Below are positions 1 to 64,000 of a stretch of DNA of 64,000 nucleotides, piece by piece; the stretch's first letter is position 1, and each line of letters begins with the position of its first letter. Where the stretch lies: NCBI GenBank assembly GCA_963749655.1, contig CAVVOB010000028.1, positions 1 to 64,000 of the forward strand. The letters are read 5' to 3'. The position numbers and the translations under genes are program-made. Below the pieces are notes generated by a model. It was not told the origin of the DNA and did not search any database. It saw only the letters and a list, made by a program, of their open reading frames with translations. This DNA comes from Nitrospirota bacterium (lineage in GTDB: Bacteria > Nitrospirota > UBA9217).

Positions 1-68
1 GGCACAACCCGGGCCAGGGTGGCGCGCACAATCTCGAGTTCAGCGGGTGTTATCGTCAGCTGTTTCAC
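1..68 (-). CDS. Minimal nucleotidyltransferase (MntA/HI0073-type antitoxin), N-terminus only; runs off the window
   Basis: GTG at 68 overlaps the stop of the upstream HEPN gene (GTGA); reads MKQLTITPAELEIVRATLARVV, a typical MNT N-terminus. Confidence 0.65.
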   Translation of the reverse strand, partial: MKQLTITPAELEIVRATLARVV

Positions 69-484
69 GGGTTCCGTTTCTCCAGCTCGGACAGGAGAGC
101 GCGCATGTCGTCGTAAAATGCGGGAAGGATCGCCTCGATCTGCCCGGCTTTTGCCTGGTTATACGTGTGGCTCGTAATGTTCCGTTTGTCGCGGTAGTCC
201 TTGAATCTGCCTACTGCGTCCACAAGGCCGGCTTCCGCAGCCGAGCGGATGATATCCATATACGCCATTTTATCGATCGACGCCGGATCGGCATTCATCT
301 GCTCCAACTGCCGTTTCATCATCTTGAATGCAAGTTCATGGGTGAATTCAAAGCACTGAATTGCGGAATTCCGAAATTGTTCATGGAGCCGGGGGTCATT
401 CTTCGCGCTGTCAGAGGTTAGAAAGGTCATACTTCTTTCGAGCGCGGAAACGGCATCGCGAAAAGACGTCAGATCGAGCTTCAT
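65..484 (-). CDS. HI0074-family nucleotidyltransferase substrate-binding / HEPN toxin
   Basis: RNSAIQCFEFTHELAFKMMK and RNITSHTY (RX4H) motifs. Confidence 0.85.
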   Translation of the reverse strand: MKLDLTSFRDAVSALERSMTFLTSDSAKNDPRLHEQFRNSAIQCFEFTHELAFKMMKRQLEQMNADPASIDKMAYMDIIRSAAEAGLVDAVGRFKDYRDKRNITSHTYNQAKAGQIEAILPAFYDDMRALLSELEKRNP

Positions 485-820
485 TTCGTGTTCATCCTCT
501 CATTCAGGAACCCCATTGGATCGGGTCTTATATGTTGTCATTCCATACATCGTGGTCTTGTGCTCTTCACGCGGAGCGTCAGTGCGACGACGGAGGGGAG
601 GTTTCGGACAGGATGGGGATACCAGGTGCGAGGGGCCTCCCGCTGAAGTCAGAATATCGGAAACACTGACGGGAGTCAACCAATATCCTTGGGAAAAAGG
701 TGAAAAACAGGTACCTGCCCGTTTGGGCAGGTATTCGTAAAAAACGAAACGACGTTGTGCCCGGAGTTGGTGAGGCGGTGAAACGGAGCGACGCTACAGA
801 AACACGGACAACATAAAAGG

Positions 821-851
821 AAAAAGCCCATTATCTTTAATGGGCTTTTTT
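821..851. terminator. Bidirectional intrinsic terminator
   Basis: aaaaagcccatt-atcttt-aatgggcttttt inverted repeat with A/T tails. Confidence 0.75.
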
Positions 852-864
852 CTACTCGTACTAT

Positions 865-879
865 AATGGGGGGCGGCGG
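865..879 (-). repeat. Distal att site (degenerate copy of the tmRNA 3' end)
   Basis: aatggggggcggcgg versus aatggtggaggcggcgg at 32599-32615 (two 1-nt gaps); arm repeats nearby at 941-960. Confidence 0.65.
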
Positions 880-940
880 ACATTTAACAGGTTGTCCAAC
901 CGCCCTGATTTTCTAAGTTATTTGCGGGGCCATTTTTCGA

Positions 941-960
941 GTTACCCCCAAAGTTACCCC
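941..960 (+). repeat. Integrase arm-type binding repeats (GTTACCCC x2)
   Basis: gttacccccaaagttacccc; same motif x3 at 32467-32497 and inverted at 32440-32447. Confidence 0.75.
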
Positions 961-1025
961 GCGAACATCTGGACCACATAAGACTGTGCGAGACTTACTA
1001 GATTATACTGCACATCAAGCAGCGG

Positions 1026-1559
1026 ATGCAACCGAAACATGACCCTGACGTTACTCTTTTGACAGTTACAAAAATCTACCCTATAATGCGACTCATGAAA
1101 TCTATCATATCGTCGATAGTCGCTATCCTCATGATCGTGCTACTCGCGGTCCAAGCTTCCGCTGGTGACTTTGACATCAGGTTCGGGCTGATGAAAAAAG
1201 ATTCGGCAGGGAAATACTACGTTTATTCAGAGACTGCCACGATTCCCCTTACCTACAAGGACAAGGACCCCGACTTTCGATTCGGTTACTCCATAAAGAC
1301 CGCACCCGATAAAACCTTCAATACGTACATGATCATGCATACCCCGGCTGCCTTTGAGAAGTATACCGGCGAATTCAAAGATGCCGATAAGAAGGAAGGC
1401 GGTAAAGCTATTCAATCGTCCGCCAAGAATGCTGTCGCCGCGTTCACCTACTCTCTTCGGTTCGATCGCGGTGACCCTCCGGGACATTATGCAATCGATA
1501 TATGGATCAACGACAAGCTGGCCAAGACAATAGAATTCACCGTCACCGAGGCGAAATAA
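1026..1559 (+). CDS. Secreted hypothetical protein (true start probably ~1086-1095)
   Basis: Signal peptide MKSIISSIVAILMIVLLAVQASA; Ig-like C-terminus (PPGHYAIDIWIND...IEFTV). Confidence 0.6.
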   Translation: MQPKHDPDVTLLTVTKIYPIMRLMKSIISSIVAILMIVLLAVQASAGDFDIRFGLMKKDSAGKYYVYSETATIPLTYKDKDPDFRFGYSIKTAPDKTFNTYMIMHTPAAFEKYTGEFKDADKKEGGKAIQSSAKNAVAAFTYSLRFDRGDPPGHYAIDIWINDKLAKTIEFTVTEAK

Positions 1560-1601
1560 GCTTTCACTTCATCGACTATACAGCCGCCTTCTTCACGACC
1601 A

Positions 1602-1844
1602 TCACGATGCTACCTCAGGCGCAATCAGTTTTCTGATATCGTCCGCCTGCCAGCAGGTGCAGCGAGCGGACAGTTTCACCGGCTTTGGATACTTGCCCGT
1701 CTTGACCCCTGCCCACCAGGAGCTTTTGCTGATCGGGATGATCGGCGGAATGCCCTTTCTCCGGTCCCCGAGGATCTGCGACAGCCTCACAAGGCCGCGC
1801 TCCGGTAGTGCGTTCACTGCTGCCTCCTGCCCCATGCTCATCAA
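1602..1844 (-). CDS. AlpA-family regulator / excisionase
   Basis: LVRLSQILG...ISKSSWWAGVKTGKYPKPVKLSARCTCW signature. Confidence 0.9.
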   Translation of the reverse strand: MMSMGQEAAVNALPERGLVRLSQILGDRRKGIPPIIPISKSSWWAGVKTGKYPKPVKLSARCTCWQADDIRKLIAPEVAS

Positions 1845-1856
1845 TGCCTCCTCTTG

Positions 1857-2042
1857 TTAGTTGTTCGCCCTGCTGCAAATGCCTGTCGTTCGCGCGAGCT
1901 CGTCCATCTTTGCATGAAAGACGCGGTTCCATGCGTCCCGGTCCGCGTTGCTCTGCGGGTTGACTCCGGCCTTCTTGTTCGCGAACGCTACTGCGCTCGG
2001 GATGAGCGCATTCCTCTGTGCCACATACTCTGCATTCTGCAT
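1857..2042 (-). CDS. Small hypothetical protein
   Basis: RBS aaggagaag upstream; co-oriented within the operon. Confidence 0.55.
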   Translation of the reverse strand: MQNAEYVAQRNALIPSAVAFANKKAGVNPQSNADRDAWNRVFHAKMDELARTTGICSRANN

Positions 2043-2056
2043 TCGTGCTTCTCCTT

Positions 2057-2287
2057 TTAGAATGGAATCTCGCCCTCATCAAGAGGCGCTGAGTGTTGTT
2101 CCGTGCTCGTATCCTTCGGTCTGCGCTCCGCCACGACAAGCCAGCCGTCCCAGCTGCCTGCCGGCACGAGGTCGATCTTGACCGACTTCTTGCCGTCGTC
2201 CTTCTCCATCAGGACGCCGACCTTCTCCCATCTCGCCTTGCCGTTCTTGTCTTCGGTCCTTTTCCAAAGCAGATCGTATATCTTCAA
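2057..2287 (-). CDS. Small SSB-like phage protein
   Basis: TTG start with RBS aaaggagg; beta-rich core WEKVGVLME; acidic tail DEGEIPF. Confidence 0.6.
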   Translation of the reverse strand: MKIYDLLWKRTEDKNGKARWEKVGVLMEKDDGKKSVKIDLVPAGSWDGWLVVAERRPKDTSTEQHSAPLDEGEIPF

Positions 2288-2301
2288 TGTTCCTCCTTTC
2301 G

Positions 2302-2761
2302 TTATCGCCAGATGAACCAGACGAACTGCGCTACTGCCGACGCCCAGCAGCGCTCCTGCCATTGCCTCGCGGGGAGTGTGGCCGAGCACTTCCCGCAGCG
2401 GTTCATTCCGCAGCGGGTGGCCGAACTGGAGCGTGCCGGTCAGGATGTTGATAGACCGCGCATGGCGGCCGGAGTGGAACCGGACGCCGATAGCGTCATA
2501 GATGACGATCAGCGCCAGAATGAATGCGACAGCAAAAGCGGCCGTGTTGTATCCGATGTAGAGGCCGACGCCGTGGGCCGCAGCGGACACCATCGCGGCA
2601 TGGGCGCTCGGCATTCCTCCGGGACGTATATATAGAAGGATCGACCAATCCCACTTCCCGGTTTTGAGGTAGTGGATCGGCACCTTGCCGCTCTGAGCGA
2701 GGAACCATGCAGAGATTGCGGCAACGAGTATGTGGTTTGCGAACATTCCAAAGGGATTCAT
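2302..2761 (-). CDS. Divergent PAP2 / DUF212 membrane protein (1-nt indel near the 3' end)
   Basis: GGMPSAH, YDAIGVR, LGHTPRE motifs; alternative frame ends VAQFVWFIWR* at 2302. Confidence 0.85.
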
Positions 2762-2780
2762 GCTTGTGGGGCCTCCTGGA

Positions 2781-3002
2781 TTAGACTTTCACGTCGTAGG
2801 CGCGCGAGACGGTCCTGTACGTGCGCTTCGTTGTCGGGTGGTCGAATGCATCGTCCGCGATCTTCGTGAGCGTCGCGGCAATCGCGCGCAGCTGCTTGGG
2901 TGTGTGCGCTGAGCAGTTGCCATAGAACGGGCCGTGCAGCACCGCGAGCGGCTCCTTGTCGAGGGTCTGCGTGAACGTCACATGGATTCGTACCGGGTTC
3001 AT
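2781..3002 (-). CDS. Hypothetical protein
   Basis: MNPVRIHVTF...; ATGA overlap with the upstream ORF. Confidence 0.5.
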   Translation of the reverse strand: MNPVRIHVTFTQTLDKEPLAVLHGPFYGNCSAHTPKQLRAIAATLTKIADDAFDHPTTKRTYRTVSRAYDVKV

Positions 3003-3181
3003 GCTTTGGCGATCCTCCTTCGTCCCATCTCGCCGGGTGCCGCGCAGAGCGGACACTCGGTCTCGGGTTTGTGATGCGGAACGGGAACGTCGTCCGCGTT
3101 GTCCGCCACACAGGCAACGAGCCAGACCATGTTGCACTCCGGACAGTGGAAGTCTAGGTCGAAGGAACCATCCGCCATCAT
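2999..3181 (-). CDS. Small Zn-ribbon protein
   Basis: CPEC...CPLC cysteine pairs. Confidence 0.55.
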   Translation of the reverse strand: MMADGSFDLDFHCPECNMVWLVACVADNADDVPVPHHKPETECPLCAAPGEMGRRRIAKA

Positions 3182-3357
3182 CGAAGCGCGACCCCCTGCG
3201 CGATGAAGACCTGGCACGAGTGCTGCGACTTCACGAAAGCGATGTCCTTTTCAAGTTGCCTGGGCGTGGTCTTGACTGCGGTGAACATGTCCCCGCATTT
3301 CGGATACTCGGGGTTGATGTAGATGATCCAGAGCGCTTTTTGTGTCCAAGGTGCCTC

Positions 3358-3856
3358 CTATCTGATCCGGAGATGGGTCTTCTCAGTGACGAGCCGGGCA
3401 CCAGTCACGGCCTCGCCGTTCTTGAGGGCCGCGAGCATCCCCGTCTTGTCGATCTCCGTGATCTGCTTGATCTTGATGAACCGGGCGGGGAGCTGATCCT
3501 CCGCGAGGATCTCCACGCTCGGCGGGTTCTTCTGGATGCGGAGCGTCACGGTCGGCGATTCGATCTTCTGCACGTCCGCCTGTTCCATGCAAGACTTTGA
3601 TGTAGGCCAAGAGCCGCGTCCGGAGATTCTCGGCGACCTTCTTCTTGCGCTGGAGCCGGGCTATCTCCGTCTCGATCATGGATTCGACGCCCGCGATGTC
3701 GAGGGTCCACTTGGCAATGCCCTGCGACTTCGCGCGGAAGTCGAGGGCGACGGAGTCGAGCCTCGCTTCCAGGTCCGGCGTAAGCTCGCCGTCTGCGCTG
3801 ATGATCTCGTCATTGATCGTGGCAAGTTCGGTGCTCAGTTCATACAAGTGCGCCAT
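3358..3856 (-). CDS. Siphovirus Gp157-family protein (frameshift ~3595)
   Basis: MAHLYEL coiled-coil N-terminus plus KNPPSV...IDK...GEAVTGARL...HLRIR C-terminus in the adjacent frame. Confidence 0.85.
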
Positions 3857-4742
3857 CTTTCACTTCTCCTTTCTCCAGTTCTACCTTCCTCCGCTCCTTG
3901 AGGTCGATGATGATGGTCCGGTCAATGAGCGGGAGGGCGTCGATTTCCGCCTGATGCTTCTTCCACCAGTTGCGGAACTCGAACAGGTTCTGGATGGCAT
4001 TGATCCGGGCGGCCAGCGCGTCCCGCGCAGCCGCCGCCTTCGCGTCCCCGTCTATGCCAGTCTCCAGCCAGTTCATGAGCGCCTGACCGGTCTCGATCCC
4101 CGGAGTGAAGTGCTTGCCGTCGAACAGACGGGTGCGGTCCTTGCTGGCCGTGGCAACGTGGCTGTCGATACTCATATCGAAGACGCAGGTGAACTCGTAG
4201 TCCACGCCTTCGCGCTGGACCGGCGCAAGCCCGATCTTGACCGGCTTCTTCTTGCCGTTGCCGTCGTCTACGAGGTCGTAGGCCGTCTTTGTCCGGAGTG
4301 TGGCAATGACGTGGAGCCGCGCACCAAGCACAGCCTCGACCAGGGCGTTGTGCTGAGGCGTGATCTCGCGCCATGCTGTGAAGCTGTTCCCGCTCCGCAT
4401 GGCGGCAGCGGCCTTGTCGTGCATGTCCAGGAGACCGCCCTCACCGGCCCATGCATGGGAGAAACTGTCGATGATGAGGACCGAGTAGCCCGCTGCTTCT
4501 GCAGCGGCAATCGCGTTCCGGTATTTCTCGGGAGTGTACGGCGGGGTGAGTGAGGCGGTGTCGAATTCGCAGAGGTCGGCATACAGCGAACCGCTTTCGT
4601 GCTCAGTGTCGATCAGCGCGATCTTTCCGCCGAGGCCTTGAGCGATCAGGAGCGCACTGTAGGTCTTGCCGCTGCCTGCCGGTCCACAGAGCGCCAGCCG
4701 CAGGCGGGCTTTCTTCCGTTCAGCTTTTTGAAACATGGTCAT
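3840..4742 (-). CDS. Sak4-like AAA_24 ATPase / single-strand annealing protein
   Basis: FQKAERKKARLRLAL, GPAGSGKT, IDTEHES, IIDSFSHAW, QREGVDYEF. Confidence 0.9.
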   Translation of the reverse strand: MTMFQKAERKKARLRLALCGPAGSGKTYSALLIAQGLGGKIALIDTEHESGSLYADLCEFDTASLTPPYTPEKYRNAIAAAEAAGYSVLIIDSFSHAWAGEGGLLDMHDKAAAAMRSGNSFTAWREITPQHNALVEAVLGARLHVIATLRTKTAYDLVDDGNGKKKPVKIGLAPVQREGVDYEFTCVFDMSIDSHVATASKDRTRLFDGKHFTPGIETGQALMNWLETGIDGDAKAAAARDALAARINAIQNLFEFRNWWKKHQAEIDALPLIDRTIIIDLKERRKVELEKGEVKDGALV

Positions 4743-4923
4743 CCTCCTTGTCGTTTTGTACGCTTTCGCTTACACTATGGGCAAAAAAAGAGCGCATGAG
4801 CTGCCAAAATGTGCAGGATGCGCAGAGAAAGTCTCGCGTGTCCAAGGTGAATTTCCCGCAAACGCTGCATGTAGCCGCGAGAGGCTCACCCTTTTCATTT
4901 CTGATCAGAATCTTTACTTCCAA
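4720..4923 (-). CDS. Small Cys-containing hypothetical protein
   Basis: TTG after RBS ggagga; CSVC and CASC. Confidence 0.45.
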   Translation of the reverse strand: MEVKILIRNEKGEPLAATCSVCGKFTLDTRDFLCASCTFWQLMRSFFAHSVSESVQNDKEDDHVSKS

Positions 4924-4941
4924 TATGCTCCTCCGCTCAAC

Positions 4942-4984
4942 GTAAGCCATAGCTTACACTAACACGGAGAGCATGTCAAGCTTC
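4942..4984 (-). promoter_or_regulatory. Sigma70 promoter plus operator for the recombination operon
   Basis: TTGACA-N17-TAAGCT on minus strand; overlapping palindrome GTAAGC-CATA-GCTTAC; near-identical layout at 19886-19928. Confidence 0.7.
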
Positions 4985-4995
4985 TCGTTCACTCG

Positions 4996-6243
4996 TTAGA
5001 ATTCTGTATCCTCATCCCTAAGATAGCGCGCCTCGTAGTCATAATGAACTCCCGTCACTTGGACAACGCGAGCGCTGTTCGGCTGGTAAGTCAGCAGACC
5101 CTCTGGCTGTTCGCTGTGCGATACGGTCCCTTGCTGACCAAACAACACAATATTATGTTGGCTTAATTCTGTTTCTGTAAGACCCCGGTCATGAACATCG
5201 TGGCTTGGTTCTTCGAGTTCAGCTGACAATGTACCTGTCTGAGCAGAGGCATAGAGAATTCCGTCGAAACCGAGTACGTTTGAAACGTACTCTGCTACAG
5301 CCTGAGTAGGAATATACTCTAATTGTTCATCGCGGGGTTGAACAGGTCTTGAGATGAGATGATGAAAACCTTGCAAGAACTTAAGGCGAGCTGCACGGTT
5401 TGCATAATTAGGATGAAAGATACTGCCAGCAAAACCGACGCCGATCCGTGAAAGGTCAAGTAGGCGAAAGCGTTGACTCGGAATGAAACGACCGACAGTA
5501 ACCAGACCAGCAACGGATGGCCGCACTTCAGCAATAGCAGTGACCTCTGATAACGCGCCATAAAATACGGAGATGCCCGCAGGATTCATACGGCCAGCGG
5601 GAGCAATGGCAGCTGATGGAGGGCCCAATTCTACGGCGGGTTGATCCAAGATGCTTCTCGCGGCGTCCTCTGATTCCGCAAGCCGAGCCCTGAATATTTC
5701 TGATATTCTCGTACCTGGCCCTATTTCGAGAACAGGCAGTTGGGATGCTTCAGCGCCGCCCGGAGCGCCAAGTATCTCTTCAAGTTCCTGCCTGGCTACG
5801 GCATCAAAAAACCGTGCATGATGCCTTATTCTTCTGGAAAAGGATTCCCAATTTTCCGAATATGGCCAAGATGATAGATTTGTTCGGTGATAGTTCTGAT
5901 CTCTCTCATAGAACCGCTCGTCTCCTGGTCTTTCTGATGCTTCTAATATGCGGGCGAGTTCCTCAGCTGCGTCATAGTCGATTTCAAGTTCTTCATGCAA
6001 TAAGTCTTCAAGACTGTCGCCTTCTTGCACATCCTCCACGCCTGCGGCGTTGAATGCCGGCCGCCAGTGACCTTGTTGGCAATATTCTTGTAGAGTATCA
6101 TCGATCGCTATTGCAAGATCCTCCAAGTCGATGCCCCTGACGTTTTCGTCATGACAATAGTCGCAATCGCCAAGTTCGGATTCTTCCGCAACGAAATCGC
6201 GAGCCGGTTCGTCATGAATGCAATTTAAGCAGATAAAAGACAC
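4996..6243 (-). CDS. RES-domain protein with Cys-rich HEPN/RES-type N-terminal domain
   Basis: CLNC/CDYC N-terminus; IFRAR, GRMNPAGISVFY, AEVRP, YIPTQ, GILYAS. Confidence 0.85.
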   Translation of the reverse strand: MSFICLNCIHDEPARDFVAEESELGDCDYCHDENVRGIDLEDLAIAIDDTLQEYCQQGHWRPAFNAAGVEDVQEGDSLEDLLHEELEIDYDAAEELARILEASERPGDERFYERDQNYHRTNLSSWPYSENWESFSRRIRHHARFFDAVARQELEEILGAPGGAEASQLPVLEIGPGTRISEIFRARLAESEDAARSILDQPAVELGPPSAAIAPAGRMNPAGISVFYGALSEVTAIAEVRPSVAGLVTVGRFIPSQRFRLLDLSRIGVGFAGSIFHPNYANRAARLKFLQGFHHLISRPVQPRDEQLEYIPTQAVAEYVSNVLGFDGILYASAQTGTLSAELEEPSHDVHDRGLTETELSQHNIVLFGQQGTVSHSEQPEGLLTYQPNSARVVQVTGVHYDYEARYLRDEDTEF

Positions 6244-6275
6244 GATGGTTAACTCCCAGAGCGCTTCGAGACATG

Positions 6276-7166
6276 CTATTGTCGTGGCTTCTTCTTAACG
6301 ATGCCTTCATAATATCTGACAAGGTCAACGACCTTCGCGACATCGCGATTGGCATTCTTTAATTGTTCGCCGAGACCCATTAGAATATTGAGGACTGTTT
6401 CATCCGTTATGTACCGAAACAAGCCGGATGCCCACAATTTGAGATTCTCATCACCAGCATTCTTGTAATAGTCCCAAAAACGAACTTTGACAAGATTATA
6501 GTCGATGTCAATCGAGCGAGCCTTGTCTCCGAATATTTCCGTCTCTTTGCCCGGGTCCTCCGTTATTCTATCAATCAACAAACATCCGACAATTATTCTG
6601 TCTTTTTCCTCTGAGCCTGGCGGTCTCGTGGTTAAGATCGCCACCCTCCCCTTGCGTGCACTGTGAATTCGCCGCGGCTGAGTCTTTTCCGCTGTTGTTG
6701 TGTCCCAACCCGCAGCAAAGTACATTTCTTTCAAGGCAATGCTTTCATAACAAGGATGATTGCCGAGAGAGACGTTGGCGTCGAAGTCCTGACAGTTATT
6801 GCTCGACAGACTGCACCAAGCCCTGTTCTCTGACAAGTTGTATCTGTAAGCAGCCTCGCTACATGGGGCTTGATAATGCTTATCGTTCCAATTGCACTTA
6901 AAGGCGATATTGCCGTCTTCTTTTTTACCAGCCTCTCTTTTCGACAAGATGTTATCAATGTCAGTTGCCAAGGCCTCAAGCTGTGTAGCTCTCTTGCTTA
7001 TAATGCTTTTTTGTTCGCTCGTAGCTATGCTTTTAAGCTTGTTGAAAAGATCACGAGCCTGCCCTAGCTTCTCCATCGAATCTGAAATGGATTTCTTTCG
7101 TATCCACGACTTTGTTTCATCGATGAGTTTATCAATTGTTTCTCTTATTTCAATAAAATGCTGCAT
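6276..7166 (-). CDS. Hypothetical protein (helical N-terminus plus Cys-containing domain)
   Basis: 296-aa AT-rich ORF; NIAFKCNWND, WCS, PCYES, ILTTRPPG. Confidence 0.7.
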   Translation of the reverse strand: MQHFIEIRETIDKLIDETKSWIRKKSISDSMEKLGQARDLFNKLKSIATSEQKSIISKRATQLEALATDIDNILSKREAGKKEDGNIAFKCNWNDKHYQAPCSEAAYRYNLSENRAWCSLSSNNCQDFDANVSLGNHPCYESIALKEMYFAAGWDTTTAEKTQPRRIHSARKGRVAILTTRPPGSEEKDRIIVGCLLIDRITEDPGKETEIFGDKARSIDIDYNLVKVRFWDYYKNAGDENLKLWASGLFRYITDETVLNILMGLGEQLKNANRDVAKVVDLVRYYEGIVKKKPRQ

Positions 7167-7175
7167 AACGGTATC

Positions 7176-8597
7176 CTACTTTTCAGCAATCTCAAATTTA
7201 CTCGTCTTAGATCTGAACAATTTAATACCTAGTATTTGGCAGACATCCAACGCGCTACCGATATATTTATTTACCGCAGCATTGATGCAGCATGCTTTAT
7301 TATAGTCTGCTTCACTTAGGCTCATCTGCCCTCGGTAGACTCGTTGAGCAGCTGCACCTGGCGTAAGACCATGCGTATCGAACCATTTCTTATACTCTTC
7401 CAGCACTTTGTCCCTGGTCCACAGAACTGTGCTATGTTCTTCTTGACCGAGAATAATGCGTAACTTTCTGACTCCTCCGATCCATGTCTTAATATAAACT
7501 GCCAGTGTATTGAGTGCTGGGCCTTTACGGTTTTTCCACTTTCCTCTTTTTCTAAGCCACTCTTCCGTGGGAAACTTGCCACCTGGACTTTTACTGGCGA
7601 GGTCCTTGCAATACTCTACCAATTCATCTGTATTTGACCAATGAGTTGACTGAATTATCTTATCAGTTGCCTTTTCAAATATATACGGTTTAATCAATCC
7701 TATATATGGTTTTAATATCAAGCTGAGACGTTTCTCGTCGAAACAATCTTGGTATTGAATCCCCAAGAATTGGTCGTTTGAAGAATTATATTTTTCTTTT
7801 ATAAGACGTTTCTTCGCATATCCTTTTTCATCGTGGCCGAGGGGTTTGTCACCCCATATTTCGACATCGATCCACTTCTTTTTATTACTTAAGAAAGTTA
7901 AATCATAATACCCATAATTCTGCTTCGCATACTTTGCGAAATCTGCCGGATATTTTCTCCCGATCTTATGATCGATTCCCCTAGCATATAAGAAGTTAGA
8001 TAATGACGCTTCAGGATGACTACGCCACCTCATGTTGTTTCTTGATTCAATGAAAGAGCTTCCCTGAAAGGAGTCGAACTGCGAGCGTAAATCGGCCCAT
8101 GTTTTGTTATGGCTATAAACTGCCTGTACTAAAGAACCTCGCCCATTCTTAGAAAACCACTCACCAGGAGGCAAAAATCCTTTCTCTTTAAATACCGCTC
8201 TTGCCTCCTTTATTACTCGTTCCCATGACCAGCGATATTGTATTTTATCACCGACTCTTCTTTTAAAACTTTTTCTTCTGTGTACTGCATATTCATCCTC
8301 TAACCCTAGAAGTCGAATTAACTGTTGTTGGGTGATTCCAAATCTGTATAAGCGATAATAAAGCCTATTCGTAATCTTCAGTCGTTTAAAAGATATTCCT
8401 TTAAAACCATGCTTTGCGTATAACTGACGGCATTCCTCAATTAACTCTTTTTGGGTCTTGCCGCAGATTTTCTTGCACGTAGTTCTCCTAGTTTTACTGA
8501 TCATGTGAGCTTTCGGAGCCCCTTTCTTAAGGTCCAGTTCGAGCATACCGAATTTTAATAAAAACAACAAGCTCAAATCAGAAGAGCCCCGGATCAT
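7176..8597 (-). CDS. Putative PD-(D/E)xK nuclease with repeated helical DNA-binding modules (start probably ~8504)
   Basis: RSHPEASLSNFL...YDLTF...IDVEIWG; repeats of W(S/T)xxxV/L...GxxP. Confidence 0.6.
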   Translation of the reverse strand: MIRGSSDLSLLFLLKFGMLELDLKKGAPKAHMISKTRRTTCKKICGKTQKELIEECRQLYAKHGFKGISFKRLKITNRLYYRLYRFGITQQQLIRLLGLEDEYAVHRRKSFKRRVGDKIQYRWSWERVIKEARAVFKEKGFLPPGEWFSKNGRGSLVQAVYSHNKTWADLRSQFDSFQGSSFIESRNNMRWRSHPEASLSNFLYARGIDHKIGRKYPADFAKYAKQNYGYYDLTFLSNKKKWIDVEIWGDKPLGHDEKGYAKKRLIKEKYNSSNDQFLGIQYQDCFDEKRLSLILKPYIGLIKPYIFEKATDKIIQSTHWSNTDELVEYCKDLASKSPGGKFPTEEWLRKRGKWKNRKGPALNTLAVYIKTWIGGVRKLRIILGQEEHSTVLWTRDKVLEEYKKWFDTHGLTPGAAAQRVYRGQMSLSEADYNKACCINAAVNKYIGSALDVCQILGIKLFRSKTSKFEIAEK

Positions 8598-8612
8598 CCG
8601 GGGCTCTCTTTT
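8582..8612 (-). terminator. Hairpin / terminator after the DUF6573-like gene
   Basis: agagccccggat-c-atccggggctct inverted repeat. Confidence 0.6.
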
Positions 8613-8620
8613 CCGAATTA

Positions 8621-9002
8621 TCAGTATTCTTCCGGCAGCAGGATCGTGAAGCCCTCATACTCCGAGAAGCAGAGCCAGAGCGTGACCGTAGCGGACCGGC
8701 GCGGGTCGGTCTGGTAGATCACCTCGAACGGGACAAGGTGCTTCTCCCCTGCCCGCTTGAATGCCGCAGCAGCCAGGAACAACGTATCCCATAACCGCCC
8801 GCTGTAGTCTTGCCAGCCGGAAAGAAGCTCCGGCACCTGCACGAGCGCATGCACGCCCACGGTAAGACAGACCGGAACACGGAACCCCGCCTCTTTCGCC
8901 TCCGGCGTCTCGCTCACATCGACCAGCTGACCATCCGCAATAGCCTGCTCACGCGTGTACATATGAATCACGCCCCACCCTTCTACATGCTGCTTGTCCA
9001 TT
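8621..9002 (-). CDS. DUF6573-like protein of mobile elements
   Basis: RBS aggagg; YTREQAIADGQLVDVS, EAGFRVPV, GRLWD, TILLPEEY. Confidence 0.75.
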
Positions 9003-9199
9003 GTGCTACCTCCTATTTGTTGCTTGAGATTAATTCCGGCTCCGAGAACCGGAAAGACAACTGAGGATCTACCGGGAACAGCCGCGCCAGGGCACACCCG
9101 CCGCAAAGACCACAGGCCGGGCCGACCTCGCACCAGCCGGAAGGACCGGCGACACTGGTCGAGGACAGCGACGACCTGCTCCACAAGACCCACCTCCTT

Positions 9200-10700
9200 T
9201 CAAAGAGAAGAACCCGAACCCCTGCGGCCTTCAACCAGCGAGAGGTCGCAGGGGTTGGGTTAGATAATCCGGCTGCGATACACCGGGGCTTATCATGCCG
9301 GGCCGGTATCATGAGACCCACCTACCCTTTGAGATGCAGAGCGAGTGACAGAGCGCTACACCCTGGCACGAGCGATGCGCTTCTAAGAGGCATGAGAAGT
9401 CGCAGACGGAGCCGTTGCCTTTCGAGCAGCTTGCGCTACGCGCTGCGCGCTCCGCTTCGCGTTCCGCTTTTTTCTCGGGGAGCCCGGCGAGGGCGGATGG
9501 GGATCGGCCGCGTCTGCCGCCGTCTGGCAGTCGCGGACGATCCGGGCGGGCGGGAGATCACAGACAGTGGGCTTGGTGCCGGAGCGAAGCGCAGGCACGA
9601 AGACCGATACCACAGGTGGACAGTTTGGTTTAGATTCACGGGAGGAGGCTTCGAGGGGAGCCCCTGGGGGCGGACGGGCAGCGGAGGAACGAGCAACCAT
9701 GCGGCCCGAAGGGTACATGGCGGGGCGGCCATGTACAGCATCCTCCCCCCTAAGGCGCTATAAATAATTTGCGCCAAGAGAGCCCACCCCTCTGGGAGTA
9801 CAATTGAGTGGAGGGGGGTGCCAGGGTGGGGAGTCCAGAGGGGAGGGCTCGGCGGGGGGAGGGCTGCCGCTTTGGGTGCCGTTCCGTAGCGGGGTGGCGG
9901 GGGGATTAGCGGAGCGACCGCCCGGTGGGTGGAGGAAGTGCCCGCTCAGCGCGATGGCTTGAGCGCGCAGGAATACCAGCCAAGCCGCGCATGCGACGCG
10001 GGCAGAAACCGCCAGAGAGCGCAGCGAAGCGGAGCGCTACGACAAGGTTTGACCGCGCCGCGCGGTTGCGGCGCCATGGGAGGGCAAAGCCCGGCTCGGA
10101 ACACCAAGGAGCTTTAGCGCCTTGCGGGCACGACGGAACCCACCGGGTGGGCGCGGAGCGGGTGTGGCCGTAGGATGTTGGTGTGGCAGTGGCAGTTGGT
10201 GTGGTAGTAGAAGTTGGTGTTGATGTTAGATGAAATAGATGGGGTGTGTGAAGTACTACCGCCGCGGGCGCAGCGACGCGGAGCCCGCCTGCCGGCCAGT
10301 AAGCAGAGCGAAGCGGAGCGCTATGAAATAAATGTGTTCAACTCACGCCCCTCGATGCCGGTCAGCCGCAGGAAGTAGCGCCTCTCCTTTCTGCGGATGT
10401 CCGGCCACCTTGTGCGAAGCGTGCGGTCTGCGCCGCCCCTTGGCGCAGTCCGCGTTTACGCGGAGCTGTCTTTATCACTGACAAAGCGAGGCGAAGGCAG
10501 GACGGCGTACGGAACGGAGCGAAGCGGGCGCAGCGCATCGGAGCGGATGTTCGCGGAGTGCGCGGAGCCCAAGCGGAGCGAAGTGGAGAAGCCGTGGTGA
10601 CGGAGCCGAGCCACCCCAGGCGAAGCGCTGCGCTCTGCGCCGTGCTCCTGGGCGCAGTGCGCGTCTGAGCGGAGCGGTTTTGGTCAGATAAGATGCAGTT
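9200..10700. other. GC-rich structured, probably non-coding region with (G)CG(A/C/G)AGCG repeats and hairpins; candidate single-strand origin
   Basis: Hairpin 9211-9261; AGCGAAGCGGAGCGCTA at ~10023 and ~10307; related motifs 10515-10680 and inverted at 9435-9470; no convincing ORFs. Confidence 0.5.
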
Positions 10701-10852
10701 TCATTTAGATCCCGCTTTTTGCTTAACGTGCTGAATAAGAATTGAAATAAAATGCAAACCTATGATAGAATAGCCTAATTTTTAATGATGGACATAATGA
10801 TTTTTTTTGCATACCATGTTCACGAGAATCAGCAATTTAAATTGGGGAAAAC

Positions 10853-12013
10853 ATGAATGACGTTCTGCGATTGAAAGCTGAGTTATTGTGTTCAGGTTTT
10901 CGAGTGAATCAGTTCTCGGATTCGATAGCCACTTTTTTCAATCCTCATAAACAGAAACGGACTGGTTTTGTTGGAGTACATCTTTCTTTTGGCGGAGTGG
11001 CAATCAATGCTCTAATGGATCGTTTCTATGAGAACGATGCAATTTTTACTAATGGCTCGGTTTTCGAGTTGAAACAGAACGAACATGAATGGTGGATTTT
11101 TCGCAATGGGGTCCAGACTCAGAAGGTGGCATTTATTGATCAACCGAGATGGTATGCTAAGACACTCAGAGACAGTCTCGGTATGGCTGACGTGTTCCTT
11201 GCTGAGGGATTTAACAACTTGATGGGTGCGCTCTCCGGCGTATGCGTGTACCATTTGCATAAAAAACCGTGTTCGTTTTGCGGGCTAACGCAGGCACGAC
11301 CGTTCCATCTTGATCCGACTGATTTCGCGAAAACGATTGCAGCTGCTTACGCTGAGAACCCCAAAATCACAGTGACAATCAACGGTGGAAACAAGTTAGA
11401 CGATAGTAATGGAATGTCTCAGTATATCGTTATTGCGAAAGCCATCAATGACGAGTTCGACAAACAATTTGGCAAGGGCGTCAGAGTACCCCTTCAGATT
11501 GAGTGCTCTCCCTCGAGGGACATCACAATTATTGACAAGCTTATAGATCTTGGTGTTGGTTCCTTCAGTATGAATTTTGAGTTCTATGATGAGAACACAC
11601 GGAAAGTTCTTTGTCCCATGAAGGGGGAAATACCACGAAACCTCTATGAAGCGAATTGGAAAAGAATCGTAGATCGTCTCGGAAGGTTCAAGGTTGCTTC
11701 AGTTTTAATCTATGGCCTTGATACTCGGAGATCATTGCTCGACGGAAGTCAATATCTTCTGGATATTGGCGTGTTCCCGAATATCAGTCCATTTAGACCT
11801 ATGCCAGGCTCAACATTTGAGAAACGCCCAGCGCCAGCATATACTGAATTTCTTGAAGACTCTATGATAGTAGCGGAGCAATCATTAAAAGCAGGCGTAG
11901 ACCCGGCGGAACGCCTAGGTTGCTTTACCTGTGGAAGTTGCTCAATCGAAAGAGACTGCATGAATTTTCTGCTAAATAAACAATCCCGCCTAGGAGAGGT
12001 GAATAATGCATAA
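10853..12013 (+). CDS. Radical SAM protein (MSMEG_0568-like architecture)
   Basis: CVYHLHKKPCSFC (CX8CX2C), PFRPMPGS, C-terminal GCFTCGSCS. Confidence 0.85.
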   Translation: MNDVLRLKAELLCSGFRVNQFSDSIATFFNPHKQKRTGFVGVHLSFGGVAINALMDRFYENDAIFTNGSVFELKQNEHEWWIFRNGVQTQKVAFIDQPRWYAKTLRDSLGMADVFLAEGFNNLMGALSGVCVYHLHKKPCSFCGLTQARPFHLDPTDFAKTIAAAYAENPKITVTINGGNKLDDSNGMSQYIVIAKAINDEFDKQFGKGVRVPLQIECSPSRDITIIDKLIDLGVGSFSMNFEFYDENTRKVLCPMKGEIPRNLYEANWKRIVDRLGRFKVASVLIYGLDTRRSLLDGSQYLLDIGVFPNISPFRPMPGSTFEKRPAPAYTEFLEDSMIVAEQSLKAGVDPAERLGCFTCGSCSIERDCMNFLLNKQSRLGEVNNA

Positions 12014-12971
12014 AATCTGCGTCCTTGATCGAATCGATATCACTGAAGAACAAAAAAGCCGGCTAATTCAACTCGGGGGCTCTAATTCGGCGGTCGGTTT
12101 TTTCAATTCATTACCGAACCCATCCGATGCCAATGAGATTCTGCGTAGGATTGGAGATGCCCCCATCGTTTTAACCAGTTGGACCGATTTTCCGGCTCAA
12201 GTCATCGAACAATTACCGTCGACCGTCAAAATGCTTTCTATCGTTGCAACATCGTATGCGTGGGTTGATGTTGCAGCAAGTCGAAAACGTGGAATCGCAG
12301 TCAGCAACGTACCTGGCTATGCAAGGTACTCGGTGTCTGAACTCGTATTCGCTTTTATTCTTGATTGGGCGCGTAAAGTCAGACAAGCAGACGCAGAAAT
12401 GCGGATCGGCAAGTATGATCGAGCGCCCTTCATGGGCAAAGAGCTATTTGGGAAAACGATGGGTATTATTGGACTTGGATCGATTGGAAGTCGCGTCGCA
12501 ATCATTGCAAAGGCTTATGGTATGAATGTTAATGCAACTACTTTACATCCTGATGATAATCGCGCAAAAACACTCGGGGTAAAACTAACGGATCTGAACT
12601 CGACCTTCTCAAGTTCAGATATAATCACAATTCATGTCCCTTTAAACGATAAAACACGCGGACTCATCGGAAGAAAGCAATTTGAAGTTATCAAGAAAGG
12701 TGCATTTTTTATTTACACATCTCGTCCAGGAGTCTGCGATGAAGAAGCCCTCCTATGGGCGCTTGAAGCTGGACAATTAGCTGGAGCAGGCCTTGATGAG
12801 ACAAGCGAAGCAATAAGAACACCCGGGAGTCGGTTGCTGAAAATGTCAAACGTCTGCCTATCGCCCGAAATTGGATTTTACACGGCTGAAGCACTTAAAC
12901 GGCTTACAGACATCAGTATTGATAATGTTGAAAGCTTCATGCAGGGAAAAGCGGTAAATATTGCCAACTAG
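12006..12971 (+). CDS. D-isomer-specific 2-hydroxyacid dehydrogenase family protein
   Basis: SNVPGY, GKTMGIIGLGSIG, HVPLNDKTRGLI, SRPG, AGLD; catalytic His position reads SPEIG. Confidence 0.9.
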   Translation: MHKICVLDRIDITEEQKSRLIQLGGSNSAVGFFNSLPNPSDANEILRRIGDAPIVLTSWTDFPAQVIEQLPSTVKMLSIVATSYAWVDVAASRKRGIAVSNVPGYARYSVSELVFAFILDWARKVRQADAEMRIGKYDRAPFMGKELFGKTMGIIGLGSIGSRVAIIAKAYGMNVNATTLHPDDNRAKTLGVKLTDLNSTFSSSDIITIHVPLNDKTRGLIGRKQFEVIKKGAFFIYTSRPGVCDEEALLWALEAGQLAGAGLDETSEAIRTPGSRLLKMSNVCLSPEIGFYTAEALKRLTDISIDNVESFMQGKAVNIAN

Positions 12972-13002
12972 CAGTTGGTATGCGGCGAACGGGAGGCTTC
13001 TC

Positions 13003-13974
13003 ATGAAGAAACCCTGGAGTTCATATCACACGTTTCTTATAATTGAAATTGCGATAACGCTGATAATAGGCGTCGTTTTTGCTTTCCTTGAATGGAAATT
13101 CAGCGTGCTTATCGCAGCTATCGGTGCTATGATCGCCGTTGCCATGCACGCAATACCGCTGCGTATAGGTGACGAGATTCGGACTGAGATCGAAGACGTG
13201 AAGGCAACGTCGCATATCCTGGACTTGTGCCGACAAGTTGAGCTACCGGACTTGCAGTCTGCAAAACGAGCAATATTGGATGACTCAATTCAGTCTCTGC
13301 GCGAGCTTTCCGAGTGCAAAATATTTAATGAGAGATTTTATGCATGGGTATTTCAGCAGGTAGATGAGGCCGGTAAATCTATCAAAGCAGTGAGTGCTAT
13401 GATGGAAGATCAGTGGGCTTTACCGCGAGAGGTGTCCTATTATGAAAGGAATCGTCGTGCAGTTGATCGGAATGTTAAGGTAACAAGAATATTCCTAACA
13501 ACGAACGATCGGCTTTCTAAGAAGGAGAATCGGCATCCGATTCTTCTTCATCTGCTTCACGGACTAGATGCTCATATCGTATTTGCGCCTCAAGCACGCA
13601 CGTTACCAGGGAATGAATTAATCGTAAACGGCATTACGATCTTTGATGATCAAGTGCTTTATCAAGATGTTACATTACCTCCTGGCGATTCAATGACATC
13701 GGCAGGGGGGAAAATTATTTACGAAGCGACCGATGTACGACGTACGATCGATAAATTTGATGCATTGGTGCGACTATCAGAGGAACCACTGCGCGTATTA
13801 AGTCGCATTTCAGGCTCAGATCCCAAAGCTGAAATGTCGGAGATACTTATCTCACTTTATGGAACATATCAGAATTTAAAAGATGCTGTTGTATTGCCAG
13901 GCCATGACCGCAAAACTGACAAATGCGCGCTAACATATTGGGAAAAAATCGAGCAAGGTGTTAAGCTCGTTTAA
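13003..13974 (+). CDS. Membrane protein: two N-terminal TM helices plus soluble domain
   Basis: RBS gggagg before ATG 13003; hydrophobic segments; YYERNRRAVDRNVKVTRIFL. Confidence 0.7.
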   Translation: MKKPWSSYHTFLIIEIAITLIIGVVFAFLEWKFSVLIAAIGAMIAVAMHAIPLRIGDEIRTEIEDVKATSHILDLCRQVELPDLQSAKRAILDDSIQSLRELSECKIFNERFYAWVFQQVDEAGKSIKAVSAMMEDQWALPREVSYYERNRRAVDRNVKVTRIFLTTNDRLSKKENRHPILLHLLHGLDAHIVFAPQARTLPGNELIVNGITIFDDQVLYQDVTLPPGDSMTSAGGKIIYEATDVRRTIDKFDALVRLSEEPLRVLSRISGSDPKAEMSEILISLYGTYQNLKDAVVLPGHDRKTDKCALTYWEKIEQGVKLV

Positions 13975-13989
13975 AAACAGGATCAAACT

Positions 13990-15069
13990 ATGCGAAACAT
14001 TCCGGAATACCTCCCCTGGTCGCAGCAAGTACTTAATTCGTCTATTCAAAATTTTCTTTCTGGGCATTTGCCTTGCCTAGACTTAGAAACGAGCGCGATT
14101 TGTCGACACAGCGCGTGCATTTATTGCGACTCTGATTGTGCGGCGCCCATGCCAGGCGAAATGAATTATGACAGTGTTGACACAATTTTCAAGCAAGCAA
14201 CCAAATTAGGAACGAGATGGGTATATCTTTGCGGTTTAGGCGAACCTACTGATGACCCCAAGTTTTTACGGCTATTGAATGGAGCTCAAGAATTTGGCAT
14301 TAGTATTTCTATGTTCACTAATGCAGCCAGATATTCACCTGAACTTGTTAAGGCGTTAGTAGAACATGAAGTGTCATTAATTGTGAAGCTTGACTCATTA
14401 GCTTCAACAAACTTTGACCGACTTCTCGGACGTACCGGTACTGCAGAACGCATCTACCACACAATTGATGCTCTTATAGATGCTGGTTATCACCAACTAT
14501 GCAAATCTGATACAACCATGATCGCAGCATCCATAATACCTACCAAGATAAACTATAGAGACATACCAGATGTTGTTAGTTATTGTATCGAAAGAAATCT
14601 ATTCCCTTCTATTGGTGAATTAGAATGTGCAGGACGCGCAATGTCAAAATATGCAGACCTTGCTCTCTCAGTTGATGAACTTAGAAATTTGAAAATGCAG
14701 GTAGACTCGCTTGTTGGTTACAACTATGAACGCCCCACGTGTCCAGCTGCGTTGGCAGGCTTACATATATCTAATCTAGGAGAAATCATTGTTGATCGAT
14801 GCACAGGAGTCTGCTGCCAATGGTTTCTCTTGCGAGGGCCAGATTTATTCAAAATCGGACATGCCGCCCAAATGAGCCTATCCGAAGCTATGAAAAGAGT
14901 TCACGAATATCGAATTAAGAATATACTCGAAAGTAAAAAAATTCTTGAATGTCCACCATCTGTAGTTTTTGGTGGCTGTGGTGGCAAGGCAGATCAAATT
15001 CTGAAGGAACATATTCGTATTCTTGGTTATGCAGATATTTCTCGCGATACAATTTCGCATAGTAGTTAA
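13990..15069 (+). CDS. Radical SAM protein with Cys-rich C-terminal extension
   Basis: CRHSACIYC (CX4CX2C), CGLGEP, FTNA, CPA...CTGVCCQW...GGCGG. Confidence 0.85.
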   Translation: MRNIPEYLPWSQQVLNSSIQNFLSGHLPCLDLETSAICRHSACIYCDSDCAAPMPGEMNYDSVDTIFKQATKLGTRWVYLCGLGEPTDDPKFLRLLNGAQEFGISISMFTNAARYSPELVKALVEHEVSLIVKLDSLASTNFDRLLGRTGTAERIYHTIDALIDAGYHQLCKSDTTMIAASIIPTKINYRDIPDVVSYCIERNLFPSIGELECAGRAMSKYADLALSVDELRNLKMQVDSLVGYNYERPTCPAALAGLHISNLGEIIVDRCTGVCCQWFLLRGPDLFKIGHAAQMSLSEAMKRVHEYRIKNILESKKILECPPSVVFGGCGGKADQILKEHIRILGYADISRDTISHSS

Positions 15070-15129
15070 GCATGTAATGAACAAAAGCAGCTGAAACAAC
15101 CCCTACATTTAGACAACAAGATAAATACG

Positions 15130-15678
15130 CTATCTCCTCGCGTACCTCTCCGAATGCTCCTTGTGCCTCTCCCAATTCTCGATGTAGCCCCTTGCAAGTT
15201 CTTTCGACCTAAGCACGAGAAGGTTCTCGGCGTTCTTCTCCTCCGCTGCCTTCGTGAAGTTGAAGCTGCCGGTAATCACCACGGCCTTGTCGATGATCAT
15301 GACTTTGTTGTGCGCGATCGAGTGTGCCGCGTCTATGTACGTCGGGATACCAGCGTGCGCCGTGAAGTCAGCAGAACTGTAACGCTCCTTCCGCTGCGAT
15401 CGGTCGAGGATGATCTGAACATGGACCCCGCGCTTATGCGCGTCAACAAGTGCCTTGGCTATGGGTGCGGATGTGAAGGAATAGGCCTGAACGAGGATCT
15501 CAGTCTTTGCATGGCTGATCGCGCTCACGACGGCCTCAGTGCAGCCGCCTCGAGGACTGAAGAACACCTGCACCTGTTCGATGTCCTTGCCCGAGACCTT
15601 GAGCGCCCCGCCATACACAGCGAAGACGACGATAGCTGAAAGAAGCAGCATGACCGTTACAAACAGGAATTTTCGCAT
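15130..15678 (-). CDS. Exported phospholipase-D-family nuclease (Nuc-like)
   Basis: Signal peptide; FSPRGGC, HNKVMIID, TGSFNFT, NAEN. Confidence 0.9.
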   Translation of the reverse strand: MRKFLFVTVMLLLSAIVVFAVYGGALKVSGKDIEQVQVFFSPRGGCTEAVVSAISHAKTEILVQAYSFTSAPIAKALVDAHKRGVHVQIILDRSQRKERYSSADFTAHAGIPTYIDAAHSIAHNKVMIIDKAVVITGSFNFTKAAEEKNAENLLVLRSKELARGYIENWERHKEHSERYARR

Positions 15679-15751
15679 CGCAAACCTCCTTTTCCACCCT
15701 CAAAAGCCCGATTTTCTTTTTTCTTTGTGCTATATAGAGTGGTGGTATAGA

Positions 15752-16249
15752 TCAGTGCAGCGTGAACCTCTTCTCCTTGTACTCCCGCTTGTCGATGGTC
15801 CCCTGCTCTCTCAACTCAAACCAGGTCGGTTGCTTAGGGCCGTCCGACGCAAAGGGTGAGTAGCCGATGAGCACAAAAGCTATGAGTGCGATTGCTCCGG
15901 CGATGATGTACTCCCCTGGCTTCCCGGTCCTGATCTTCCCACCGAACAGGGTTAGGCTCTTCGAGTTCTCGTCGAACACCGGGACGCCCGTAACCGTGAG
16001 CGAATCCATAAGCAAGTGCCCGACGCAAACGCCGAGGATCACGGCCCGCATCTGCGGTTGGTTCCAGGTCAGGAAAAGAGTGATCGACCATAGCGCCAGT
16101 GAATGAGTGAGCCCACGGTGCGCGACCTTGCCCGGCAGCAGCCGTTCGGCGAGGTCCGGCAAGATCGAGCCGAACGCGGCGAGATAGTAGTTAAAACCGA
16201 AGAACTTGGCCGTGGCTGTGCCGACGGCGATGTGACTGATCCATGTCAT
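15752..16249 (-). CDS. Metal-dependent membrane hydrolase (YdjM/DUF457-like)
   Basis: MTWISH, GSILPD, HRGLTHS, HLLMDSLTVTGVP; ATGA overlap with the ATPase gene. Confidence 0.85.
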   Translation of the reverse strand: MTWISHIAVGTATAKFFGFNYYLAAFGSILPDLAERLLPGKVAHRGLTHSLALWSITLFLTWNQPQMRAVILGVCVGHLLMDSLTVTGVPVFDENSKSLTLFGGKIRTGKPGEYIIAGAIALIAFVLIGYSPFASDGPKQPTWFELREQGTIDKREYKEKRFTLH

Positions 16250-16890
16250 ATCTTGCGACCTCCCATCCTGACGCCTTGGAATATGTACCGGACTGCTGCA
16301 GCAACGAAAAGCAGAGACGACATACCGAGAACAGCGATAATGACGATCAGGATCACAATTAGAAACATAGTAGCGTCGTAGGTGTCCGCCCCTGCTCCAA
16401 GGCTCTGCATCCGGGCATTCTTGAGACGAACCTTGATCTTCGGATTGAGCCACGAGAACTGGGTACACCCGACCACCGTTCCCCGCGCCTTCTGCATTAA
16501 CTCTAAAAGCACAGTCGTTTTCTTCGAGTCCGTGAGCTTCTCGGCGTTGTCAACGATCAGGTAGTAAGTCTCCGGCAGCGTGCGCATGTAGATGTCGATG
16601 CGCTTGTCGATGTCCTTGCCGAAAAGCTTCCATGCCTTGACCCATGTGGTCATCGGTTCCAGCGCGTCGATGTAGACGACGTTCTCCCCTGCCCGCTTCA
16701 GCTGCTCCGCCAGTCGGTTGATGAACGAGGTCTTGCCCGTCGACGGCCCGCCCTCCACCACGAGACATTCGCCGTCCCGGACGTAGTGCCATGTATCTTT
16801 GCCGTTCTGGTGCTTCCGGAAGTAGACATAGACCCGGTGGCCGGCGCGAGTGGCCTTCGAGACGATCTTGGGATAGAGCCGGGCGAACAT
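16246..16890 (-). CDS. P-loop ATPase with C-terminal TM hairpin
   Basis: GGPSTGKT, LIVDNAE, hydrophobic C-terminus; TGATG coupling at 16890. Confidence 0.8.
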   Translation of the reverse strand: MFARLYPKIVSKATRAGHRVYVYFRKHQNGKDTWHYVRDGECLVVEGGPSTGKTSFINRLAEQLKRAGENVVYIDALEPMTTWVKAWKLFGKDIDKRIDIYMRTLPETYYLIVDNAEKLTDSKKTTVLLELMQKARGTVVGCTQFSWLNPKIKVRLKNARMQSLGAGADTYDATMFLIVILIVIIAVLGMSSLLFVAAAVRYIFQGVRMGGRKI

Positions 16891-17536
16891 CAGTGCCACC
16901 TCTTCGGAAACTCGAGGATTTCGGCCTCTCGCCATCCACCTCCAGAGACCGGACCTGCTCCGGAAGAATCCCGTAGCTCCAGACCGCGATAGGGCGAACC
17001 CTGTTAAGCATGGCCTGAAACCCGGCGAGGAACTTGAACAGCACATCGCTGGACCGGATATCAGGCGGAGAAAGCGCCACGGTCGAACCGACCGGGATGC
17101 CCTGAAAACAGAACGGGAACGAGCTTTCCCCTGCCCAGCCGACCGTAGGGACGACGGTGATACCGTGCTCCTGCCAGTACCGGCCAAGCCACCGGCTGCG
17201 GTATATATTCCAGAGGTTCACTGACAGGGGCCAGTCAGTGTAGAGAGAGAAATCAGGCGTGAGGACGACCCGGAATTGAGAGAGCCGGGGAACATAGACA
17301 GAGGGCCGGTTCCACACCCTTTCAAAGCGGTAGTCGTCCAGGAAGAAGTGACAAGCGTAGCCTTCCAGGAGTTCGTGACTGTTGAACGGGACGAGCCCGA
17401 GGATCTCCGGCGCGGGCGTGTATTTCAGCATGGGGATCCCGTAAAGATTGGCGGCCGGGTACAGCGCATGGGTGTTCAGCGCGTCCCAGCCGCCCGGCAT
17501 GTTCGCCTTCCAGTTCTTGCTGCTTCTCGTCGCCAT
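16890..17536 (-). CDS. DUF4417-domain protein (1-nt deletion near ~16920)
   Basis: CHFFLDDYRFERVWNRP, LTPDFSLY, WNIYRSRW, GITVVPTVGW, FCFQGIP; restoring one A gives KILEFPKRWH*. Confidence 0.85.
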
Positions 17537-17607
17537 TATTTGCCACCTCCGCCTTTTCCGCCGCTTCCGCCCTTCGGGGCCTTACCTCCGCGTCCTCCCA
17601 TGTTCAT
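17536..17607 (-). CDS. Gly/Lys-rich micro-peptide (MN)MGGRGGKAPKGGSGGKGGGGK
   Basis: Fills the gap exactly: TGATG overlap upstream, TAATG overlap with the DUF4417 start, SD-like aaggtggtga. Confidence 0.7.
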   Translation of the reverse strand: MNMGGRGGKAPKGGSGGKGGGGK

Positions 17608-18262
17608 CACCACCTTTCCCTGAGCATCGTCTTTAACTGCGGCCTTGAGCCTTCATCGACCATCCCGAGAAGCGAATCAGTAAGGGTCGTGACCTGCGAG
17701 TGTGCGATGTCGAGCGCCTCTTGCTCCTTCATCAGCACGATCTTTTCCTTGAAAAGTTCCTTCTGGTAGTCAACGCCTGCATCAACACGCTCCTGGAGCC
17801 ACGCGACGTAAGCGGAAAGCTCCTTTATCCGGGCAGACTGGTTCCGGGCTGCCGCCTGCTTCTCCCTGAGCTGGTTGAACGATGAAAGCGCCGTCTCGCG
17901 GATCGTCTGGACGGTTTTGAGCATGTCCGTGGTCCGCTCCCGGGCCTCGCGGGAGTCCAGGAGCGGGACGGATAGCGTGATCGCTGCCGTGGTTCCGGCC
18001 TTGGTGGTGTCGGTCGTCGTGGTGTAATCGGTGGTGTCCTTATCAGTACCGTTGAAATACTTCTCCGTGAGCGTTCCGGTAACTTTCGCGTTCTGGAGCA
18101 CCCGAGCAGAAGTACCCAGCGTCCGCCACCTCCCGCGCCTGCTGCGCCCTGGCATTGTGCCTGACGATGTACTCGACGATGGCTACGCCGTCCTCGGCAA
18201 AAGACCGGACTGATCGGAAGCAGAAGGATTGAGACAAGAAGCGTGAAGCATCTTTTCATCAA
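17607..18262 (-). CDS. Secreted coiled-coil protein, weakly TolC-like (two frameshifts)
   Basis: Signal peptide MMKRCFTLLVSILLLPISPVFA; beta-strand segment ending LSVPLLD followed by long helices. Confidence 0.55.
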
Positions 18263-18300
18263 GTGAGGTCTCCTTTTATTCGCGTTTCGAGCAGCTTAAG

Positions 18301-18741
18301 CTACGCTCTGTCGACTTTTGGAAAATCCTCCGAGAATGGATGATCCAACAGATACCAGGTGATCAGCGTGATGGCGCTTTCGAGGGAATAGCACACGATG
18401 ACCGCGTAGCCTTCTTCCCATAGGAGCTTATGGACGCTGGCTTGCTCCGGCGACACCTTGCCGTCCGGGGCCTTCATCTCGATGAAAAGGCCGTGCGACC
18501 CTCCCCGCGCACAAGGCAAGAAGATGTCGGGGATACCGCGCTTAACTCCCTCGCGCTTGAGCTTCTGAGCCGTTGGCGAGAACCAGCGGCCCTTCTTGTC
18601 CTGCCGCTTCTCGCGCTTCCCGCCGTTCGGGATCGCGAACATGAGGGCCAGTTCGGGATAGCAAGCTGTCTGGAGCTGCGCCCAGGAGAACAAAGCGGAC
18701 TGAATGTCGTGTTCGGTGCTGCGCATGGTGCGAAGGTTCAA
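18301..18741 (-). CDS. VRR-NUC domain nuclease
   Basis: EHDIQ, FAIPNGGKR, GVKRGIPD, LFIEMK, SPEQ. Confidence 0.9.
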   Translation of the reverse strand: MNLRTMRSTEHDIQSALFSWAQLQTACYPELALMFAIPNGGKREKRQDKKGRWFSPTAQKLKREGVKRGIPDIFLPCARGGSHGLFIEMKAPDGKVSPEQASVHKLLWEEGYAVIVCYSLESAITLITWYLLDHPFSEDFPKVDRA

Positions 18742-19500
18742 TGTGTCACCTCCTGAAGTGCCCGGTTTCGCGCTCTGTTTCTTGCTTCCCGTTCCAGATA
18801 CGGCGTGATGTCCTCGTCGCGCATGGCAATGAGGAACGCCGGAGGGCTGCGTATCTCGTCCTTGCTGATCTCGCCGAAGCGGAGCTTTGCGAGGAAGAGA
18901 TAAGCTCGCTGAGTTGTGACCACGTCCGGCACGACCAGCGTCGGAAAGAAGCGTTTCAGGTCTTTCAAAACCGTCTCTCTCTCAGGCACGCTCAAGCTAG
19001 CTTCAGCATTTGAGAGAGAGATTTTTTCTTTAATTCTTTCTTTTCTTTCTTTAGGTGCCTGCAACCCCGCGAAGTCATTCGGCAAAAGTGCCTTTCTCTT
19101 CATCTCTACGGATGAAGAGTCTTCATCCCTACGGATGAACGGTTTCATCTCTCCAGATGAAGGAGTTTCATCTCTGGAGATGATGATTTCATCTCTACGG
19201 ATGAAGGTTTTCCAGGCTGCATAGTCCTTCTGAACCCGGTAAAAGTTGGCCCTGACGGACGACCATGTTCATGTCGGTCAGGCGCCTGACCGCGCGGGGG
19301 ATCAGCCGTACATCGAGGTTGACCTCCCGCGCGATCTTCGTGGGCGTAAGAAACACCTCCTTGCTGTGCCAGCCATAGGAATTGCGGATGATGCAAAGCA
19401 GGACCCGGCGGGCATGGTCCGGCATGGGTGTCCGCATGATGGCGTCAAGCAGTTCGTTGGCGATCGGCGTATATCCGTGCTCCTTCTGCGGTGAGGCCAT
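18738..19500 (-). CDS. Phage replication protein O-like initiator (frameshifted)
   Basis: MASPQKEHGYTPIANELLDAI N-terminus; internal iterons; basic KERKERIKEK segment in the downstream frame. Confidence 0.8.
19021..19205. repeat. Lambda-type origin: five 18-bp palindromic iterons plus AT-rich tract
   Basis: TTCATC-N6-GATGA(A/T) at 19099, 19122, 19144, 19167, 19188; T-rich tract 19021-19052. Confidence 0.8.
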
Positions 19501-19512
19501 GTCGCTCCCTGG

Positions 19513-19746
19513 CTAAACGTGCGCTTCTTCAAATTCTCCGCTCCTGATGCGGGCCTCTACCGGAAACGGCATGGGCACCTGGGCCTGTTCAAACGAAGCT
19601 TCGAGCACCTCGCCCTGCATCTTGATCAGCTCGAACACACGCTCCTTTCCCGCCCGGTCCGCTGCGATGAACTCCAGCGTGAGCGAAACCTTGAGGTCCG
19701 AATCCACCACCACCTTCTTCAGGTTCACGATCTGCTTCACCAGCAT
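19513..19746 (-). CDS. Hypothetical protein, first gene of the replication operon
   Basis: RBS aaggaggg; 77 aa. Confidence 0.65.
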   Translation of the reverse strand: MLVKQIVNLKKVVVDSDLKVSLTLEFIAADRAGKERVFELIKMQGEVLEASFEQAQVPMPFPVEARIRSGEFEEAHV

Positions 19747-19885
19747 GCGCTTCCCTCCTTTTGTCAGCTATGGCGAACGCTACAGGCAATAAAAAAGCCC
19801 GTCCGGGCCAGCATGAAGGCCAACCCTGCAAGGCTTCTCTAGTTGCTATTATTATGTTGAACCGGCTTAGGCGAATTGGCCACTT

Positions 19886-19948
19886 GTCAGCGATAGCTTA
19901 CAATAATAGTTCTTGCATGTCAAGCTTCCTGTAAGCTATAATTGACAC
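19886..19948. promoter_or_regulatory. Overlapping opposed promoters and operators of the repressor switch
   Basis: Minus strand TTGACA-N17-TAAGCT; plus strand TTGCAT-N18-TATAAT 6 nt before the repressor ATG; operator-like GTCAGC-GATA-GCTTAC and GTAAGC-TATA-ATTGAC. Confidence 0.7.
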
Positions 19949-20578
19949 ATGAACAAGGTGGGCAAATACCTCAAGAAGATGCGGGAAGGTGCGGACCTCT
20001 CGCTGCGCGAGGCCTCCAAACTGGCGCATGTCTCCCACACGTTCATCATGGAGATCGAGGAAGGCCAGAAGTCCCCCGCCTTCGACAAGGTCATGCAGTT
20101 GCTCCAAGCCTACCGCTCTGATGTCCAGGACTTCCTGCGCGAGACGGGTTACCTGCCGAAGAACGTCGAGCCCGCCGCCACCGGCAAGATGCGGAAGATC
20201 CCGGTCGTGTCCTGGGTAGTCGCCGGCAAGTGGGAAGAAACGGGGGAATCATTTCACCAGGAGGATGCAGTAGACTGGATCGAGAGCGACATCAAGGGGG
20301 AGCACAACTTTGCGCTGCGAGTGAAGGGCGATTCAATGGAGCCGGAGTTCAATGAGGGAGACATCATCATCGTCAGCCCAACTGCCAAGGCCGTGACTGG
20401 CGACTACATCGTTGCGAAGAACCACGAGGAAGAGGCAACGTTCAAACAGTATAAGAAGTTTGATACAACCCAAGTCCTTCACCCGTTGAATCCGAAATAC
20501 CCGGACATCGTGTTGAATAAGGATTTGGAGTACCGCATTGTTGGAGTGGTGATGGAGAAGAAGAAACGGTATAAATAA
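19949..20578 (+). CDS. CI/LexA-like repressor (XRE HTH plus S24 peptidase)
   Basis: LSLREASKLA...IEEGQKSP; VAG cleavage site; LRVKGDSMEP; ATFKQ. Confidence 0.92.
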   Translation: MNKVGKYLKKMREGADLSLREASKLAHVSHTFIMEIEEGQKSPAFDKVMQLLQAYRSDVQDFLRETGYLPKNVEPAATGKMRKIPVVSWVVAGKWEETGESFHQEDAVDWIESDIKGEHNFALRVKGDSMEPEFNEGDIIIVSPTAKAVTGDYIVAKNHEEEATFKQYKKFDTTQVLHPLNPKYPDIVLNKDLEYRIVGVVMEKKKRYK

Positions 20579-20713
20579 GTTTATCAGGAAGACCTGTCGA
20601 TGGAAGGAAAGGAAGCGACCCCACGTCCGCCCAGATAATTTTGTGTTGTCCTATATTTGGACTATTAAGAAAAACTGAAAAGCGACAGCCCTTTAAATAT
20701 CTAACGTCTAAGG

Positions 20714-21667
20714 TCAGTGATAAAGATAAGTATCTAAATGCAGCCCAATATAGCCAATAATAAATTGGCTAGTGGTTCCATCCGGTGGATAAAAATGAAT
20801 CCGAAAGTTTTTACCCATCTGCTTACTATGCCAGGTGAATGTACGTTTTACGTCATCAGGGCATACAAATTCACGCTGGTATCCGTAATGCTTGAGTGTA
20901 ATCTCCGTTTCTTGACTTGCGCGTATGCCCATCTTTGAATATTCAGGTACAACTTTTTCGTCTTTTTCCCTTAACCTCCTTACCCCCATAATGTAGCTAT
21001 TCATCTTGGACAAATGTTCAAAAACGGTACCTATAAATTCATCTATGTTAATTTTTGCCAATTGTGCGTAAACATCATCACAGAATATCAATTCTGGGTA
21101 GAGTTTATCTTTTTGTTCCCAAAAAGAATCCCACGATGTAATCGTGCTAGCTAGAAGATCTCTTATCTCACGATAAGCAGTTTGATCTGCGGGATTATAA
21201 ACATTAAGCACTGACACTTCTGTTAATTCACCATCCTCTATTTTACACTGTAACAATAATTTGTTTACATTAAACCGCGGGACAGCTTGCAAACTAGATA
21301 ATAGTCCAGAATAGAGAGCAGCTCCTGCCAAGGAAGTGTTACAGACATCTACTCCGTCAAAGTGGCATTCATAGTAGTTAAAATTTTCATCTAATAAAGT
21401 TTCCACATAAGGACCTTTTCGAAGCACTATTGATAAATAGCGCATTTTATCACGCGATATTTCTTTTGAATCTGACAACCATTTTTGAACAGTGAGACCT
21501 GGGGCAAGTTCCTTCTGCCACAATTGGTGCGATGTGCAGATCGGATCTTGTCCGCAAAAGGGATTAAGATCGTTTATGACATCTATCAGACTTGACATCA
21601 AATTATCTGCTTGTTGCTTATTGGGCGCCTGCGATACGAAAGAAAGCTCATTCACAAAGACGTGCAT
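20714..21667 (-). CDS. Putative effector with RelE-like C-terminus (Menshen NsnC-like)
   Basis: TFTWHSK...RIHFYP...IIGYIGLHL; third gene after DUF262 and DUF3696 genes. Confidence 0.6.
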   Translation of the reverse strand: MHVFVNELSFVSQAPNKQQADNLMSSLIDVINDLNPFCGQDPICTSHQLWQKELAPGLTVQKWLSDSKEISRDKMRYLSIVLRKGPYVETLLDENFNYYECHFDGVDVCNTSLAGAALYSGLLSSLQAVPRFNVNKLLLQCKIEDGELTEVSVLNVYNPADQTAYREIRDLLASTITSWDSFWEQKDKLYPELIFCDDVYAQLAKINIDEFIGTVFEHLSKMNSYIMGVRRLREKDEKVVPEYSKMGIRASQETEITLKHYGYQREFVCPDDVKRTFTWHSKQMGKNFRIHFYPPDGTTSQFIIGYIGLHLDTYLYH

Positions 21668-22803
21668 TAGATTAGAGCCTCCAGATCTTTTTCGTATTGA
21701 TCAAAAAAACCAGCAGGCCAATTACTGATGCCGCCATCAACATGAATCTTCGGATGTGTAACTATAATGCTCCCCATATTATTTCCACGGTCACTAAAAT
21801 GGACCTCGATTCCATCGCTCTCGATGATACCATTTTTCGCAGCTACTCTTAGTCCATTCAAGATATGATCACTGTGCGTTTCAACTATAACCTGAACGCC
21901 ATTTTGTGCCACTCGCGCCAATAATTGACTAATATTTGATTGGCCAGCTGGATGCAGATGAGCTTCCGGATTTTCAACGATGATCATAGAATCCGGTTCT
22001 GCCATAAGCGCCGCAACAACTATAGGCAATGTGTAACAAAATCCGAAACCCATGTTTGTGGGTCTCAAATAATCTGTTTCGCCGCCATATACCTTAACTT
22101 CTAATCGCACACTATCCGCTTTTATAATAGTTTCGACATTAAATGTAATATTTGGAATAATTTGTCTTAGCCATAGTTTTGTCTGATATTCAAGTGTCAA
22201 ATTGAGTTTATTACTTTCATTGTCTATTGATTGATCTTTCAAGGCTAAATCTTTGTTGGGTATTGGATCTGCCCCGAATTCCGCAAGGCAATGCGCAGTA
22301 TATTCACCTTGGACTCCAACATGCATTTTATCTTTTGACAACTCTGACATCGGGTAAGTCAGCCTTGGCCCCAATCTCTCCGCTGTCAGGTAACTAAATC
22401 TACTTGCAAAAAGATTGCATGATGGCGTGAAGTTACTTTTGGATATTAGCTTTAAAATATGTTGATTAGGATGCTCCTTATCATATAAAGCCTCGCAGCT
22501 CTTTATTTCTTCATCCGGCCCGTTTGATGATAAGGTGAATGCGATACTATCTTTCTGGCTACCGCCATACAGCGCATCAACTGCTGTGCCAATTTTTACA
22601 AGATCGCCATTTAGAGGAAATTCGTTTTTATCTAAACTCCCTAATACATATGCCTGCCTGAGTAATAGTAGGGCCTGAATGATACTTGATTTTCCACTAC
22701 CATTTTTCCCAGCTAGCAGCGTCAATTTTCCAAAGGTAATATTTTGGTCTTCGAAACATTTGAATCGCTCAATTCGAAGATATTTAATTGGCTTTGCAAT
22801 CAT
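21667..22803 (-). CDS. AAA_15/DUF3696 ABC-type ATPase (Menshen NsnB-like)
   Basis: GKNGSGKS, YLTAERLGP, NMGFG, VENPEAHLHP, VETHSDH, WPAGFFDQ. Confidence 0.88.
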   Translation of the reverse strand: MIAKPIKYLRIERFKCFEDQNITFGKLTLLAGKNGSGKSSIIQALLLLRQAYVLGSLDKNEFPLNGDLVKIGTAVDALYGGSQKDSIAFTLSSNGPDEEIKSCEALYDKEHPNQHILKLISKSNFTPSCNLFASRFSYLTAERLGPRLTYPMSELSKDKMHVGVQGEYTAHCLAEFGADPIPNKDLALKDQSIDNESNKLNLTLEYQTKLWLRQIIPNITFNVETIIKADSVRLEVKVYGGETDYLRPTNMGFGFCYTLPIVVAALMAEPDSMIIVENPEAHLHPAGQSNISQLLARVAQNGVQVIVETHSDHILNGLRVAAKNGIIESDGIEVHFSDRGNNMGSIIVTHPKIHVDGGISNWPAGFFDQYEKDLEALI

Positions 22804-23930
22804 CGCAGCGCCTCTTTTATTATGTCCATCGTTGTTTTGAATCGCTTATGAACTCTCAAGACACCTCCCGTACCTTCAGTTAGAGACCGCAAATACTCAT
22901 CATCTTCCTTCATTGCTTCTATATATCCATCGACGATTTTGCTTTTATTTTTCATTAATTCATCTTTGTTGTATTTTGTTAAGCAAACAGACCATGCTTC
23001 GAAAAGCGACTTATTAATTGGGTTCCTATAAGCTTTTCTTGCAAACATTTTTCGAAATGCATATTCGCCAAACACTTCCCGAGCTAATTCCATAGCAGAA
23101 TAAAAATTCTGTTCGACTTTGGCCATATCACTATTACTTAACCTGTTAATAGCACGCATCGCTTGGCTTAAATACAGATTTAAATCTGGGTCTTTATAAT
23201 CCGTATATGGTTTAAGTGAAAATGCGATAAAGCGTAAAACACATTCACGATCGTCCATTCGTTTGGTGTTTATTGAATTAGTTGTTGTCTCAAGAAATGC
23301 GTGCGACTCAGCTAGCTTCTTCAGAACTGCCGTAGCCTTCCCCTGAAAAAGGCAGTGACGAATTTCTTGAGCAGATAGGACCATACCTCCAGTATTAATT
23401 CGATAAAAAATTGTAAACTTGACCTCCGGTGGCGTATCCGGTTTAATTACGTATAAAAATAATTGAGTGTCTTCGATGCGCCTTTGATAGTTTCTTGGTA
23501 ATTCGTCATAGTTTTTACCGTCTAAATGATCTAAAAACTCCATATTCGTTAACCGAAACGCCTTTTTGTTACAAAAACTATCTAAGGTAGACAGTCTTTG
23601 CAGTCCATCAACAACAAGCCAATCATCTTCATTAACAGCATCCAAATAGAAGGCAGGTAAAGGGATCCTAATCAATATTGATTCAATAAGTCGACTCTGA
23701 CGCACTTGATCCCATACTATATTTCGCTGAAAATCTGGCTGTAAATTTATCTCGCCTTTTACAACCTTTCTCATGACCTGAAATATTGTCATCGTATTCG
23801 GATCAACTTCAATTTTATCTGGATCAAAGGGCTTCTTTATCGGCTCATCACTCAAAGTATCTTCTTGTTCATCTATACCTTTATCGTATTCGTATGCGTG
23901 CGATAGTTCCTTATTATATTTCACCACCAT
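22800..23930 (-). CDS. DUF262 (GmrS/ParB-like) protein (Menshen NsnA-like)
   Basis: PDFQR, LIESIL, VVDGLQR, FYRINTGG. Confidence 0.9.
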   Translation of the reverse strand: MVVKYNKELSHAYEYDKGIDEQEDTLSDEPIKKPFDPDKIEVDPNTMTIFQVMRKVVKGEINLQPDFQRNIVWDQVRQSRLIESILIRIPLPAFYLDAVNEDDWLVVDGLQRLSTLDSFCNKKAFRLTNMEFLDHLDGKNYDELPRNYQRRIEDTQLFLYVIKPDTPPEVKFTIFYRINTGGMVLSAQEIRHCLFQGKATAVLKKLAESHAFLETTTNSINTKRMDDRECVLRFIAFSLKPYTDYKDPDLNLYLSQAMRAINRLSNSDMAKVEQNFYSAMELAREVFGEYAFRKMFARKAYRNPINKSLFEAWSVCLTKYNKDELMKNKSKIVDGYIEAMKEDDEYLRSLTEGTGGVLRVHKRFKTTMDIIKEALR

Positions 23931-24083
23931 AACTAAGCCTCCCAGAATATAAAATTGAGCGGTCTATCTTAACGCGACACAATCGGAGTCAGGGTCAAGC
24001 CTTCTTCGTGCATTTGTAAAAATGGTTCATTGCTCTGAGAATGACTTGTCCAGTTGAAGGATTCTATTATAATATCATTTGCA

Positions 24084-24758
24084 TCAACCTATAATCTGTG
24101 GGCAATATTCTAATATTACGCAACTACTGCAATTTGGCCGTGTGGCTCTACACACATCTCTGCCAAGAGAAATCATATTTACGTGCAATGATAACCGCAA
24201 TTTTGGCGGAATTACTTTTTGTAGAATATCCATCTCGTGTGAAGTGCAATATTTCTGCTTTCCTCGCGGTTTTATCAATCCTAGTCTTTTTGAAATACGC
24301 CAACAGTGTGTATCTACTGGAAAAACGTTCCTTTTAAGCGAATACATCATTACACAACGTGCGACTTTTTTGCCTATTCCAGGCAAGGAGCAAAGAAACT
24401 TTTCACATTCAGCTTCTGACATTCGACGTAGTGGCGCGAGGGTAGGCTTGCCAAACTTTTCAGTTATCTTGATCATAATATTTCTAAGCGCCAGAGCCTT
24501 ATGATTCTGCAAACCACCCCATGATATTTGCCTTACAAGCTCCGTAACTGGTGCTTGATTGAGTTGCAAATACGTAGGGTAAGCCTGTTTCAACGATTTA
24601 AAAGCCCTAAGATAAACCTGTTCGCTACGTTTTACACTACAAAGAATAAATAGCAATTCATCGAGCGGATTATTTTTGTTGTGATGACTAAAATCTCTAT
24701 ATCTTATTTTCAGTTGTCTTGCGATCAATGATATTTCGACTGAATTATTAGTAATCAT
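24084..24758 (-). CDS. Endonuclease III-like HhH-GPD DNA glycosylase with 4Fe-4S motif
   Basis: LPGIGKKVA, FPVDTH, CRATRPNCSSCVILEYC. Confidence 0.88.
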   Translation of the reverse strand: MITNNSVEISLIARQLKIRYRDFSHHNKNNPLDELLFILCSVKRSEQVYLRAFKSLKQAYPTYLQLNQAPVTELVRQISWGGLQNHKALALRNIMIKITEKFGKPTLAPLRRMSEAECEKFLCSLPGIGKKVARCVMMYSLKRNVFPVDTHCWRISKRLGLIKPRGKQKYCTSHEMDILQKVIPPKLRLSLHVNMISLGRDVCRATRPNCSSCVILEYCPQIIG

Positions 24759-24785
24759 ACCCTCTGTATATGGATCAGATAAAAC

Positions 24786-25616
24786 TTATACTTTCGAAAG
24801 CTGAATCCTCACATTTTGCCATTCACCGCCACCTTGATCAGTGGGTATGTGAGTGGCTATATCAGCATGATCCTTTTCAATAAGTAGGGGCGGATTACGG
24901 GCGATTAGCCAAAAGTGAAACTTATAGTTACCTATGGTCTTTGCCACGGTCCACTCATTTCGTGTAATAAAAACATATGCCTGCTTATGAGATAAAGAGC
25001 TCCCTTTGACTTCAATACGCAATGGTGTTGTGTCGGTTCCATTCACTCTAGACAATATATCGTAACCTGAGAAATTTGATTCGAGAGATTGCCAACGAGG
25101 TAAAATTCCAGTTCTCTTGGATTCATATTCCATCGACAAACGTTCTGCTTTCCGTCCTATCTGGAGAAGCTCATCATTCTTTTTAGCTCTAGCTGCTTGC
25201 GCAAGATCATCCCACCATAGAATCATTTCATCAGTCCAATCGTCGAGTAGATCCGCTTCTTTAAAGCACTGTTTAATATCGGACGGAAAGTATTCTTTTA
25301 CCTCCTCACGCCCGTTTCGCATTCGCTGCGCCCATGCTGGCTGAAATATTTCAATCGCATGTTTTATCTGAACACGAAGTGCCGATTCTCGTGAGGGTGC
25401 TCCGAGTACACTTTTTCCTCGTTCTGTTACAGCTAAAGTGCCATCTAGTGTAAGCGCAACCCAGCTGCAACGTTGAGACATTTCCAATACTTCTCCAGCA
25501 GCTGCAACTGTAAATGTCTTAAAAGAGTCAGTGAATTCCTTCGGTGATATCCCTTTTGAGCTAACGAGACCGACCATGTCCTGGCACGAATACAAAACAC
25601 CTACCGAAAAACTCAT
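24786..25616 (-). CDS. DUF3883 / NO VEIN-type PD-(D/E)xK nuclease
   Basis: GRKAE...YE, GYDILS, IEVKGS, ITRNEW. Confidence 0.85.
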   Translation of the reverse strand: MSFSVGVLYSCQDMVGLVSSKGISPKEFTDSFKTFTVAAAGEVLEMSQRCSWVALTLDGTLAVTERGKSVLGAPSRESALRVQIKHAIEIFQPAWAQRMRNGREEVKEYFPSDIKQCFKEADLLDDWTDEMILWWDDLAQAARAKKNDELLQIGRKAERLSMEYESKRTGILPRWQSLESNFSGYDILSRVNGTDTTPLRIEVKGSSLSHKQAYVFITRNEWTVAKTIGNYKFHFWLIARNPPLLIEKDHADIATHIPTDQGGGEWQNVRIQLSKV

Positions 25617-27403
25617 GACTCTCTCACTCCTTCATTCAGATGCTCTACAAGTGCAGCAAAATCATCATCGTCTAGCTCTTCATCTTCGAGATCATACTTT
25701 ACAGGGTCAATATGGAGATGTTGATCTTCAAGCACTTCGCTCATTTTACGGACCTTTAAGCGTAACCGTGTATCTACCGTTTCATCAATGGTTTCTGGAC
25801 TAATCAAGATTTCTACAATTGTTTTCTGATCGGGCTTTAGGCCTAACCGGTGAATCCGATCTTCGGACTGCAAGTACTGCGCAACGTTGAACGTCCGATC
25901 TATATAGATTGCGTTATGACAAACTTTGTGAAGACTGATACTTTCACCGCAAGCTGCCGGGTTTCCGACAAGTACATATGCTTTAGAATCCTCATGAAAT
26001 CGTAGTATCTTTCGCTCCCTAGTATCCTCTTCTTCCTCACTACCTGTTTCAACGCCCCCATGGATAAAGTCCGCCCCGAGATCCGCGAGACGCGAGGATA
26101 TCAACTCTACGTTTTTCACAAAACTTGACCAGATAATAGTTTTCTTACCACGTGCAGCTAGTTCTCTTGCTCTAGTGCACGCGATCGATATTTTCGGGCT
26201 ATCTCCGGATGCCAACACATCTGACAACAACTCTTCAGATATTACTCCACTCGATAATAGCAACGCCGGGTTCGAAACAAACTGCAATAAGCGCATTGCA
26301 GACCGTCCAATTTGACGATACTGCATACGTTGACGTAAATTCAGTGCTTTGTTTGCCTGACGAGCGATTTCTGATCTTAAGAGATCATAGACATAACGTT
26401 GCTCAGAGTTTAACGGTACCTCAATTGCCCGTCTGTCAACAGATGGGATATTGAGTTCATTTTTTGTAGTTCTAACGTAAATGGGCTTGACTAAATTTTC
26501 GATGTTGTCCTCATCGACGGGTACTTCTGGAAACAAAAACTTAAACTGCGGCACAAGGTCCAGTATTGATTGAGGCATTGGCGTTCCACTGAGAACCAAC
26601 TTATGTTCTGCAAGATGGGCGATACTAAGCACAGCGCTCGCCCACACACCGTCGGTTCCCCTTTTCATACGATGGCTCTCATCGACATACATGAAGCAAG
26701 GGTTCGATGTAAGGTATGCCGCAACATAAGAAATCACAATCGGCAACTGATGATATGTGATCAAGCACACTGCAGGATCCTTAGTGAGAAGGTATTGGAT
26801 ATTTTTTTCACCGCCGACAAGCCGCACAATAAGGCCTTTATATCCCGGCACGCATTCTTTGATTTGTTCTTCCCAAACGGCAAAAGCATTCTTTGGACAA
26901 ACGATTAGCAAGCGGTTGTTCTCAGCTCGCTTATAAAAATAGTATGCTAAAGCTTCTGTAGTTTTACCTGCACCTGGGACAGAAAAGGTAGCTCCGGAAG
27001 CCATTGAAGCTAGCCTGCTGACATTCTTTATTTGCGGCGTAGTAAGGAGGCGCGTGAACCCGCGCGCGGACAATCGCCCAGTAAGTTCAGCGATGTCCAC
27101 TGGAGGTGCAGATGCTGACGCTTCATAATTTTTTTCATGTTCTCTTGATTGTTGAAGATAAAGCCTGGCCTCAGCATCAAAAACGACACTAACCTTATGT
27201 CGCTGAACATAAAAATTAATCGCGCTACGTGAATTCAGGAACGCCCACCAAGGCATTGAAAAAGCAGCAGGACCTTTTTCCTCGACTTCAGTCGAGCGGT
27301 CTTCACAAGCTTGACGGATATCACTCCATGCCGCCCCTGAATCATCAGACGACAATTGAGCTCGTCGGCTCTTAATATCGTACTCAATTTTTAGAGTTGT
27401 CAT
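25613..27403 (-). CDS. SNF2-family helicase
   Basis: PGAGKT, DESH, SGTP, QSEDRIHRLG. Confidence 0.9.
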   Translation of the reverse strand: MTTLKIEYDIKSRRAQLSSDDSGAAWSDIRQACEDRSTEVEEKGPAAFSMPWWAFLNSRSAINFYVQRHKVSVVFDAEARLYLQQSREHEKNYEASASAPPVDIAELTGRLSARGFTRLLTTPQIKNVSRLASMASGATFSVPGAGKTTEALAYYFYKRAENNRLLIVCPKNAFAVWEEQIKECVPGYKGLIVRLVGGEKNIQYLLTKDPAVCLITYHQLPIVISYVAAYLTSNPCFMYVDESHRMKRGTDGVWASAVLSIAHLAEHKLVLSGTPMPQSILDLVPQFKFLFPEVPVDEDNIENLVKPIYVRTTKNELNIPSVDRRAIEVPLNSEQRYVYDLLRSEIARQANKALNLRQRMQYRQIGRSAMRLLQFVSNPALLLSSGVISEELLSDVLASGDSPKISIACTRARELAARGKKTIIWSSFVKNVELISSRLADLGADFIHGGVETGSEEEEDTRERKILRFHEDSKAYVLVGNPAACGESISLHKVCHNAIYIDRTFNVAQYLQSEDRIHRLGLKPDQKTIVEILISPETIDETVDTRLRLKVRKMSEVLEDQHLHIDPVKYDLEDEELDDDDFAALVEHLNEGVRES

Positions 27404-28643
27404 TTAACCACTCACGTAAACTTAATATAGACTTATCGATAGAATCCAACTGACTGTCTATGCCTGTTTTCTCAGTCGTGTCTGTTATTCCATTAAGCGC
27501 TTCGATCAATGATGTATTCGCCTTTCGCACTTGAGTAAGTACAAAGTCAGTACGCTTCTTCTCCTTCTCTTTCGCTAATTCAGCATCAACGACCTCAGCA
27601 GTAATTGTACGCACGCTGACTCGATTGTTTTCCTTTTCGACTGCCTCAAGTACGCCAACAAGCTGATCTCCTGAGCCCCCCAGTAAATCTGTATCATCGG
27701 CCTTAACTTCAGCCGAGGCAATAGGCAATGCTGACTTTAGATTGTTAATTACCTTATCAAGGTATTTTCCTGTAGATGATATTTTCTCGTACAACCTACC
27801 ACCTTCAGAGTCATCAATCAGGCAATATGCTATTTGCTCAAAAACATTTCGTTCTCCTTCTGTTTTAAAGAGTTTCGAACGTACCTTTGTTATTTGTCGA
27901 AACGCAAACTCATCGGTCTCAATTTCTTCGTATTGGCCCGGAATGCCGCGACTGGCAAGATAACGATCCGCGTATTCAAGCATTTGTATCCACTCCCGAA
28001 CTTCTGGTTTAGTAAGTTCGTAACGCTGTGCGATTTCGTCATCAGTGTAGCCATGTTCCTCTTTCCGCCATTTATACAAAAATGCTCGCGCTGTCCAGGT
28101 GTAGTCGGCTTTTATATCGCGATGAATTTGCAGATCAGCTTCCAGATCGTCTATTTGGCGTTCTGTCGCAGGAGGAAGAATTACAACGTCCACATTCTCG
28201 AAATGGGCATAACGTTGTTTATCTCGCTCAAGTAATATTCTCATCGCACACAATCTACGATTACCATTGACAACAAAACCATCATGGCTCAGTATTAGCG
28301 GCTCTTCCTGTTCGTGTGTCATAAAGTAGCCAAGCAAGTTTTTCTCATCAACCATTTTTTGAAGTATATTGTGTTGGATTACATGTGCGTCCTCCAACTC
28401 AAGATCACGTTTAAACAAATCTTGAGGCGCTTCAGAATGCTTTGCTAAATATTGCGCTTGAGCTGCAAGCGTCCGGCCATTATTCAGGCGGTATTTAGGT
28501 AATTCGATCGGGACATTATAGATACTGAACGTCTGCAAGCGTGATTGAAATCGCAGATCAAATGTGCGCTTGCTTGGTGTCGAATATAATTTTTTCAAAT
28601 GATCTGTTCTTTTAGGATATGGGTAGCCAAGCTGCATATTCAA
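27384..28643 (-). CDS. ParB/Srx-like domain protein
   Basis: YRLNNGR; QEEPLIL...VVNGNRRLCA. Confidence 0.75.
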   Translation of the reverse strand: MNMQLGYPYPKRTDHLKKLYSTPSKRTFDLRFQSRLQTFSIYNVPIELPKYRLNNGRTLAAQAQYLAKHSEAPQDLFKRDLELEDAHVIQHNILQKMVDEKNLLGYFMTHEQEEPLILSHDGFVVNGNRRLCAMRILLERDKQRYAHFENVDVVILPPATERQIDDLEADLQIHRDIKADYTWTARAFLYKWRKEEHGYTDDEIAQRYELTKPEVREWIQMLEYADRYLASRGIPGQYEEIETDEFAFRQITKVRSKLFKTEGERNVFEQIAYCLIDDSEGGRLYEKISSTGKYLDKVINNLKSALPIASAEVKADDTDLLGGSGDQLVGVLEAVEKENNRVSVRTITAEVVDAELAKEKEKKRTDFVLTQVRKANTSLIEALNGITDTTEKTGIDSQLDSIDKSILSLREWLNDNSKN

Positions 28644-29101
28644 CCCTCGCTTTCTATACCGAGTACAACAATAGGCACGGTAAGAGTAACCCGAAATATA
28701 TTTAATTCTTCTACAAAACGCTCATAGTTAGCTACGTTGCTGCCCAATGTTCTCGATAGTGTGCGCATTGGAATAATATATATCGCGACAACTATACGAC
28801 CATTACGAAATAGTGTTTCAAGCTTTAATAGATCAGCGTAAAAGCGACCCATATTGCCGGTTTGGAAACACAGGGCAATTCTATCCTTCATTGACGTGAC
28901 GCTTATTTTGGAATTCTCGTGAATTCTCACCGAATCCGACCAACCCAGTTTTTTAAGGTGACCGAGAATTTCATGCCTAAGTTTTGCAGCGCGCAAGTTT
29001 GAACGATGTTTGAAGCGACTCAGAGTTGAAGTGACCTCTTCATCTATTACTGATGAAATCACACGATCTGCAGACATATGTGAGTATCTGGTAATTTTCA
29101 C
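28640..29101 (-). CDS. BglII/BstYI-like restriction endonuclease-fold protein (divergent active site)
   Basis: LGW, CFQTGNMGRFYADLLKL, SNVANYER, VPIVVLGI. Confidence 0.65.
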   Translation of the reverse strand: MKITRYSHMSADRVISSVIDEEVTSTLSRFKHRSNLRAAKLRHEILGHLKKLGWSDSVRIHENSKISVTSMKDRIALCFQTGNMGRFYADLLKLETLFRNGRIVVAIYIIPMRTLSRTLGSNVANYERFVEELNIFRVTLTVPIVVLGIESEG

Positions 29102-29113
29102 GGAAATTTATAA

Positions 29114-30100
29114 TTACCTCTGTGGTGGTATCGAAAGCTTAGAAGTCGTATGATCATAAATTGGTTTTGCATGAGAACGATATTTTGCTTCACCCTTAAG
29201 GGCTTGATTAATCCTGTCCTTGGCCAGCTTCACATATTCCGTCATTACCTCGGCACCCCAAAACCGACGATCATGTAGAGCAGCAGCCACGCCAGAGGAT
29301 CCAACACCTGAAAATGGATCAAATACAATATCCCCTTTGTTTGTCAGTGACAGAATCAGCCGTTCTATCAGACCAACTGGAAATTGGCAGGGGTGGCTTG
29401 TCTTTTCGACATGATTACTCTTGACATTCGGTATTTCCCAAATTTCATCGGGGAAATCCCAAATATCTTCTGGATTCTTTCCAAGAGGATTACTGCTATA
29501 TTCGCCGGCTTTTGGCCCTTTATAGTGTCGTTTTGCTGGGTACTTCGACGGAATGCGTATTGCATCAAGATTGAACACATATTCGTCGCCCTTCGTATAC
29601 CACAAAACAACTTCATAGCGGCCACTAAAACGTTTTTTGCTATGTAGACCATGACCAAATTTCCAGATAATTCTATTTCGTAATTTAAGCCCGTGCTTAG
29701 CAAACAACGGATGCAAAAGAATATCTAAAGGTATGATGTGTCCGTTATTCACATAGTTGCCAACTTGCCAACACACGCTGGCATTTTGTTTCACTCTTGG
29801 TAATATTTTTGAAATTATTTTATCTTGCCATGATAAATAGGCATCAAGCGAGGTCTTGCTTTCATACTCCTTGCCAAGATTATATGGTGGTGACGTAACA
29901 ACCAAATCAAATAGTGGCGTTGACGGTAACCTGTCTAGGAAGGCGTTTACATCTCCGTTCCAGATCATATATGGCTCATCTGTGGAAATGCAAGCGTCTT
30001 TACTATACAGAGAGCTGTTGGGCCTATATATAGACACGGTTTTTTTTCTCTCGCTTTTGATTTTTTTATTCATATCGTTATGATGAGCTCTCTTAAGCAA
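29114..30100 (-). CDS. Beta-class N4C/N6A DNA methyltransferase
   Basis: VTSPPY precedes HPCQFP and DPFSGVGS. Confidence 0.92.
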   Translation of the reverse strand: MLKRAHHNDMNKKIKSERKKTVSIYRPNSSLYSKDACISTDEPYMIWNGDVNAFLDRLPSTPLFDLVVTSPPYNLGKEYESKTSLDAYLSWQDKIISKILPRVKQNASVCWQVGNYVNNGHIIPLDILLHPLFAKHGLKLRNRIIWKFGHGLHSKKRFSGRYEVVLWYTKGDEYVFNLDAIRIPSKYPAKRHYKGPKAGEYSSNPLGKNPEDIWDFPDEIWEIPNVKSNHVEKTSHPCQFPVGLIERLILSLTNKGDIVFDPFSGVGSSGVAAALHDRRFWGAEVMTEYVKLAKDRINQALKGEAKYRSHAKPIYDHTTSKLSIPPQR

Positions 30101-30133
30101 TCAGCGCTTTGCCAGTTATGGCGAATCAATCTC

Positions 30134-30481
30134 TTACATCTTCGAGTATTTCTTTGCCGATCCCTTCGCCTTCTCCACCGGATACTTCGCTTCATTCATC
30201 GCGATTTTCTTTTCCACTTCCGTCAGCAAGTCGATCTTATATTCCTCGCTGAGATAGGTGAGAAAGATAAAGATGTCGGCCAGTTCTTCTTTTACGTTCT
30301 TGAGTTCTTCTGCGGTGAGATTGCGGGACTGCTCGGTCGTCTTCCAGAGGAAGTTTTCAAGCAGCTCCCCCGCTTCAATGGAGAGGGCTTCGGCGAGGTT
30401 CTTGGGATCGTGGAATTGCGCCCAGTCACGCTCGTTCCGGAATGAGATGATCTTTTTCTGGATTGCTTCTAAATCAGCCAT
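30134..30481 (-). CDS. MazG-like nucleotide pyrophosphohydrolase
   Basis: ERDWAQFHDPKNLA, EAGELLE, EELAD, KYP. Confidence 0.92.
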   Translation of the reverse strand: MADLEAIQKKIISFRNERDWAQFHDPKNLAEALSIEAGELLENFLWKTTEQSRNLTAEELKNVKEELADIFIFLTYLSEEYKIDLLTEVEKKIAMNEAKYPVEKAKGSAKKYSKM

Positions 30482-30568
30482 GCCCCTCCCCGACTGCTAT
30501 TAATCCCATAATAATTCAGAACTTTACTACAGGTAGTCGAAAATGTCCAGAAAAGATAGGCTGACGAC

Positions 30569-31186
30569 TTAATCCACCTTTCTGTCAACTTTGCCGAAAA
30601 GCTGATTGATGATATCAGCGCAGATTGCCAATGTAACAACACCAGTAGGATATAGAATGTTGCTCCCGTGCGCAAAGTTATTTCTAAAATACGGTAGCGA
30701 ATCGGCCAGTATTTTACAATACGCTTGAAGATTGTCTGTGTCCGGATCATGCTCTTTATCCTGTGGCCTGTAACTGTCTGCGGCTGTTCGTTGTATCAAT
30801 GTTTCTTGTGATACCGGGTAATACTTGAAACCGCTGTCCTGAATCCATTTATTCTGAATTGCAATATTCAAAAGAGATTTGAGACCGGCGCGCTTCTTTC
30901 CACTCTTGATCTTGAGTGCGAATTCCACTGAAGCAATGGCGTGAAGTTCTGCTACAGGTCCGAATCGATAGACAAACCAGTTGTAGAGATAAAGATTGCG
31001 TGCTGTATCAAAATGAACACGTATATCCTCTGGTACTTCTGGCAAAAGGACAATTTCTTCTATTTCCGAATAATGATGTTGGAGTGTTTTTTGTCGAGCC
31101 GCGCCAGTTTCTCGATTAACGAGAAGATACGAGCCCTGAACTCCATCGGGGATAAAAAGCTTATCAAAAGGTTTCAGGCTATTCAT
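30569..31186 (-). CDS. HEPN-like protein
   Basis: FRNNFAHG (RX4H); SVEFALK. Confidence 0.65.
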   Translation of the reverse strand: MNSLKPFDKLFIPDGVQGSYLLVNRETGAARQKTLQHHYSEIEEIVLLPEVPEDIRVHFDTARNLYLYNWFVYRFGPVAELHAIASVEFALKIKSGKKRAGLKSLLNIAIQNKWIQDSGFKYYPVSQETLIQRTAADSYRPQDKEHDPDTDNLQAYCKILADSLPYFRNNFAHGSNILYPTGVVTLAICADIINQLFGKVDRKVD

Positions 31187-31205
31187 AGCGCACCATTTGC
31201 ATTAC

Positions 31206-32420
31206 TCAACCCGCCATTTTCGGGAACGGCAGGATCTTCGCCCCTGCTTTGATTTCATCCAGATAATCGCTCCAGAGCTGCATCATCTTCTTCCGCTCAT
31301 CCAGGTGCGCCGTTCGGTTGTATGCGCGGCCATTCGGATCGCGCACAGCGTGTGCAAGCTGGTGCTCGATGTACTCGGGCCGGACGTGGAGCACCTCGTC
31401 GAGGATGGTGCGGGCCATGGCCCGGAAACCGTGGCCGGTCATTTCGTCCTTGTCATATCCCATGCGCCGCAGCGCGGCAAGGATCGCGTTGTTGCTCATC
31501 GGGCGCTGGTTCGTGCGAGGGCTCGGAAACACATACTTGCTGCGGCCGGTCAGCGGCTGGAGGGATTGAAGCACTTCGACCGCCTGGCGCGACAGCGGCA
31601 CGATGTGGGGCAGCCTCATCTTCATCTTTTCAGCCGGGATCGACCAGATGCCCGCCTCGAGGTCGAACTCGGCCCATTCAGCGTTCCGCAGTTCTCCGGG
31701 CCGGACAAAGAACATGCCCGCGAGCTGCAGCGCGGACTTGACCACGAATGAACCCTGATACCCGTCGATCGCGCGGAGCAGGGCGGCAACATCCTTCGGG
31801 TCCGTCAGCGCCGCAAGATGGGTTTTCGCTGCCGGCGGCAGCGCGCCCTTGAGGTCGTAGGAGCAGTCACGCTCCGCCCTGCCCGTCGCAACGGCGTAGC
31901 GGAAGACCTGGCCGCAGATGCTCTTTACGCGGTGGGCCGTTTCCAACGCCCCCCGGGACTCCACGCGCCGAAGAACCGTCAGCAGCTCCGGCGCTTTGAT
32001 CTCGGCGATGGGCCGCTCCCCGATCCAGGGGAAGGCGTCCCGCTCCAGCCGCTTAATGGTGGTCTCGGCGTGGACCGGCGTCCAGCGGGGAGAGAACTTC
32101 TCGTGCCACTCCCGCGCAATAACCTCGAAGCTGTTCTCCACCTGGCCCCGCGCCGCCTTCTGTGCCTTGCGGACCTCTCCGGGGTCTATGCCGTTGGCGA
32201 CCTGCTTTCGTGCAGTGTCACGCCGCTCCCGCGCATCAATAAGGGATATCTCCGGGTAGGTGCCGAGGGAGATCAGTTTCTCCTTATCTTCGAAGCGGTA
32301 CTTGAAGCGCCACCACTTCCCGCCGTTGGCAGCGATTTGCAGATAAAGGCCCTGGCCGTCGTTCAGCTTGTAGGGCTTGTCCTTAGCCTTCGCGCTCTTG
32401 ACCTTTATATCTGATAACAC
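31206..32420 (-). CDS. P4-like tyrosine integrase
   Basis: Arm domain DGQGLYL...GTYPEISL; RPGEL, KMK, HGFR, QLAH, AYNR. Confidence 0.96.
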   Translation of the reverse strand: MLSDIKVKSAKAKDKPYKLNDGQGLYLQIAANGGKWWRFKYRFEDKEKLISLGTYPEISLIDARERRDTARKQVANGIDPGEVRKAQKAARGQVENSFEVIAREWHEKFSPRWTPVHAETTIKRLERDAFPWIGERPIAEIKAPELLTVLRRVESRGALETAHRVKSICGQVFRYAVATGRAERDCSYDLKGALPPAAKTHLAALTDPKDVAALLRAIDGYQGSFVVKSALQLAGMFFVRPGELRNAEWAEFDLEAGIWSIPAEKMKMRLPHIVPLSRQAVEVLQSLQPLTGRSKYVFPSPRTNQRPMSNNAILAALRRMGYDKDEMTGHGFRAMARTILDEVLHVRPEYIEHQLAHAVRDPNGRAYNRTAHLDERKKMMQLWSDYLDEIKAGAKILPFPKMAG

Positions 32421-32439
32421 AGGGGAAACTCCTTATATT

Positions 32440-32500
32440 GGGGTAACTGCCTTTTTAGCCAGTTCAGTTACCCCTAAAGTTACCCCAAAGTTACCCCAAA
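32440..32500. repeat. Integrase arm-type repeats (GTTACCCC x3 plus one inverted)
   Basis: gttacccctaaagttaccccaaagttacccc; ggggtaac at 32440. Confidence 0.75.
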
Positions 32501-32542
32501 TGTCAAGAAATCAGTGAAGACCACCACGGACGCATAAATAAG

Positions 32543-32569
32543 AAAAGCCCCTATTTTCAAGGGGCTTTT
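32543..32569 (-). terminator. Terminator downstream of tmRNA
   Basis: aaaagcccct-attttca-aggggctttt. Confidence 0.75.
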
Positions 32570-32600
32570 GCACTTCATTGGACTACCTTGGATTGTGAAA

Positions 32601-32953
32601 TGGTGGAGGCGGCGGGAATTGAACCCGCGTCCGAAAACCTTCAGCCGGAAGCTCATACATGCTTTTCCCCTCGTTTAAATCTCGCCTCTTCCAACGCCTC
32701 GGGGAGAGCTTTGGAATCGGCCAGCCCGGTATGTCTTATCTTACCGCCCCGGACGGAACGGAAAGACCAGCCCGAATTGTGACATCCCTTCGACCGCTCG
32801 GGCGGCAGCCGGGAGACGCGCGACCTAGTTAATTAGGCTGCGTATGCCAGTTCGTTATTGGCAGTTGTGTTTTGCCATGTGTTTAACGAGACCCCATGGC
32901 ACCTCGGCATGCAACTCCTGACCTCCGTGTCCCCGTCGAAGCCTGTCGCCCCC
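32601..32953 (-). ncRNA. ssrA: tmRNA; tag peptide ANNELAYAA
   Basis: 5' GGGGGCG pairs with CGCCTCC-ACCA 3' (G3.U); T-arm GGTTCAATTCC; GCCAATAACGAACTGGCATACGCAGCCTAA. Confidence 0.96.
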
Positions 32954-33119
32954 TTTCTTTAACTGCAATTTTGAGTTTCGAGTGTCGGGTAAATGAAACT
33001 GGAATTCGGAAGATATCTTAACTGAGTGAGTTTGAATTTTCAGTTCAAGACCAAAACTCACACCTGAACTCAAAACTCTAACTCACTAGACTAATATATG
33101 TACCCTATTCACCCTTGAT

Positions 33120-33416
33120 TCAACAGTCTTTCCGCATCGCATCGGAAACCCCGCTGATCCTGACGATCTTGTTCTTTGCGGTGTGGCCCGAGACGATCTC
33201 CACCTGCGACTTGGCCACTGAAAAGGTATCGGCAAGAAATCGGATGAGCGCCTCGTTTGCCGCGCCGTCTACGGGCGGAGCCGTGAGCCTGATCTTGAGC
33301 CCCCCGTCTTCCATCGCGACGATCTCGTTCTTCGATGCCCGGGGCTGGATGCGGACGGTCAGCGTGGCCGAGGGTCCGGCGTCACGATCCCTGGGCAGGT
33401 TCTTCCTTGGCTTCAA
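33120..33416 (-). CDS. yggU: DUF167 / YggU protein
   Basis: VRIQPRAS, APPVDGAAN, SGHTAKNK. Confidence 0.88.
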   Translation of the reverse strand: MKPRKNLPRDRDAGPSATLTVRIQPRASKNEIVAMEDGGLKIRLTAPPVDGAANEALIRFLADTFSVAKSQVEIVSGHTAKNKIVRISGVSDAMRKDC

Positions 33417-33877
33417 CGCCGCCCTCCTCGAACGCGATCATCTCCTGGTGCATCTGCATGACCTTTTTGAGGTCGAGCAGGAACTGATGCTTGCGCCGCT
33501 TCAGCTCCTGGATTTCCGATTCAAACCGCAGCTTCTCCTGCTGGGCATTGCCGATGATCTGATGGCTGCGGATGTCCGCGTCCTTGATGATCAATGCGGC
33601 TTCCCGGCGCGCATTGTCCTTCTGGTCCTCCATGAGCTTCTGGGTCATGAGCATGGTGTTCTTGACGGTATCCTCTTTTTCGTTGAGCTCCCGCAGGCGC
33701 AGATCATAGGACGGCTTTGAACTCCCGCAGGTCCGTCACTTCCCGCACCAGGCCTTCCATTTCATCGCGGACCAGGTCGAGGAACATCTCGACCTCGGTT
33801 TTATCGAACCCGCGGAACCCCACGTGGAACCTCTTTTGCTGAATATCGAGGGGCGTTACCTTTATGCCGTTGCCCAT
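33382..33877 (-). CDS. divIVA: DivIVA-domain protein (frameshift ~33715)
   Basis: VTPLDIQQKRF...RGFDKTEVEMFL followed by coiled coil. Confidence 0.85.
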
Positions 33878-33913
33878 GCCTGGACCTCCTTCTCGGAGCT
33901 GATATTTTCGAGC

Positions 33914-34213
33914 CTATCCCATCGCATGCCCGATGCGGTAGAGGGTGTTGATCAATGCATACTGCAGGAACATGATGATGAGGATCGCGATCAGCGGCGA
34001 AAAGTCTATCCCGACCCGATGGGGCGGCACAAGCTTCCGGATCGGCCGCAGGACCGGCTCGGTCATCCTGGCCAGGATCTGCACAATGGGATTGTAGGGG
34101 TCCGGGTTCACCCATGAGATGAGCGCACGGATGATGACTACCCACATGTAGATGTTCAGCACTACGTCAAGCACCTTGGCGATTCCCAGAATGATGTTTC
34201 CGAAAACGAACAT
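33914..34213 (-). CDS. yggT: YggT membrane protein
   Basis: ISWVNPDPYNP, TEPVLRPIR, IDFSP. Confidence 0.92.
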   Translation of the reverse strand: MFVFGNIILGIAKVLDVVLNIYMWVVIIRALISWVNPDPYNPIVQILARMTEPVLRPIRKLVPPHRVGIDFSPLIAILIIMFLQYALINTLYRIGHAMG

Positions 34214-34239
34214 GGAGCCTCCCTTGAAATCAGTCAGTA

Positions 34240-34309
34240 GTGAGGTATGAGAAGTGAGGGGTTACCCCTTACTCCTTACTCCTTACTCCTTACTCCTCAC
34301 GCCTTACGG
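34240..34309. repeat. Heptamer (TTACTCC)n imperfect palindromic intergenic repeat
   Basis: gtgagg...gtgagggg arm followed by ttactcc x4. Confidence 0.7.
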
Positions 34310-34316
34310 CATTAAA

Positions 34317-35123
34317 TCATTTTCCCAGTTCCCTGCTCCTCGCCGTGGCCGCCTCCACTGCGTTCATGAGCGTTGCCCGGAGCTTGCCTTTTTCAAGCTC
34401 GTGGAGCCCCTCGATGGTCGTCCCTCCGGGCGAGGTGACCATGTCCCTCAGCTTCCCGGGGTGCTCTTTTGTTTCGAGCACCATTTTGGCCGAGCCGTAC
34501 ACGGTCTGCGCGGCAAGCTCGAGTGCAAGCGGCCGGGGCAGCCCTGCCTTGACGCCTGCGTCGGAAAGTGCGTCGATGATCATGAACACATACGCAGGCC
34601 CGCTCCCTGAAAGGCCGGTCACGGCGTCCATGAGCTTTTCCTCGACAATGACGGACCTGCCGACTGCATTGAAGATGCTCTGCGCAACGGCGATGTCGTC
34701 CTGACCTGCTTTCGGTCCGGCGGCAATGCCGGCGGCGCCGGCGAGCACCAGTGCGGGCGTATTCGGCATGACGCGGATGATCCGGGGGCCCTGGGCAAGC
34801 AGTTTCTCGATGCGGCCTGTCGTCACGCCCGCGGCAATGGATATAATGAGTTTTGTTCCATCAGCAGCGCCGCTGATCTCCTTCAGGACTGAATCCATCA
34901 CCTGGGGTTTCACGCACAAAAGCACGATCCCGGCTGCCTTGACCGCCGCCGCGTTGCTTGTTTCGATGCCGATGTTATACCGCTTCAGGGACTCCAGCCG
35001 GTCTTTTGACGCGTCCGTCACGATCATCTGACCGGACTTGGCCACATCAGCGGCCAGCATGCCCTTGATGAGGGCCTCGGCCATGTTTCCGCCGCCGATG
35101 AATGCGATCTTTTCCTTAATCAT
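34317..35123 (-). CDS. proC: Pyrroline-5-carboxylate reductase
   Basis: GGGNMA, RVMPNTP, SGSGPAY, VTSPGGTT. Confidence 0.97.
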   Translation of the reverse strand: MIKEKIAFIGGGNMAEALIKGMLAADVAKSGQMIVTDASKDRLESLKRYNIGIETSNAAAVKAAGIVLLCVKPQVMDSVLKEISGAADGTKLIISIAAGVTTGRIEKLLAQGPRIIRVMPNTPALVLAGAAGIAAGPKAGQDDIAVAQSIFNAVGRSVIVEEKLMDAVTGLSGSGPAYVFMIIDALSDAGVKAGLPRPLALELAAQTVYGSAKMVLETKEHPGKLRDMVTSPGGTTIEGLHELEKGKLRATLMNAVEAATARSRELGK

Positions 35124-35141
35124 GATTCAACACCTCGAAAC

Positions 35142-35351
35142 AAGTTTTGAGTTCTGAATTTTGAGTTCTTAGTTAACACCCGCAGTTCAAGACTCGAAAC
35201 ACCAACTCAAAACTAAAAACTCAAAACTAAAAACTGCCTCAATAGCTCCTCTACAAAGTTTTGAGTTGTGAATTTTGAGTTCTTAGTTAACACCCGTAGT
35301 TCAAGACTCGAAACACCAACTCAAAACTAAAAACTCAAAACTAAAAACTGC
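35142..35351. repeat. Two near-identical 96-bp palindromic units (TTTTGAGTT / AACTCAAAA family)
   Basis: 35142-35237 and 35256-35351; related copies ~32965-33085, 48570-48725, 54170-54350. Confidence 0.85.
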
Positions 35352-35352
35352 T

Positions 35353-36039
35353 TTATATTCGTTTCCCGAATATCGCCGTGCCCACCCGGACCATGGTCGC
35401 GCCTTCTTCGACAGCGACTTCGAAATCGCCGCTCATGCCCATGGACAGCTCCTTCATGTTCACGTTGGGGATGTTCTCCTTCCGGATGTCCTCCGCCAGC
35501 GTACGCAGCTTCCGGAAGTAGGGGCGCACGGCTTCGGGATCGTCAAGGAGGGGCGGAACGGTCATGATCCCCTGGACGGCGATGTTCCTGAGCTTTGCCG
35601 CTTCCTTCACCAGCTCGACGGCACGGCCGAAATCCACGCCGGCCTTCTGCTCTTCACCCGCGATACTCACCTCGATCAGAACGTTTTGCACCTTGCCGTT
35701 CTTTGCCGCCTGTTTGTCGATCTCCTTCGCAAGGTCGAGGTTGTCCACGGAATGGATGAGATCGAAAAGCTTCACGGCATATTTCGCCTTGTTCGACTGG
35801 AGATGGCCGATCAAATGCCAGGAGGCAATACTCCCCATCTTCTCGATCTTCTCCTTTGCCTCCTGGACGCGGTTCTCGCCCAGGACAACGGCGCCGGCCG
35901 CCACGGCCTCGCGGATTCTCTCGACCTCCACGGTCTTGGTCACGACGATCAGCCGCACGGACGAAGGCTCGCGGCCGGCACGCTTCGCCGCAGCGGCGAT
36001 CTTGTCCTGTATGGTCTTCAGGTTGTCTGCGATGGACAT
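35353..36039 (-). CDS. yggS: PLP homeostasis protein
   Basis: VTKT, GENRVQE, WHLIGHLQSNK, LSMGMSGDF, VRVGTAIFG. Confidence 0.95.
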   Translation of the reverse strand: MSIADNLKTIQDKIAAAAKRAGREPSSVRLIVVTKTVEVERIREAVAAGAVVLGENRVQEAKEKIEKMGSIASWHLIGHLQSNKAKYAVKLFDLIHSVDNLDLAKEIDKQAAKNGKVQNVLIEVSIAGEEQKAGVDFGRAVELVKEAAKLRNIAVQGIMTVPPLLDDPEAVRPYFRKLRTLAEDIRKENIPNVNMKELSMGMSGDFEVAVEEGATMVRVGTAIFGKRI

Positions 36040-36373
36040 TGTTGATCCCTTCAAGCAACTGCGATATAACCACCGGCGACTTCGTCGCACACGGTAAAAC
36101 AAGAAAACTCATTTTGAGTTCAAGTCTTATATCTATACGCAGTCCTGTTTCGTTTCTCTGTTTATTGAACGGTTCGACGTTCGGTTTCATGGTTACTTTC
36201 TTGCTCGCCCGAAGAAAGTAACGCAACCCTCGGACTCGGTCGCCTGCCTAAATTTCCGCATGGGTTCAGAATCCAGGACTTGCTTACTACACCAATTATG
36301 GACATAACTCAAAATTAAAACCGATAAATACCCTGTGCGTCCTCGCAGCGGACCCGTGGTTCGACATTCGGTA

Positions 36374-37129
36374 TTACGGTTTTATCATGATCGTTGACAG
36401 CATCCTGCCGGTCCGGCCTTCGCGTCGAAACGAATAGAACAGCTCGGCCCTGCAGCATGTGCAGAGACCGAAGGAATAGATGTTGGTTTCAGGCAGGCCT
36501 GCCTGGAGCAGCTCCATCCGGTTCAGTTTGGCCAGATCAAGGCTCCACCGGCCGTTCTCCCGGGGCGGCGCAACCTCTTTCCAGAAGGAGAACGCCTCCT
36601 TCACCGGCCCCATCACCGGGTCATCCACTTCGTAGCACTCCGGACCGATGGCCGGGCCGATGGCAGCGATCAGTTTGCGGGGATCGGAGCCGAACTCCGC
36701 TTGCATCCGTTCGACGGTTTTCTGCACGATCTTTTTGACCGTGCTCCGCCACCCGGCGTGCACCGACGCGACTGCGCGGGTTGCCGGGTCCGCGAGAAGG
36801 ATGGGGACGCAGTCCGCCGTTTCCACGCCGATTGCGAGCCCGCGCTCCTGCGTGATCATGGCATCCGCTTCCAAGGACCGCACTGCCCGGTAGTTCTCCT
36901 CCGTGACGCGGACGATCGCCTCTCCATGCACCTGGTTGATCGTGACGAGGCGGTCGGCGCTTATTCCGAAGGACTCTGCCACGGGTTTCCAATCGTCAGG
37001 CCCTTTGATCCCGGCAGTGCGGGCCCCGAGGCCGTTCTGGCGCGTGGTGAACGCGTATTGTACGAATCCCAGTTTCTCGAGGCCGAGGATGGCGAGACTG
37101 GTGCTGAGACGACTTACAGGCACGTTCAT
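36374..37129 (-). CDS. pgeF: PgeF/YfiH-family protein
   Basis: QVHG, TADCVPIL, HAGWR, GPAIGPECYEV, YSFRR. Confidence 0.93.
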   Translation of the reverse strand: MNVPVSRLSTSLAILGLEKLGFVQYAFTTRQNGLGARTAGIKGPDDWKPVAESFGISADRLVTINQVHGEAIVRVTEENYRAVRSLEADAMITQERGLAIGVETADCVPILLADPATRAVASVHAGWRSTVKKIVQKTVERMQAEFGSDPRKLIAAIGPAIGPECYEVDDPVMGPVKEAFSFWKEVAPPRENGRWSLDLAKLNRMELLQAGLPETNIYSFGLCTCCRAELFYSFRREGRTGRMLSTIMIKP

Positions 37130-37169
37130 GTGATTGTCGATCCGAAAGCGATGGCGCTCTGCTTTTTGC

Positions 37170-37242
37170 CGTCATTCCTGCGGAAGCAGGAATCCAGTGT
37201 TGCATAAAAAGTCTCTGGATTCCGGGTCAAGCCCGGAATGAC
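37170..37242. repeat. REP-like palindrome (GTCATTCC...GGAATGAC)
   Basis: gtcattcctgcggaagcaggaatcc...ggattccgg...cggaatgac; related copy 39227-39301. Confidence 0.75.
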
Positions 37243-37269
37243 GAGCTCGGAAGGATGGGCCCGATTCCC

Positions 37270-39000
37270 TTACCCGCACACTCCGCAGGTCTTGCACGAG
37301 CCGACCCTGCAGGGCGGCGTGAACTTTCCTTCAAGCGCCCGCTCAAATTCGTTCCTAAGATAATCTTTCCGCACGCCGATGTCAATAAAATCCCAGGGCA
37401 ACTGCTCCGAGAAATCACGCCGCCGGGCCGCATAGAAATCCAGGTCCAGTTCGAGCTCCCGCGCGGCCGCTTTCCAGTCGCCGCCCTTTTCGTGGGCCGC
37501 CCTGATCAGCCTGCCGGTCCTCCGGTCACCGCGCGACAACACCGCCTGGATGTATTCCCACTTCGGCAGGTCGTGAATCACGGTCATGTTGCCGATCGTC
37601 TTCACGGCCTTTTCGATGGTGCGGATCCTGCTGTTCAGCGTCGGGACCGACTCCATGGGCTCCCACTGAAAGGGAGTGAACGGTTTGGGCACAAAGGAAT
37701 TGACGCTGAGGGTGATCCTTCCGATCCTGCCGCGCAAGCGGGCATGGACAAGCTGTATGCGCCGGACCTCCCGGGCAAGAGCGATGATGGCCTCCACGTC
37801 CTCACCGGTCTCCGTGGGCAGTCCGATGATGAAATACAGCTTCAGGTTCGGAATGCCGCTGCCGAAGATGAGGTCTGCGGCCCGAAGGATGTCCGCTTCG
37901 GAAATGTTCTTGTTGATGACGTTCCTGAGCCGCTCTGATCCGGCTTCCGGCGCAATGGAGATGGTCTTGTGTCCGCTCTTTGCGAGCCGCTCGATCAGCG
38001 CCTTGCTCACCGAGTCCGCGCGAAGCGATGAAACGGACAGGCTGCCGCGGATGCCGGCGCAGAGGTCTCCGATGTCGGGATAGTCCGAGATCGCGGCACC
38101 GACGAGACCGATCTTGCCGCAGCCTGCGTCGGCCCGTTCCGCCTGCTCCCGGGCGGTGCCGATGTCGAGGTTTCGCGGAGGCAGATAGATGTAGCCTGCC
38201 ATGCAGAAACGGCAGTGCCGCCCGCAGCCGCGGGTGATCTCGGAAAGATGCATGTCGCTGAATTCCGTAAGCGGTGTCCTGATCGCCGTGGCTGCGGGCC
38301 TTGCACCAAGGCTGCTCGACCCTGCGCTTCACGATCCGCACGGGAGCTGCGGTATCGAGCAGGACACGCTCCCTGATAGTCCCGTCGTCGTGATACGCGA
38401 CGTCGTAGAAGCCCGGCACGTACACGCCCGGGATCCCGGCGGCAGCCCGCAGAAGTTCAAGTCCGCCCTTTCCCGCGCTGCGTCCGAAAGACATCGATAA
38501 ATTCGCCTGCGACGTCTTCTCCTTCGCCCGAGATCACGACGTCGAAAAAATCCGCAAGGGGCTCGGGATTGAAGAACGAGCAGATCCCATCCCAGGAGGA
38601 GAAGAGGATGGGCTTCCGTCCGCTCGCTCCGCAAGGCGGGAATGCCCGCAAGCTTGAGCATTTCGAGAACGTTGATGTAATCCTGCTCAAAGGACACGGA
38701 AAAGGCGAGGATGTCGAAGTCTTTCACCGCACGCTTGCTCTCGAGACTGAAGAGCTTCGTCCCGGTCTTTTCGTACTCCTCCTGATCGTCGTCGTCGGGC
38801 AGGAAGACGCGCTCGCAGAGCGTATCGGGCCGGCTGTTCAGGATGGAGTAAATCTGGTGCACCCCGAGGTTCGACATTCCGATGTGGTACGTATTGGGAT
38901 AGGCGAGAGCGACCTCGATCTCGGCGCCCTGCGCCTTATAGACCGCGCCGTGCTCGACAGCAAGGAGCGCGTCGGCCTTCTCTTTGAGCTTCCTGGACAT
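37270..39000 (-). CDS. Radical SAM protein, TIGR03960-like (frameshifts ~38280-38590)
   Basis: YPNTYHIGMSNLG; RGCGRHCRFC; APEAGSERLR; FVPKPFTPFQW. Confidence 0.85.
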
Positions 39001-39087
39001 ATCGGATTATACAATAGCGAGCGGCGCGGGGGCAAAACAATTCAGCGAAAACAGTCTGGCTTAGCACCTAAAAATACGGAGACATTA

Positions 39088-39490
39088 ACCACGGATAAAC
39101 ACTGATGAACGCAGATTACCGGATTTATAACCATGCTCCCTGTTTTTTCCTATCCCGGTTTCCCCGGATAAAGCACGTATTTCTTCTTTTATCCGTGTCC
39201 ATCCGTGATGGTCGTCGTAAAAAGTCGTCATTCCCGCCTGTCGGGAATCGTGTTGCCACATACGCACTGCCAAGATAGGATTCCGGACAAGCCGGAATGA
39301 CTGTACTTTGATGATTTTCGACTTTTTACGAATACATCATCAATTCACCCCGTTTAGAAATTTGATTTCTAACGGGGTTCATCCGTGGTCAATTGAATTC
39401 GCCACTCTGTTTATCCGTGTCCATCCGTGTTCATCCGTGGTTAATTGAATTTCGGCAGGCTTCTTGTTTTTTCCGGTTCATCCGTGGTTG
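39088..39490. repeat. Nested intergenic repeats (ATCCGTG units, REP-like palindrome, CCCCGT..AGAAAT palindrome)
   Basis: Several atccgtg units, gtcattccc...ggaatgac, ccccgtttagaaat...atttctaacgggg. Confidence 0.65.
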
Positions 39491-39521
39491 ATGAAGGTTT
39501 TTCCTGCTGCGAGGTGCCGCC

Positions 39522-42500
39522 CTATGCGGGGTTGTCGAGAAGCGTGCGGACTTTGCGCAGGAGCTCGTTCATGGGCACCGGCTTGAGTATAAAATGGACG
39601 CCGCTGTCCAGGAGCCCCTTCTGGTGGATGATGTCCGCGGTATAGCCGCTGAAGAACAACGCCTTGATGTCGGGCCGGAATATCCTGATCTTCTCATAGG
39701 CTTCCCTGCCGTTCTTCCTCGGCATGATCACGTCGAGGATAAGAAGCTGTACCGCATCGCGGTTCGCCATGAACTTCCTGACCGCATCCTCTCCATCCTC
39801 GGCCTGGATCACCGTATACCCGAACTGTTCGAGCATGTTGCAGGTCAGGTTTCGCACCGATTCATCGTCTTCGGCCACGAGGATGGTCTCGGCGCCTCCC
39901 TCGATCGGCGGCAGTTCGACCGGATGCAGGGCGTCGGGCGCGCTGCTCGCCACCGGCAGATAAATCCGGAACGACGTTCCCTGTCCCACCTGGCTGTCAA
40001 TATGGATCGACCCGTTATGCTGCGTGACGATGCCGTACACCATTGCAAGGCCGAGTCCGGTGCCCCTCCCGGCCTCCTTCGTGGTGAAAAACGGTTCGAA
40101 CACCCGCTCCCGCGTTCTGTCGTCCATGCCGGTCCCCGAATCGGTCACCGTGATCAGAACGTATTGTCCCGGTTGCTGGAAGTCGTGGGTCTGGGCCGAC
40201 GCCGCGTCGATCTCAACCACTTCGGTCTCGATGAAAAGCGGCCCGCCGTCGGGCATGGCGTCCCGCGCATTCGTGGCAAGGTTCATCAGGACCTGCTCGA
40301 TCTGCCCGGCGTCCGCCTCGATCGTGGTGTCGGCGTCCGTCAGAACTACCTTGAGTTCCACATCCTCTCCGATCAGCCGCACCAGCAGCCGCTCCACTTT
40401 TCTGATGATCTCGTTGAGATTGACGGGCTGCGGATTCAGGATCTGCTTTCTGCTGTACGCGAGAAGACCCTGGGTCAGACTGGCGGCCCGGTTGGCCGAA
40501 GCGAGAATCTGCTCCACGTTGTGGCGCAGGGGGTCGGTCTCTCCCATTTTCATCTGCAGCAGGTTGCCGTACCCGATGATCGCCGTCAGGATGTTGTTGA
40601 AGTCGTGGGCAATGCCGCCCGCCAGGGTGCCGAGACACTCCATCTTCTGGGACTGGCGCAGCTGCTCCTCGAGGTGGATCCGTTCAGAGACATCCATGCC
40701 GACGCCGACAAGGTATTGCCTCCCGTCCCTGTCCATCCGGAAGCCCGTCAGCAGGAACGGGATGGACATGCCGCTCTTGGTGACGATCCTGGCCTCTACG
40801 GACGCTCTCCCCGACTCGTACACTTCCTTCATTTTGGAGGCGACCAGATCCCGGTCCTCGCGGAAGAGCTTGAGCACGTTCATGCCCGACAGCTCGTCCC
40901 GGGAATATCCGGTTATTTCCTTTTCATTGTTGTTCCACCGGATCAACCGGCCTTCCTCATCGCAGATGTAGAACGTTCCCGGCAGGCTGTCGATGATGCT
41001 GTCGGAGAAGCTCTTTTCCTTGAGCAGTTCGCTCTCCGCCCGCCGCTGCTCGGTAATATCGATGCCCGTGGGAATCACGTATTCGACGGCCCCGCCGCCG
41101 TCCAGGAGCGCGGTATTGGACCAGGCGATCAGCTTGCGCCGGCCGTCTTTGGCTATCCAGTAATTTTCGAATTTGTTCGGGAACTGACCGGCGGAAAGGT
41201 TTTGAAACACTTTCTTGACGCTCTCTACCTGCTCGGGCGGAACGAGAAAATCCCACACGTATTTTCCCGCGACCTCCTCGAACCGGTACCCGCTCACCTC
41301 TTCGCAGGTCCGGTTGAACCGGACGATCTTTCCCGTCCCGTCGAGCACGAGCACCATGGCGCCGACCGTGTCGAGCACCGCTGCGGTGAAGTCGCGTTCT
41401 TTCTTCAGAACCTCCTCGGCCTGCTTCTGGTCCGTGACATCGTGGACCGTTTCAATGACCACCGAAAGTTCTCCCGAGCTGTTGTACACCGGGGCTGCGT
41501 CGAAGATGATGTACCGGTCATGGCCGTTCAAATTCCGATACCCCTCTGCGCGCAATCCGTTCTGGATCAGCGCCGGCCGGGAAACGGCGGCGTACATTCC
41601 CGCGGCCTGGTCGATGTCGCCGTTGATGATAATGTCCGCCAACGTCGGGCGCTTTTCGGCGTAGAACGCCCTCCACTGCTGGTCCGTGCCGACCAACTCG
41701 GCGGCGGAAATGCCGGTCAACTCTTCACAGGCCTTGTTCCACAAGACAACGTGGTGACGGGGATTGACGACAAAGGTCGGCACGGCGGAGTTCGCCACGA
41801 CATTTTCCGCGAACCGCATCTGCTCCAGCAGGGAATCCTTGGCGGCCTTCCACTCGGTTACATCGCGCGTTATGGCGACAAGGGCTATGATCTCGTCCCG
41901 GTCGTTGCGGAGCGGCACCGCATGCGTGTTCAGCCAGAGGCGCCTCCCCTTGAGGCCGGCCATCTCGAACGTCAGGTTTCCCGCTCTTCCCTGGAAAACA
42001 TCTTCGGTCAGTTTTTTAAAGGCTTGCCGGTATTCGGGGACCACCAGAGGATAGACCGAGTGGTCTTTGACCTGGTCCAGGGAGTCCGCCTCGATCATGT
42101 CGAGACCGGCGCGGTTCATCAGCAGAAGCGTGCCGTCGGCATTCAGCAGCTTGACGCATTCCGGCTCCGTTTCAATGATCGTCTGGAGAAATTTCCTGCT
42201 TTCGCTGTGTTCCCGCTCACGACTTGCATTCTCCGTAACGTCCCGCACCAGGGACAGAACGCCATAGACACCGCCCGAGGGGTCCTTGAGTGCGGTATTA
42301 TACCATTCGCATACCAGACGTCTGCCCTGCCGGTCGACGTTGTCCTGCGTCAGACAGGCCGACGCGCTTCCCTCGAGGAGCTTCGCGCGGACCAGGTCGG
42401 CAGAAGCCTGCCCGTCAGGGGTCGTGATCAGTTCGCCGGCGCGCTTTCCCCGCGCCTCTCCGGCAGACCAGCCGAATATCTTTTCGGCCGTCCCATCCCA

Positions 42501-42644
42501 CTCGACCACCCGGAGCAATTCGTCCCAGACGATGTAACCGAGCTGCAGATGCTCGGAACAAAAGGCAGGCTGGTCCGTGGTCGGCCCTTGTTCTCCGATA
42601 CGGCCGGCGTTCTGTCCGGTATGTATGGTATTATCCAGGGTCAT
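39522..42644 (-). CDS. Multi-PAS hybrid sensor histidine kinase
   Basis: About five PAS repeats; AHDFNNILT; NARDAM; GTGLGL; C-terminal REC (LDVIMP, KP). Confidence 0.95.
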   Translation of the reverse strand: MTLDNTIHTGQNAGRIGEQGPTTDQPAFCSEHLQLGYIVWDELLRVVEWDGTAEKIFGWSAGEARGKRAGELITTPDGQASADLVRAKLLEGSASACLTQDNVDRQGRRLVCEWYNTALKDPSGGVYGVLSLVRDVTENASREREHSESRKFLQTIIETEPECVKLLNADGTLLLMNRAGLDMIEADSLDQVKDHSVYPLVVPEYRQAFKKLTEDVFQGRAGNLTFEMAGLKGRRLWLNTHAVPLRNDRDEIIALVAITRDVTEWKAAKDSLLEQMRFAENVVANSAVPTFVVNPRHHVVLWNKACEELTGISAAELVGTDQQWRAFYAEKRPTLADIIINGDIDQAAGMYAAVSRPALIQNGLRAEGYRNLNGHDRYIIFDAAPVYNSSGELSVVIETVHDVTDQKQAEEVLKKERDFTAAVLDTVGAMVLVLDGTGKIVRFNRTCEEVSGYRFEEVAGKYVWDFLVPPEQVESVKKVFQNLSAGQFPNKFENYWIAKDGRRKLIAWSNTALLDGGGAVEYVIPTGIDITEQRRAESELLKEKSFSDSIIDSLPGTFYICDEEGRLIRWNNNEKEITGYSRDELSGMNVLKLFREDRDLVASKMKEVYESGRASVEARIVTKSGMSIPFLLTGFRMDRDGRQYLVGVGMDVSERIHLEEQLRQSQKMECLGTLAGGIAHDFNNILTAIIGYGNLLQMKMGETDPLRHNVEQILASANRAASLTQGLLAYSRKQILNPQPVNLNEIIRKVERLLVRLIGEDVELKVVLTDADTTIEADAGQIEQVLMNLATNARDAMPDGGPLFIETEVVEIDAASAQTHDFQQPGQYVLITVTDSGTGMDDRTRERVFEPFFTTKEAGRGTGLGLAMVYGIVTQHNGSIHIDSQVGQGTSFRIYLPVASSAPDALHPVELPPIEGGAETILVAEDDESVRNLTCNMLEQFGYTVIQAEDGEDAVRKFMANRDAVQLLILDVIMPRKNGREAYEKIRIFRPDIKALFFSGYTADIIHQKGLLDSGVHFILKPVPMNELLRKVRTLLDNPA

Positions 42645-43034
42645 CGATCATAGTGAGCTTCGCACTGATGGAAGCTCCCTGCAGCAGGCCGTATTACGAA
42701 AACGGTCCGAAATACTGATGTTTTTTCAGGGAAATCGCCCCATTGGAACACTTCTAGTATAGCAGAACAACGCTTTTTACGCCCGGCGGGAACACCTCGA
42801 TCCGGGAGGAGCCGGGGATGCCAAGACGCGGGATTACGCACCTCACCATTCCGTTCCTGCCTGAACGCCCTTGGTTACGAAGCGTGTCAGGCAAACGATC
42901 AGATGATTCGCGGCAGCGGACAGTAATAACTTGATGTGCGGCAGTGCGGGATAAATCGGAGGCAGGTGAGCAACAGGTATCGTCAAAAGGATTTCACGCA
43001 CCCGGCGCGTTCCGCCGGGTGCTGTAGGTTTTCA

Positions 43035-44824
43035 TTACTCCGCCCGGACAAGGTCCTCGAAGCGGATGTCCACGCCGAATACGCCGACGATCTCGCTCTC
43101 TTCGCTGCTGATCGGCGCGGATACGGTAATGCAGAGAGCACCGGTGATCTTGGACGTATAGAAATCCGACACGAAACTCTTGCCGTCCTTCATGGGGCTG
43201 ATGAACCACGAACGGTCTGAAAAGTCGTCGCCCAGGCCCGCGGTCTCGTACTTCGCCTTGTCCGCAACGTCCGTGATGTTGCGGGTGATCTTCTTCCCCT
43301 GGGCGTTCACGACATAGGCGAACTGGATGTACGGGTCTTCTTTCTGCAGCTTCTCCATCACCGGCTCCATCTTCGCCGGGTCCATGGACCTGACCTCTTG
43401 GCGCTCCACGAACTGTTCGACGATATGGCGCGCGACCTCGGAAGCCTTCTTCTTCAGCCGATCCAGGTCCGAAACAAAGTATTCGGGAAGATACTTCTTT
43501 GCCTTGTCGATCAGCTCATCCGGGGAAATGCTCGTCGTCCTGCCTTGTTCGTACTGCTCCATGACCCACTTGTTGATCTTGGCCAGGCCGGGATGGCGCT
43601 TGTCGATGCGCTTGCGCTCATCGAGACCGAGATGGCTGTTCACCCAGTGCGCGATGCCGGCGACGCCGGACTTGTCGGTGACGATCACGCCCATGGGCCG
43701 CTTCAGGATCTTCGTCGTGTCGAAGATGTTGTAGATCTCCTCGTTCTTCATCATGCCGTCGGCGTGGATGCCGGCGCTGGTCGAGTTGAATTCCGACCCG
43801 ACAAAGGGATAGTTGGGCGGGATGTTGAAGCTCATCTCCTTGCGGAAGTACTCGGCCATCTCGGTGATCGCCGTGGTGTCGATGCCCGCGTCGTTGCCCG
43901 TGAGGCTGATGTAGTCGATCAGCATGGCCTCGACCGGCGTGTTGCCCGTGCGCTCGCCGAAGCCGAGGAGCGCGCCGTTCACCGCGGAGCAGCCGTACAT
44001 CCAGGCCGCCGCGCCGTTGATGAGCCCCTTATGGAAGTCGTTGTGGCCGTGCCATTCGAGCTGCTCCGACGGCACGCCGCCGTCGTGGATGAGCGCGTAG
44101 AAGATCTCCGGCACGCCGCGCGGCAGGGCCGTGCCCGGGAACGGGAAGCCGTAGCCCATGGTGTCGCAGGCGCGGATCTTGATCGGGATCTTCGCCTCCT
44201 GCGAGAGCTTCATCAGCTCCTGCACGAAGGGAATGACGAAGCCGTAGAAGTCCGCGCGCGTGATGTCTTCGAGGTGGCAGCGCGGCGCAATGCCCTGCTC
44301 CAGCGCGGTCGACACGATGTCGAGATAGTGCTTGAGCGCGTCCTTGCGCGACATGTTCAGCTTCAGGAAGATGTGGTAGTCGGAGCAGGAGGTGAGGATG
44401 CCCGTTTCCTTGAGGCCCATCTCCTTGACGAGCTTGAAGTCGTTCTTGTTCGCCCGTGATCCAGCCGGTGATCTCGGGAAAGCGGTAGCCCCGCTCCATG
44501 CAGAGCCGCACCGCCTCGCGGTCCTTCTCCGAATAGAGGAAGAACTCGGTCTGGCGGATCACGCCGTTCGGGCCGCTCATGCGGTGCAGGAAATCGAAGA
44601 TGTCGACGATCTGTTTCGGCGTATAGGGCGGCCGCGACTGCTGGCCGTCGCGGAACGTCGTGTCCGTGATCCAGATGTCCTTGGGGATGCTGGTCTGGAT
44701 CATCCGGTCTTCGAACACCACCCGGGGCACGCTCGAATAGGGGAACATGTCGCGGTAGAGCACCGGTTCTTTTACATCCTTGAGCTCTACGGGTATTTGT
44801 GATGGTCTGTTTTTTGATGGTCAA
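43035..44824 (-). CDS. DRE-TIM (LeuA/HMGL-like) enzyme, Re-citrate-synthase-like, with C-terminal Cache-like domain (frameshifted)
   Basis: [42 protein letters not shown]; DFSDRSWF...[14 protein letters not shown]. Confidence 0.85.
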
Positions 44825-44914
44825 GGGAACCTCCTGATAGAACAATTGCGGATTCATGTCGATTCAGCGAGATTTCGTCTTTGATTCGCATTCCGAATTT
44901 CGCATTCTGAAATT

Positions 44915-45576
44915 TTACTGCTCTCCCTTGATCCCCTTGATCGCCGCCGCATAATCCTTGGTGCCGAAGACGGCGGACCCGGCCACCAGAATATCGGCCC
45001 CGGCCTCGATGATCGCCGCCGCATTCGACGGCTTGACGCCGCCGTCCACTTCGATCTCGATGTTCAGCCCCGCCGCATCGATCCGCTTGCCGGAGCCGGC
45101 GGATCTTGTCCATGGCCGACGGAATGAACGACTGGCCGCCGAACCCGGGGTTCACCGACATGATCACGACCATATCGAGGTCCGGAAGGATATGATCGAG
45201 GCCCGAGAGCGGCGTCGCGGGATTGAGCGCTACGGCTGCCTTCACCTTGTGCTCTTTGATCGACTGGACGAGCCGGTGCAGGTGGAACGCGGTCTCGACA
45301 TGCACGGCGAGATAATCGGCCCCGGCCTTCGCAAAATCGGCGATGTACAGCTCCGGGTTCGTGATCATGAGATGCACGTCGAGCGGCAGTTTCGTGGACC
45401 GGCGGGCCGCTTCGACGATCAGCGGACCGATGGTGATGTTCGGCACGAAGTGTCCGTCCATGACGTCGACATGGATGATATCGGCGCCTGCCGCTTCCAC
45501 GGCCCTGATTTCGTCTCCCAGGCGGGAGAAATCGGCGGAAAGAATCGATGGCGCTACTTTGATCTGTTTTCAACAT
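44915..45576 (-). CDS. rpe: Ribulose-phosphate 3-epimerase (frameshifted)
   Basis: [38 protein letters not shown]. Confidence 0.93.
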
Positions 45577-45648
45577 GATCGTTCCTCAGCAATTACCGAG
45601 ATGGTTGTGATGTTTCTGCGTCTGCCCGGGCACCAGCCGCAGGGGACG

Positions 45649-46365
45649 CTATTTGCTTACCACGATATCCACTGTTGCATCAGGAGAAACAGGGTATCCG
45701 GAGGCGGGTTTCTGGCTCATGACCGTCCGCTCTACGGCCGGTGGACGGTCCGTAACGGCCCGCGTGACGACCCGGTGCTGCAGTCCCATCCGGTCCACGG
45801 TGCGAAGGGCCTCGGCAACCGACAAGCCCGTCAATCGGGGCATGACAATGGACGCCGGCTTTTTGCCCGAGCTCACGAGGATCCTGACCGTGCCGTTCTT
45901 CTCCAGCGGACTTCCGGCCTGCGGCTGCTGGGCCATAACGATGTCACGCTCCACGGTGTCCGACGAGACGCGGGCGATCTCGCCGGGCGTAAACCCCATC
46001 TGGCGGATCATGAGATCGGCTTTTCTGAAATTCTCTCCGACCAGCGTCGGCGCCAGCAGTTCACTGGGTCCCTGGCTTACGACGACACGGACCCACCGCC
46101 CCTTTTTAATTGCGCTCGCCGCTGCCGGTGTTTGAGAAATCACCGTGTCCCGGGGCATCGTCGGGCTCGGCTCGCGCCGGTCTACCTTGAGCTTCAGCCC
46201 CTGCTGAGAAACCATCTCGATGACGCTCACGATGTCCTGGCCCGTCAGGTCCGGTACGCGAACCTCTTCCTGGCGAAGGAGCAGGGCAATGACCGCAAAG
46301 GCGCTTGCAACGCCGACGGCGATGAGAGCAATGAAAAGACCGAGACCTCTCAAAAACTTTTTCAT
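45649..46365 (-). CDS. PASTA-domain protein
   Basis: N-terminal TM plus three VPDL/Q.P.AG repeats. Confidence 0.9.
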   Translation of the reverse strand: MKKFLRGLGLFIALIAVGVASAFAVIALLLRQEEVRVPDLTGQDIVSVIEMVSQQGLKLKVDRREPSPTMPRDTVISQTPAAASAIKKGRWVRVVVSQGPSELLAPTLVGENFRKADLMIRQMGFTPGEIARVSSDTVERDIVMAQQPQAGSPLEKNGTVRILVSSGKKPASIVMPRLTGLSVAEALRTVDRMGLQHRVVTRAVTDRPPAVERTVMSQKPASGYPVSPDATVDIVVSK

Positions 46366-46467
46366 GATTGGAAATCGTATTCTACCACAGATGTCATAAG
46401 ATGCAAGTGCAATGAAGCGATTCGCAGCGTACGGATGCCTCCGGAGGCCGTCAGTGCCGGCCCTGTA

Positions 46468-47799
46468 TCAGACTTTTTTCACCAGCCTCGCGGCAAAAAA
46501 TCCATCCAGGTCGAATTCGCGGGCGAAGGTCCGGAAAAATCCTCCTTCATCCACCAGCCCTGCCGCCGCGGCGGGCAGAAACGGCCGGGGATCGTCGACG
46601 GCAAATCCGCTTCCCCGGTCGGCCAGGAACCCACGGATCACGTCTTCGTTCTCCTCCGGTTCTGTCGTGCAGGTCGCATAGAGCAGCGTGCCGCCGGGCT
46701 TCAAGAGTTTTGCGCAATGGGCAAGGATCCGGCTCTGCAGTCTCTGCCGCTCGGCAATGCCTTTTTCGGTCTTGCTCCACCTGCCGTCCGGGTGGCGGCG
46801 CAGGACGCCGAGACCCGAGCAGGGAACATCGATGAGTATCCGGTCGAAGCCGCCTTCCTGATAGGAAGACGCGTCCCCCTTTACCGGACGGATGATCGTA
46901 ATTCCCAGCCGGTCGCTGTTTTCCCGGATCCGGCCGATCCGCTTTCCGTCGAACTCGAGCGCCGTGATCGCGCCCTCATTTTTCATCAGTTCCCCGAGGT
47001 GGGTCGCCTTTCCGCCGGGAGCTGCGCAGGCATCGAGCACCGTTTCGCCCGGCTTCGGATCGAGCATCATTCCCGCCAGCTGCGCAGCCTCGTCCTGCAC
47101 GATGAACAGGCCCTGATGAAAGGCGGCAAGCGACAGGAGCCCCGGCGAGGACCGGATCACGAGCCCCTGCTGTGAATACTTCGCCTCGTCCACTGCTGCG
47201 CCGTCGGCTTCGAGTGAGGCCCGAAGCTCCTCCCTGGTCGTCCTGAGGGTATTGGTCCTGATCACCAGCGGCGCGGGCCGGTTGTTCTCGCGCAGGACCG
47301 CTTCGGTCGCATCAGCCCCGAGCCGGGAAAGCCAGCGCCTGACCAGCCACACCGGATGAGAGTAGAACACCGAAAGACGCCGCACCGGATCGTCGGGCAG
47401 CGAGAGGGAGCCCCGGTTGCGATCAAGAGTCCGGAGGAGTCCGTTCACGTAGCCCGGGCTCTTTGCGTCGCGTTTTGCAAGCTCGACGGCCGTGTTCACG
47501 GCGGCGCTCGACGGCACGCGGTCGAGAAACAGCAGCTGATACGCGCCGACCCTGAGGATGTTGCGGGTCCGGGCGTCGGCATGATCGATCGTCCTCTTCG
47601 AGAACTGATCGAGCGCCCGGTCAAGGCGTTCGCGGTTGCGGAGGACGCCGTAAACCAGCTCCGTGACGAACGCGCTGTCCCGCGGATCGAAGAGACGGCG
47701 GGTCTCCTCCAGGAGAGCATCGACAAACACGCCCTGCTCCGCGGCGTGCAGGATCGCGACGGCGCGCTCACGGGGCTTATCGACGGGCATTCCCGGCAT
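46468..47799 (-). CDS. rsmB: 16S rRNA m5C967 methyltransferase
   Basis: NusB-like N-terminus; VQDE, DACAAPGGK, DVPCSG, YATCT. Confidence 0.95.
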   Translation of the reverse strand: MPGMPVDKPRERAVAILHAAEQGVFVDALLEETRRLFDPRDSAFVTELVYGVLRNRERLDRALDQFSKRTIDHADARTRNILRVGAYQLLFLDRVPSSAAVNTAVELAKRDAKSPGYVNGLLRTLDRNRGSLSLPDDPVRRLSVFYSHPVWLVRRWLSRLGADATEAVLRENNRPAPLVIRTNTLRTTREELRASLEADGAAVDEAKYSQQGLVIRSSPGLLSLAAFHQGLFIVQDEAAQLAGMMLDPKPGETVLDACAAPGGKATHLGELMKNEGAITALEFDGKRIGRIRENSDRLGITIIRPVKGDASSYQEGGFDRILIDVPCSGLGVLRRHPDGRWSKTEKGIAERQRLQSRILAHCAKLLKPGGTLLYATCTTEPEENEDVIRGFLADRGSGFAVDDPRPFLPAAAAGLVDEGGFFRTFAREFDLDGFFAARLVKKV

Positions 47800-48556
47800 C
47801 GCAGCGGCCGCTCGACAGAAATTCGAGCGCCTCGGCGACCTTGCTGATATCGACACTCGTGTTGAAGCACGGCCCGAAGGGCCGCTCGTTCAGGATGCCG
47901 ATCACGGGAAGGGGATAGGCGTCCTGGATGCCGCTGGTCAGGTCGCGCTCGCAGGCCACGGCGATGATGGCATGGGGCCTGGCTTCGGCCACGCGCCTGC
48001 GTGCAAGGGTGCCGCCGGTGGCCACGGAGAGGTGAACGTCGTGCTTCTTTGCCAGCATCACCAGGTCCTTGATCTTGCATTTGCCGCAGGCCTGGCATTT
48101 ATAGGCATCGGTCGTGATTTTAATGGCGCAGTCGTTGAACTGGAGGCAGTGCGGCATGAGCAGCAGGATGCGTTTCGGCTTGATGTCGCTGCACTTTGCC
48201 TTGACCAGAAGGTTGTTCACTTCGACAAAGGACTGCTGGATCTTTTCCTTCGAAATACCGAGGAGCTTGCCCACGACGATCATGATCGGGAACAGCACCT
48301 CGATCACGATGCCCCTGAGCTTTGCGGCAAAGAAAACCTCCTTGCCTCTGATGAGGGTAAGGATCAGGAGCGCGACGCCCAGGATCAGCACGCCGATCAC
48401 CGTGCCCATGGTGACGCAGACGACTTCCGGCGCCATCGGGTGGATGTTCCGGAGCCCGATGTAGGGAATAAGATACAGCCCCACGGTGATCGCGGTGATC
48501 AGGAAGACCGTGAACACGATGAGGCCGATAAAAATTCTTTTTTTGGGTTCGGACAT
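47777..48556 (-). CDS. DUF116 protein
   Basis: PHCLQ, CQACGKC, ATGGT, VACERDL. Confidence 0.9.
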   Translation of the reverse strand: MSEPKKRIFIGLIVFTVFLITAITVGLYLIPYIGLRNIHPMAPEVVCVTMGTVIGVLILGVALLILTLIRGKEVFFAAKLRGIVIEVLFPIMIVVGKLLGISKEKIQQSFVEVNNLLVKAKCSDIKPKRILLLMPHCLQFNDCAIKITTDAYKCQACGKCKIKDLVMLAKKHDVHLSVATGGTLARRRVAEARPHAIIAVACERDLTSGIQDAYPLPVIGILNERPFGPCFNTSVDISKVAEALEFLSSGRCDAGNARR

Positions 48557-48722
48557 GGTTTATAAAGCAGTTGTTAGTTTTGAGTTCTTAGTTTTTAGTT
48601 CAATTCAACTCAAAACTAAAAACCAAGAACTTCAAAACTTCCGTATCTTTTATCTGCCGTTCGCTTTCTTTCCGTCACTCAACTCAAAACTAAAAACTAA
48701 GAACTCAAAACTTCCGTATCTT

Positions 48723-49649
48723 TTATCTGGTGAATGTCTTCCCCTCAATTCCCCGATGTCCCCGCAGGAACTCAGCGGCGGTCATGGGCTTCTTGCCCTC
48801 GGGTTGAATCATGAGGATGTCGAGCAGTCCGCTTCCTGTGCCTGCGGTCAGCGTGCTGTTATCCGGGCTCTGCAGCTCCCCCTGCCCGGAAGTTCCGGGC
48901 CGGTACGCGGAGGCGAGGATCTTGATCAGCCGGCCCTCAAGAAACGTATAGGCGCCCGGCCAGGGACTCATTCCCCGCACGCGGTTATGGATCTCCGCGG
49001 CCGGCAGGCTCCAGTCGATGAGCCCGTCGGCCTTTTTAAGGATCGGCGCCAGGGTCGCCTTCGAGACGTCCTGCTGCTCGGGCTTGAGCCCGCCCGCCGC
49101 TATGAGCGGGAGCGCCCTGACGATGAGCGCCGAGCCCAGGACCGAGAGCTTCTCCGTCAGCGATCCGGCCGTATCCCGGGCATCGATGGGAATGCGCTCC
49201 TGCAGCAGAATGGCGCCGGTATCCATGCTTTCGTCCATCTGCATGATGGTGATGCCCGTTTCCGCTTCGCCGCGGATGATCGCCCAGTTGATGGGCGCAG
49301 CCCCGCGGTAGGCAGGGAGGAGCGACGCGTGGATGTTGATGCACCCGAATTTCGGAAGGCCCAGGATCTCCTGCGGCAGGATCTGTCCATACGCGGCGAC
49401 GACGATGGCCTCGGGGGTCAGTTCACGGAGCGTCGCGATGAATTCGGCGTCTCTCACGCGGCGGGGCTGGAATAGAGGGACCCCCAGCTCCTGCGCCGCA
49501 AGCTTGACCGGCGGCGCAGCGAGCTCCCTGCCCCTGCCTGCGGGCTTGTCGATCCGCGAGACGACACCGGCGATGTCATGCCCTGCACGAGCGAGGGCGC
49601 GGAGCGTCGGAACGGAAAACCGGGGCGTGCCCATGAACACGAGTCTCAT
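48723..49649 (-). CDS. fmt: Methionyl-tRNA formyltransferase
   Basis: FMGTP, INIHASLLP.YRGAAPI, MDTG. Confidence 0.97.
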   Translation of the reverse strand: MRLVFMGTPRFSVPTLRALARAGHDIAGVVSRIDKPAGRGRELAAPPVKLAAQELGVPLFQPRRVRDAEFIATLRELTPEAIVVAAYGQILPQEILGLPKFGCINIHASLLPAYRGAAPINWAIIRGEAETGITIMQMDESMDTGAILLQERIPIDARDTAGSLTEKLSVLGSALIVRALPLIAAGGLKPEQQDVSKATLAPILKKADGLIDWSLPAAEIHNRVRGMSPWPGAYTFLEGRLIKILASAYRPGTSGQGELQSPDNSTLTAGTGSGLLDILMIQPEGKKPMTAAEFLRGHRGIEGKTFTR

Positions 49650-49796
49650 AGTTGATTGCCGGACCTCACAAAACGAATTCCCAATGCACTCCCCGGGCCG
49701 GTCAACCGGAACCTCGACTCCATGAGACGCTTGGATTGTGGTCAGGGGAAATGATCTGGAGTGTTGCGCCGGTTGCCCGACTCTGCCTCTTGTGAA

Positions 49797-50315
49797 CTAC
49801 ACGTTCTCTGCCGCCGCTTTCTTCCATCTTCTTTTGAAGATGCTCTTCTTGAGCGGACTCAAATGGTCGATAAAGAGCAGGCCGTTCAGATGATCGATTT
49901 CATGCTGGAGGGCTTTTGCGAGAAGTCCCTCCGCCCGGAGCTCGAAAGGCTTGCCGGCCCGGTCCTGGGCGCGCACGGTAACCGTTGACGCCCGCTTTAC
50001 GTTTTCTGCATAGTCGGGGATGCTGAGACACCCTTCTTCCTCGACGACCGATCCCTCCGTGGACAGGATCCTGGGATTGATGATGACGAGAAGGGGATGA
50101 CGCTGCCCGCTGTCCTCGCGGCTGCTCAGATCGATCACCGCCAGCTGCAGGGAAACGCCCACCTGATTGGCTGCCAGGCCGACGCCCGGCGCAGCGTGCA
50201 TGGTTTCGATCATGTCCTCGATCAAACGCTCCAGAGAGCTGTCGATCTTCTCCACAGGCGCTGTTTTAGTGCGTAAAACGGGGTCCGGGTATATTCGAAT
50301 AGGTCGTATTGCCAT
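49797..50315 (-). CDS. def: Peptide deformylase
   Basis: GVGLAANQ, EGCLS, QHEIDH. Confidence 0.97.
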   Translation of the reverse strand: MAIRPIRIYPDPVLRTKTAPVEKIDSSLERLIEDMIETMHAAPGVGLAANQVGVSLQLAVIDLSSREDSGQRHPLLVIINPRILSTEGSVVEEEGCLSIPDYAENVKRASTVTVRAQDRAGKPFELRAEGLLAKALQHEIDHLNGLLFIDHLSPLKKSIFKRRWKKAAAENV

Positions 50316-50447
50316 GATTTGTCATATTTAACATGATTCTCATTCAAAATCAAGGCGAATATGGATTTATCCGTGATTTCGGCCGTCCGCCCCGGCGGAA
50401 GGATGATAGTGTTGACACTTTCACGAGCTTTATGGTATTTTTAGCCT

Positions 50448-53400
50448 ATGGCAATCGACAAGAATACAATAATGAAGGAGGCCCAGAAATACGTCGCCAA
50501 GGGCCAGTTCGACAAGGCGATTGCCGAGTGGAGGAAACTGCTCAAGGAGTCGCCCCATGATGCGAACATTTTCAATACCATCGGCGATCTTTGCCTCAAA
50601 AAGAACTCCAAAGCGGAAGCTGTGGACGCCTACCGACGGGCAGCCGACATTCTCGCCCAGGACGGCTTTGCCTCGAAAGCCATAGCCCTTTATAAAAAGG
50701 TTTTGAATATCGACAGCAGCCAGGTCGAAGTCCACCTTGCCCTCGGCGATATGAATGCCGAAAAAGGTCTGACCGGAAACGCCCTCGAGAATTATAAGCA
50801 TGTCGCGGACCATTATAAGAAAGAGAACAAGACCGCCAAGGCCCTCGGTATTTACCAGAAAATGGCGGACCTCAACCCGACGAACGTAGCCTTCCGGCTC
50901 AAGCTGGCCGACATGTACGCCAAAGAGAAAATGATCGCTGAAGCGTCCAAGGCCTACCTTGATGCTGCCGATGTCCATATGTCAAAGGAGGCGTTCAATG
51001 ACGCCCGGCAGCTGTTCGAAAAGGTCCTCGCTCTTGACCCCAACAATAAAACGGTCTATCACAGGGCCGGAATCGTTTACTTCCGCGAAGGAAAATTCGG
51101 GGAAGCCTGCAAGGCGCTGAAGCCCGCCTTCGAGATCGATCCTTCCAATCGCGAGCTCGCCGATAGCTACCTCGACGCCCTGGCGAAAGCGGGCAAGGAG
51201 AGCGACGCTGAGCAGGTCATCACCAAGATCCTCGCTGTGGACGCCGATCGGCCCGACCTGCAGGACAGGCTGTGTCAGTTGCTTCTCGCCAGGCAGGATT
51301 ATCAAAAAGCCCTCGTGGTCGTGTCCGTACAATCCGACGCTCTCGCTGATGCGGGACATCACGAGGTCGCTGAAGGAATTCTCAGGAAATTCGTCGCAGC
51401 CTGTCCCCGCTTTGCTCCCGGCTTTCAGAAGCTCGCCGACCTGTATCGCTCAATGGGCCGCGGCGAGGACGCCGCCCGTGCCCTGGTGCAGGCAGCGACG
51501 ATCCTCGCCGATGCCGGGGACGCGGAAGGCGCCCGGGCAAGTGCGAACCGTGCGCTCGAATTTATTCCCGGCATGCCGGAAGCCTCCGACCTGCTCGGCA
51601 GCCTTGCCCGGCGGGTGCAGACAGCAGCGGCAGCACCCCCGCCACAGTCTCCTCCTGTTGAGAGTGTCCAGGCTCCTCCGCCTCCGCGGCCGGCCCCAAC
51701 CGAGTGGAAACCCCCTGTTGAAACGCCTGCTCCGCCCGCATACGAAGCCGAGCCCTTCCTGGAGCCCGTTGCGCCGCCGGCAGAAGCCGGGGGGGAACCG
51801 CCGGCCATCCAGGAAGCGCTGACCGAGGCTGACGTGCTTGTTAAATACGGCCTCGCCACAAAGGCAATAGAACAGCTTGAAGTCCTTTCACGGTCGTACC
51901 CGGAAAGCACGCAGATCCATCTCAAGCTGCACGATCTTTACGGAGATCAGGGGCAGATGCACAAGGCCGCGGGCCATATGCTTGCCCTTGCCGATCTCTA
52001 TGCGAAGCATGGTTCCCCCGACCTGGCCGAGCAGGCGCTCCATTCGGCACGGGGGATTGATCCGACGAATAGGGATGTCATAGCGCGGTTCGGCGCTCCC
52101 CCGGAGGCGGCAGCCGTGCCGCAGGCTGCGGCTGCACCTTCGGTCGAAGAAGGGTTTCCGCTTCACGAACCTGCCGCGACCGACGAGATCGTGTTCGAAG
52201 GTCTGGATGCAGGCATACCCTCCATCACCGAGGAATTTACCGCTGAAGAGCGCGTTGACCATGCGGCACAGCCGCCCTTCGCGGAAGAGCCCGCTCCTCT
52301 CGAGATGGCCGGGGAAATGTCTGCGGCCGAGGAGGCTCCCTTTACCGGTTCGGAGGCCGAAACCTCTCAGGACCAGTTCGTTGAAGAAAGGCCGCTCGAA
52401 GAAGCGGCTCCCTTCACCGAAGTACAGCCCGACCGTTTTGCGGCGGCAGTCCCTGAACAACCGCCGGCAGAAGAGGCGGACCTCAGTGAAATCTGGGCGG
52501 AGGCCGAATTCTATTATCAGCAAGGTCTGTTTGATGAGGCCAAAAAACATTACGCAAAGATCGTCAGCCTGAATCCCGCGGAAAAGAGGGCCATCGAGAG
52601 GCTCACCGAGATTTCCCGCGAACAGGAAGACTCCGAGGAGTTCACCAAGCTTGCGGAAGCCGTGGAAGGTCTGGAAACCTCTTTCGCAGGTCACGCCGCG
52701 GTTGAGGAACTCCCGATGAGCGAGTCGGATGAAGATGCCGTCCGCAGCCTGATGCAGGAAATCTCCCAGATCAAAACGCCGGAAAGAACCCCGCCGCCCC
52801 CGATCGTGGAGGAGCCTGCTGCTGCGCCTCCGCGGCTGAAGACGCCCAAGACCGAGCCGCCGCTCAAGCCCGTTGCCCCCCGCGAGGCGCAAACTCCTCC
52901 CCTGCGGCCTGCCGCACCCCCTCCGGAGCCTGTTCGGTTCGCGGAAAGACCGGCCGCATCAGCAGCCGCTCCCCCCCGAAAAACCGACGAGGAAGAGTTC
53001 TTCGACCTGGGAGCAGAACTGGCACAGGAAAGCAAAGCTGCCGCAACAATGCGGAAGGATTCAGCGGGTGACGACTTCTTCGATCTTGCCTCGGAGCTCA
53101 GGGATGAGCTGAGCAATGCGGCAGAGCCGGCCCGGCCTGCGGCCTCGGCCGAGGAGCAGAGCCTGGATGAGATCTTCGAGGAATTCAAGAAGGGCGTCGA
53201 GCAACAGTCGATCAAGGAAGATGTCGACACCCACTACAATCTCGGCGTCGCCTACAAGGAAATGGGGCTTCTCGATGACGCGATCAGCGAGTTCACCATG
53301 ACTCCGGAGGACGAGCCGAAATTCATCCAGAGCCGTTACATGCTCGGACTCTGCTATATGGAAAAAGGTGAGTTCAAGAACGCCATCGGCGAGATCCAGA

Positions 53401-53714
53401 ACGCCCTGGACTATTCGGAAAGCCTCGGCGAGGAGGCCCAGGGCGGTATCGAGATGCATTACGACCTCGGGCTGGCCTACCAGGGAGCGGGCAATACCGC
53501 CGCAGCGCTTCGCGAGTTTCAGGTCGTCGCAGGGATGGATCCCGCATACCGCGACACCCGGTCGAAGCTCAAGGAGCTGAAACAGGGAGATTTTGTTTCG
53601 CTCGATCAGTTGAAGACCGACATTGAAAAGGAAATTTCCGCAAAGTTCCTTGAAGAGGGCGAACGGATAGAGCGCGAAGAGAAGCACCGGAAAAGCGAAA
53701 AGATAAGAAACTGA
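50448..53714 (+). CDS. Large TPR protein with Pro/Glu-rich linkers
   Basis: N-terminal TPRs; THYNLGVAYKEMGL C-terminal TPR module. Confidence 0.88.
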   Translation: MAIDKNTIMKEAQKYVAKGQFDKAIAEWRKLLKESPHDANIFNTIGDLCLKKNSKAEAVDAYRRAADILAQDGFASKAIALYKKVLNIDSSQVEVHLALGDMNAEKGLTGNALENYKHVADHYKKENKTAKALGIYQKMADLNPTNVAFRLKLADMYAKEKMIAEASKAYLDAADVHMSKEAFNDARQLFEKVLALDPNNKTVYHRAGIVYFREGKFGEACKALKPAFEIDPSNRELADSYLDALAKAGKESDAEQVITKILAVDADRPDLQDRLCQLLLARQDYQKALVVVSVQSDALADAGHHEVAEGILRKFVAACPRFAPGFQKLADLYRSMGRGEDAARALVQAATILADAGDAEGARASANRALEFIPGMPEASDLLGSLARRVQTAAAAPPPQSPPVESVQAPPPPRPAPTEWKPPVETPAPPAYEAEPFLEPVAPPAEAGGEPPAIQEALTEADVLVKYGLATKAIEQLEVLSRSYPESTQIHLKLHDLYGDQGQMHKAAGHMLALADLYAKHGSPDLAEQALHSARGIDPTNRDVIARFGAPPEAAAVPQAAAAPSVEEGFPLHEPAATDEIVFEGLDAGIPSITEEFTAEERVDHAAQPPFAEEPAPLEMAGEMSAAEEAPFTGSEAETSQDQFVEERPLEEAAPFTEVQPDRFAAAVPEQPPAEEADLSEIWAEAEFYYQQGLFDEAKKHYAKIVSLNPAEKRAIERLTEISREQEDSEEFTKLAEAVEGLETSFAGHAAVEELPMSESDEDAVRSLMQEISQIKTPERTPPPPIVEEPAAAPPRLKTPKTEPPLKPVAPREAQTPPLRPAAPPPEPVRFAERPAASAAAPPRKTDEEEFFDLGAELAQESKAAATMRKDSAGDDFFDLASELRDELSNAAEPARPAASAEEQSLDEIFEEFKKGVEQQSIKEDVDTHYNLGVAYKEMGLLDDAISEFTMTPEDEPKFIQSRYMLGLCYMEKGEFKNAIGEIQNALDYSESLGEEAQGGIEMHYDLGLAYQGAGNTAAALREFQVVAGMDPAYRDTRSKLKELKQGDFVSLDQLKTDIEKEISAKFLEEGERIEREEKHRKSEKIRN

Positions 53715-53815
53715 TACTGCCCAAATAATAGGCTGATGCCTTTTTTTTGAGCACAACCCTTCCTCGACAACCTAACTAACCAACTGAAATTACACGCCTT
53801 GCACCCTAGCATTAA

Positions 53816-54190
<375 letters not shown>

Positions 54191-54367
54191 AGACAGTTGC
54201 GAGTTTTGAGTTTTTAGTTTTGAGTTAGTTAAAACTACAAACCTAACGGAACTACTTTGCGGGAGAAGCAGAGATATAAGACAGTTACGAGTTTTGAGTT
54301 TTGTGTTGTTGTATTAACTAAAAACTACAAAACTAAAAACTATGAACTATTTTCAGGAGGAGGAACA

Positions 54368-55780
<1,413 letters not shown>

Positions 55781-55813
55781 TATCGATTTACCACTACCAG
55801 GTGGTGCTTGACG

Positions 55814-55849
55814 ACCGGGACCCTGCAGAACAAGGGTCCCGGTTTTTTT
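55814..55849 (+). terminator. glnA terminator
   Basis: accgggaccct...agggtcccggt followed by a T-run. Confidence 0.85.
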
Positions 55850-56115
55850 GTTCCCGGCTTGCGTCATTCCTTTACGAAACCAAAAAACTTCTTTTAAACC
55901 TCATTTTTTTGCAGCTCTCTTGACAAGGCGGGGCTGTTTCATTATTATAGCCTCCTCATAAAATGCGGTACCGTATGGCGAGCAGGGACAGCGATCACCC
56001 TCTGATCAAACTGTGGAAAACTTTTATTGACACAGATGGAAATCCGTCTGTACAGGCAAAAAGCCGTCATCACAGCCGCTCACGGGAGGATTGCACTTGA
56101 CGGAAACTTCCACTG

Positions 56116-56653
56116 ATGCCAGAGGTGAAACAAGTTATGAATAAGGTTTCGGACCAATTTGCAAAAAGAGCAGGCTCCTATTCAGGGTCGGCTGTCTGGA
56201 TTTCGCACGGCCCGCTCATACAAGCACATCTGGATGCGACAGGCAGGAAAATGCCGGGCAGTGCTCTTGAGGTATGCTGCGGGACCGGCATGGTGGGACG
56301 CTCCTTCAAGAACGCCGGATGGAATGTCATCGGCATCGATTTGACGGCCGGGATGGCGGAAGAAGCCAACCGATATTTTCCAGCCATCTGCGCGCCGGCG
56401 GAAAAGATCCCGTTTCTCGACGAGGCCTTCGACGTCGCGGTCCTTCGGCAGGCTTACTTCCTGATTCCGGACGGCCAGCAGGTCCTCGCCCAGATCAGCA
56501 GGGTGCTGCGGCCCGACGGGACGTTCGTCTTCGGCCAGACCGTGCCCTACTCTTCAAAAGATGCGGCCTGGCTCGAAAAAATCCATCGGACGAAGCAGGC
56601 AGCGCTCCTGCATTTTTTCACGGAAGAGGGAGCGCATGGAGGAATGGCTATAA
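56116..56653 (+). CDS. Class I SAM-dependent methyltransferase (3' end uncertain)
   Basis: LEVCCGTG, GIDLT, IPFLDEAFD, LRPDG. Confidence 0.8.
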
Positions 56654-57534
56654 TGCATCACGGCCTCGATTCGGAATTCGGAAATCTGAGGACGGTGCTC
56701 CTGTATGCGCCGGGACTGAAGCCGAACTGCACCCCGATCCGCTGACATCCATCATCTCCGCCGATCGCGTACATGCCCTTTCCCGCGAATTCGACGGCAT
56801 CACTGCCGCGTATGCAAAGCTCGGCGTCGACGTTCACTGGATCGACCCGTCGCAGCTCAGCAGTGACCGAAGATATCTTTACAATATGATGTACTGCCGC
56901 GACCTGTTCTTTATGACGCCCCGCGGTGCGATCCTCTCCAGCATGGCCAGCGGCGTCAGGAAGGAAGAGGTGCGGTATGCTGAGCGCGCGCTTACTACGG
57001 CCGGCGCTCCGATCCTCCATGCCGTTTCGGGAGGAGGAACCATTGAAGGGGCCACGCTCTGTGGATCAAGCAAGCCTAGTCGTCTCGGCGAGGCAAACGG
57101 ACCAGCGGCCCGGCATTCGAGCAGATCAAGACGATCCTGAAGGGCCAGAACGTCGAATGCGTTGTCGTGTCCGCTCGCCAGGACCGGACCCAGCACCTGC
57201 TGGGCATCGTGCAGATCGTGGACCGGGACCTGGCGCTCCTGCGCCACGAAATCGCCGACCCGGAAATCGGTCGATTGCTGGAAAGCCTCGGTTTCTTCGT
57301 CGTCCCCGTACCGGAGAGCGAAGAAGTGGCAACGCGGCAGGCCATGAACATCGTCACCGCAGCGCCGCGGACCATCATGATGACGGCAGGCTGCCCTGAA
57401 ACAAAGGCGCTCTATCAGCGGGCGGGCATAACCGTTGCCGCAGAAGTTGAACTGACACAGCTCCTGCGGGGGCGGGCGGGCTTGCATGCGCTACCGGCAT
57501 TATTGCACGCGACTCGTACATCTCCGGCAGATGA
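56653..57534 (+). CDS. Amidinotransferase / DDAH / arginine-deiminase family protein (several frameshifts)
   Basis: DSEFGNLRTV, MYCRD, IEG, QHL, AMNIV, GLACATG spread over frames. Confidence 0.8.
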
Positions 57535-57666
57535 CCTGCCGTCGAACTTCTTCCTCTCAATTCCCGGATGTCCGTTCCATGTACAGCATTGATCGCTGTT
57601 TCCGCGGCTTCCCGGCGTCTTTTTCTGATTGACCTCCCCCTGCTCCTGGTATAGTATTGCAACAGA

Positions 57667-60600
57667 ATGTTTCAATGGAAACTTCATACGAAGTTCCTCG
57701 TTTTCGTGCTCGGGAGCGTCATTCTCGTCCTCGGCACGTTGTCGTTCCTGTTCATCCGGCGCGAAGCACGCCTGATCAGCCAGAAAAACATCGAAACGCA
57801 GCACGTTCTTGCCGCTTCCTTCGCCGAGGACCTTGCCGAAAACATGCTGGAAGGCAGGCCGAGAAGCACCCTGAACCTGATGAAGGCCATGCAGAAGAAC
57901 TTCAACCTCGCGCGCCTTGAGGTCCTCCGTGAGGACGGCTCACGAGCCTTCGGCAGAGCAGCCGGCCGGATCGATGCTCCCCGCCTGGCGGAGGCCTTCT
58001 CATCGGGCAGAGAGGTCGACTTTCAGGAGACGGGAGACCCCCCCCTCAGCACCATCGTCATCCCCCTGACAAACGAAGCCAGCTGCCGGAGATGCCACAA
58101 AACAAATGGGGCGATTCTCGGCGCCGTGCTTGTATCCGTTTCGCGGGAAGATGATATCCGGGAGATCATTAAGAGCAGGCGGGACCTGTCCTTTCTGTTC
58201 TCCGCCGCCATCGGGCTCATCGGCTTGATCCTGTACGCCATGATCAGGAAGGTCGTTCTCGGCCCCCTGACGCAACTCCATCAGGGCGCCGAACGCCTCG
58301 GGCGGGGCGACTTCGCGCACCGGATCGCCCTGCCGACGCGGGACGAACTGCAGGATCTTGCCCTGGCCTTCAACGCCATGGCCGGCCGCATCGAAGAATC
58401 CTATTCGGGGCTCGAGGACGCCATCCGCGAGCGGACTTCACAGCTGCATACGGCCCTCGGAGAGATCCAGGAAAAAGCCAGCCGCCTGTACGCCTACAGC
58501 CGGGACATGGCCACGATTTCCCGTCTGTCCACAAAAGTATTCAACGTCGATGTTTCGCTTGACGAAATGCTCGACCGTTTCATGTGGAGCCTTGCCCGCG
58601 GCCTCGGCTACCGGGAAACCATGCTCTGCCTGGTCGATCGCAAGCGGGTGTGGCTCGACGTCAAGCGGGACACCGGGCTCGGCAACTTATTGCCCTTTCG
58701 GGGACAGTCGCTGCTCAGCAACGATCCCATCATCAGCATCGTCAGGAAAAGCAACATCGAGGTCCTGGACCGCAGTGCCCTTGGGAACGCGGGGATAGAA
58801 TTGCATGCAGGCCTCGCGAAAGACGATCCCCACGAATTCTATTTCATCCCGCTCCTGAACAGAAAACACAACAATAAGTGCTGGCAGGTCACAAGCTGCA
58901 TCAAGACCGACTGCCCGGCCTATGCCGACGAGAAAGCCCACTGCTGGCTTGTCGACAATACGCTCTGCGGCAACCCCATCCGCGAATCCTACGGCAGCAA
59001 GCTGGCCTACTGCATGACCTGCCAGATGTTTCCGGTCATCGGCGTGCTGATCGTGGCCGCCGATGTTCGCAAGCAGCCTTTGCGCAACAGAAATGTCGGC
59101 GTTCTCCGGATCCTTGCGGCTGAAATTGCCTCGGCACTGGAAAACCGCAGGCTTCACGAGGCAAACCAGCAGATGGTCCGGGAACTCCTCGAGCTCCATC
59201 GGGTAACGGCCGCCGCACTCGCCGATCTCTCGCTTATGAAAGCACTCGAGGTTTTCACCGACTCGGCGCTGAAATTTGCCGGTCTCGATGCCTGCTATTT
59301 CTGGCTGATGACGCCGGACGGCCGCGAGCTCGTAAGGCAGGCAGGCGGGAACATCGACAACGAGGGCGCACCTGACGACCAGCCGGACCGCCTCCCCGCG
59401 GACAGCGGCCTCCTCGGCCGCGCGCTGCTCCAGAAAAGCAACTTCGTGATCGATTACGACGTTGCTGCCCACGATCCCGGACTGGGCGCGGCCGCGCGGT
59501 CCACCGGCATGCATTCGCTGCTCGCTGTCCCGCTGAAGAGCGAAGGCGGCCCGCTCGGCGTGTTTACGGTGCACAAGCGGGGAACGATGCCCTTCCTCGA
59601 AACGGAGGTTGCGGCGTTCATGCTCCTCGCGAACCAGGCCGCCATGACCGTCAATGTCTGCATGCTGAGCGACGAGTTGAAGGTCCAGAACCGGGAGCTC
59701 GCACGCCATACGGGCCTGCTGAGCGGCATCCTCTCGAACATGTCGAGCGGAATCATGCTTCTCGACGAGAACACGACCATTGCACTGGTCAACCAGGTCG
59801 GCGCGGACATCCTCCAGACCGGCCGTGATCTGCTCCTGAACAAACAGCTGTCGTCGTTCTTTCCCGAAGCCTCGGCCTTCGTCAGTTCCGCTGTGGGTTC
59901 CTACCAGGAGATGGAAATCCGCCTCAGGAACGGAACGACCGTGCCCATAGGTTATTCAAAGACTTTTTACCGCAGCTCGCCCGGCGAGTCGGAGGGCATC
60001 ATCGTCGTGTTCCGGGACCTTTCCGAAATCAAGACGCTCCAGGCCGAGCTGTTGAACAAGGAACGCTTCGCGGCCATGGGAAGGGTGGTGGCCGGCGTCG
60101 CTCACGAGATCCGAAATCCGCTCTTCGGCATCAGCTCCGTCGGCCAGATCCTGGAGCGGGAAATCCACGATCCGGCGCACCAGGAACTCATCCGGGCGCT
60201 CCTCTCCGAATCGCGGCGGATGAACCAGCTGGTGGAAGAGCTCCTTCTTTACGGACGGCCCATGAAACTGAACCCGGAGTCCTGCGATGTTGCCGCGATC
60301 TGGGGCGAAGTGATCAACATGCACCGCAGCGAACTCGAACGGAAGCAGATCGTGATCAACGGAGACCTTCAGGTAAAGCACATGACGGCGCTGCTCGATA
60401 CCAATCAGATCCGCCAGGTGTTTCTCAATCTTCTCAGAAACGCGATCGACGCCGCGGACCGCGGCGGCGCGATCGATTTCCGCGTGCTCCTCGAGGACCG
60501 GCACATCGTCGTAAAAATCTCCGATACGGGCCGCGGAATCCCTGCGAACGACCTCGACAGGATCTTTGATCTCTTTTACACGACCAAACCGAAAGGCACG

Positions 60601-60747
60601 GGGCTCGGACTGGCCATCTGCAAAAAGATCGTCCAGGACCACGGCGGCGACATTTCCGTTGAAAGCAAGGAAGGAAAAGGCTCCGCCTTCACGATCAAGC
60701 TGCCGTATCGCGGAATCCCGGCCGACCCGGTTGTAGCAGCAACCTGA
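57667..60747 (+). CDS. Sensor histidine kinase (periplasmic CxxCH, HAMP, GAFs, PAS)
   Basis: CRRCH; HAMP DELQDLA; AHEIRNPL; GTGLGL. Confidence 0.93.
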   Translation: MFQWKLHTKFLVFVLGSVILVLGTLSFLFIRREARLISQKNIETQHVLAASFAEDLAENMLEGRPRSTLNLMKAMQKNFNLARLEVLREDGSRAFGRAAGRIDAPRLAEAFSSGREVDFQETGDPPLSTIVIPLTNEASCRRCHKTNGAILGAVLVSVSREDDIREIIKSRRDLSFLFSAAIGLIGLILYAMIRKVVLGPLTQLHQGAERLGRGDFAHRIALPTRDELQDLALAFNAMAGRIEESYSGLEDAIRERTSQLHTALGEIQEKASRLYAYSRDMATISRLSTKVFNVDVSLDEMLDRFMWSLARGLGYRETMLCLVDRKRVWLDVKRDTGLGNLLPFRGQSLLSNDPIISIVRKSNIEVLDRSALGNAGIELHAGLAKDDPHEFYFIPLLNRKHNNKCWQVTSCIKTDCPAYADEKAHCWLVDNTLCGNPIRESYGSKLAYCMTCQMFPVIGVLIVAADVRKQPLRNRNVGVLRILAAEIASALENRRLHEANQQMVRELLELHRVTAAALADLSLMKALEVFTDSALKFAGLDACYFWLMTPDGRELVRQAGGNIDNEGAPDDQPDRLPADSGLLGRALLQKSNFVIDYDVAAHDPGLGAAARSTGMHSLLAVPLKSEGGPLGVFTVHKRGTMPFLETEVAAFMLLANQAAMTVNVCMLSDELKVQNRELARHTGLLSGILSNMSSGIMLLDENTTIALVNQVGADILQTGRDLLLNKQLSSFFPEASAFVSSAVGSYQEMEIRLRNGTTVPIGYSKTFYRSSPGESEGIIVVFRDLSEIKTLQAELLNKERFAAMGRVVAGVAHEIRNPLFGISSVGQILEREIHDPAHQELIRALLSESRRMNQLVEELLLYGRPMKLNPESCDVAAIWGEVINMHRSELERKQIVINGDLQVKHMTALLDTNQIRQVFLNLLRNAIDAADRGGAIDFRVLLEDRHIVVKISDTGRGIPANDLDRIFDLFYTTKPKGTGLGLAICKKIVQDHGGDISVESKEGKGSAFTIKLPYRGIPADPVVAAT

Positions 60748-60819
60748 CAGCGGCGGTTCGGTGCCGATGCATTGCCGACGCCGCGTGCCTGCATCCATCG
60801 TGAGTACCAGGTGTAAACA

Positions 60820-62175
60820 ATGCCGAACCTGTTGATCGTCGACGACGACGACTCCATAACCGCACTGCTGCGCCACAACTTCTCCTCCCGTCAATGGGAC
60901 GTCGCGGAAGCGCACGACGGTGCAAGCGCCCTGAGCCTGTCGGAGAAGCTCGGCCCCGACATCGTCCTGCTCGACATGCGGCTCCCCGACATGGACGGCA
61001 TGGAGGTACTGCAGCGGCTCAAGACGCAGGGGTGCACCGCAGCGATCATCATCATGACCGGGTGGGGCACCATAGAGAACGCGGTCAATGCAATCAAGCA
61101 GGGCGCCGAGCAATACCTGACCAAGCCGGTCAATCTGATCGAGCTGAACGCCCTGCTGGACCGGGTGATGGAGACGAGGAAGCTCAGGATCGAGAACCTC
61201 TACTACCAGCACCGCATGGACCACTCGGTCGTGGGATCGTCGACAGCTATATACCGGATCCATCATCTGATAGACCTGATGGCGGAAAACGCGGACACGA
61301 CCGTGCTGCTCCTCGGGGAAAGCGGCACAGGAAAGGAGCTGGCCGCGCGGGAGATCCACCGCAGGAGCGCCCGTCACGAACGCCCGTTCCTCGACATCAA
61401 CTGCGCGGTCCTGTCCGAAACGCTGCTGGAGAGCGAGATCTTCGGCCACGAGCGGGGCGCCTTCACCGACGCGCGGGAACGCAAGCCGGGGCTCCTCGAA
61501 GTGGCCGATGGCGGCACCGTATTTCTCGACGAAATCGGGGAACTGCCGCTTGCGGTCCAGCCGAAGCTGCTGCGGGTCTTGGAGACGCGGACGTTCAGGC
61601 GCCTCGGCAGCACCCGGGACATCAAGGTGAACGTCCGCCTCATCGCGGCCACCAACAGGGACCTCGCCGAAGCGGTGGCGCGCGGCCGTTTCCGGGATGA
61701 CCTCTACTATCGCCTCAAGGTCTTCCCCGTCGAGATCCCGCCGCTGCGCGACCGAAAGAGCGACATCCCGATCCTGCTGAACCATTTCGTGAACCACTAC
61801 AACGGCGTCCTTAAAAAATCACTCAGCGGCTTTACTCCTGCTGCAAGCGAGCTTCTCCAGGCGTACGCGTGGCCGGGCAATGTGCGGGAGCTCAAGAACA
61901 TCGTCGAGCGCGCAATGGTCCTCTCGCGAAACCCTGCCATGGACGTAGACCTGCTGCCGGTCGAGATCACCGGAATGACGCTTCGTGAGCAGGCTGCGGA
62001 ACCGCCGTTCCCGTCGGCCGCCGGTGCTGTGAAACCGCTGGATGAAGTGGAGCGCGACTACATTCTGTCCATCCTGAGAGCTCAGGACGGAAACAGGTCG
62101 ACCACGGCCCGGCTTCTCGGCATCGCCCGGTCGACGCTCCAGGAGAAACTCAAAAAATTCGGAGTTCAGGAGTGA
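60820..62175 (+). CDS. NtrC-family sigma54 response regulator
   Basis: REC, GESGTGKE, GAFTDA, WPGNVREL, Fis HTH. Confidence 0.96.
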   Translation: MPNLLIVDDDDSITALLRHNFSSRQWDVAEAHDGASALSLSEKLGPDIVLLDMRLPDMDGMEVLQRLKTQGCTAAIIIMTGWGTIENAVNAIKQGAEQYLTKPVNLIELNALLDRVMETRKLRIENLYYQHRMDHSVVGSSTAIYRIHHLIDLMAENADTTVLLLGESGTGKELAAREIHRRSARHERPFLDINCAVLSETLLESEIFGHERGAFTDARERKPGLLEVADGGTVFLDEIGELPLAVQPKLLRVLETRTFRRLGSTRDIKVNVRLIAATNRDLAEAVARGRFRDDLYYRLKVFPVEIPPLRDRKSDIPILLNHFVNHYNGVLKKSLSGFTPAASELLQAYAWPGNVRELKNIVERAMVLSRNPAMDVDLLPVEITGMTLREQAAEPPFPSAAGAVKPLDEVERDYILSILRAQDGNRSTTARLLGIARSTLQEKLKKFGVQE

Positions 62176-62963
62176 TCATGATCAGGACTGCCTTTATCCG
62201 CCGCTCACCGGGCTGCAGATCGAACTTCCGGAGCACTTGGCTTGCCGCCGTCATTCTGTTTGCGGTCCTGGCCCCTGCTTTCGCCTTTCCGGCGGATAGC
62301 CTGATCATTGAGCACGGCAGCCGGAGTTCACGCCTGGTCGCCTTGACCTTCGACGCCTGTCCTTCCAATCTTACCGATGAATACGATGAGGCGGTGATCA
62401 AGGTTCTTGTGAGCGAAAAGGTCCCTGCCACGCTCTTCCTGAGCGGCCGATGGGTCGAAAAAAATCGTGAGCGGGCCGCAGAACTCGCGCGTCTGCCCGG
62501 CTTCGAAATCGCGGCCCACAGCTACTATCACCCCCATCTGCTCGAAAAAGATGATGATCGCGTCATGCGGGAAATGCGTCGAACGCAGGCGATCATCAAA
62601 AAAGCGACCGGCAAGGTCCCGCGCTACTTCCGTCCACCCTATGGCGAGGTGGACGAACGCGTGGCCGGGCTGGCAAAGAAAGCCGGGCTCACGACGATAC
62701 AGTATGACATCGCGTCTGGCGACCCGGACCCCGGGCTTTCCGCGAAGCGGATCGTACGCGCCGTTCTTGCCGATGCACGGGGAGGCAGCATTATCGTATT
62801 TCATATGAACCGCAAAGGCGTGCATACGGCGGAGGTTCTGCCGGAGGTCATCAAGGGACTGCGGGAAAAGGAATTTACCCTGGTGACGGTCGGGGAGATG
62901 CTGAAAAAAGCGGAGAACAAACCTGTTGACGCGGATTCAGGACCGACTCCATCGTCGCCCTGA
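62172..62963 (+). CDS. Exported polysaccharide deacetylase (NodB-like)
   Basis: ALTFDAC, HSYYH, FRPPYG, IIVFH. Confidence 0.9.
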   Translation: MIMIRTAFIRRSPGCRSNFRSTWLAAVILFAVLAPAFAFPADSLIIEHGSRSSRLVALTFDACPSNLTDEYDEAVIKVLVSEKVPATLFLSGRWVEKNRERAAELARLPGFEIAAHSYYHPHLLEKDDDRVMREMRRTQAIIKKATGKVPRYFRPPYGEVDERVAGLAKKAGLTTIQYDIASGDPDPGLSAKRIVRAVLADARGGSIIVFHMNRKGVHTAEVLPEVIKGLREKEFTLVTVGEMLKKAENKPVDADSGPTPSSP

Positions 62964-62985
62964 ACTGGAAATACGATTTACGAAA

Positions 62986-63750
62986 TCAAACCCACCCGGG
63001 GGCCAGGCCATGGGCGGCCTCGTCGTTGATGAATCGACGGATCACCTCGCCGCCCTGGGGGGAGATGGTCAGGAACTGCAGGCCGACGCCCTGCAGGCCC
63101 GAGGATACTCCGCCTGAAGGCCGGCAGTAGACAACTCTCGCCTCCGCCGTGACAACCTGCCCGTGAAGGGTCATCTGGAGAAGGACCTGTGAATTCACGG
63201 GATAGGATTTCATGGTCCGTATGTGGATGCCTTTTGTCGAAAGATTCGTGGCGCACTCGTCCTCCACGCAGTCGAGCGGTCTGTCGTTGACGACAACGGG
63301 CAGGCGTGTCGGGATACGGACGTCGGCGCGGCGCGAACGCGGCTCCATAATGGGCGAAATGGCCCGGTAAAGATCATTGGACTGGACCGGTTTAACAAGG
63401 CAGGCCGCGGCTCCGGCCTCACGGCACTGTTTCTCGGTCTCGGGTGTGAGATCCGCGGTCATCACGACGATCGGAACGGCATGAGTGCGGGGCTCCTTTC
63501 TGATGCGCAGCATCAGCTCCATGCCGCTCATGCCCCTGAGGTTCAGTTCCGTGATAATGAGGGCCGGTGCGGCAGCTTCCGCCATCTCCAGGGCGGGCCC
63601 GGCACCTGACGCGGTGCAGACAGGGTACGTGATCCGCTGGAGGACCATGGACAAAAAGACGAGGTTCTGCGCGTCGCTGTCCACCACCAGCACAAAGCTG
63701 TTGTTCCTGTTTGCCGGTCCCGGGGCACCATCGTGCGTCAGATCTGTCAT
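62986..63750 (-). CDS. Receiver plus PilZ domain protein
   Basis: REC fold ending KPV; RRADVR and NLSTKG PilZ motifs. Confidence 0.88.
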   Translation of the reverse strand: MTDLTHDGAPGPANRNNSFVLVVDSDAQNLVFLSMVLQRITYPVCTASGAGPALEMAEAAAPALIITELNLRGMSGMELMLRIRKEPRTHAVPIVVMTADLTPETEKQCREAGAAACLVKPVQSNDLYRAISPIMEPRSRRADVRIPTRLPVVVNDRPLDCVEDECATNLSTKGIHIRTMKSYPVNSQVLLQMTLHGQVVTAEARVVYCRPSGGVSSGLQGVGLQFLTISPQGGEVIRRFINDEAAHGLAPGWV

Positions 63751-64000
63751 GACTTCTCCTTCACGACCCCCTGGCAGGGGCCCTCTTTTTTGCTCACCGG
63801 CAGTCCGCTTGTAAAGCTCAGGAAAGCACTCCTCAACCCAGGAACGATCCATGCGCCGATGTTGTCAGCCGCATGAGAGTCGCATACGTTCCACGATAAA
63901 TTTTATGGATTATACAGCCGCGGTTGTTTTTGTCAAGAAATTCGATTTTCCGCATTTTGACCGAAGGGACGAAAAGAGCAATGTGCTTGACAGGGAATGA

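Follow-up and report, generated by a model that had tools for sequence, protein, structure and literature searches.

The locus described here carries phage-type early genes next to a tmRNA gene with no recognizable particle genes, which raises the question of whether it is a mobile element, a prophage in decay, or an artefact of assembly. Within the window (the whole stretch of DNA that was analyzed, 64,000 nucleotides from a Nitrospirota bacterium), the element spans 865-32625 (31.8 kb), bounded on one side by the tmRNA 3' end and on the other by a degenerate copy of it, with a backbone of ~11.6 kb of host-like GC content and ~20 kb of exchangeable cargo in three fixed AT-rich slots (Table 1). 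The evidence supports a phage-derived integrative element that is bounded and has no morphogenesis or conjugation genes, and the whole is best explained, with a probability of roughly 0.55, as one copy of a small Nitrospiraceae family of such elements from which particle genes are absent by design. The initial annotation largely holds, except that it described an undescribed class and took this copy to be intact.

Table 1. Features of the element and the adjoining tmRNA gene, in order of position in the window
Position	Strand	Feature	Basis
865-889	.	attL, degenerate copy of tmRNA 3' end	alignment to 32599-32625
940-960	+	arm-type repeats AGTTACCCC x2, probable integrase arm sites	repeat family D10
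1026-1559	+	lineage-specific cargo ORF, 177 aa, hydrophobic N terminus	tblastn
1602-1865	-	AlpA-like HTH, putative excisionase or activator (weak evidence)	likeness to L009, PDB 8c3t
1857-2042	-	conserved 61-aa backbone protein	kept in relatives
2057-2299	-	small beta-rich protein, C-terminal tip DEGEIPF	alignment A3
2300-2761	-	mini-slot, DUF212 (divergent PAP2) membrane domain, in frame with downstream gene	Pfam 7.6e-41
2781-3002	-	conserved 73-aa backbone protein	
2999-3217	-	conserved 72-aa Cys-rich (zinc-finger-like) protein	
3178-3348	-	p56 homologue, no in-frame start codon (+1 nt at 3344)	
3361-3856	-	Gp157-like gene, frameshifted at ~3596	Pfam, PHROG
3840-4742	-	AAA_24 ATPase (Sak4-like recombination ATPase)	Pfam 8.9e-21; phrog_1366 7.7e-90
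4720-4950	-	zinc-ribbon protein, first gene of second operon	Pfam, relatives
4942-4984	-	predicted repressor-controlled promoter/operator, second copy: TTGACATG-N12-TTGTAAGC and palindrome GTAAGCnATnGCTTAC	repeat family D11
4992-8581	-	slot 1	Pfam; borders common to relatives
4996-6243	-	slot 1: HEPN/RES-NTD1+RES protein	Pfam
6276-7166	-	slot 1: unknown, 296 aa	
7176-8597	-	slot 1: 473-aa protein like HNH-repeat clusters	Atlas lead
8621-9001	-	DUF6573 backbone protein	Pfam 3.7e-13; period-3 substitution pattern
9030-10677	.	conserved GC-rich non-coding stretch, repeated motif AGCGAAGCGGAGCG	no period-3 signal
10678-15129	+	slot 2: radical SAM, 2-hydroxyacid dehydrogenase, membrane protein, radical SAM	Pfam
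15130-15678	-	PLD-family Nuc-like nuclease, signal-peptide-like N terminus	Pfam PLDc_2 1.7e-28
15752-16249	-	YdjM-like membrane hydrolase	Pfam; 84% identical to G078 model
16246-16899	-	AAA+ ATPase, C-terminal membrane helix, candidate helicase loader	AF2/Foldseek
16901-17536	-	DUF4417 (phrog_940, "nuclease")	Pfam, PHROG
17607-18262	-	secreted coiled-coil protein gene, disrupted	frame differs between signal peptide, middle, and remainder
18301-18741	-	VRR-NUC nuclease	Pfam 1.8e-09; phrog_824 2.1e-40
18738-19500	-	O-like replication initiator, split by +1 nt at ~19243-19247	Pfam Rep_O 3e-17
19513-19746	-	Cro-like 77-aa protein	93-96% identical in relatives
19763-19946	.	divergent promoter region, three operator-like half-palindromes	
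19949-20578	+	CI-like repressor, HTH and S24 self-cleaving peptidase	Pfam Peptidase_S24 3.4e-29, HTH
20579-31205	-	slot 3	Pfam, PADLOC
20714-23930	-	slot 3: NsnC/B/A	PADLOC NsnA 2.4e-138, NsnB 5.7e-111, NsnC 6.7e-49
24084-24758	-	slot 3: HhH-GPD	Pfam
24786-25616	-	slot 3: NOV_C	Pfam
25613-27403	-	slot 3: SNF2 helicase	Pfam
27384-28643	-	slot 3: unknown, 419 aa	
28640-29101	-	slot 3: BglII-like endonuclease	Pfam
29114-30100	-	slot 3: N6/N4 methylase	PADLOC MTase_II 1.5e-75
30134-30481	-	slot 3: MazG-like	Pfam
30569-31186	-	slot 3: unknown, 205 aa	
31206-32420	-	P4-type tyrosine integrase	Arm-DNA-bind_3, Phage_int_M, Phage_integrase (Pfam)
32466-32575	.	three arm-type repeats and element-borne terminator now ending tmRNA gene	
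32599-32625	-	attR, core within tmRNA 3' end	ARAGORN, Rfam, alignment to left copy
32601-32953	-	tmRNA	ARAGORN; Rfam 194.7 bits

The two att copies share 21 of 26 positions in an alignment with 2 gaps, whose score of 23 compares with a maximum of 20 among 2000 random 56-mers. The arm-type repeat of the left end recurs three times at 32466-32497 (same family D10), and the match of another sample's contig begins at 870. Together the alignment, the repeats, and this contig indicate that both ends are present, as had been claimed, with the left one degenerate. The leftmost ORF has no tblastn match in five relatives, and in a sediment contig 1016 is joined directly to 1604, with this ORF missing.

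Most of the lambdoid early functions named in the initial annotation are borne out by profile searches, including the integrase, the cleavable repressor, the O-like initiator (its N-terminal Rep_O domain, with iterons inside the gene at 19097-19214), Gp157, VRR-NUC, and the Sak4 ATPase, which matches the Sak4-like phrog_124 at just 3e-5 and is 47-58% identical to Mx8, Erwinia, and Pseudomonas phage genes among the matches listed. Two assignments lack Pfam support. The product called AlpA is 71% identical to a 94-amino acid ORF of L009, its sole AlpA-family match is a weak one to PDB 8c3t (E 0.14), and Pfam Phage_AlpA (PF05930) has no match anywhere in the genome. The product called SSB-like resembles the host SSB at the DEGEIPF tip only, is modeled by AF2 as three strands and a disordered tail (pLDDT 60), and the Pfam SSB profile matches only the host ssb gene. 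The adjacent 61-amino acid protein has no PHROG match, and the DUF212 mini-slot is missing from L008, L009, and L010, with groundwater contigs joining 2286 to 2781.

The repressor contains Ala-Gly, Ser, and Lys motifs that we take to be those of S24 self-cleavage. The second promoter/operator copy is found in four relatives, and both copies change in step with the 63%-identical repressor of G043. The best Foldseek matches of the AAA+ ATPase model (35 homologues, pLDDT 74) are ORC/Cdc6, DnaA, RuvB, and RFC with TM-scores of 0.37-0.43, and its gene is adjacent to the YdjM-like gene in 15 of 15 loci of the wider family. The non-coding stretch contains nested inverted repeats at 9914-10154, and its alignment and consensus fold show no covariation.

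The three AT-rich slots first read from the sequence are real, with GC of 0.415-0.445 compared with 0.57-0.64 for the backbone and with borders, set by blastn against five relatives and common to them, at 4991/8582, at 10677/15130, and 3' of the repressor gene. Public contigs show slot 1 in empty forms and in forms with other cargo. Slot 2 gives weak PADLOC matches only (pVip, 6.3e-07, 13990-15069; E1-E2, 3.5e-04, 12006-12971), is covered by none of the four public runs, and has 1657 nt in its place in one contig. Slot 3 carries NsnABC and a type II restriction-modification pair, which confirms the defence cargo, and the slots are swappable between relatives, which carry ThiF with JAB, a HEPN RiboL-PSP, a sigma-54 activator with DUF169, or two radical SAM/SPASM genes at the same positions. 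The check proposed at the outset, the same backbone order with swapped cargo elsewhere, was positive in relatives and in public contigs with empty or replaced slots. Of the sampled words, the best public run contains 0.17, and the four runs yield contigs of relatives, with no sign of excision, a circular form, raised coverage, or an encapsidated copy.

The reported lack of terminase, capsid, lysis, and conjugation genes agrees with profile searches using Pfam (39 ORFs and one alternative ORF) and PHROGs (30 queries), in which the head, tail, packaging, and lysis categories had no match, and relaxase, coupling protein, and VirB4 had none among the Pfam queries of element ORFs. Both boundaries are known for two copies only. 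The second of these (G043, 24.8 kb) adjoins tRNA-Ala(cgc), has perfect 23-bp repeats and no space for a late operon, and contains no particle genes. Host genes directly follow the AlpA end in both G043 and G045, and with the G043 copy this argues that the absence is a family trait and not local decay. In G078, G045, G079, and G003 the copy is cut by the end of its contig, beyond which a late operon may lie. PF05065, PF03354, and PF03237 are absent from the element's own genome, and among the five relatives the first two match in 0 of 5 genomes and the third in 1 of 5, there on other contigs. Searches of IMG/VR gave no match to the AAA_24 patterns and DUF4417 matches of at most 49% identity, and no close relative was found.

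The backbone is present in 6 of the 64 Nitrospiraceae genomes searched (4 of 19 genera) in three integration settings, namely the tmRNA, tRNA-Ala(cgc), and tRNA-Ala(ggc), the last with unrelated Xis and Int at the other end. Substitutions are strongly third-position biased across 1600-4990 and 8620-9000, a pattern indicating that the backbone is under purifying selection. Its DNA identity to relatives is 71-90% compared with 68-76% for the host flank, the margin being small for G078 and G003. A distant 12.4-kb version with the same core lies between two tRNA genes in Thermosulfurimonas dismutans. Decay is common in the family; G003 has lost integrase residues 1-340, and at the tmRNA of G003 and G013 only the arm and terminator are left.

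The window copy is itself damaged, with one-base insertions breaking the O initiator (a single 279-amino acid ORF in G078), Gp157, and the secreted coiled-coil gene. The Gp157 halves lie in frames -3 and -1 with one nucleotide more than in five relatives, an insertion also present in an X3 contig. Contigs of all four runs omit one nucleotide at 3344, where the p56 homologue has no start codon, and the X1 and X2 contigs omit one at 18109. The independent contig set X3 (longest piece 3497-8294, ~96% identical) has the same +1 states at 3596, 18109, and 19247, which are therefore not assembly errors; the host part of the window (31 kb) contains long intact ORFs. The three frameshifts and the missing p56 start codon had escaped the first reading. 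Judged from these four genes and the degenerate attL, the window copy is predicted to have lost autonomy, and its description as complete, inducible, and replicating is not supported.

For intact copies, a cycle may be proposed in which DNA damage would lead to self-cleavage of the repressor, and two copies of one repressor-controlled promoter would then open, one serving cro, O, and the nucleases and the other, just after slot 1, serving the recombination genes and the AlpA-like gene. The integrase and AlpA-like protein would excise the element, and O with the AAA+ ATPase would replicate it from the iterons. Exit in the particle of a helper phage is the least certain step, one that we purely infer, because the analysis identified no packaging signal, small terminase, or gene for redirecting capsids, and 5 of the 6 host genomes yielded no helper prophage.

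A rather unlikely alternative is a decayed prophage lineage that lost its late operon once, is inherited mostly vertically, is kept for its defence cargo, and today is neither a satellite nor otherwise mobile. The four broken genes and degenerate attL of the window copy, the truncated integrase of G003, and the tmRNA remnants in G003 and G013 are consistent with this. Every backbone gene that can be recognized is of a kind usual in the early regions of temperate phages such as Mx8, and the searches revealed neither a helper nor a packaging gene nor a copy in particles. However, with each of three integration modules and sites the element stops directly past the AlpA-like or p61 gene, the G043 repeats are perfect, and a backbone under apparent purifying selection that is more alike than the host flanks, patchy among genera, and recognizable in T. 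dismutans argues against it.

Spread of a mobile island without phage particles, by membrane vesicles, natural transformation, or conjugative hitch-hiking through an unrecognized transfer origin, is distinctly unlikely since relaxase, coupling protein, and VirB4 had no match among the Pfam queries, the folds that best match the ATPase belong to replication initiators and loaders and not to DNA translocases, and the regulatory and recombination modules are of the temperate phage type. Such a route would be served by conserved genes with envelope-associated products, namely the membrane-anchored AAA+ ATPase, the YdjM-like hydrolase, and the secreted nuclease and coiled-coil protein, and the constant pairing of the first two genes and the lack of a detected helper prophage point toward it. 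In the accessible text of the sources, tycheposons are reported in both vesicles and capsids (10.1101/2020.12.28.424599), and a 2026 preprint proposes that genomic islands hitch on conjugative elements (10.64898/2026.01.13.699239). The sharp alternation of GC, the start of the window (C28:1-64000) at a contig end, and a bin of 39 contigs (86.6% complete, 5.8% contamination) might suggest a binning or assembly chimera of unrelated AT-rich and GC-rich DNA, which is very improbable given that five other assemblies, as well as the contigs of four public runs, repeat the backbone order and slot borders, that one X3 contig is continuous over backbone and slot 1 (3497-8294), and that the right-hand host genes are syntenic with relatives.

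The preferred reading, a phage-derived family lacking particle genes by design, places the element near several known systems. It resembles the early region of temperate phages such as Myxococcus phage Mx8 and the lambdoid phages in its CI/Cro switch with three operators, iterons inside the O gene, VRR-NUC, and a recombination module of AAA_24 and Gp157; the AAA_24 protein and p81 of Mx8 are 52% identical. Unlike temperate phages, its bounded copies have no late, lysis, or morphogenesis genes, and the early region ends at the att site. PICIs/SaPIs have an integrase, a divergent repressor/Cro-like pair, their own origin and initiator, accessory cargo, and no particle genes, with AlpA in Gram-negative forms, all of which has a counterpart here. 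The element differs in having no primase-helicase type Pri-Rep gene, small terminase, or capsid-size or packaging-interference genes and in a repressor that looks SOS-cleavable, whereas that of PICIs is helper-released. Its length of 31.8 kb (11.6 kb once the cargo is subtracted) is above the 10-20 kb given for PICIs in the accessible text of (10.1101/2020.12.28.424599).

The Pseudomonas tmRNA islands I23, I44, and I55, the last transduced as a satellite by a jumbo phage, are closely similar in the available part of their description (PMC12595487), with insertion at the tmRNA 3' end between direct repeats, a tyrosine integrase and AlpA at opposite ends, a shared backbone with phage-type recombination and HTH genes, no autonomous-transfer genes, and defence cargo including a type II restriction-modification pair. 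Their core genes as described there (YqaJ, RadC, inovirus Gp2-like) are not among the Pfam/PHROG matches here. The present element is distinguished by a complete CI/Cro switch whose repressor is of the S24 type, by an O-type initiator and its iterons, and by the pair AAA_24 and Gp157; it belongs to another host phylum, has no known helper, and is compared with I55 by description. Prochlorococcus tycheposons, as far as their account extends (10.1101/2020.12.28.424599), share a site-specific tyrosine recombinase at one end, tRNA/tmRNA sites, a replication module, cargo, the lack of capsid or conjugation genes, and tandem remnants that build islands; unlike the present element, they have hallmark primases, helicases, and polymerases, no lambdoid immunity switch, an integrase lineage said to be specific to them, and cargo mostly for nutrient acquisition. 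These published islands, tycheposons, and PICIs, within the described extent of both sources (PMC12595487; 10.1101/2020.12.28.424599), contradict the notion of an undescribed class: the family is new, and its kind of element is already published. The window copy most likely now serves its host as a fixed defence island with an Nsn system, a restriction-modification pair, and a RES toxin-like gene.

The element ends at a tmRNA gene on the right and at a degenerate copy of the tmRNA 3′ end on the left, which places it at approximately 865-32625 with a length of 31.8 kb. The tmRNA is identified by both ARAGORN and Rfam, and 180 bp separate its 3′ end from a P4-type integrase gene with three Pfam domains (Arm-DNA-bind_3, Phage_int_M, and Phage_integrase), so that the integrase assigned in the initial annotation stands and adjoins an att site. 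The intervening stretch has AGTTACCCC in triplicate together with a terminator hairpin, and two further AGTTACCCC copies lie near the left end. The left copy of the tmRNA end agrees at 21 of 26 positions with two gaps, and its match score of 23 compares with a maximum of 20 among 2000 random 56-mers. Read from its sequence, it has neither the G:U-forming base nor the CCA that a working acceptor end requires and is therefore a relic.

Coordinates of features within and beside the element
Feature	Position	Strand	Details
HepT-like toxin gene	65-484	-	left flank
Stretch outside left repeat	803-850		resembles 32524-32569
Left tmRNA-end copy	865-889		diverged, relic
Left AGTTACCCC copies	940-960		two copies
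ORF	1026-1559		variable among relatives
SSB-tip gene	2057-2299		formerly SSB-like
DUF212 insert	2299-2780		0.5 kb, variable among relatives
Operator stretch, second copy	4942-4984		43 nt
Slot 1	4992-8581		homology ends 4988-4991, restarts 8581-8585
Non-coding stretch	9030-10677		approximately 1.6 kb, GC 0.64-0.65
Nested inverted repeats	9914-10154		within the non-coding stretch
Slot 2	10678-15129		homology ends 10676-10681, restarts 15130-15142
Slot 2 operon	10853-15069		four genes
AAA+ ATPase	16246-16899		C-terminal membrane helix
Iterons	19097-19214		four to five
Terminator-like hairpin	19800-19830	-	then a T-run; between cro-side promoter and cro start codon
Operator stretch, first copy	19886-19928		43 nt, repressor/cro intergenic region
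Repressor	19949-20578		HTH+S24
Slot 3	20579-31205		homology fades inside repressor gene, restarts at integrase gene
nsnA, nsnB, nsnC	20714-23930		adjacent
Integrase	31206-32420		P4-type
tmRNA	32601-32953	-
Motifs upstream of tmRNA	32960-33090		similar to those of the direct repeats
Direct repeats	35142-35351		two of 96 nt, 98% identical, 114 nt apart, rich in AAACT and GAGTT; between proC and a YggS-like gene

Window positions 1-864 are not plain host DNA, and their terminator and 803-851 stretch are like the integrase-proximal end of the element family. These two features come after the HepT-like toxin gene, which has 85% protein identity to a HepT gene in the genome G021, and the stretch just outside the relic resembles both the integrase-proximal stretch of the element itself and sequence downstream of a tRNA-Ala in another genome (G008). 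The simplest reading, suggested by this order of sequences, is that the element inserted in tandem next to the stump of an earlier member of its kind, of which the HepT-like gene is what is left up to the contig end. The window begins at the first base of contig C28, so position 1 is that end, in a bin of 39 contigs with a completeness of 86.6% and a contamination of 5.8%. A tandem-type junction is also seen in locus L004 of the relative G024, in the order arm, terminator, tmRNA 3′ fragment, and then the element left end.

Comparison of the window with five relatives places the substitutions overwhelmingly at one codon position across 1600-4990 and 8620-9000, indicating purifying selection and fixing the reading frames. 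With clean gene models from short-read assemblies (loci L009 and L010 and genome G078), the backbone is composed of two series. One contains a Zn-ribbon protein, AAA_24, Gp157 (166 aa), the backbone protein p56, a Cys-rich protein of 72 aa, p73, the SSB-tip protein, p61, and an AlpA-like gene; the other contains Cro, O (a single 279-aa ORF with the iterons inside it), VRR-NUC, a coiled-coil protein and a Nuc nuclease that are both secreted, DUF4417, the AAA+ ATPase, which bears its membrane helix at the C terminus, and a YdjM-like hydrolase. The relatives' models supersede the first-pass ORFs 1615-2139, 2758-3117, 9311-9763, 9925-10173, and 10397-10600 and the N termini of 8621-9193 and 15752-16468, all of them artefacts. 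ORFs 2758-3117 and 9311-9763 lie in a wrong frame or do not code, and 17607-18155 covers a portion of a disrupted gene instead of a whole one; four ORFs searched by sequence against the PDB, these three included, gave no match.

The cleavable-type repressor proposed initially is borne out as an HTH+S24 gene facing a 77-aa Cro-like gene, and its sequence has an Ala-Gly, Ser, and Lys pattern, which is taken here to be that of the self-cleaving S24 repressors. The O-like initiator is likewise supported by a Rep_O N-terminal domain and the iterons, and Gp157 and VRR-NUC are both recovered by Pfam/PHROGs searches (Pfam with 39 ORFs and one alternative ORF, PHROGs with 30 queries), which also assign DUF4417, DUF6573, the YdjM-like hydrolase, and a PLD-type Nuc nuclease. 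The gene named Sak4 is confirmed as AAA_24 (phrog_1366), but its likeness to Sak4 is weak. Two other names find no support in their Pfam families: Pfam Phage_AlpA (PF05930) has no match at E <= 0.001 in the window's own genome, the candidate gene matching an AlpA-family chain (PDB code 8c3t) weakly at E 0.14, and the OB-fold SSB domain (PF00436) matches in that genome a host gene alone, on contig C39. The former SSB-like gene encodes a β-rich protein of 80 residues (AF2 pLDDT 60) whose last seven residues, DEGEIPF, are identical to those of the host SSB (G000:C39:19840-20103), the tip alone being common to both. On the strength of this tip, the protein possibly mimics SSB, either recruiting its partner proteins or competing for them.

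The replication genes are the O-like initiator and the small AAA+ ATPase, and primase and helicase families are absent from the backbone Pfam/PHROG matches. The ATPase model (pLDDT 74) has its best matches with ORC/Cdc6, DnaA, RuvB, and RFC at modest TM-scores of 0.37-0.43, and from this model the ATPase is read as a candidate loader working with O.

As first described, the element gives no head, tail, packaging, lysis, or conjugation hits in 40 Pfam and 30 PHROGs queries, and the same queries return no match for a packaging or capsid-redirecting gene (terS, ppi, cpm, or rpp); one of a novel type may lie among the several unassigned small backbone proteins. Terminase, portal, capsid, tail, and lysis genes are absent from the window copy by Pfam and PHROGs and from the bounded copy in G043 as judged by synteny and space. 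No copy shows a late operon, four of them running off contig ends and being covered just to the contig limits. Host genes follow directly after the AlpA end in G043 and G045, one of which has genes for purine synthesis, RNase III, and fabF/G at this place and the other genes for GGDEF, response regulators, and a P-type ATPase. The anatomy without particle genes is thus real and a trait of the family rather than of one copy. Three Pfam capsid and terminase families, PF05065, PF03354, and PF03237, are absent from the window's own genome, an incomplete bin, in which no helper prophage was detected by them; in five relatives, also incomplete bins, they occur in 0/5, 0/5, and 1/5 genomes, the single hit being on other contigs.

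With the AAA_24 gene as query, the backbone turns up in 6 of the 64 host-family genomes, spread over 4 of 19 genera, and in 7 of 401 genomes of a phylum sample, the seventh at 47-48% identity. Gene order is the same in all copies (tblastn and blastn), and the backbone DNA is 71-90% identical among copies compared with 68-76% for the adjoining host genes, a margin that is clear in G045 and G043 and small in G078 and G003. The 24.8-kb copy in G043 (also G055) lies beside tRNA-Ala(cgc) with a perfect 23-bp flanking repeat and an integrase 72% identical to that of the window. In G078 the end that corresponds to the AlpA-like gene of the window has unrelated Xis and Int beside tRNA-Ala(ggc). Other copies are decayed as well: the integrase of G003 is reduced to residues 341-404 (the last 64) beside the tmRNA, and G003 (locus L031) and G013 (locus L030) keep the arm sites and terminator downstream of the tmRNA without an integrase. 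Scans of IMG/VR gave nothing or distant relatives at ≤49% identity, a metagenome scan with alignment A1 gave relatives at ≤68% identity among the matches listed, few with a second backbone gene, and the best public sequencing run holds 0.17 of the sampled words.

Homologs of the membrane-anchored ATPase (35 proteins) point to 15 loci, each of which has the ATPase gene next to the YdjM gene. In other Nitrospirota and Thermodesulfovibrionales the pair is found at approximately 50% identity in the same order of repressor, cro, O ... AAA_24 ... SSB-tip. A distant, GC-rich version of approximately 12.4 kb is present in Thermosulfurimonas dismutans S95 (L124, 3700-16203) between tRNA-Arg and tRNA-Thr. 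Its core comprises repressor, O, AAA+, and YdjM; the cargo next to the repressor is AT-rich, the integrase lies toward tRNA-Thr, and the largest ORF has 489 aa. T. dismutans S95 is a cultured isolate and hence a possible experimental model.

The three AT-rich slots recognized initially are real, with borders set by blastn against relatives, and have a GC content of 0.415-0.445 compared with 0.57-0.64 for the backbone and 0.588 for the host. Slot 3 encodes NsnA (2.4e-138), NsnB (5.7e-111), and NsnC (6.7e-49) by PADLOC, which as three adjacent genes make up the Nsn defense system, also called "Menshen." Slot 3 further encodes a BglII-like endonuclease paired with an N6/N4 methylase; an SNF2 helicase accompanied by NOV_C and a 419-aa protein without assignment; and HhH-GPD and MazG-like proteins. 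In slot 1 there is a HEPN/RES-NTD1+RES protein together with two ORFs that remain unassigned, and for one of them an Atlas lead indicates a resemblance to HNH-repeat clusters. The slot 2 operon encodes a radical SAM protein, a D-2-hydroxyacid dehydrogenase, a membrane protein, and a second radical SAM protein; its PADLOC matches are weak (pVip 6.3e-07 for one radical SAM gene and E1-E2 3.5e-04), and it could be a nucleotide-modifying defense or a small biosynthetic cluster. Three unassigned cargo ORFs matched 2, 0, and 0 of 50,697 phage records by tblastn, one match being on a hypothetical-annotated gene and the other on an unannotated record.

The same backbone with exchanged cargo was found both in relatives and in public contigs. 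In relatives, the same slots carry ThiF+JAB, a HEPN RiboL-PSP protein, a sigma-54 activator with DUF169, or two radical SAM/SPASM genes; in public contigs, slot 1 either is empty (93 nt between the borders) or contains 5.5 kb of other DNA, and 1657 nt take the place of slot 2.

The 43-nt stretch of the repressor/cro intergenic region, which holds a TTGACA-type -35 box and the palindrome GTAAGCnATnGCTTAC, is repeated directly after slot 1, ahead of the Zn-ribbon and AAA_24 operon, and the second copy is also present in L008, L009, L010, and G043. The repressor of G043 is only 63% identical, and the operator there is altered in the same way at both sites; this joint change supports control of both operons by one repressor. 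The duplicated promoter would let cargo sit between the operons without polar effects on the downstream backbone genes. The hairpin ahead of cro could be a sign of antitermination control.

The long stretch before slot 2 is conserved in all relatives and is non-coding (no period-3 signal), with a repeated motif, AGCGAAGCGGAGCG; it could serve as a packaging site or as an array bound by proteins, or give rise to a structured RNA. RNA folds over 9880-10700 give z = -3.7 for a single minus-strand piece and values between +0.65 and +1.06 for the three remaining pieces, and an Rfam E-value scan of the stretch returned chance microRNA matches alone. Nearly all of the 65 pairs in the consensus fold are invariant and the covariation term is positive, so that an RNA gains no support from covariation, and for this reason no structured RNA is claimed at 9880-10700.

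The window copy was taken initially to be complete; it has a relic left repeat and four lesions against the relatives' models, each a one-base insertion. The Gp157 frame changes at approximately 3596, the O frame changes at approximately 19243-19247 and cuts the DNA-binding domain off from the remainder, the coiled-coil gene is split among three frames, and p56 has no in-frame start codon. Contig sets X1-X4, from relatives in four public sequencing runs, were compared with window positions 1-20000. X1 is without the extra bases at 3596, 18109, and 19247; where covered, X2 is without those at 18109 and 19247 (the base at 3596 not being missing there) and X4 without those at 3596 and 19247. X3 keeps all three, and its longest piece (3497-8294) is approximately 96% identical to the window with the same slot 1 cargo. 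No run covers slot 2 and three leave slot 1 uncovered, which is not counted as absence. Because the independent X3 assembly agrees with the window at these bases and long ORFs run unbroken through the window's 31 kb of host DNA, the lesions are very probably real and proper to this sub-lineage. An extra base at 3344, seen in the window only, could be a sequence error. The window copy is decaying, and what it now offers the host is probably its defense cargo; as a decaying copy it is itself of limited interest.

A temperate tailed prophage would have terminase, portal, capsid, tail, and lysis genes between its att sites, and the element has none. PICIs have an integrase at one end by the att site, Pri-Rep, a packaging or redirecting gene (terS, ppi, cpm, or rpp), and helper induction and packaging. 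The element resembles them in its integrase at one end adjoining the att site, whereas it has neither a Pri-Rep gene nor a packaging or capsid-redirecting gene. Tycheposons and PICIs share its general plan (10.1101/2020.12.28.424599), and the primase and helicase genes described there as tycheposon hallmarks are absent from the element. It is filed under neither group because it is without Pri-Rep and packaging genes and without the primase and helicase hallmarks; by analogy it would work like PICIs and tycheposons with a separate gene set.

The Pseudomonas islands I23, I44, and I55 (PMC12595487) are inserted at tmRNA with direct repeats on both sides, have a tyrosine integrase and AlpA at opposite ends, and carry phage-type recombination genes and defense cargo, with no genes of recognized autonomous-transfer roles in the description; I55 is transduced as a satellite by a jumbo phage. 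The same paper defines I55-like islands by intY directly downstream of tmRNA, AlpA or a conserved 23-bp end, and direct-repeat flanks. The element has the integrase at tmRNA, whereas its direct repeat is degenerate (21/26) and its AlpA match weak. The three islands are the closest published analogue, and the element, proposed initially as an undescribed class, belongs to a known kind that includes Pseudomonas tmRNA islands, PICIs, and tycheposons. A full-text search of main articles found no paper on such mobile elements in Nitrospira/Nitrospiraceae.

By analogy, travel of intact copies by a helper phage is the preferred guess. A tentative broader reading, with a probability of about 0.15, is that intact members make up, within Nitrospirota and Thermodesulfobacteriota, a novel lineage of self-inducing satellites or of mobile islands that do without particles. 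In such a lineage their own cleavable repressor would sense DNA damage, the O/iteron origin would replicate the element, spread would depend on the membrane-anchored AAA+ ATPase and the YdjM-like hydrolase, whose genes are invariably linked, the SSB-tip protein would recruit host replication or repair enzymes, and defense systems would be ferried between nitrifier genera. Two design points are directly testable, the repressor-controlled promoter duplicated just after a slot and the small protein with the exact host SSB tip. The Nitrospiraceae are key nitrifiers, and the plan of a phage early region with fixed cargo slots and no particle genes extends to this phylum, where it would move defense systems between genera.

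Follow-up and report, generated by a model that had tools for sequence, protein, structure and literature searches.

CBASS, Pycsar and type III CRISPR systems with transmembrane (TM) effectors work in two steps, enzymatic synthesis of a small molecule and then execution by a membrane protein with a cytoplasmic ligand-binding domain. Prokaryotic viperins (pVips), found in defence islands, are radical-SAM (rSAM) enzymes whose product is a small antiviral molecule. A further operon, Ophion (OpnABC), acts against jumbo phages; in the accessible part of its description, it occurs in Gammaproteobacteria, its viperin-related rSAM enzyme is proposed to generate modified nucleotides and the other components are a PHP phosphatase and a PRTase (10.1101/2025.09.30.679545). 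Here we describe a four-gene cassette from a 64,000-nucleotide stretch of Nitrospirota DNA (the window) that corresponds to no system described so far and may represent a new module for immunity or for making a metabolite. Comparison with PADLOC, NCBIfam and the literature gave the system no name and, in keeping with the initial annotation, which recognised no pathway, the cassette maps to no named metabolic cluster. In PADLOC-DB v2.0.0, rSAM1 and the TM protein were unmatched, the dehydrogenase homologue (HADH) and rSAM2 gave weak generic matches only, and proteins of sister cassettes returned nothing beyond one generic methyltransferase match.

The cassette resembles pVips, in functional analogy only, as a set of rSAM enzymes in a defence island that would make a small antiviral molecule, and the rSAM2 core is similar to viperin (E 3e-6 against the PDB viperin by profile). 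Viperins had been proposed as the precedent for an antiphage role, but membership in this family was rejected: NF038283 gave 20.1 bits, where its cut-off is 180, and the canonical CX3CX2C motif is replaced by CX4CX2C in rSAM2 and CX8CX2C in rSAM1. The suggested PADLOC check returned only a partial match of rSAM2 to two pVip models (27.2 and 24.2 bits), confined to the rSAM core (residues 42–162 for the 27.2-bit match). Unlike pVips, the cassette adds a second rSAM enzyme, a dehydrogenase-like protein and a TM protein, and SkfB and MoaA outscore viperin for rSAM2. Ophion is likewise a multi-gene operon built on an rSAM enzyme, whereas the accessible part of its description includes no second rSAM enzyme, dehydrogenase or TM protein. 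By analogy, the cassette may follow the logic of CBASS, Pycsar and type III CRISPR TM effectors, from enzyme to small molecule to membrane receptor; it contains no cyclase or CD-NTase, and the producers would be rSAM enzymes and the receptor a PLD/TrmB-like protein.

The four open reading frames share one orientation and overlap or almost touch (Table 1): the first two overlap by 8 nt, and gaps of 31 nt and 15 nt follow the second and third. These frames are not a product of chance, because they are long, lie in AT-rich DNA and have homologues elsewhere in conserved order. The GC content of the cassette is 43.8%, against 58.8% in the chromosomal flank (33000–64000) and 57% at 15130–19900, and the neighbouring genes at 4996–9193, 15130–18155 and 20714–32420 all occupy the opposite strand. 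The initial description of an AT-rich four-gene operon oriented against the backbone of its element is borne out, and neither outcome named beforehand as refuting its interpretation, genes that fail to co-occur elsewhere or a match to a known metabolic cluster, was observed. A single, horizontally acquired operon is the best explanation for these features. The start of gene 3 is most likely the ATG given in Table 1, since a GGGAGG Shine-Dalgarno sequence lies 5–10 nt upstream and the database protein P0001 has the same start. The sigma-70-like site is a candidate only, as the promoter scan gave 8 sites and chance alone would give 7.1.

Table 1. Features of the cassette and its upstream region, in window coordinates.
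Feature	Coordinates	Strand	Description
Leader upstream of rSAM1	10690–10852	+	AT-rich, 31% GC
Candidate sigma-70-like site	10742–10771	+	TTGAAA-18-TAGAAT, upstream of rSAM1
Four-gene cassette	10853–15069	+	Four open reading frames
rSAM1	10853–12013	+	386 aa; variant radical-SAM enzyme
Dehydrogenase-like protein (HADH homologue)	12006–12971	+	321 aa; NAD(P)-binding
Membrane protein (gene 3)	13003–13974	+	323 aa from ATG 13003; frame open from 12961
rSAM2	13990–15069	+	359 aa; radical-SAM enzyme

Read off the translation, the cluster motif of rSAM1 is C131-X8-C140-X2-C143; a C-terminal CX2CX2C (C357-X2-C360-X2-C363) likely forms an auxiliary cluster, and there is an additional N-terminal cysteine (Cys13). 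Seven cysteines are invariant across 25 aligned homologues. Both rSAM proteins exceed the Pfam Radical_SAM cut-off of 29.5 bits (30.2 for rSAM1, 52.3 for rSAM2), and rSAM1 also exceeds that of the NCBIfam model NF045502 (variant_rSAM; 145.3 bits, cut-off 125), as do four of the five sister rSAM1 proteins tested (146–159 bits; the L005 fusion scored 109.6). In a full HMMER search we recovered 806 relatives, of which 40 had E ≤ 1e-30. The nearest named family is MSMEG_0568 of the Nit1C cluster, which also matches NF045502. Membership was nevertheless rejected, with rSAM1 scoring 119.7 bits on TIGR04043 (E 1.4e-34; cut-off 303.7) and the sister proteins 77.7–121 bits. The Nit1C cluster comprises nitrilase, GNAT, AIR-synthase-like and flavoprotein genes, all of which the window cassette lacks; no nitrilase, GNAT or AIR-synthase-like gene was found in its flanks either. 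Among the plasmid matches listed for rSAM1, identities were 23–29%, 14 of 34 were annotated as MSMEG_0568, and one (H1) adjoins an aliphatic nitrilase. By profile, the closest solved structures are ThiH (E 6.5e-6), followed by LipA, RlmN, MqnE and PylB.

The second gene was initially annotated as a 2-hydroxyacid dehydrogenase homologue. Its domain content supports this assignment (PF02826, 2-Hacid_dh_C, E 9.6e-48, 162.3 bits; PF00389, E 5.5e-18, 65.4 bits), as does the retained Rossmann GxGxxG motif, in which G153, G156 and G158 are invariant; no NCBIfam equivalog reached its cut-off. The Arg-Glu-His triad is the defining catalytic feature of D-isomer-specific 2-hydroxyacid dehydrogenases. In the window copy, R240 and E268 are kept but E288 replaces the histidine ("LSPEIG" against "TPH" in PDB 5tx7 and 1wwk), a non-canonical active site. 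Lacking the catalytic histidine, this copy may have a different mode of action or reduced function. In eight sister-cassette copies the histidine is kept and a tryptophan occupies the position of the canonical arginine.

In rSAM2, a Radical_SAM protein by Pfam (PF04055, E 9.6e-14), the cluster motif C38-X4-C43-X2-C46 is invariant in 31 aligned homologues. Both rSAM motifs thus depart from CX3CX2C as originally reported. Four further cysteines are conserved, C81, C251 and C276 invariantly and C330 in at least 90%. The closest solved structures by profile are SkfB (2.3e-14) and MoaA (4e-8), then BlsE, viperin and BtrN. No NCBIfam model came near its cut-off, and Pfam gave no SPASM (PF13186) match at E ≤ 0.1; rSAM2 does have the extra cysteines, and SkfB as its best solved relative. 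We found 174 homologues of rSAM2. It had no match among 72,556 plasmids and 50,697 phages, and a single distant one in viral contigs.

The third protein contains two N-terminal hydrophobic segments, consistent with the 2-TM protein first annotated. These segments and the distribution of lysine and arginine suggest a 2-TM hairpin (approximately residues 11–53); a helical stalk would link it to a PLD/TrmB-like domain (approximately residues 95–265) on the cytoplasmic side. The structure search proposed for this gene pointed to such a fold. Although the AF2 model is of low confidence (mean pLDDT 58.9), VIA-align matched it to Nuc (1bys; Z 13.1, rmsd 3.1, 145 aligned), and 19 PLD-type entries scored Z ≥ 10.3 against at most 7 for unrelated entries; TrmB scored Z 11.5. 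Foldseek gave a best E of 3e-3 for the same model, with no match at E ≤ 0.001. The position-3 protein of sister cassette L004, in which the domain is predicted at pLDDT 72–92, matched the PLD fold (Z 11.8) and TrmB (Z 10.9) in VIA and TrmBL2/TrmB as the best Foldseek match (E 3.9e-5). These models place the position-3 proteins in a predicted PLD/TrmB-like fold. The HxKx4D/E (HKD) catalytic motif of PLD superfamily enzymes is absent from all 13 position-3 proteins, whereas the control Nuc-like protein encoded at 15130–15678 has HNKVMIID. As in TrmB and TrmBL2, a long helix would precede an HKD-less PLD-like domain, which binds effectors in the TrmB family; in contrast, a 2-TM hairpin takes the place of the N-terminal winged-helix DNA-binding domain of TrmB, and the window protein has no HTH match in Pfam and no sequence-level match to TrmB. 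A word search of 5.8 billion proteins found one other homologue only. Position-3 proteins form two families of common architecture with no sequence similarity (hhalign probability 44%); the window and L004 models match the same PLD/TrmB set, and the invariant columns differ between the families.

The rSAM2 profile search yielded 72 genomic loci, in 12 of which an rSAM1 homologue adjoins rSAM2. Ten of these 12 encode a 2-TM PLD-like protein at the corresponding position and eight an HADH homologue, which in L015 is replaced by an SDR fused to rSAM1. An independent, rSAM1-anchored scan recovered four metagenome loci, three with rSAM2 and/or HADH adjacent and the fourth cut. All 12 rows of the rSAM2 tree with an rSAM1 neighbour (the window and 11 loci) fall inside one 20-row set (support 100/100); the 48 rows outside it include none with such a neighbour. 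The core of this conserved mobile module is the rSAM1–rSAM2 pair, to which most copies add the dehydrogenase-like and membrane proteins.

The gene order raises the possibility that the adjacent TM protein is matured post-translationally by rSAM1, rSAM2 or both, the modified form being the active effector; the HXS system offers a precedent for rSAM-matured effectors in the accessible part of its description (PMC13128918). rSAM2 directly adjoins the TM gene in the window, in ten of the 12 sister loci and in L002 and L075, its best solved relative, SkfB, is a sactipeptide maturase, and the operon leaves no intergenic space for a separate precursor peptide. We nonetheless regard this reading as very unlikely, given the lack of a Pfam SPASM match in rSAM2, TM proteins that have no conserved Cys-rich or repeat motif in common, an rSAM pair that occurs without such a membrane protein in L013, L064 and L076, and profile neighbours of rSAM1 that act on small molecules.

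Sister cassettes also carry additional enzymes. In the Bacillota cassettes rSAM1 is fused to a class-I SAM methyltransferase, and other copies include B12-rSAM methylases, an SDR, a PPDK-like PEP-utilising enzyme, an aminotransferase with a His-phosphatase (L003) or a TrmFO-like flavoenzyme, encoded 3' of rSAM2 in cluster c7 (8 loci). The cassette could be a mobile module for tRNA, rRNA or DNA modification, such as base hypermodification for self-protection or anti-restriction. The methyltransferase fusion and the TrmFO-like gene are compatible with such a role, as are the nicking enzyme (HhH-GPD) and C5 DNA methyltransferase directly upstream of L007 and the profile similarity of rSAM2 to MoaA, viperin and QueE, which all act on nucleotides. 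This explanation is unlikely: the window cassette has neither accessory gene, Pfam finds no nucleic-acid-binding domain in any of the four proteins, and such a system would not be expected to include a membrane-anchored partner or a dehydrogenase-like protein. The three TrmFO-like proteins tested scored 289–326 bits on NF003739 (cut-off 262) but did not reach the stricter cut-off of TIGR00137.

The window cassette lies in a tmRNA-integrated island whose integrase adjoins the tmRNA gene. As first annotated, other cargo of this island is defensive, namely Menshen NsnABC (E 2e-138, 6e-111 and 7e-49), a BglII-type restriction–modification (R-M) system and RES/HEPN. Mobility or defence/R-M genes were found near 10 of the 11 long sister loci: a T4 coupling protein (L009, L011), TnpV/IS200 (L006), transposases (L013), a serine recombinase (L070), a GajA-like ATPase with PDC-S15 (L004), PDC-M60A (L005), the enzymes upstream of L007, and Alw26I R-M, PDC-S14 and HamB (L015). 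Mobile elements, including islands, ICEs and transposons, thus carry the cassette as cargo. Recognised defence or R-M neighbours occur at the window and at four of the 11 long loci, a frequency not clearly above background. The initial interpretation is partly supported: the mobile setting and these neighbours fit it, but no PADLOC system matches, and an antiphage function remains a proposal.

We place the cassette among inter-genome conflict (anti-phage or anti-plasmid) systems because it rides on such elements, often beside restriction or defence genes. Our main reading, with a probability of roughly 40%, is an uncharacterised conflict module whose enzymes make a small molecule that a TrmB-like membrane protein senses or executes. 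The two rSAM enzymes and the dehydrogenase-like protein would convert a common cytoplasmic metabolite (a hydroxy- or oxo-acid, sugar acid or nucleoside sugar) into a modified small molecule; we counted the small-molecule-type profile neighbours ThiH, LipA, MqnE and PylB (rSAM1) and SkfB, MoaA, BlsE, BtrN and viperin (rSAM2) towards this proposal. The membrane protein would either bind the product and act on the membrane as an effector, or sense a trigger and control the enzymes. Its ligand-binding domain would be of the non-catalytic PLD/TrmB type, cytoplasmic and linked by a long helix to the two TM helices. A sensor or effector role fits this protein, since its predicted fold is of a ligand-binding type and it evolves fastest. 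Several observations weigh against the conflict reading: rSAM2 is unmatched in the plasmid and phage sets, the cassette proteins have only generic PADLOC matches, the window copy of HADH lacks the catalytic histidine, the membrane protein model is of low confidence, and the tailoring-like enzymes of sister cassettes and the housekeeping flanks of L014 and L012 point elsewhere.

Nearly as likely is an accessory biosynthetic or metabolic cassette without an immune role, carried as ordinary fitness cargo. Its product could be a secondary metabolite, antimetabolite, cofactor or membrane/envelope modification, and the TM protein a membrane scaffold, regulator, or self-resistance or export helper. 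Judged from sequence, the sister accessory enzymes (methylases, TrmFO-like, SDR, PPDK-like) could belong to natural-product tailoring or substrate supply as readily as to immunity, and the L003 enzymes and the nitrilase genes adjoining the MSMEG_0568 family on plasmids, at 25–29% identity to rSAM1, suggest biosynthesis too. Distant rSAM2 relatives also lie in biosynthetic-looking clusters, with class-V aminotransferase, ferredoxin, methyltransferase and pyruvoyl arginine decarboxylase genes, and L014 and L012 have housekeeping flanks, for example enolase, CTP synthase and HslUV-like genes. Against this, the cassette is patchily distributed across many bacterial phyla, incongruently with the rSAM2 tree, rSAM2 was not found in any of 60 related genomes, and the cassette recurs within ICEs, transposons and R-M or defence clusters. 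The core has no conserved transporter, regulator or carrier protein, and the TM protein's rate of evolution is two to three times that of the enzymes.

A more specific form of the conflict module, which we consider doubtful, is a class of immune system in which an rSAM-made alarm or toxic molecule acts through a TrmB-like membrane receptor-effector that collapses the membrane of infected cells. If this were so, a TrmB-like ligand-binding domain would have passed from a regulator that binds DNA onto a membrane anchor of two helices, rSAM chemistry would replace a nucleotide cyclase as the source of the alarm or toxic molecule, and rapid receptor divergence would be the trace of an arms race with inhibitors from phages or plasmids. 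Such divergence could also reflect weak constraint. The TM protein was the fastest-diverging member in the locus pairs compared, with identities for rSAM1, HADH, TM protein and rSAM2 of 50, 65, 27 and 66% between L005 and L070 and of 51, 53, 33 and 57% between L004 and L010.

The cassette is an undescribed module, conserved and mobile, that is built around two non-canonical radical-SAM proteins (rSAM1 and rSAM2). They are usually joined by a protein resembling dehydrogenases and by a non-catalytic PLD/TrmB-like protein anchored in the membrane (the TM protein). The four genes are tightly packed, with an 8-nt overlap followed by gaps of 31 and 15 nt, and the genes on either side lie on the opposite strand. 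The GC content is 43.8%, against 58.8% where the window is chromosomal and 57% for the adjacent backbone genes, and a 160-nt leader on the 5' side (31% GC) contains one sigma-70-like site. A GGGAGG ribosome-binding site precedes the ATG of the membrane protein at 13003, and the database copy of this protein (P0001) has the same start. The ORFs, junctions, GC values and strands agree with the initial annotation, which had read four packed, AT-rich genes running opposite to their flanks. The motifs it listed (CX8CX2C and a C-terminal CX2CX2C in rSAM1, CX4CX2C in rSAM2) are present and conserved in relatives, and Pfam matches and two hydrophobic segments confirmed its 2-hydroxyacid-dehydrogenase homologue and 2-TM protein, respectively. 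Everything that it had read directly from the sequence was thus correct.

Features of the cassette and the surrounding island (window positions)
Feature	Position	Strand	Remarks
HEPN/RES protein	4996-6243		
rSAM1	10853-12013	+	ORF, 386 aa
2-hydroxyacid-dehydrogenase homologue	12006-12971	+	ORF, 321 aa
Membrane protein	13003-13974	+	ORF, 323 aa
rSAM2	13990-15069	+	ORF, 359 aa
Nuc-like PLD	15130-15678		island gene adjoining the cassette
Menshen-type NsnABC	20714-23930		complete; NsnA E 2.4e-138, NsnB 5.7e-111, NsnC 6.7e-49
Defence-type gene run	24084-30100	-	HhH-GPD glycosylase-like, NOV_C, SNF2 helicase, 419-aa unknown, BglII-like endonuclease, N4/N6 methylase
Tyrosine integrase	31206-32420		next to tmRNA 3' end
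tmRNA gene	32601-32953		tag ANNELAYAA; island integration site

Neither the four cassette proteins nor those of the sister cassettes could be assigned to a named system by scans against PADLOC, Pfam and NCBIfam. The PADLOC comparison, which had been proposed as a check of the suggested antiphage role, came back negative for both sets of proteins, and the cassette is absent from PADLOC v2.0.0. In the open full-text literature, which leaves out subscription journals, we found no account of this gene combination. Identity with Ophion was ruled out, this system being described as rSAM + PHP + PRTase (10.1101/2025.09.30.679545). In RadicalSAM.org, CX8CX2C and CX4CX2C appear only as uncharacterised megaclusters (PMC9477430).

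rSAM1 passed the "variant rSAM" domain model of NCBIfam (NF045502; 145.3 bits, cut-off 125) and did not reach the MSMEG_0568 equivalog (119.7 bits vs 303.7). The cassette is not a Nit1C cluster. Seven cysteines are invariant across 25 aligned relatives (C13, C131-X8-C140-X2-C143 and C357-X2-C360-X2-C363), a set that fits one SAM cluster and one auxiliary cluster. Solved relatives recovered with the family profile were weak: ThiH (E 6.5e-6), then lipoyl synthase, RlmN, MqnE and PylB. A word-based homologue search returned only rSAM1 itself, its relatives, about 40 of them close, coming from the full HMMER search. A fragment 76% identical to rSAM1 lies on a 5,433-bp contig, which is not the one carrying the 69%-identical TM protein and the 73%-identical rSAM2. 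In sister locus L064, on a Holosporaceae contig, the rSAM1 homologue (853-2011) is split into overlapping frames, 853-1326 and 1166-2011, owing to a frameshift or to misassembly.

The cluster motif of rSAM2 is C38-X4-C43-X2-C46; among 31 relatives C81, C251 and C276 are also invariant and C330 is found in at least 90%. The nearest solved structures to its profile were SkfB (2.3e-14), MoaA, BlsE, viperin and BtrN. The NCBIfam scan placed no model near its cut-off, and a viperin identity was rejected because the corresponding model scored 20.1 against a cut-off of 180. Searches with rSAM2 gave zero matches in plasmids and phages and a single distant match (31%) in viral contigs, and none of the 60 related genomes searched gave a match at E<=1e-20. 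The ESM Atlas returned generic rSAM/SPASM clusters, which we regard as a lead.

An rSAM2 profile recovered 72 loci from species-representative genomes, with neighbours counted by phmmer and ORF clustering. rSAM1 adjoins rSAM2 in 12 of the 72, so that the neighbourhood check proposed in the initial annotation shows the genes co-occurring elsewhere. Among these 12 sister loci (loci are designated by L and a number), eight carry a dehydrogenase between rSAM1 and the gene that follows; L015 has an SDR fused to rSAM1 instead. One unrelated dehydrogenase match was seen elsewhere, 5 kb away in L045. The third position of the window's cassette is held by a 2-TM protein in 10 of the 12, the exceptions, L013 and L064, having rSAM2-rSAM1 followed by a PPDK-like enzyme. 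An independent metagenome scan anchored on rSAM1, using an alignment of seven closer sequences, yielded four loci: L074 (rSAM1 then a dehydrogenase truncated where the contig stops), L075 (rSAM1-rSAM2-TM protein-B12 rSAM, the order of L014), L076 (rSAM2-rSAM1) and L077 (cut upstream). We also inferred a maximum-likelihood rSAM2 tree from 68 sequences, comprising the window and 67 loci and excluding five loci with an rSAM2 ORF shorter than 250 aa. All 12 rows with an rSAM1 neighbour fell into one 20-row set (support 100/100), and the opposite side, with 48 rows, contained no such row. Within this set, sequences from Kiritimatiellota, Chloroflexota and Bacteroidota cluster together, so the module is horizontally transferred. 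Both rSAMs represent branches with non-canonical cluster motifs. Because a single mobile operon links these branches in at least seven phyla, each can now be approached through concrete, testable questions.

The sister cassettes differ in their additional enzymes. Those of Bacillota carry a class-I methyltransferase fused to rSAM1 and a TrmFO-like flavoenzyme gene after rSAM2 (cluster of 8); three of three TrmFO-like proteins tested scored 289-326 bits on NF003739 (cut-off 262) and stayed under the TIGR00137 cut-off. A B12-binding rSAM is added in L007, L014 and L075, and the partners of rSAM2 in L003 are an aminotransferase, a histidine phosphatase and an enzyme of PPDK type. The nearest families of both rSAMs mostly act on small molecules or nucleotides; from these families and the methylase and oxidoreductase accessory enzymes we infer small-molecule chemistry, which the rSAM pair would carry out with its partner enzymes. 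We rated the module as one of the broad kind of mobile rSAM-based small-molecule modules. A plain accessory biosynthetic cassette is a tentative reading that came a close second to defence; its product would be an unknown metabolite that ICEs spread among anaerobes of the gut, the rumen and sediments. Modification of nucleic acids by the module trails as an improbable alternative, and the maturation of a protein effector by the rSAMs is more improbable still.

Distant rSAM2 relatives, on the 48-row side of the tree, showed a second context in eight loci (L018, L019, L021, L028, L030, L052, L055 and L063), at about 7000-14000 in each. It combines rSAM2, sometimes fused, with a class-V aminotransferase, a ferredoxin/HyaE-like protein, a methyltransferase, a pyruvoyl arginine decarboxylase and an unknown large protein of 900-1186 aa, and as far as could be seen is likewise undescribed. 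Other relatives on this side lie on small Mob/serine-recombinase elements. A role in arsenic or metalloid chemistry was considered because rSAM2 of L012 adjoins a GAPDH gene and an MFS gene and because some distant relatives have TehB-like methyltransferases nearby. It was dropped: on the ArsJ-associated model (cut-off 450) the GAPDH reached 169.6 bits, and NCBIfam had no match for the MFS protein.

The dehydrogenase homologue matches Pfam models strongly, and its GxGxxG motif is preserved. In the window copy, Glu288 ("SPE") occupies the position of the catalytic His ("TPH") of solved relatives. The eight sister-cassette dehydrogenases keep the His and have Trp at the substrate-binding Arg of the family. 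The canonical triad is therefore incomplete in both clades. The His-to-Glu change may have altered the function of the window copy. With a missing catalytic residue that differs by clade, the protein is an uncommon example of an enzyme scaffold put to a new use.

The TM protein begins with two hydrophobic segments separated by a 5-residue loop, with basic residues on the outer flanks, a pattern that holds in 13 of 13 family members examined. By the positive-inside rule, both termini would be cytoplasmic. The structure search proposed for 13003-13974 in the initial annotation did return PLD/TrmB-type folds, from a low-confidence model. In this weak AF2 model (mean pLDDT 58.9; domain blocks 65-78), residues ~95-265 matched PLD-fold proteins, led by Nuc (Z 13.1, rmsd 3.1, 145 aligned). 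Nineteen PLD-type rows reached Z>=10.3, including the TrmB sugar-binding domain (11.5), and unrelated rows remained at <=7. Foldseek on the same model found the same families, but at E 3e-3 or worse. The sequence families at this position barely recognise each other (hhalign probability 44%). The better model of the L004-type protein, built from nine sequences (domain pLDDT 72-92), matched the same PLD/TrmB set (FAM83B Z 11.8, NucT 11.4, TrmB 10.9), and Foldseek placed TrmBL2 at the top (E 3.9e-5) among 18 matches at E<=0.001. The HxKx4D/E motif occurred in none of 13 position-3 proteins and is present in the adjoining genuine Nuc-like gene.

In characterised relatives the TrmB-type domain is a ligand-binding module. 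TrmB has a DNA-binding head, whereas the window protein has a membrane hairpin in its place, which suggests that the TM protein may be a receptor or effector at the membrane. By sequence the protein is very rare: a word-indexed set of 5.8 billion held one other homologue (69% identity). This homologue and an rSAM2 of 73% identity were each seen on a single 5,872-bp contig. As a lead, the ESM Atlas placed the protein with unnamed clusters, in one of which 19% of the members carry DUF6879. The TM protein was the most diverged component in every pairwise cassette comparison. Identities for rSAM1, dehydrogenase, TM protein and rSAM2 were 50, 65, 27 and 66% between L005 and L070, 51, 53, 33 and 57% between L004 and L010, and 29%, 31%, no hit and 44% between the window and L004.

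The island around the cassette carries a BglII-type R-M pair and an SNF2 helicase cluster, the helicase having weak ZorD/DpdE-like matches. Among the 11 sister loci for which 9 kb or more is available, unambiguous mobility genes occur in L006, L009, L011, L013 and L070, and conjugative-element-type genes in L005 (LPD28/DUF1281_C) and L010 (DUF932/PDDEXK/HerA). Recognised defence or R-M neighbours are found in four (L004, L005, L007 and L015), and L014 has housekeeping and ABC-transporter neighbours only. As this is a small sample with no background rate, the association with mobility and defence is at most suggestive. Based on the predicted small-molecule chemistry, the putative membrane receptor or effector, the rapid divergence of the TM protein and the setting among mobility and defence genes, we ranked a conflict (defence) system first, with a probability of about 0.4. 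In such a system the membrane-anchored TrmB/PLD-like domain would serve as receptor or effector, and there is a real, if smallish, chance that the module represents a new type of signalling or effector immunity. The antiphage proposal of the initial annotation is partly supported: context and TM role are suggestive, and membership among the viperins, its precedent, failed. An immune function would extend radical-SAM-based immunity past viperin-type single enzymes and add a new receptor/effector type.

No repeat of the tmRNA 3' region (att) of at least 14 nt was found elsewhere in the window; because the window begins at a contig end, the far border of the island may be missing. Plasmids contained no near-identical DNA. 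A 43-nt direct repeat (77% identity; 4942-4984 and 19886-19928) brackets a ~15-kb segment holding the RES/HEPN gene, two AT-rich unknowns, the cassette, the Nuc-like PLD and DUF4417 genes, and may mark module borders. The two AT-rich genes (6276-7166 and 7176-8597, - strand, 296 and 473 aa) lie beside the HEPN/RES gene, went unmatched in Pfam, PADLOC and NCBIfam, and may form a further cargo system. Directly upstream of the cassette, a 1.5-kb GC-rich stretch (9200-10690, 65% GC) has no convincing ORF and no Rfam match, and holds scattered copies of the motif GAGCGAAGCGGAGCGC in either orientation (at least six direct copies and two inverted pairs). Five tandem 19-nt palindromic units at 19099-19206 (TTCATCTCTACGGATGAAG and variants, spacing 21-23 nt), ~750 nt upstream of an HTH/S24 repressor-like gene (19949-20578), look like an island operator or iteron array.
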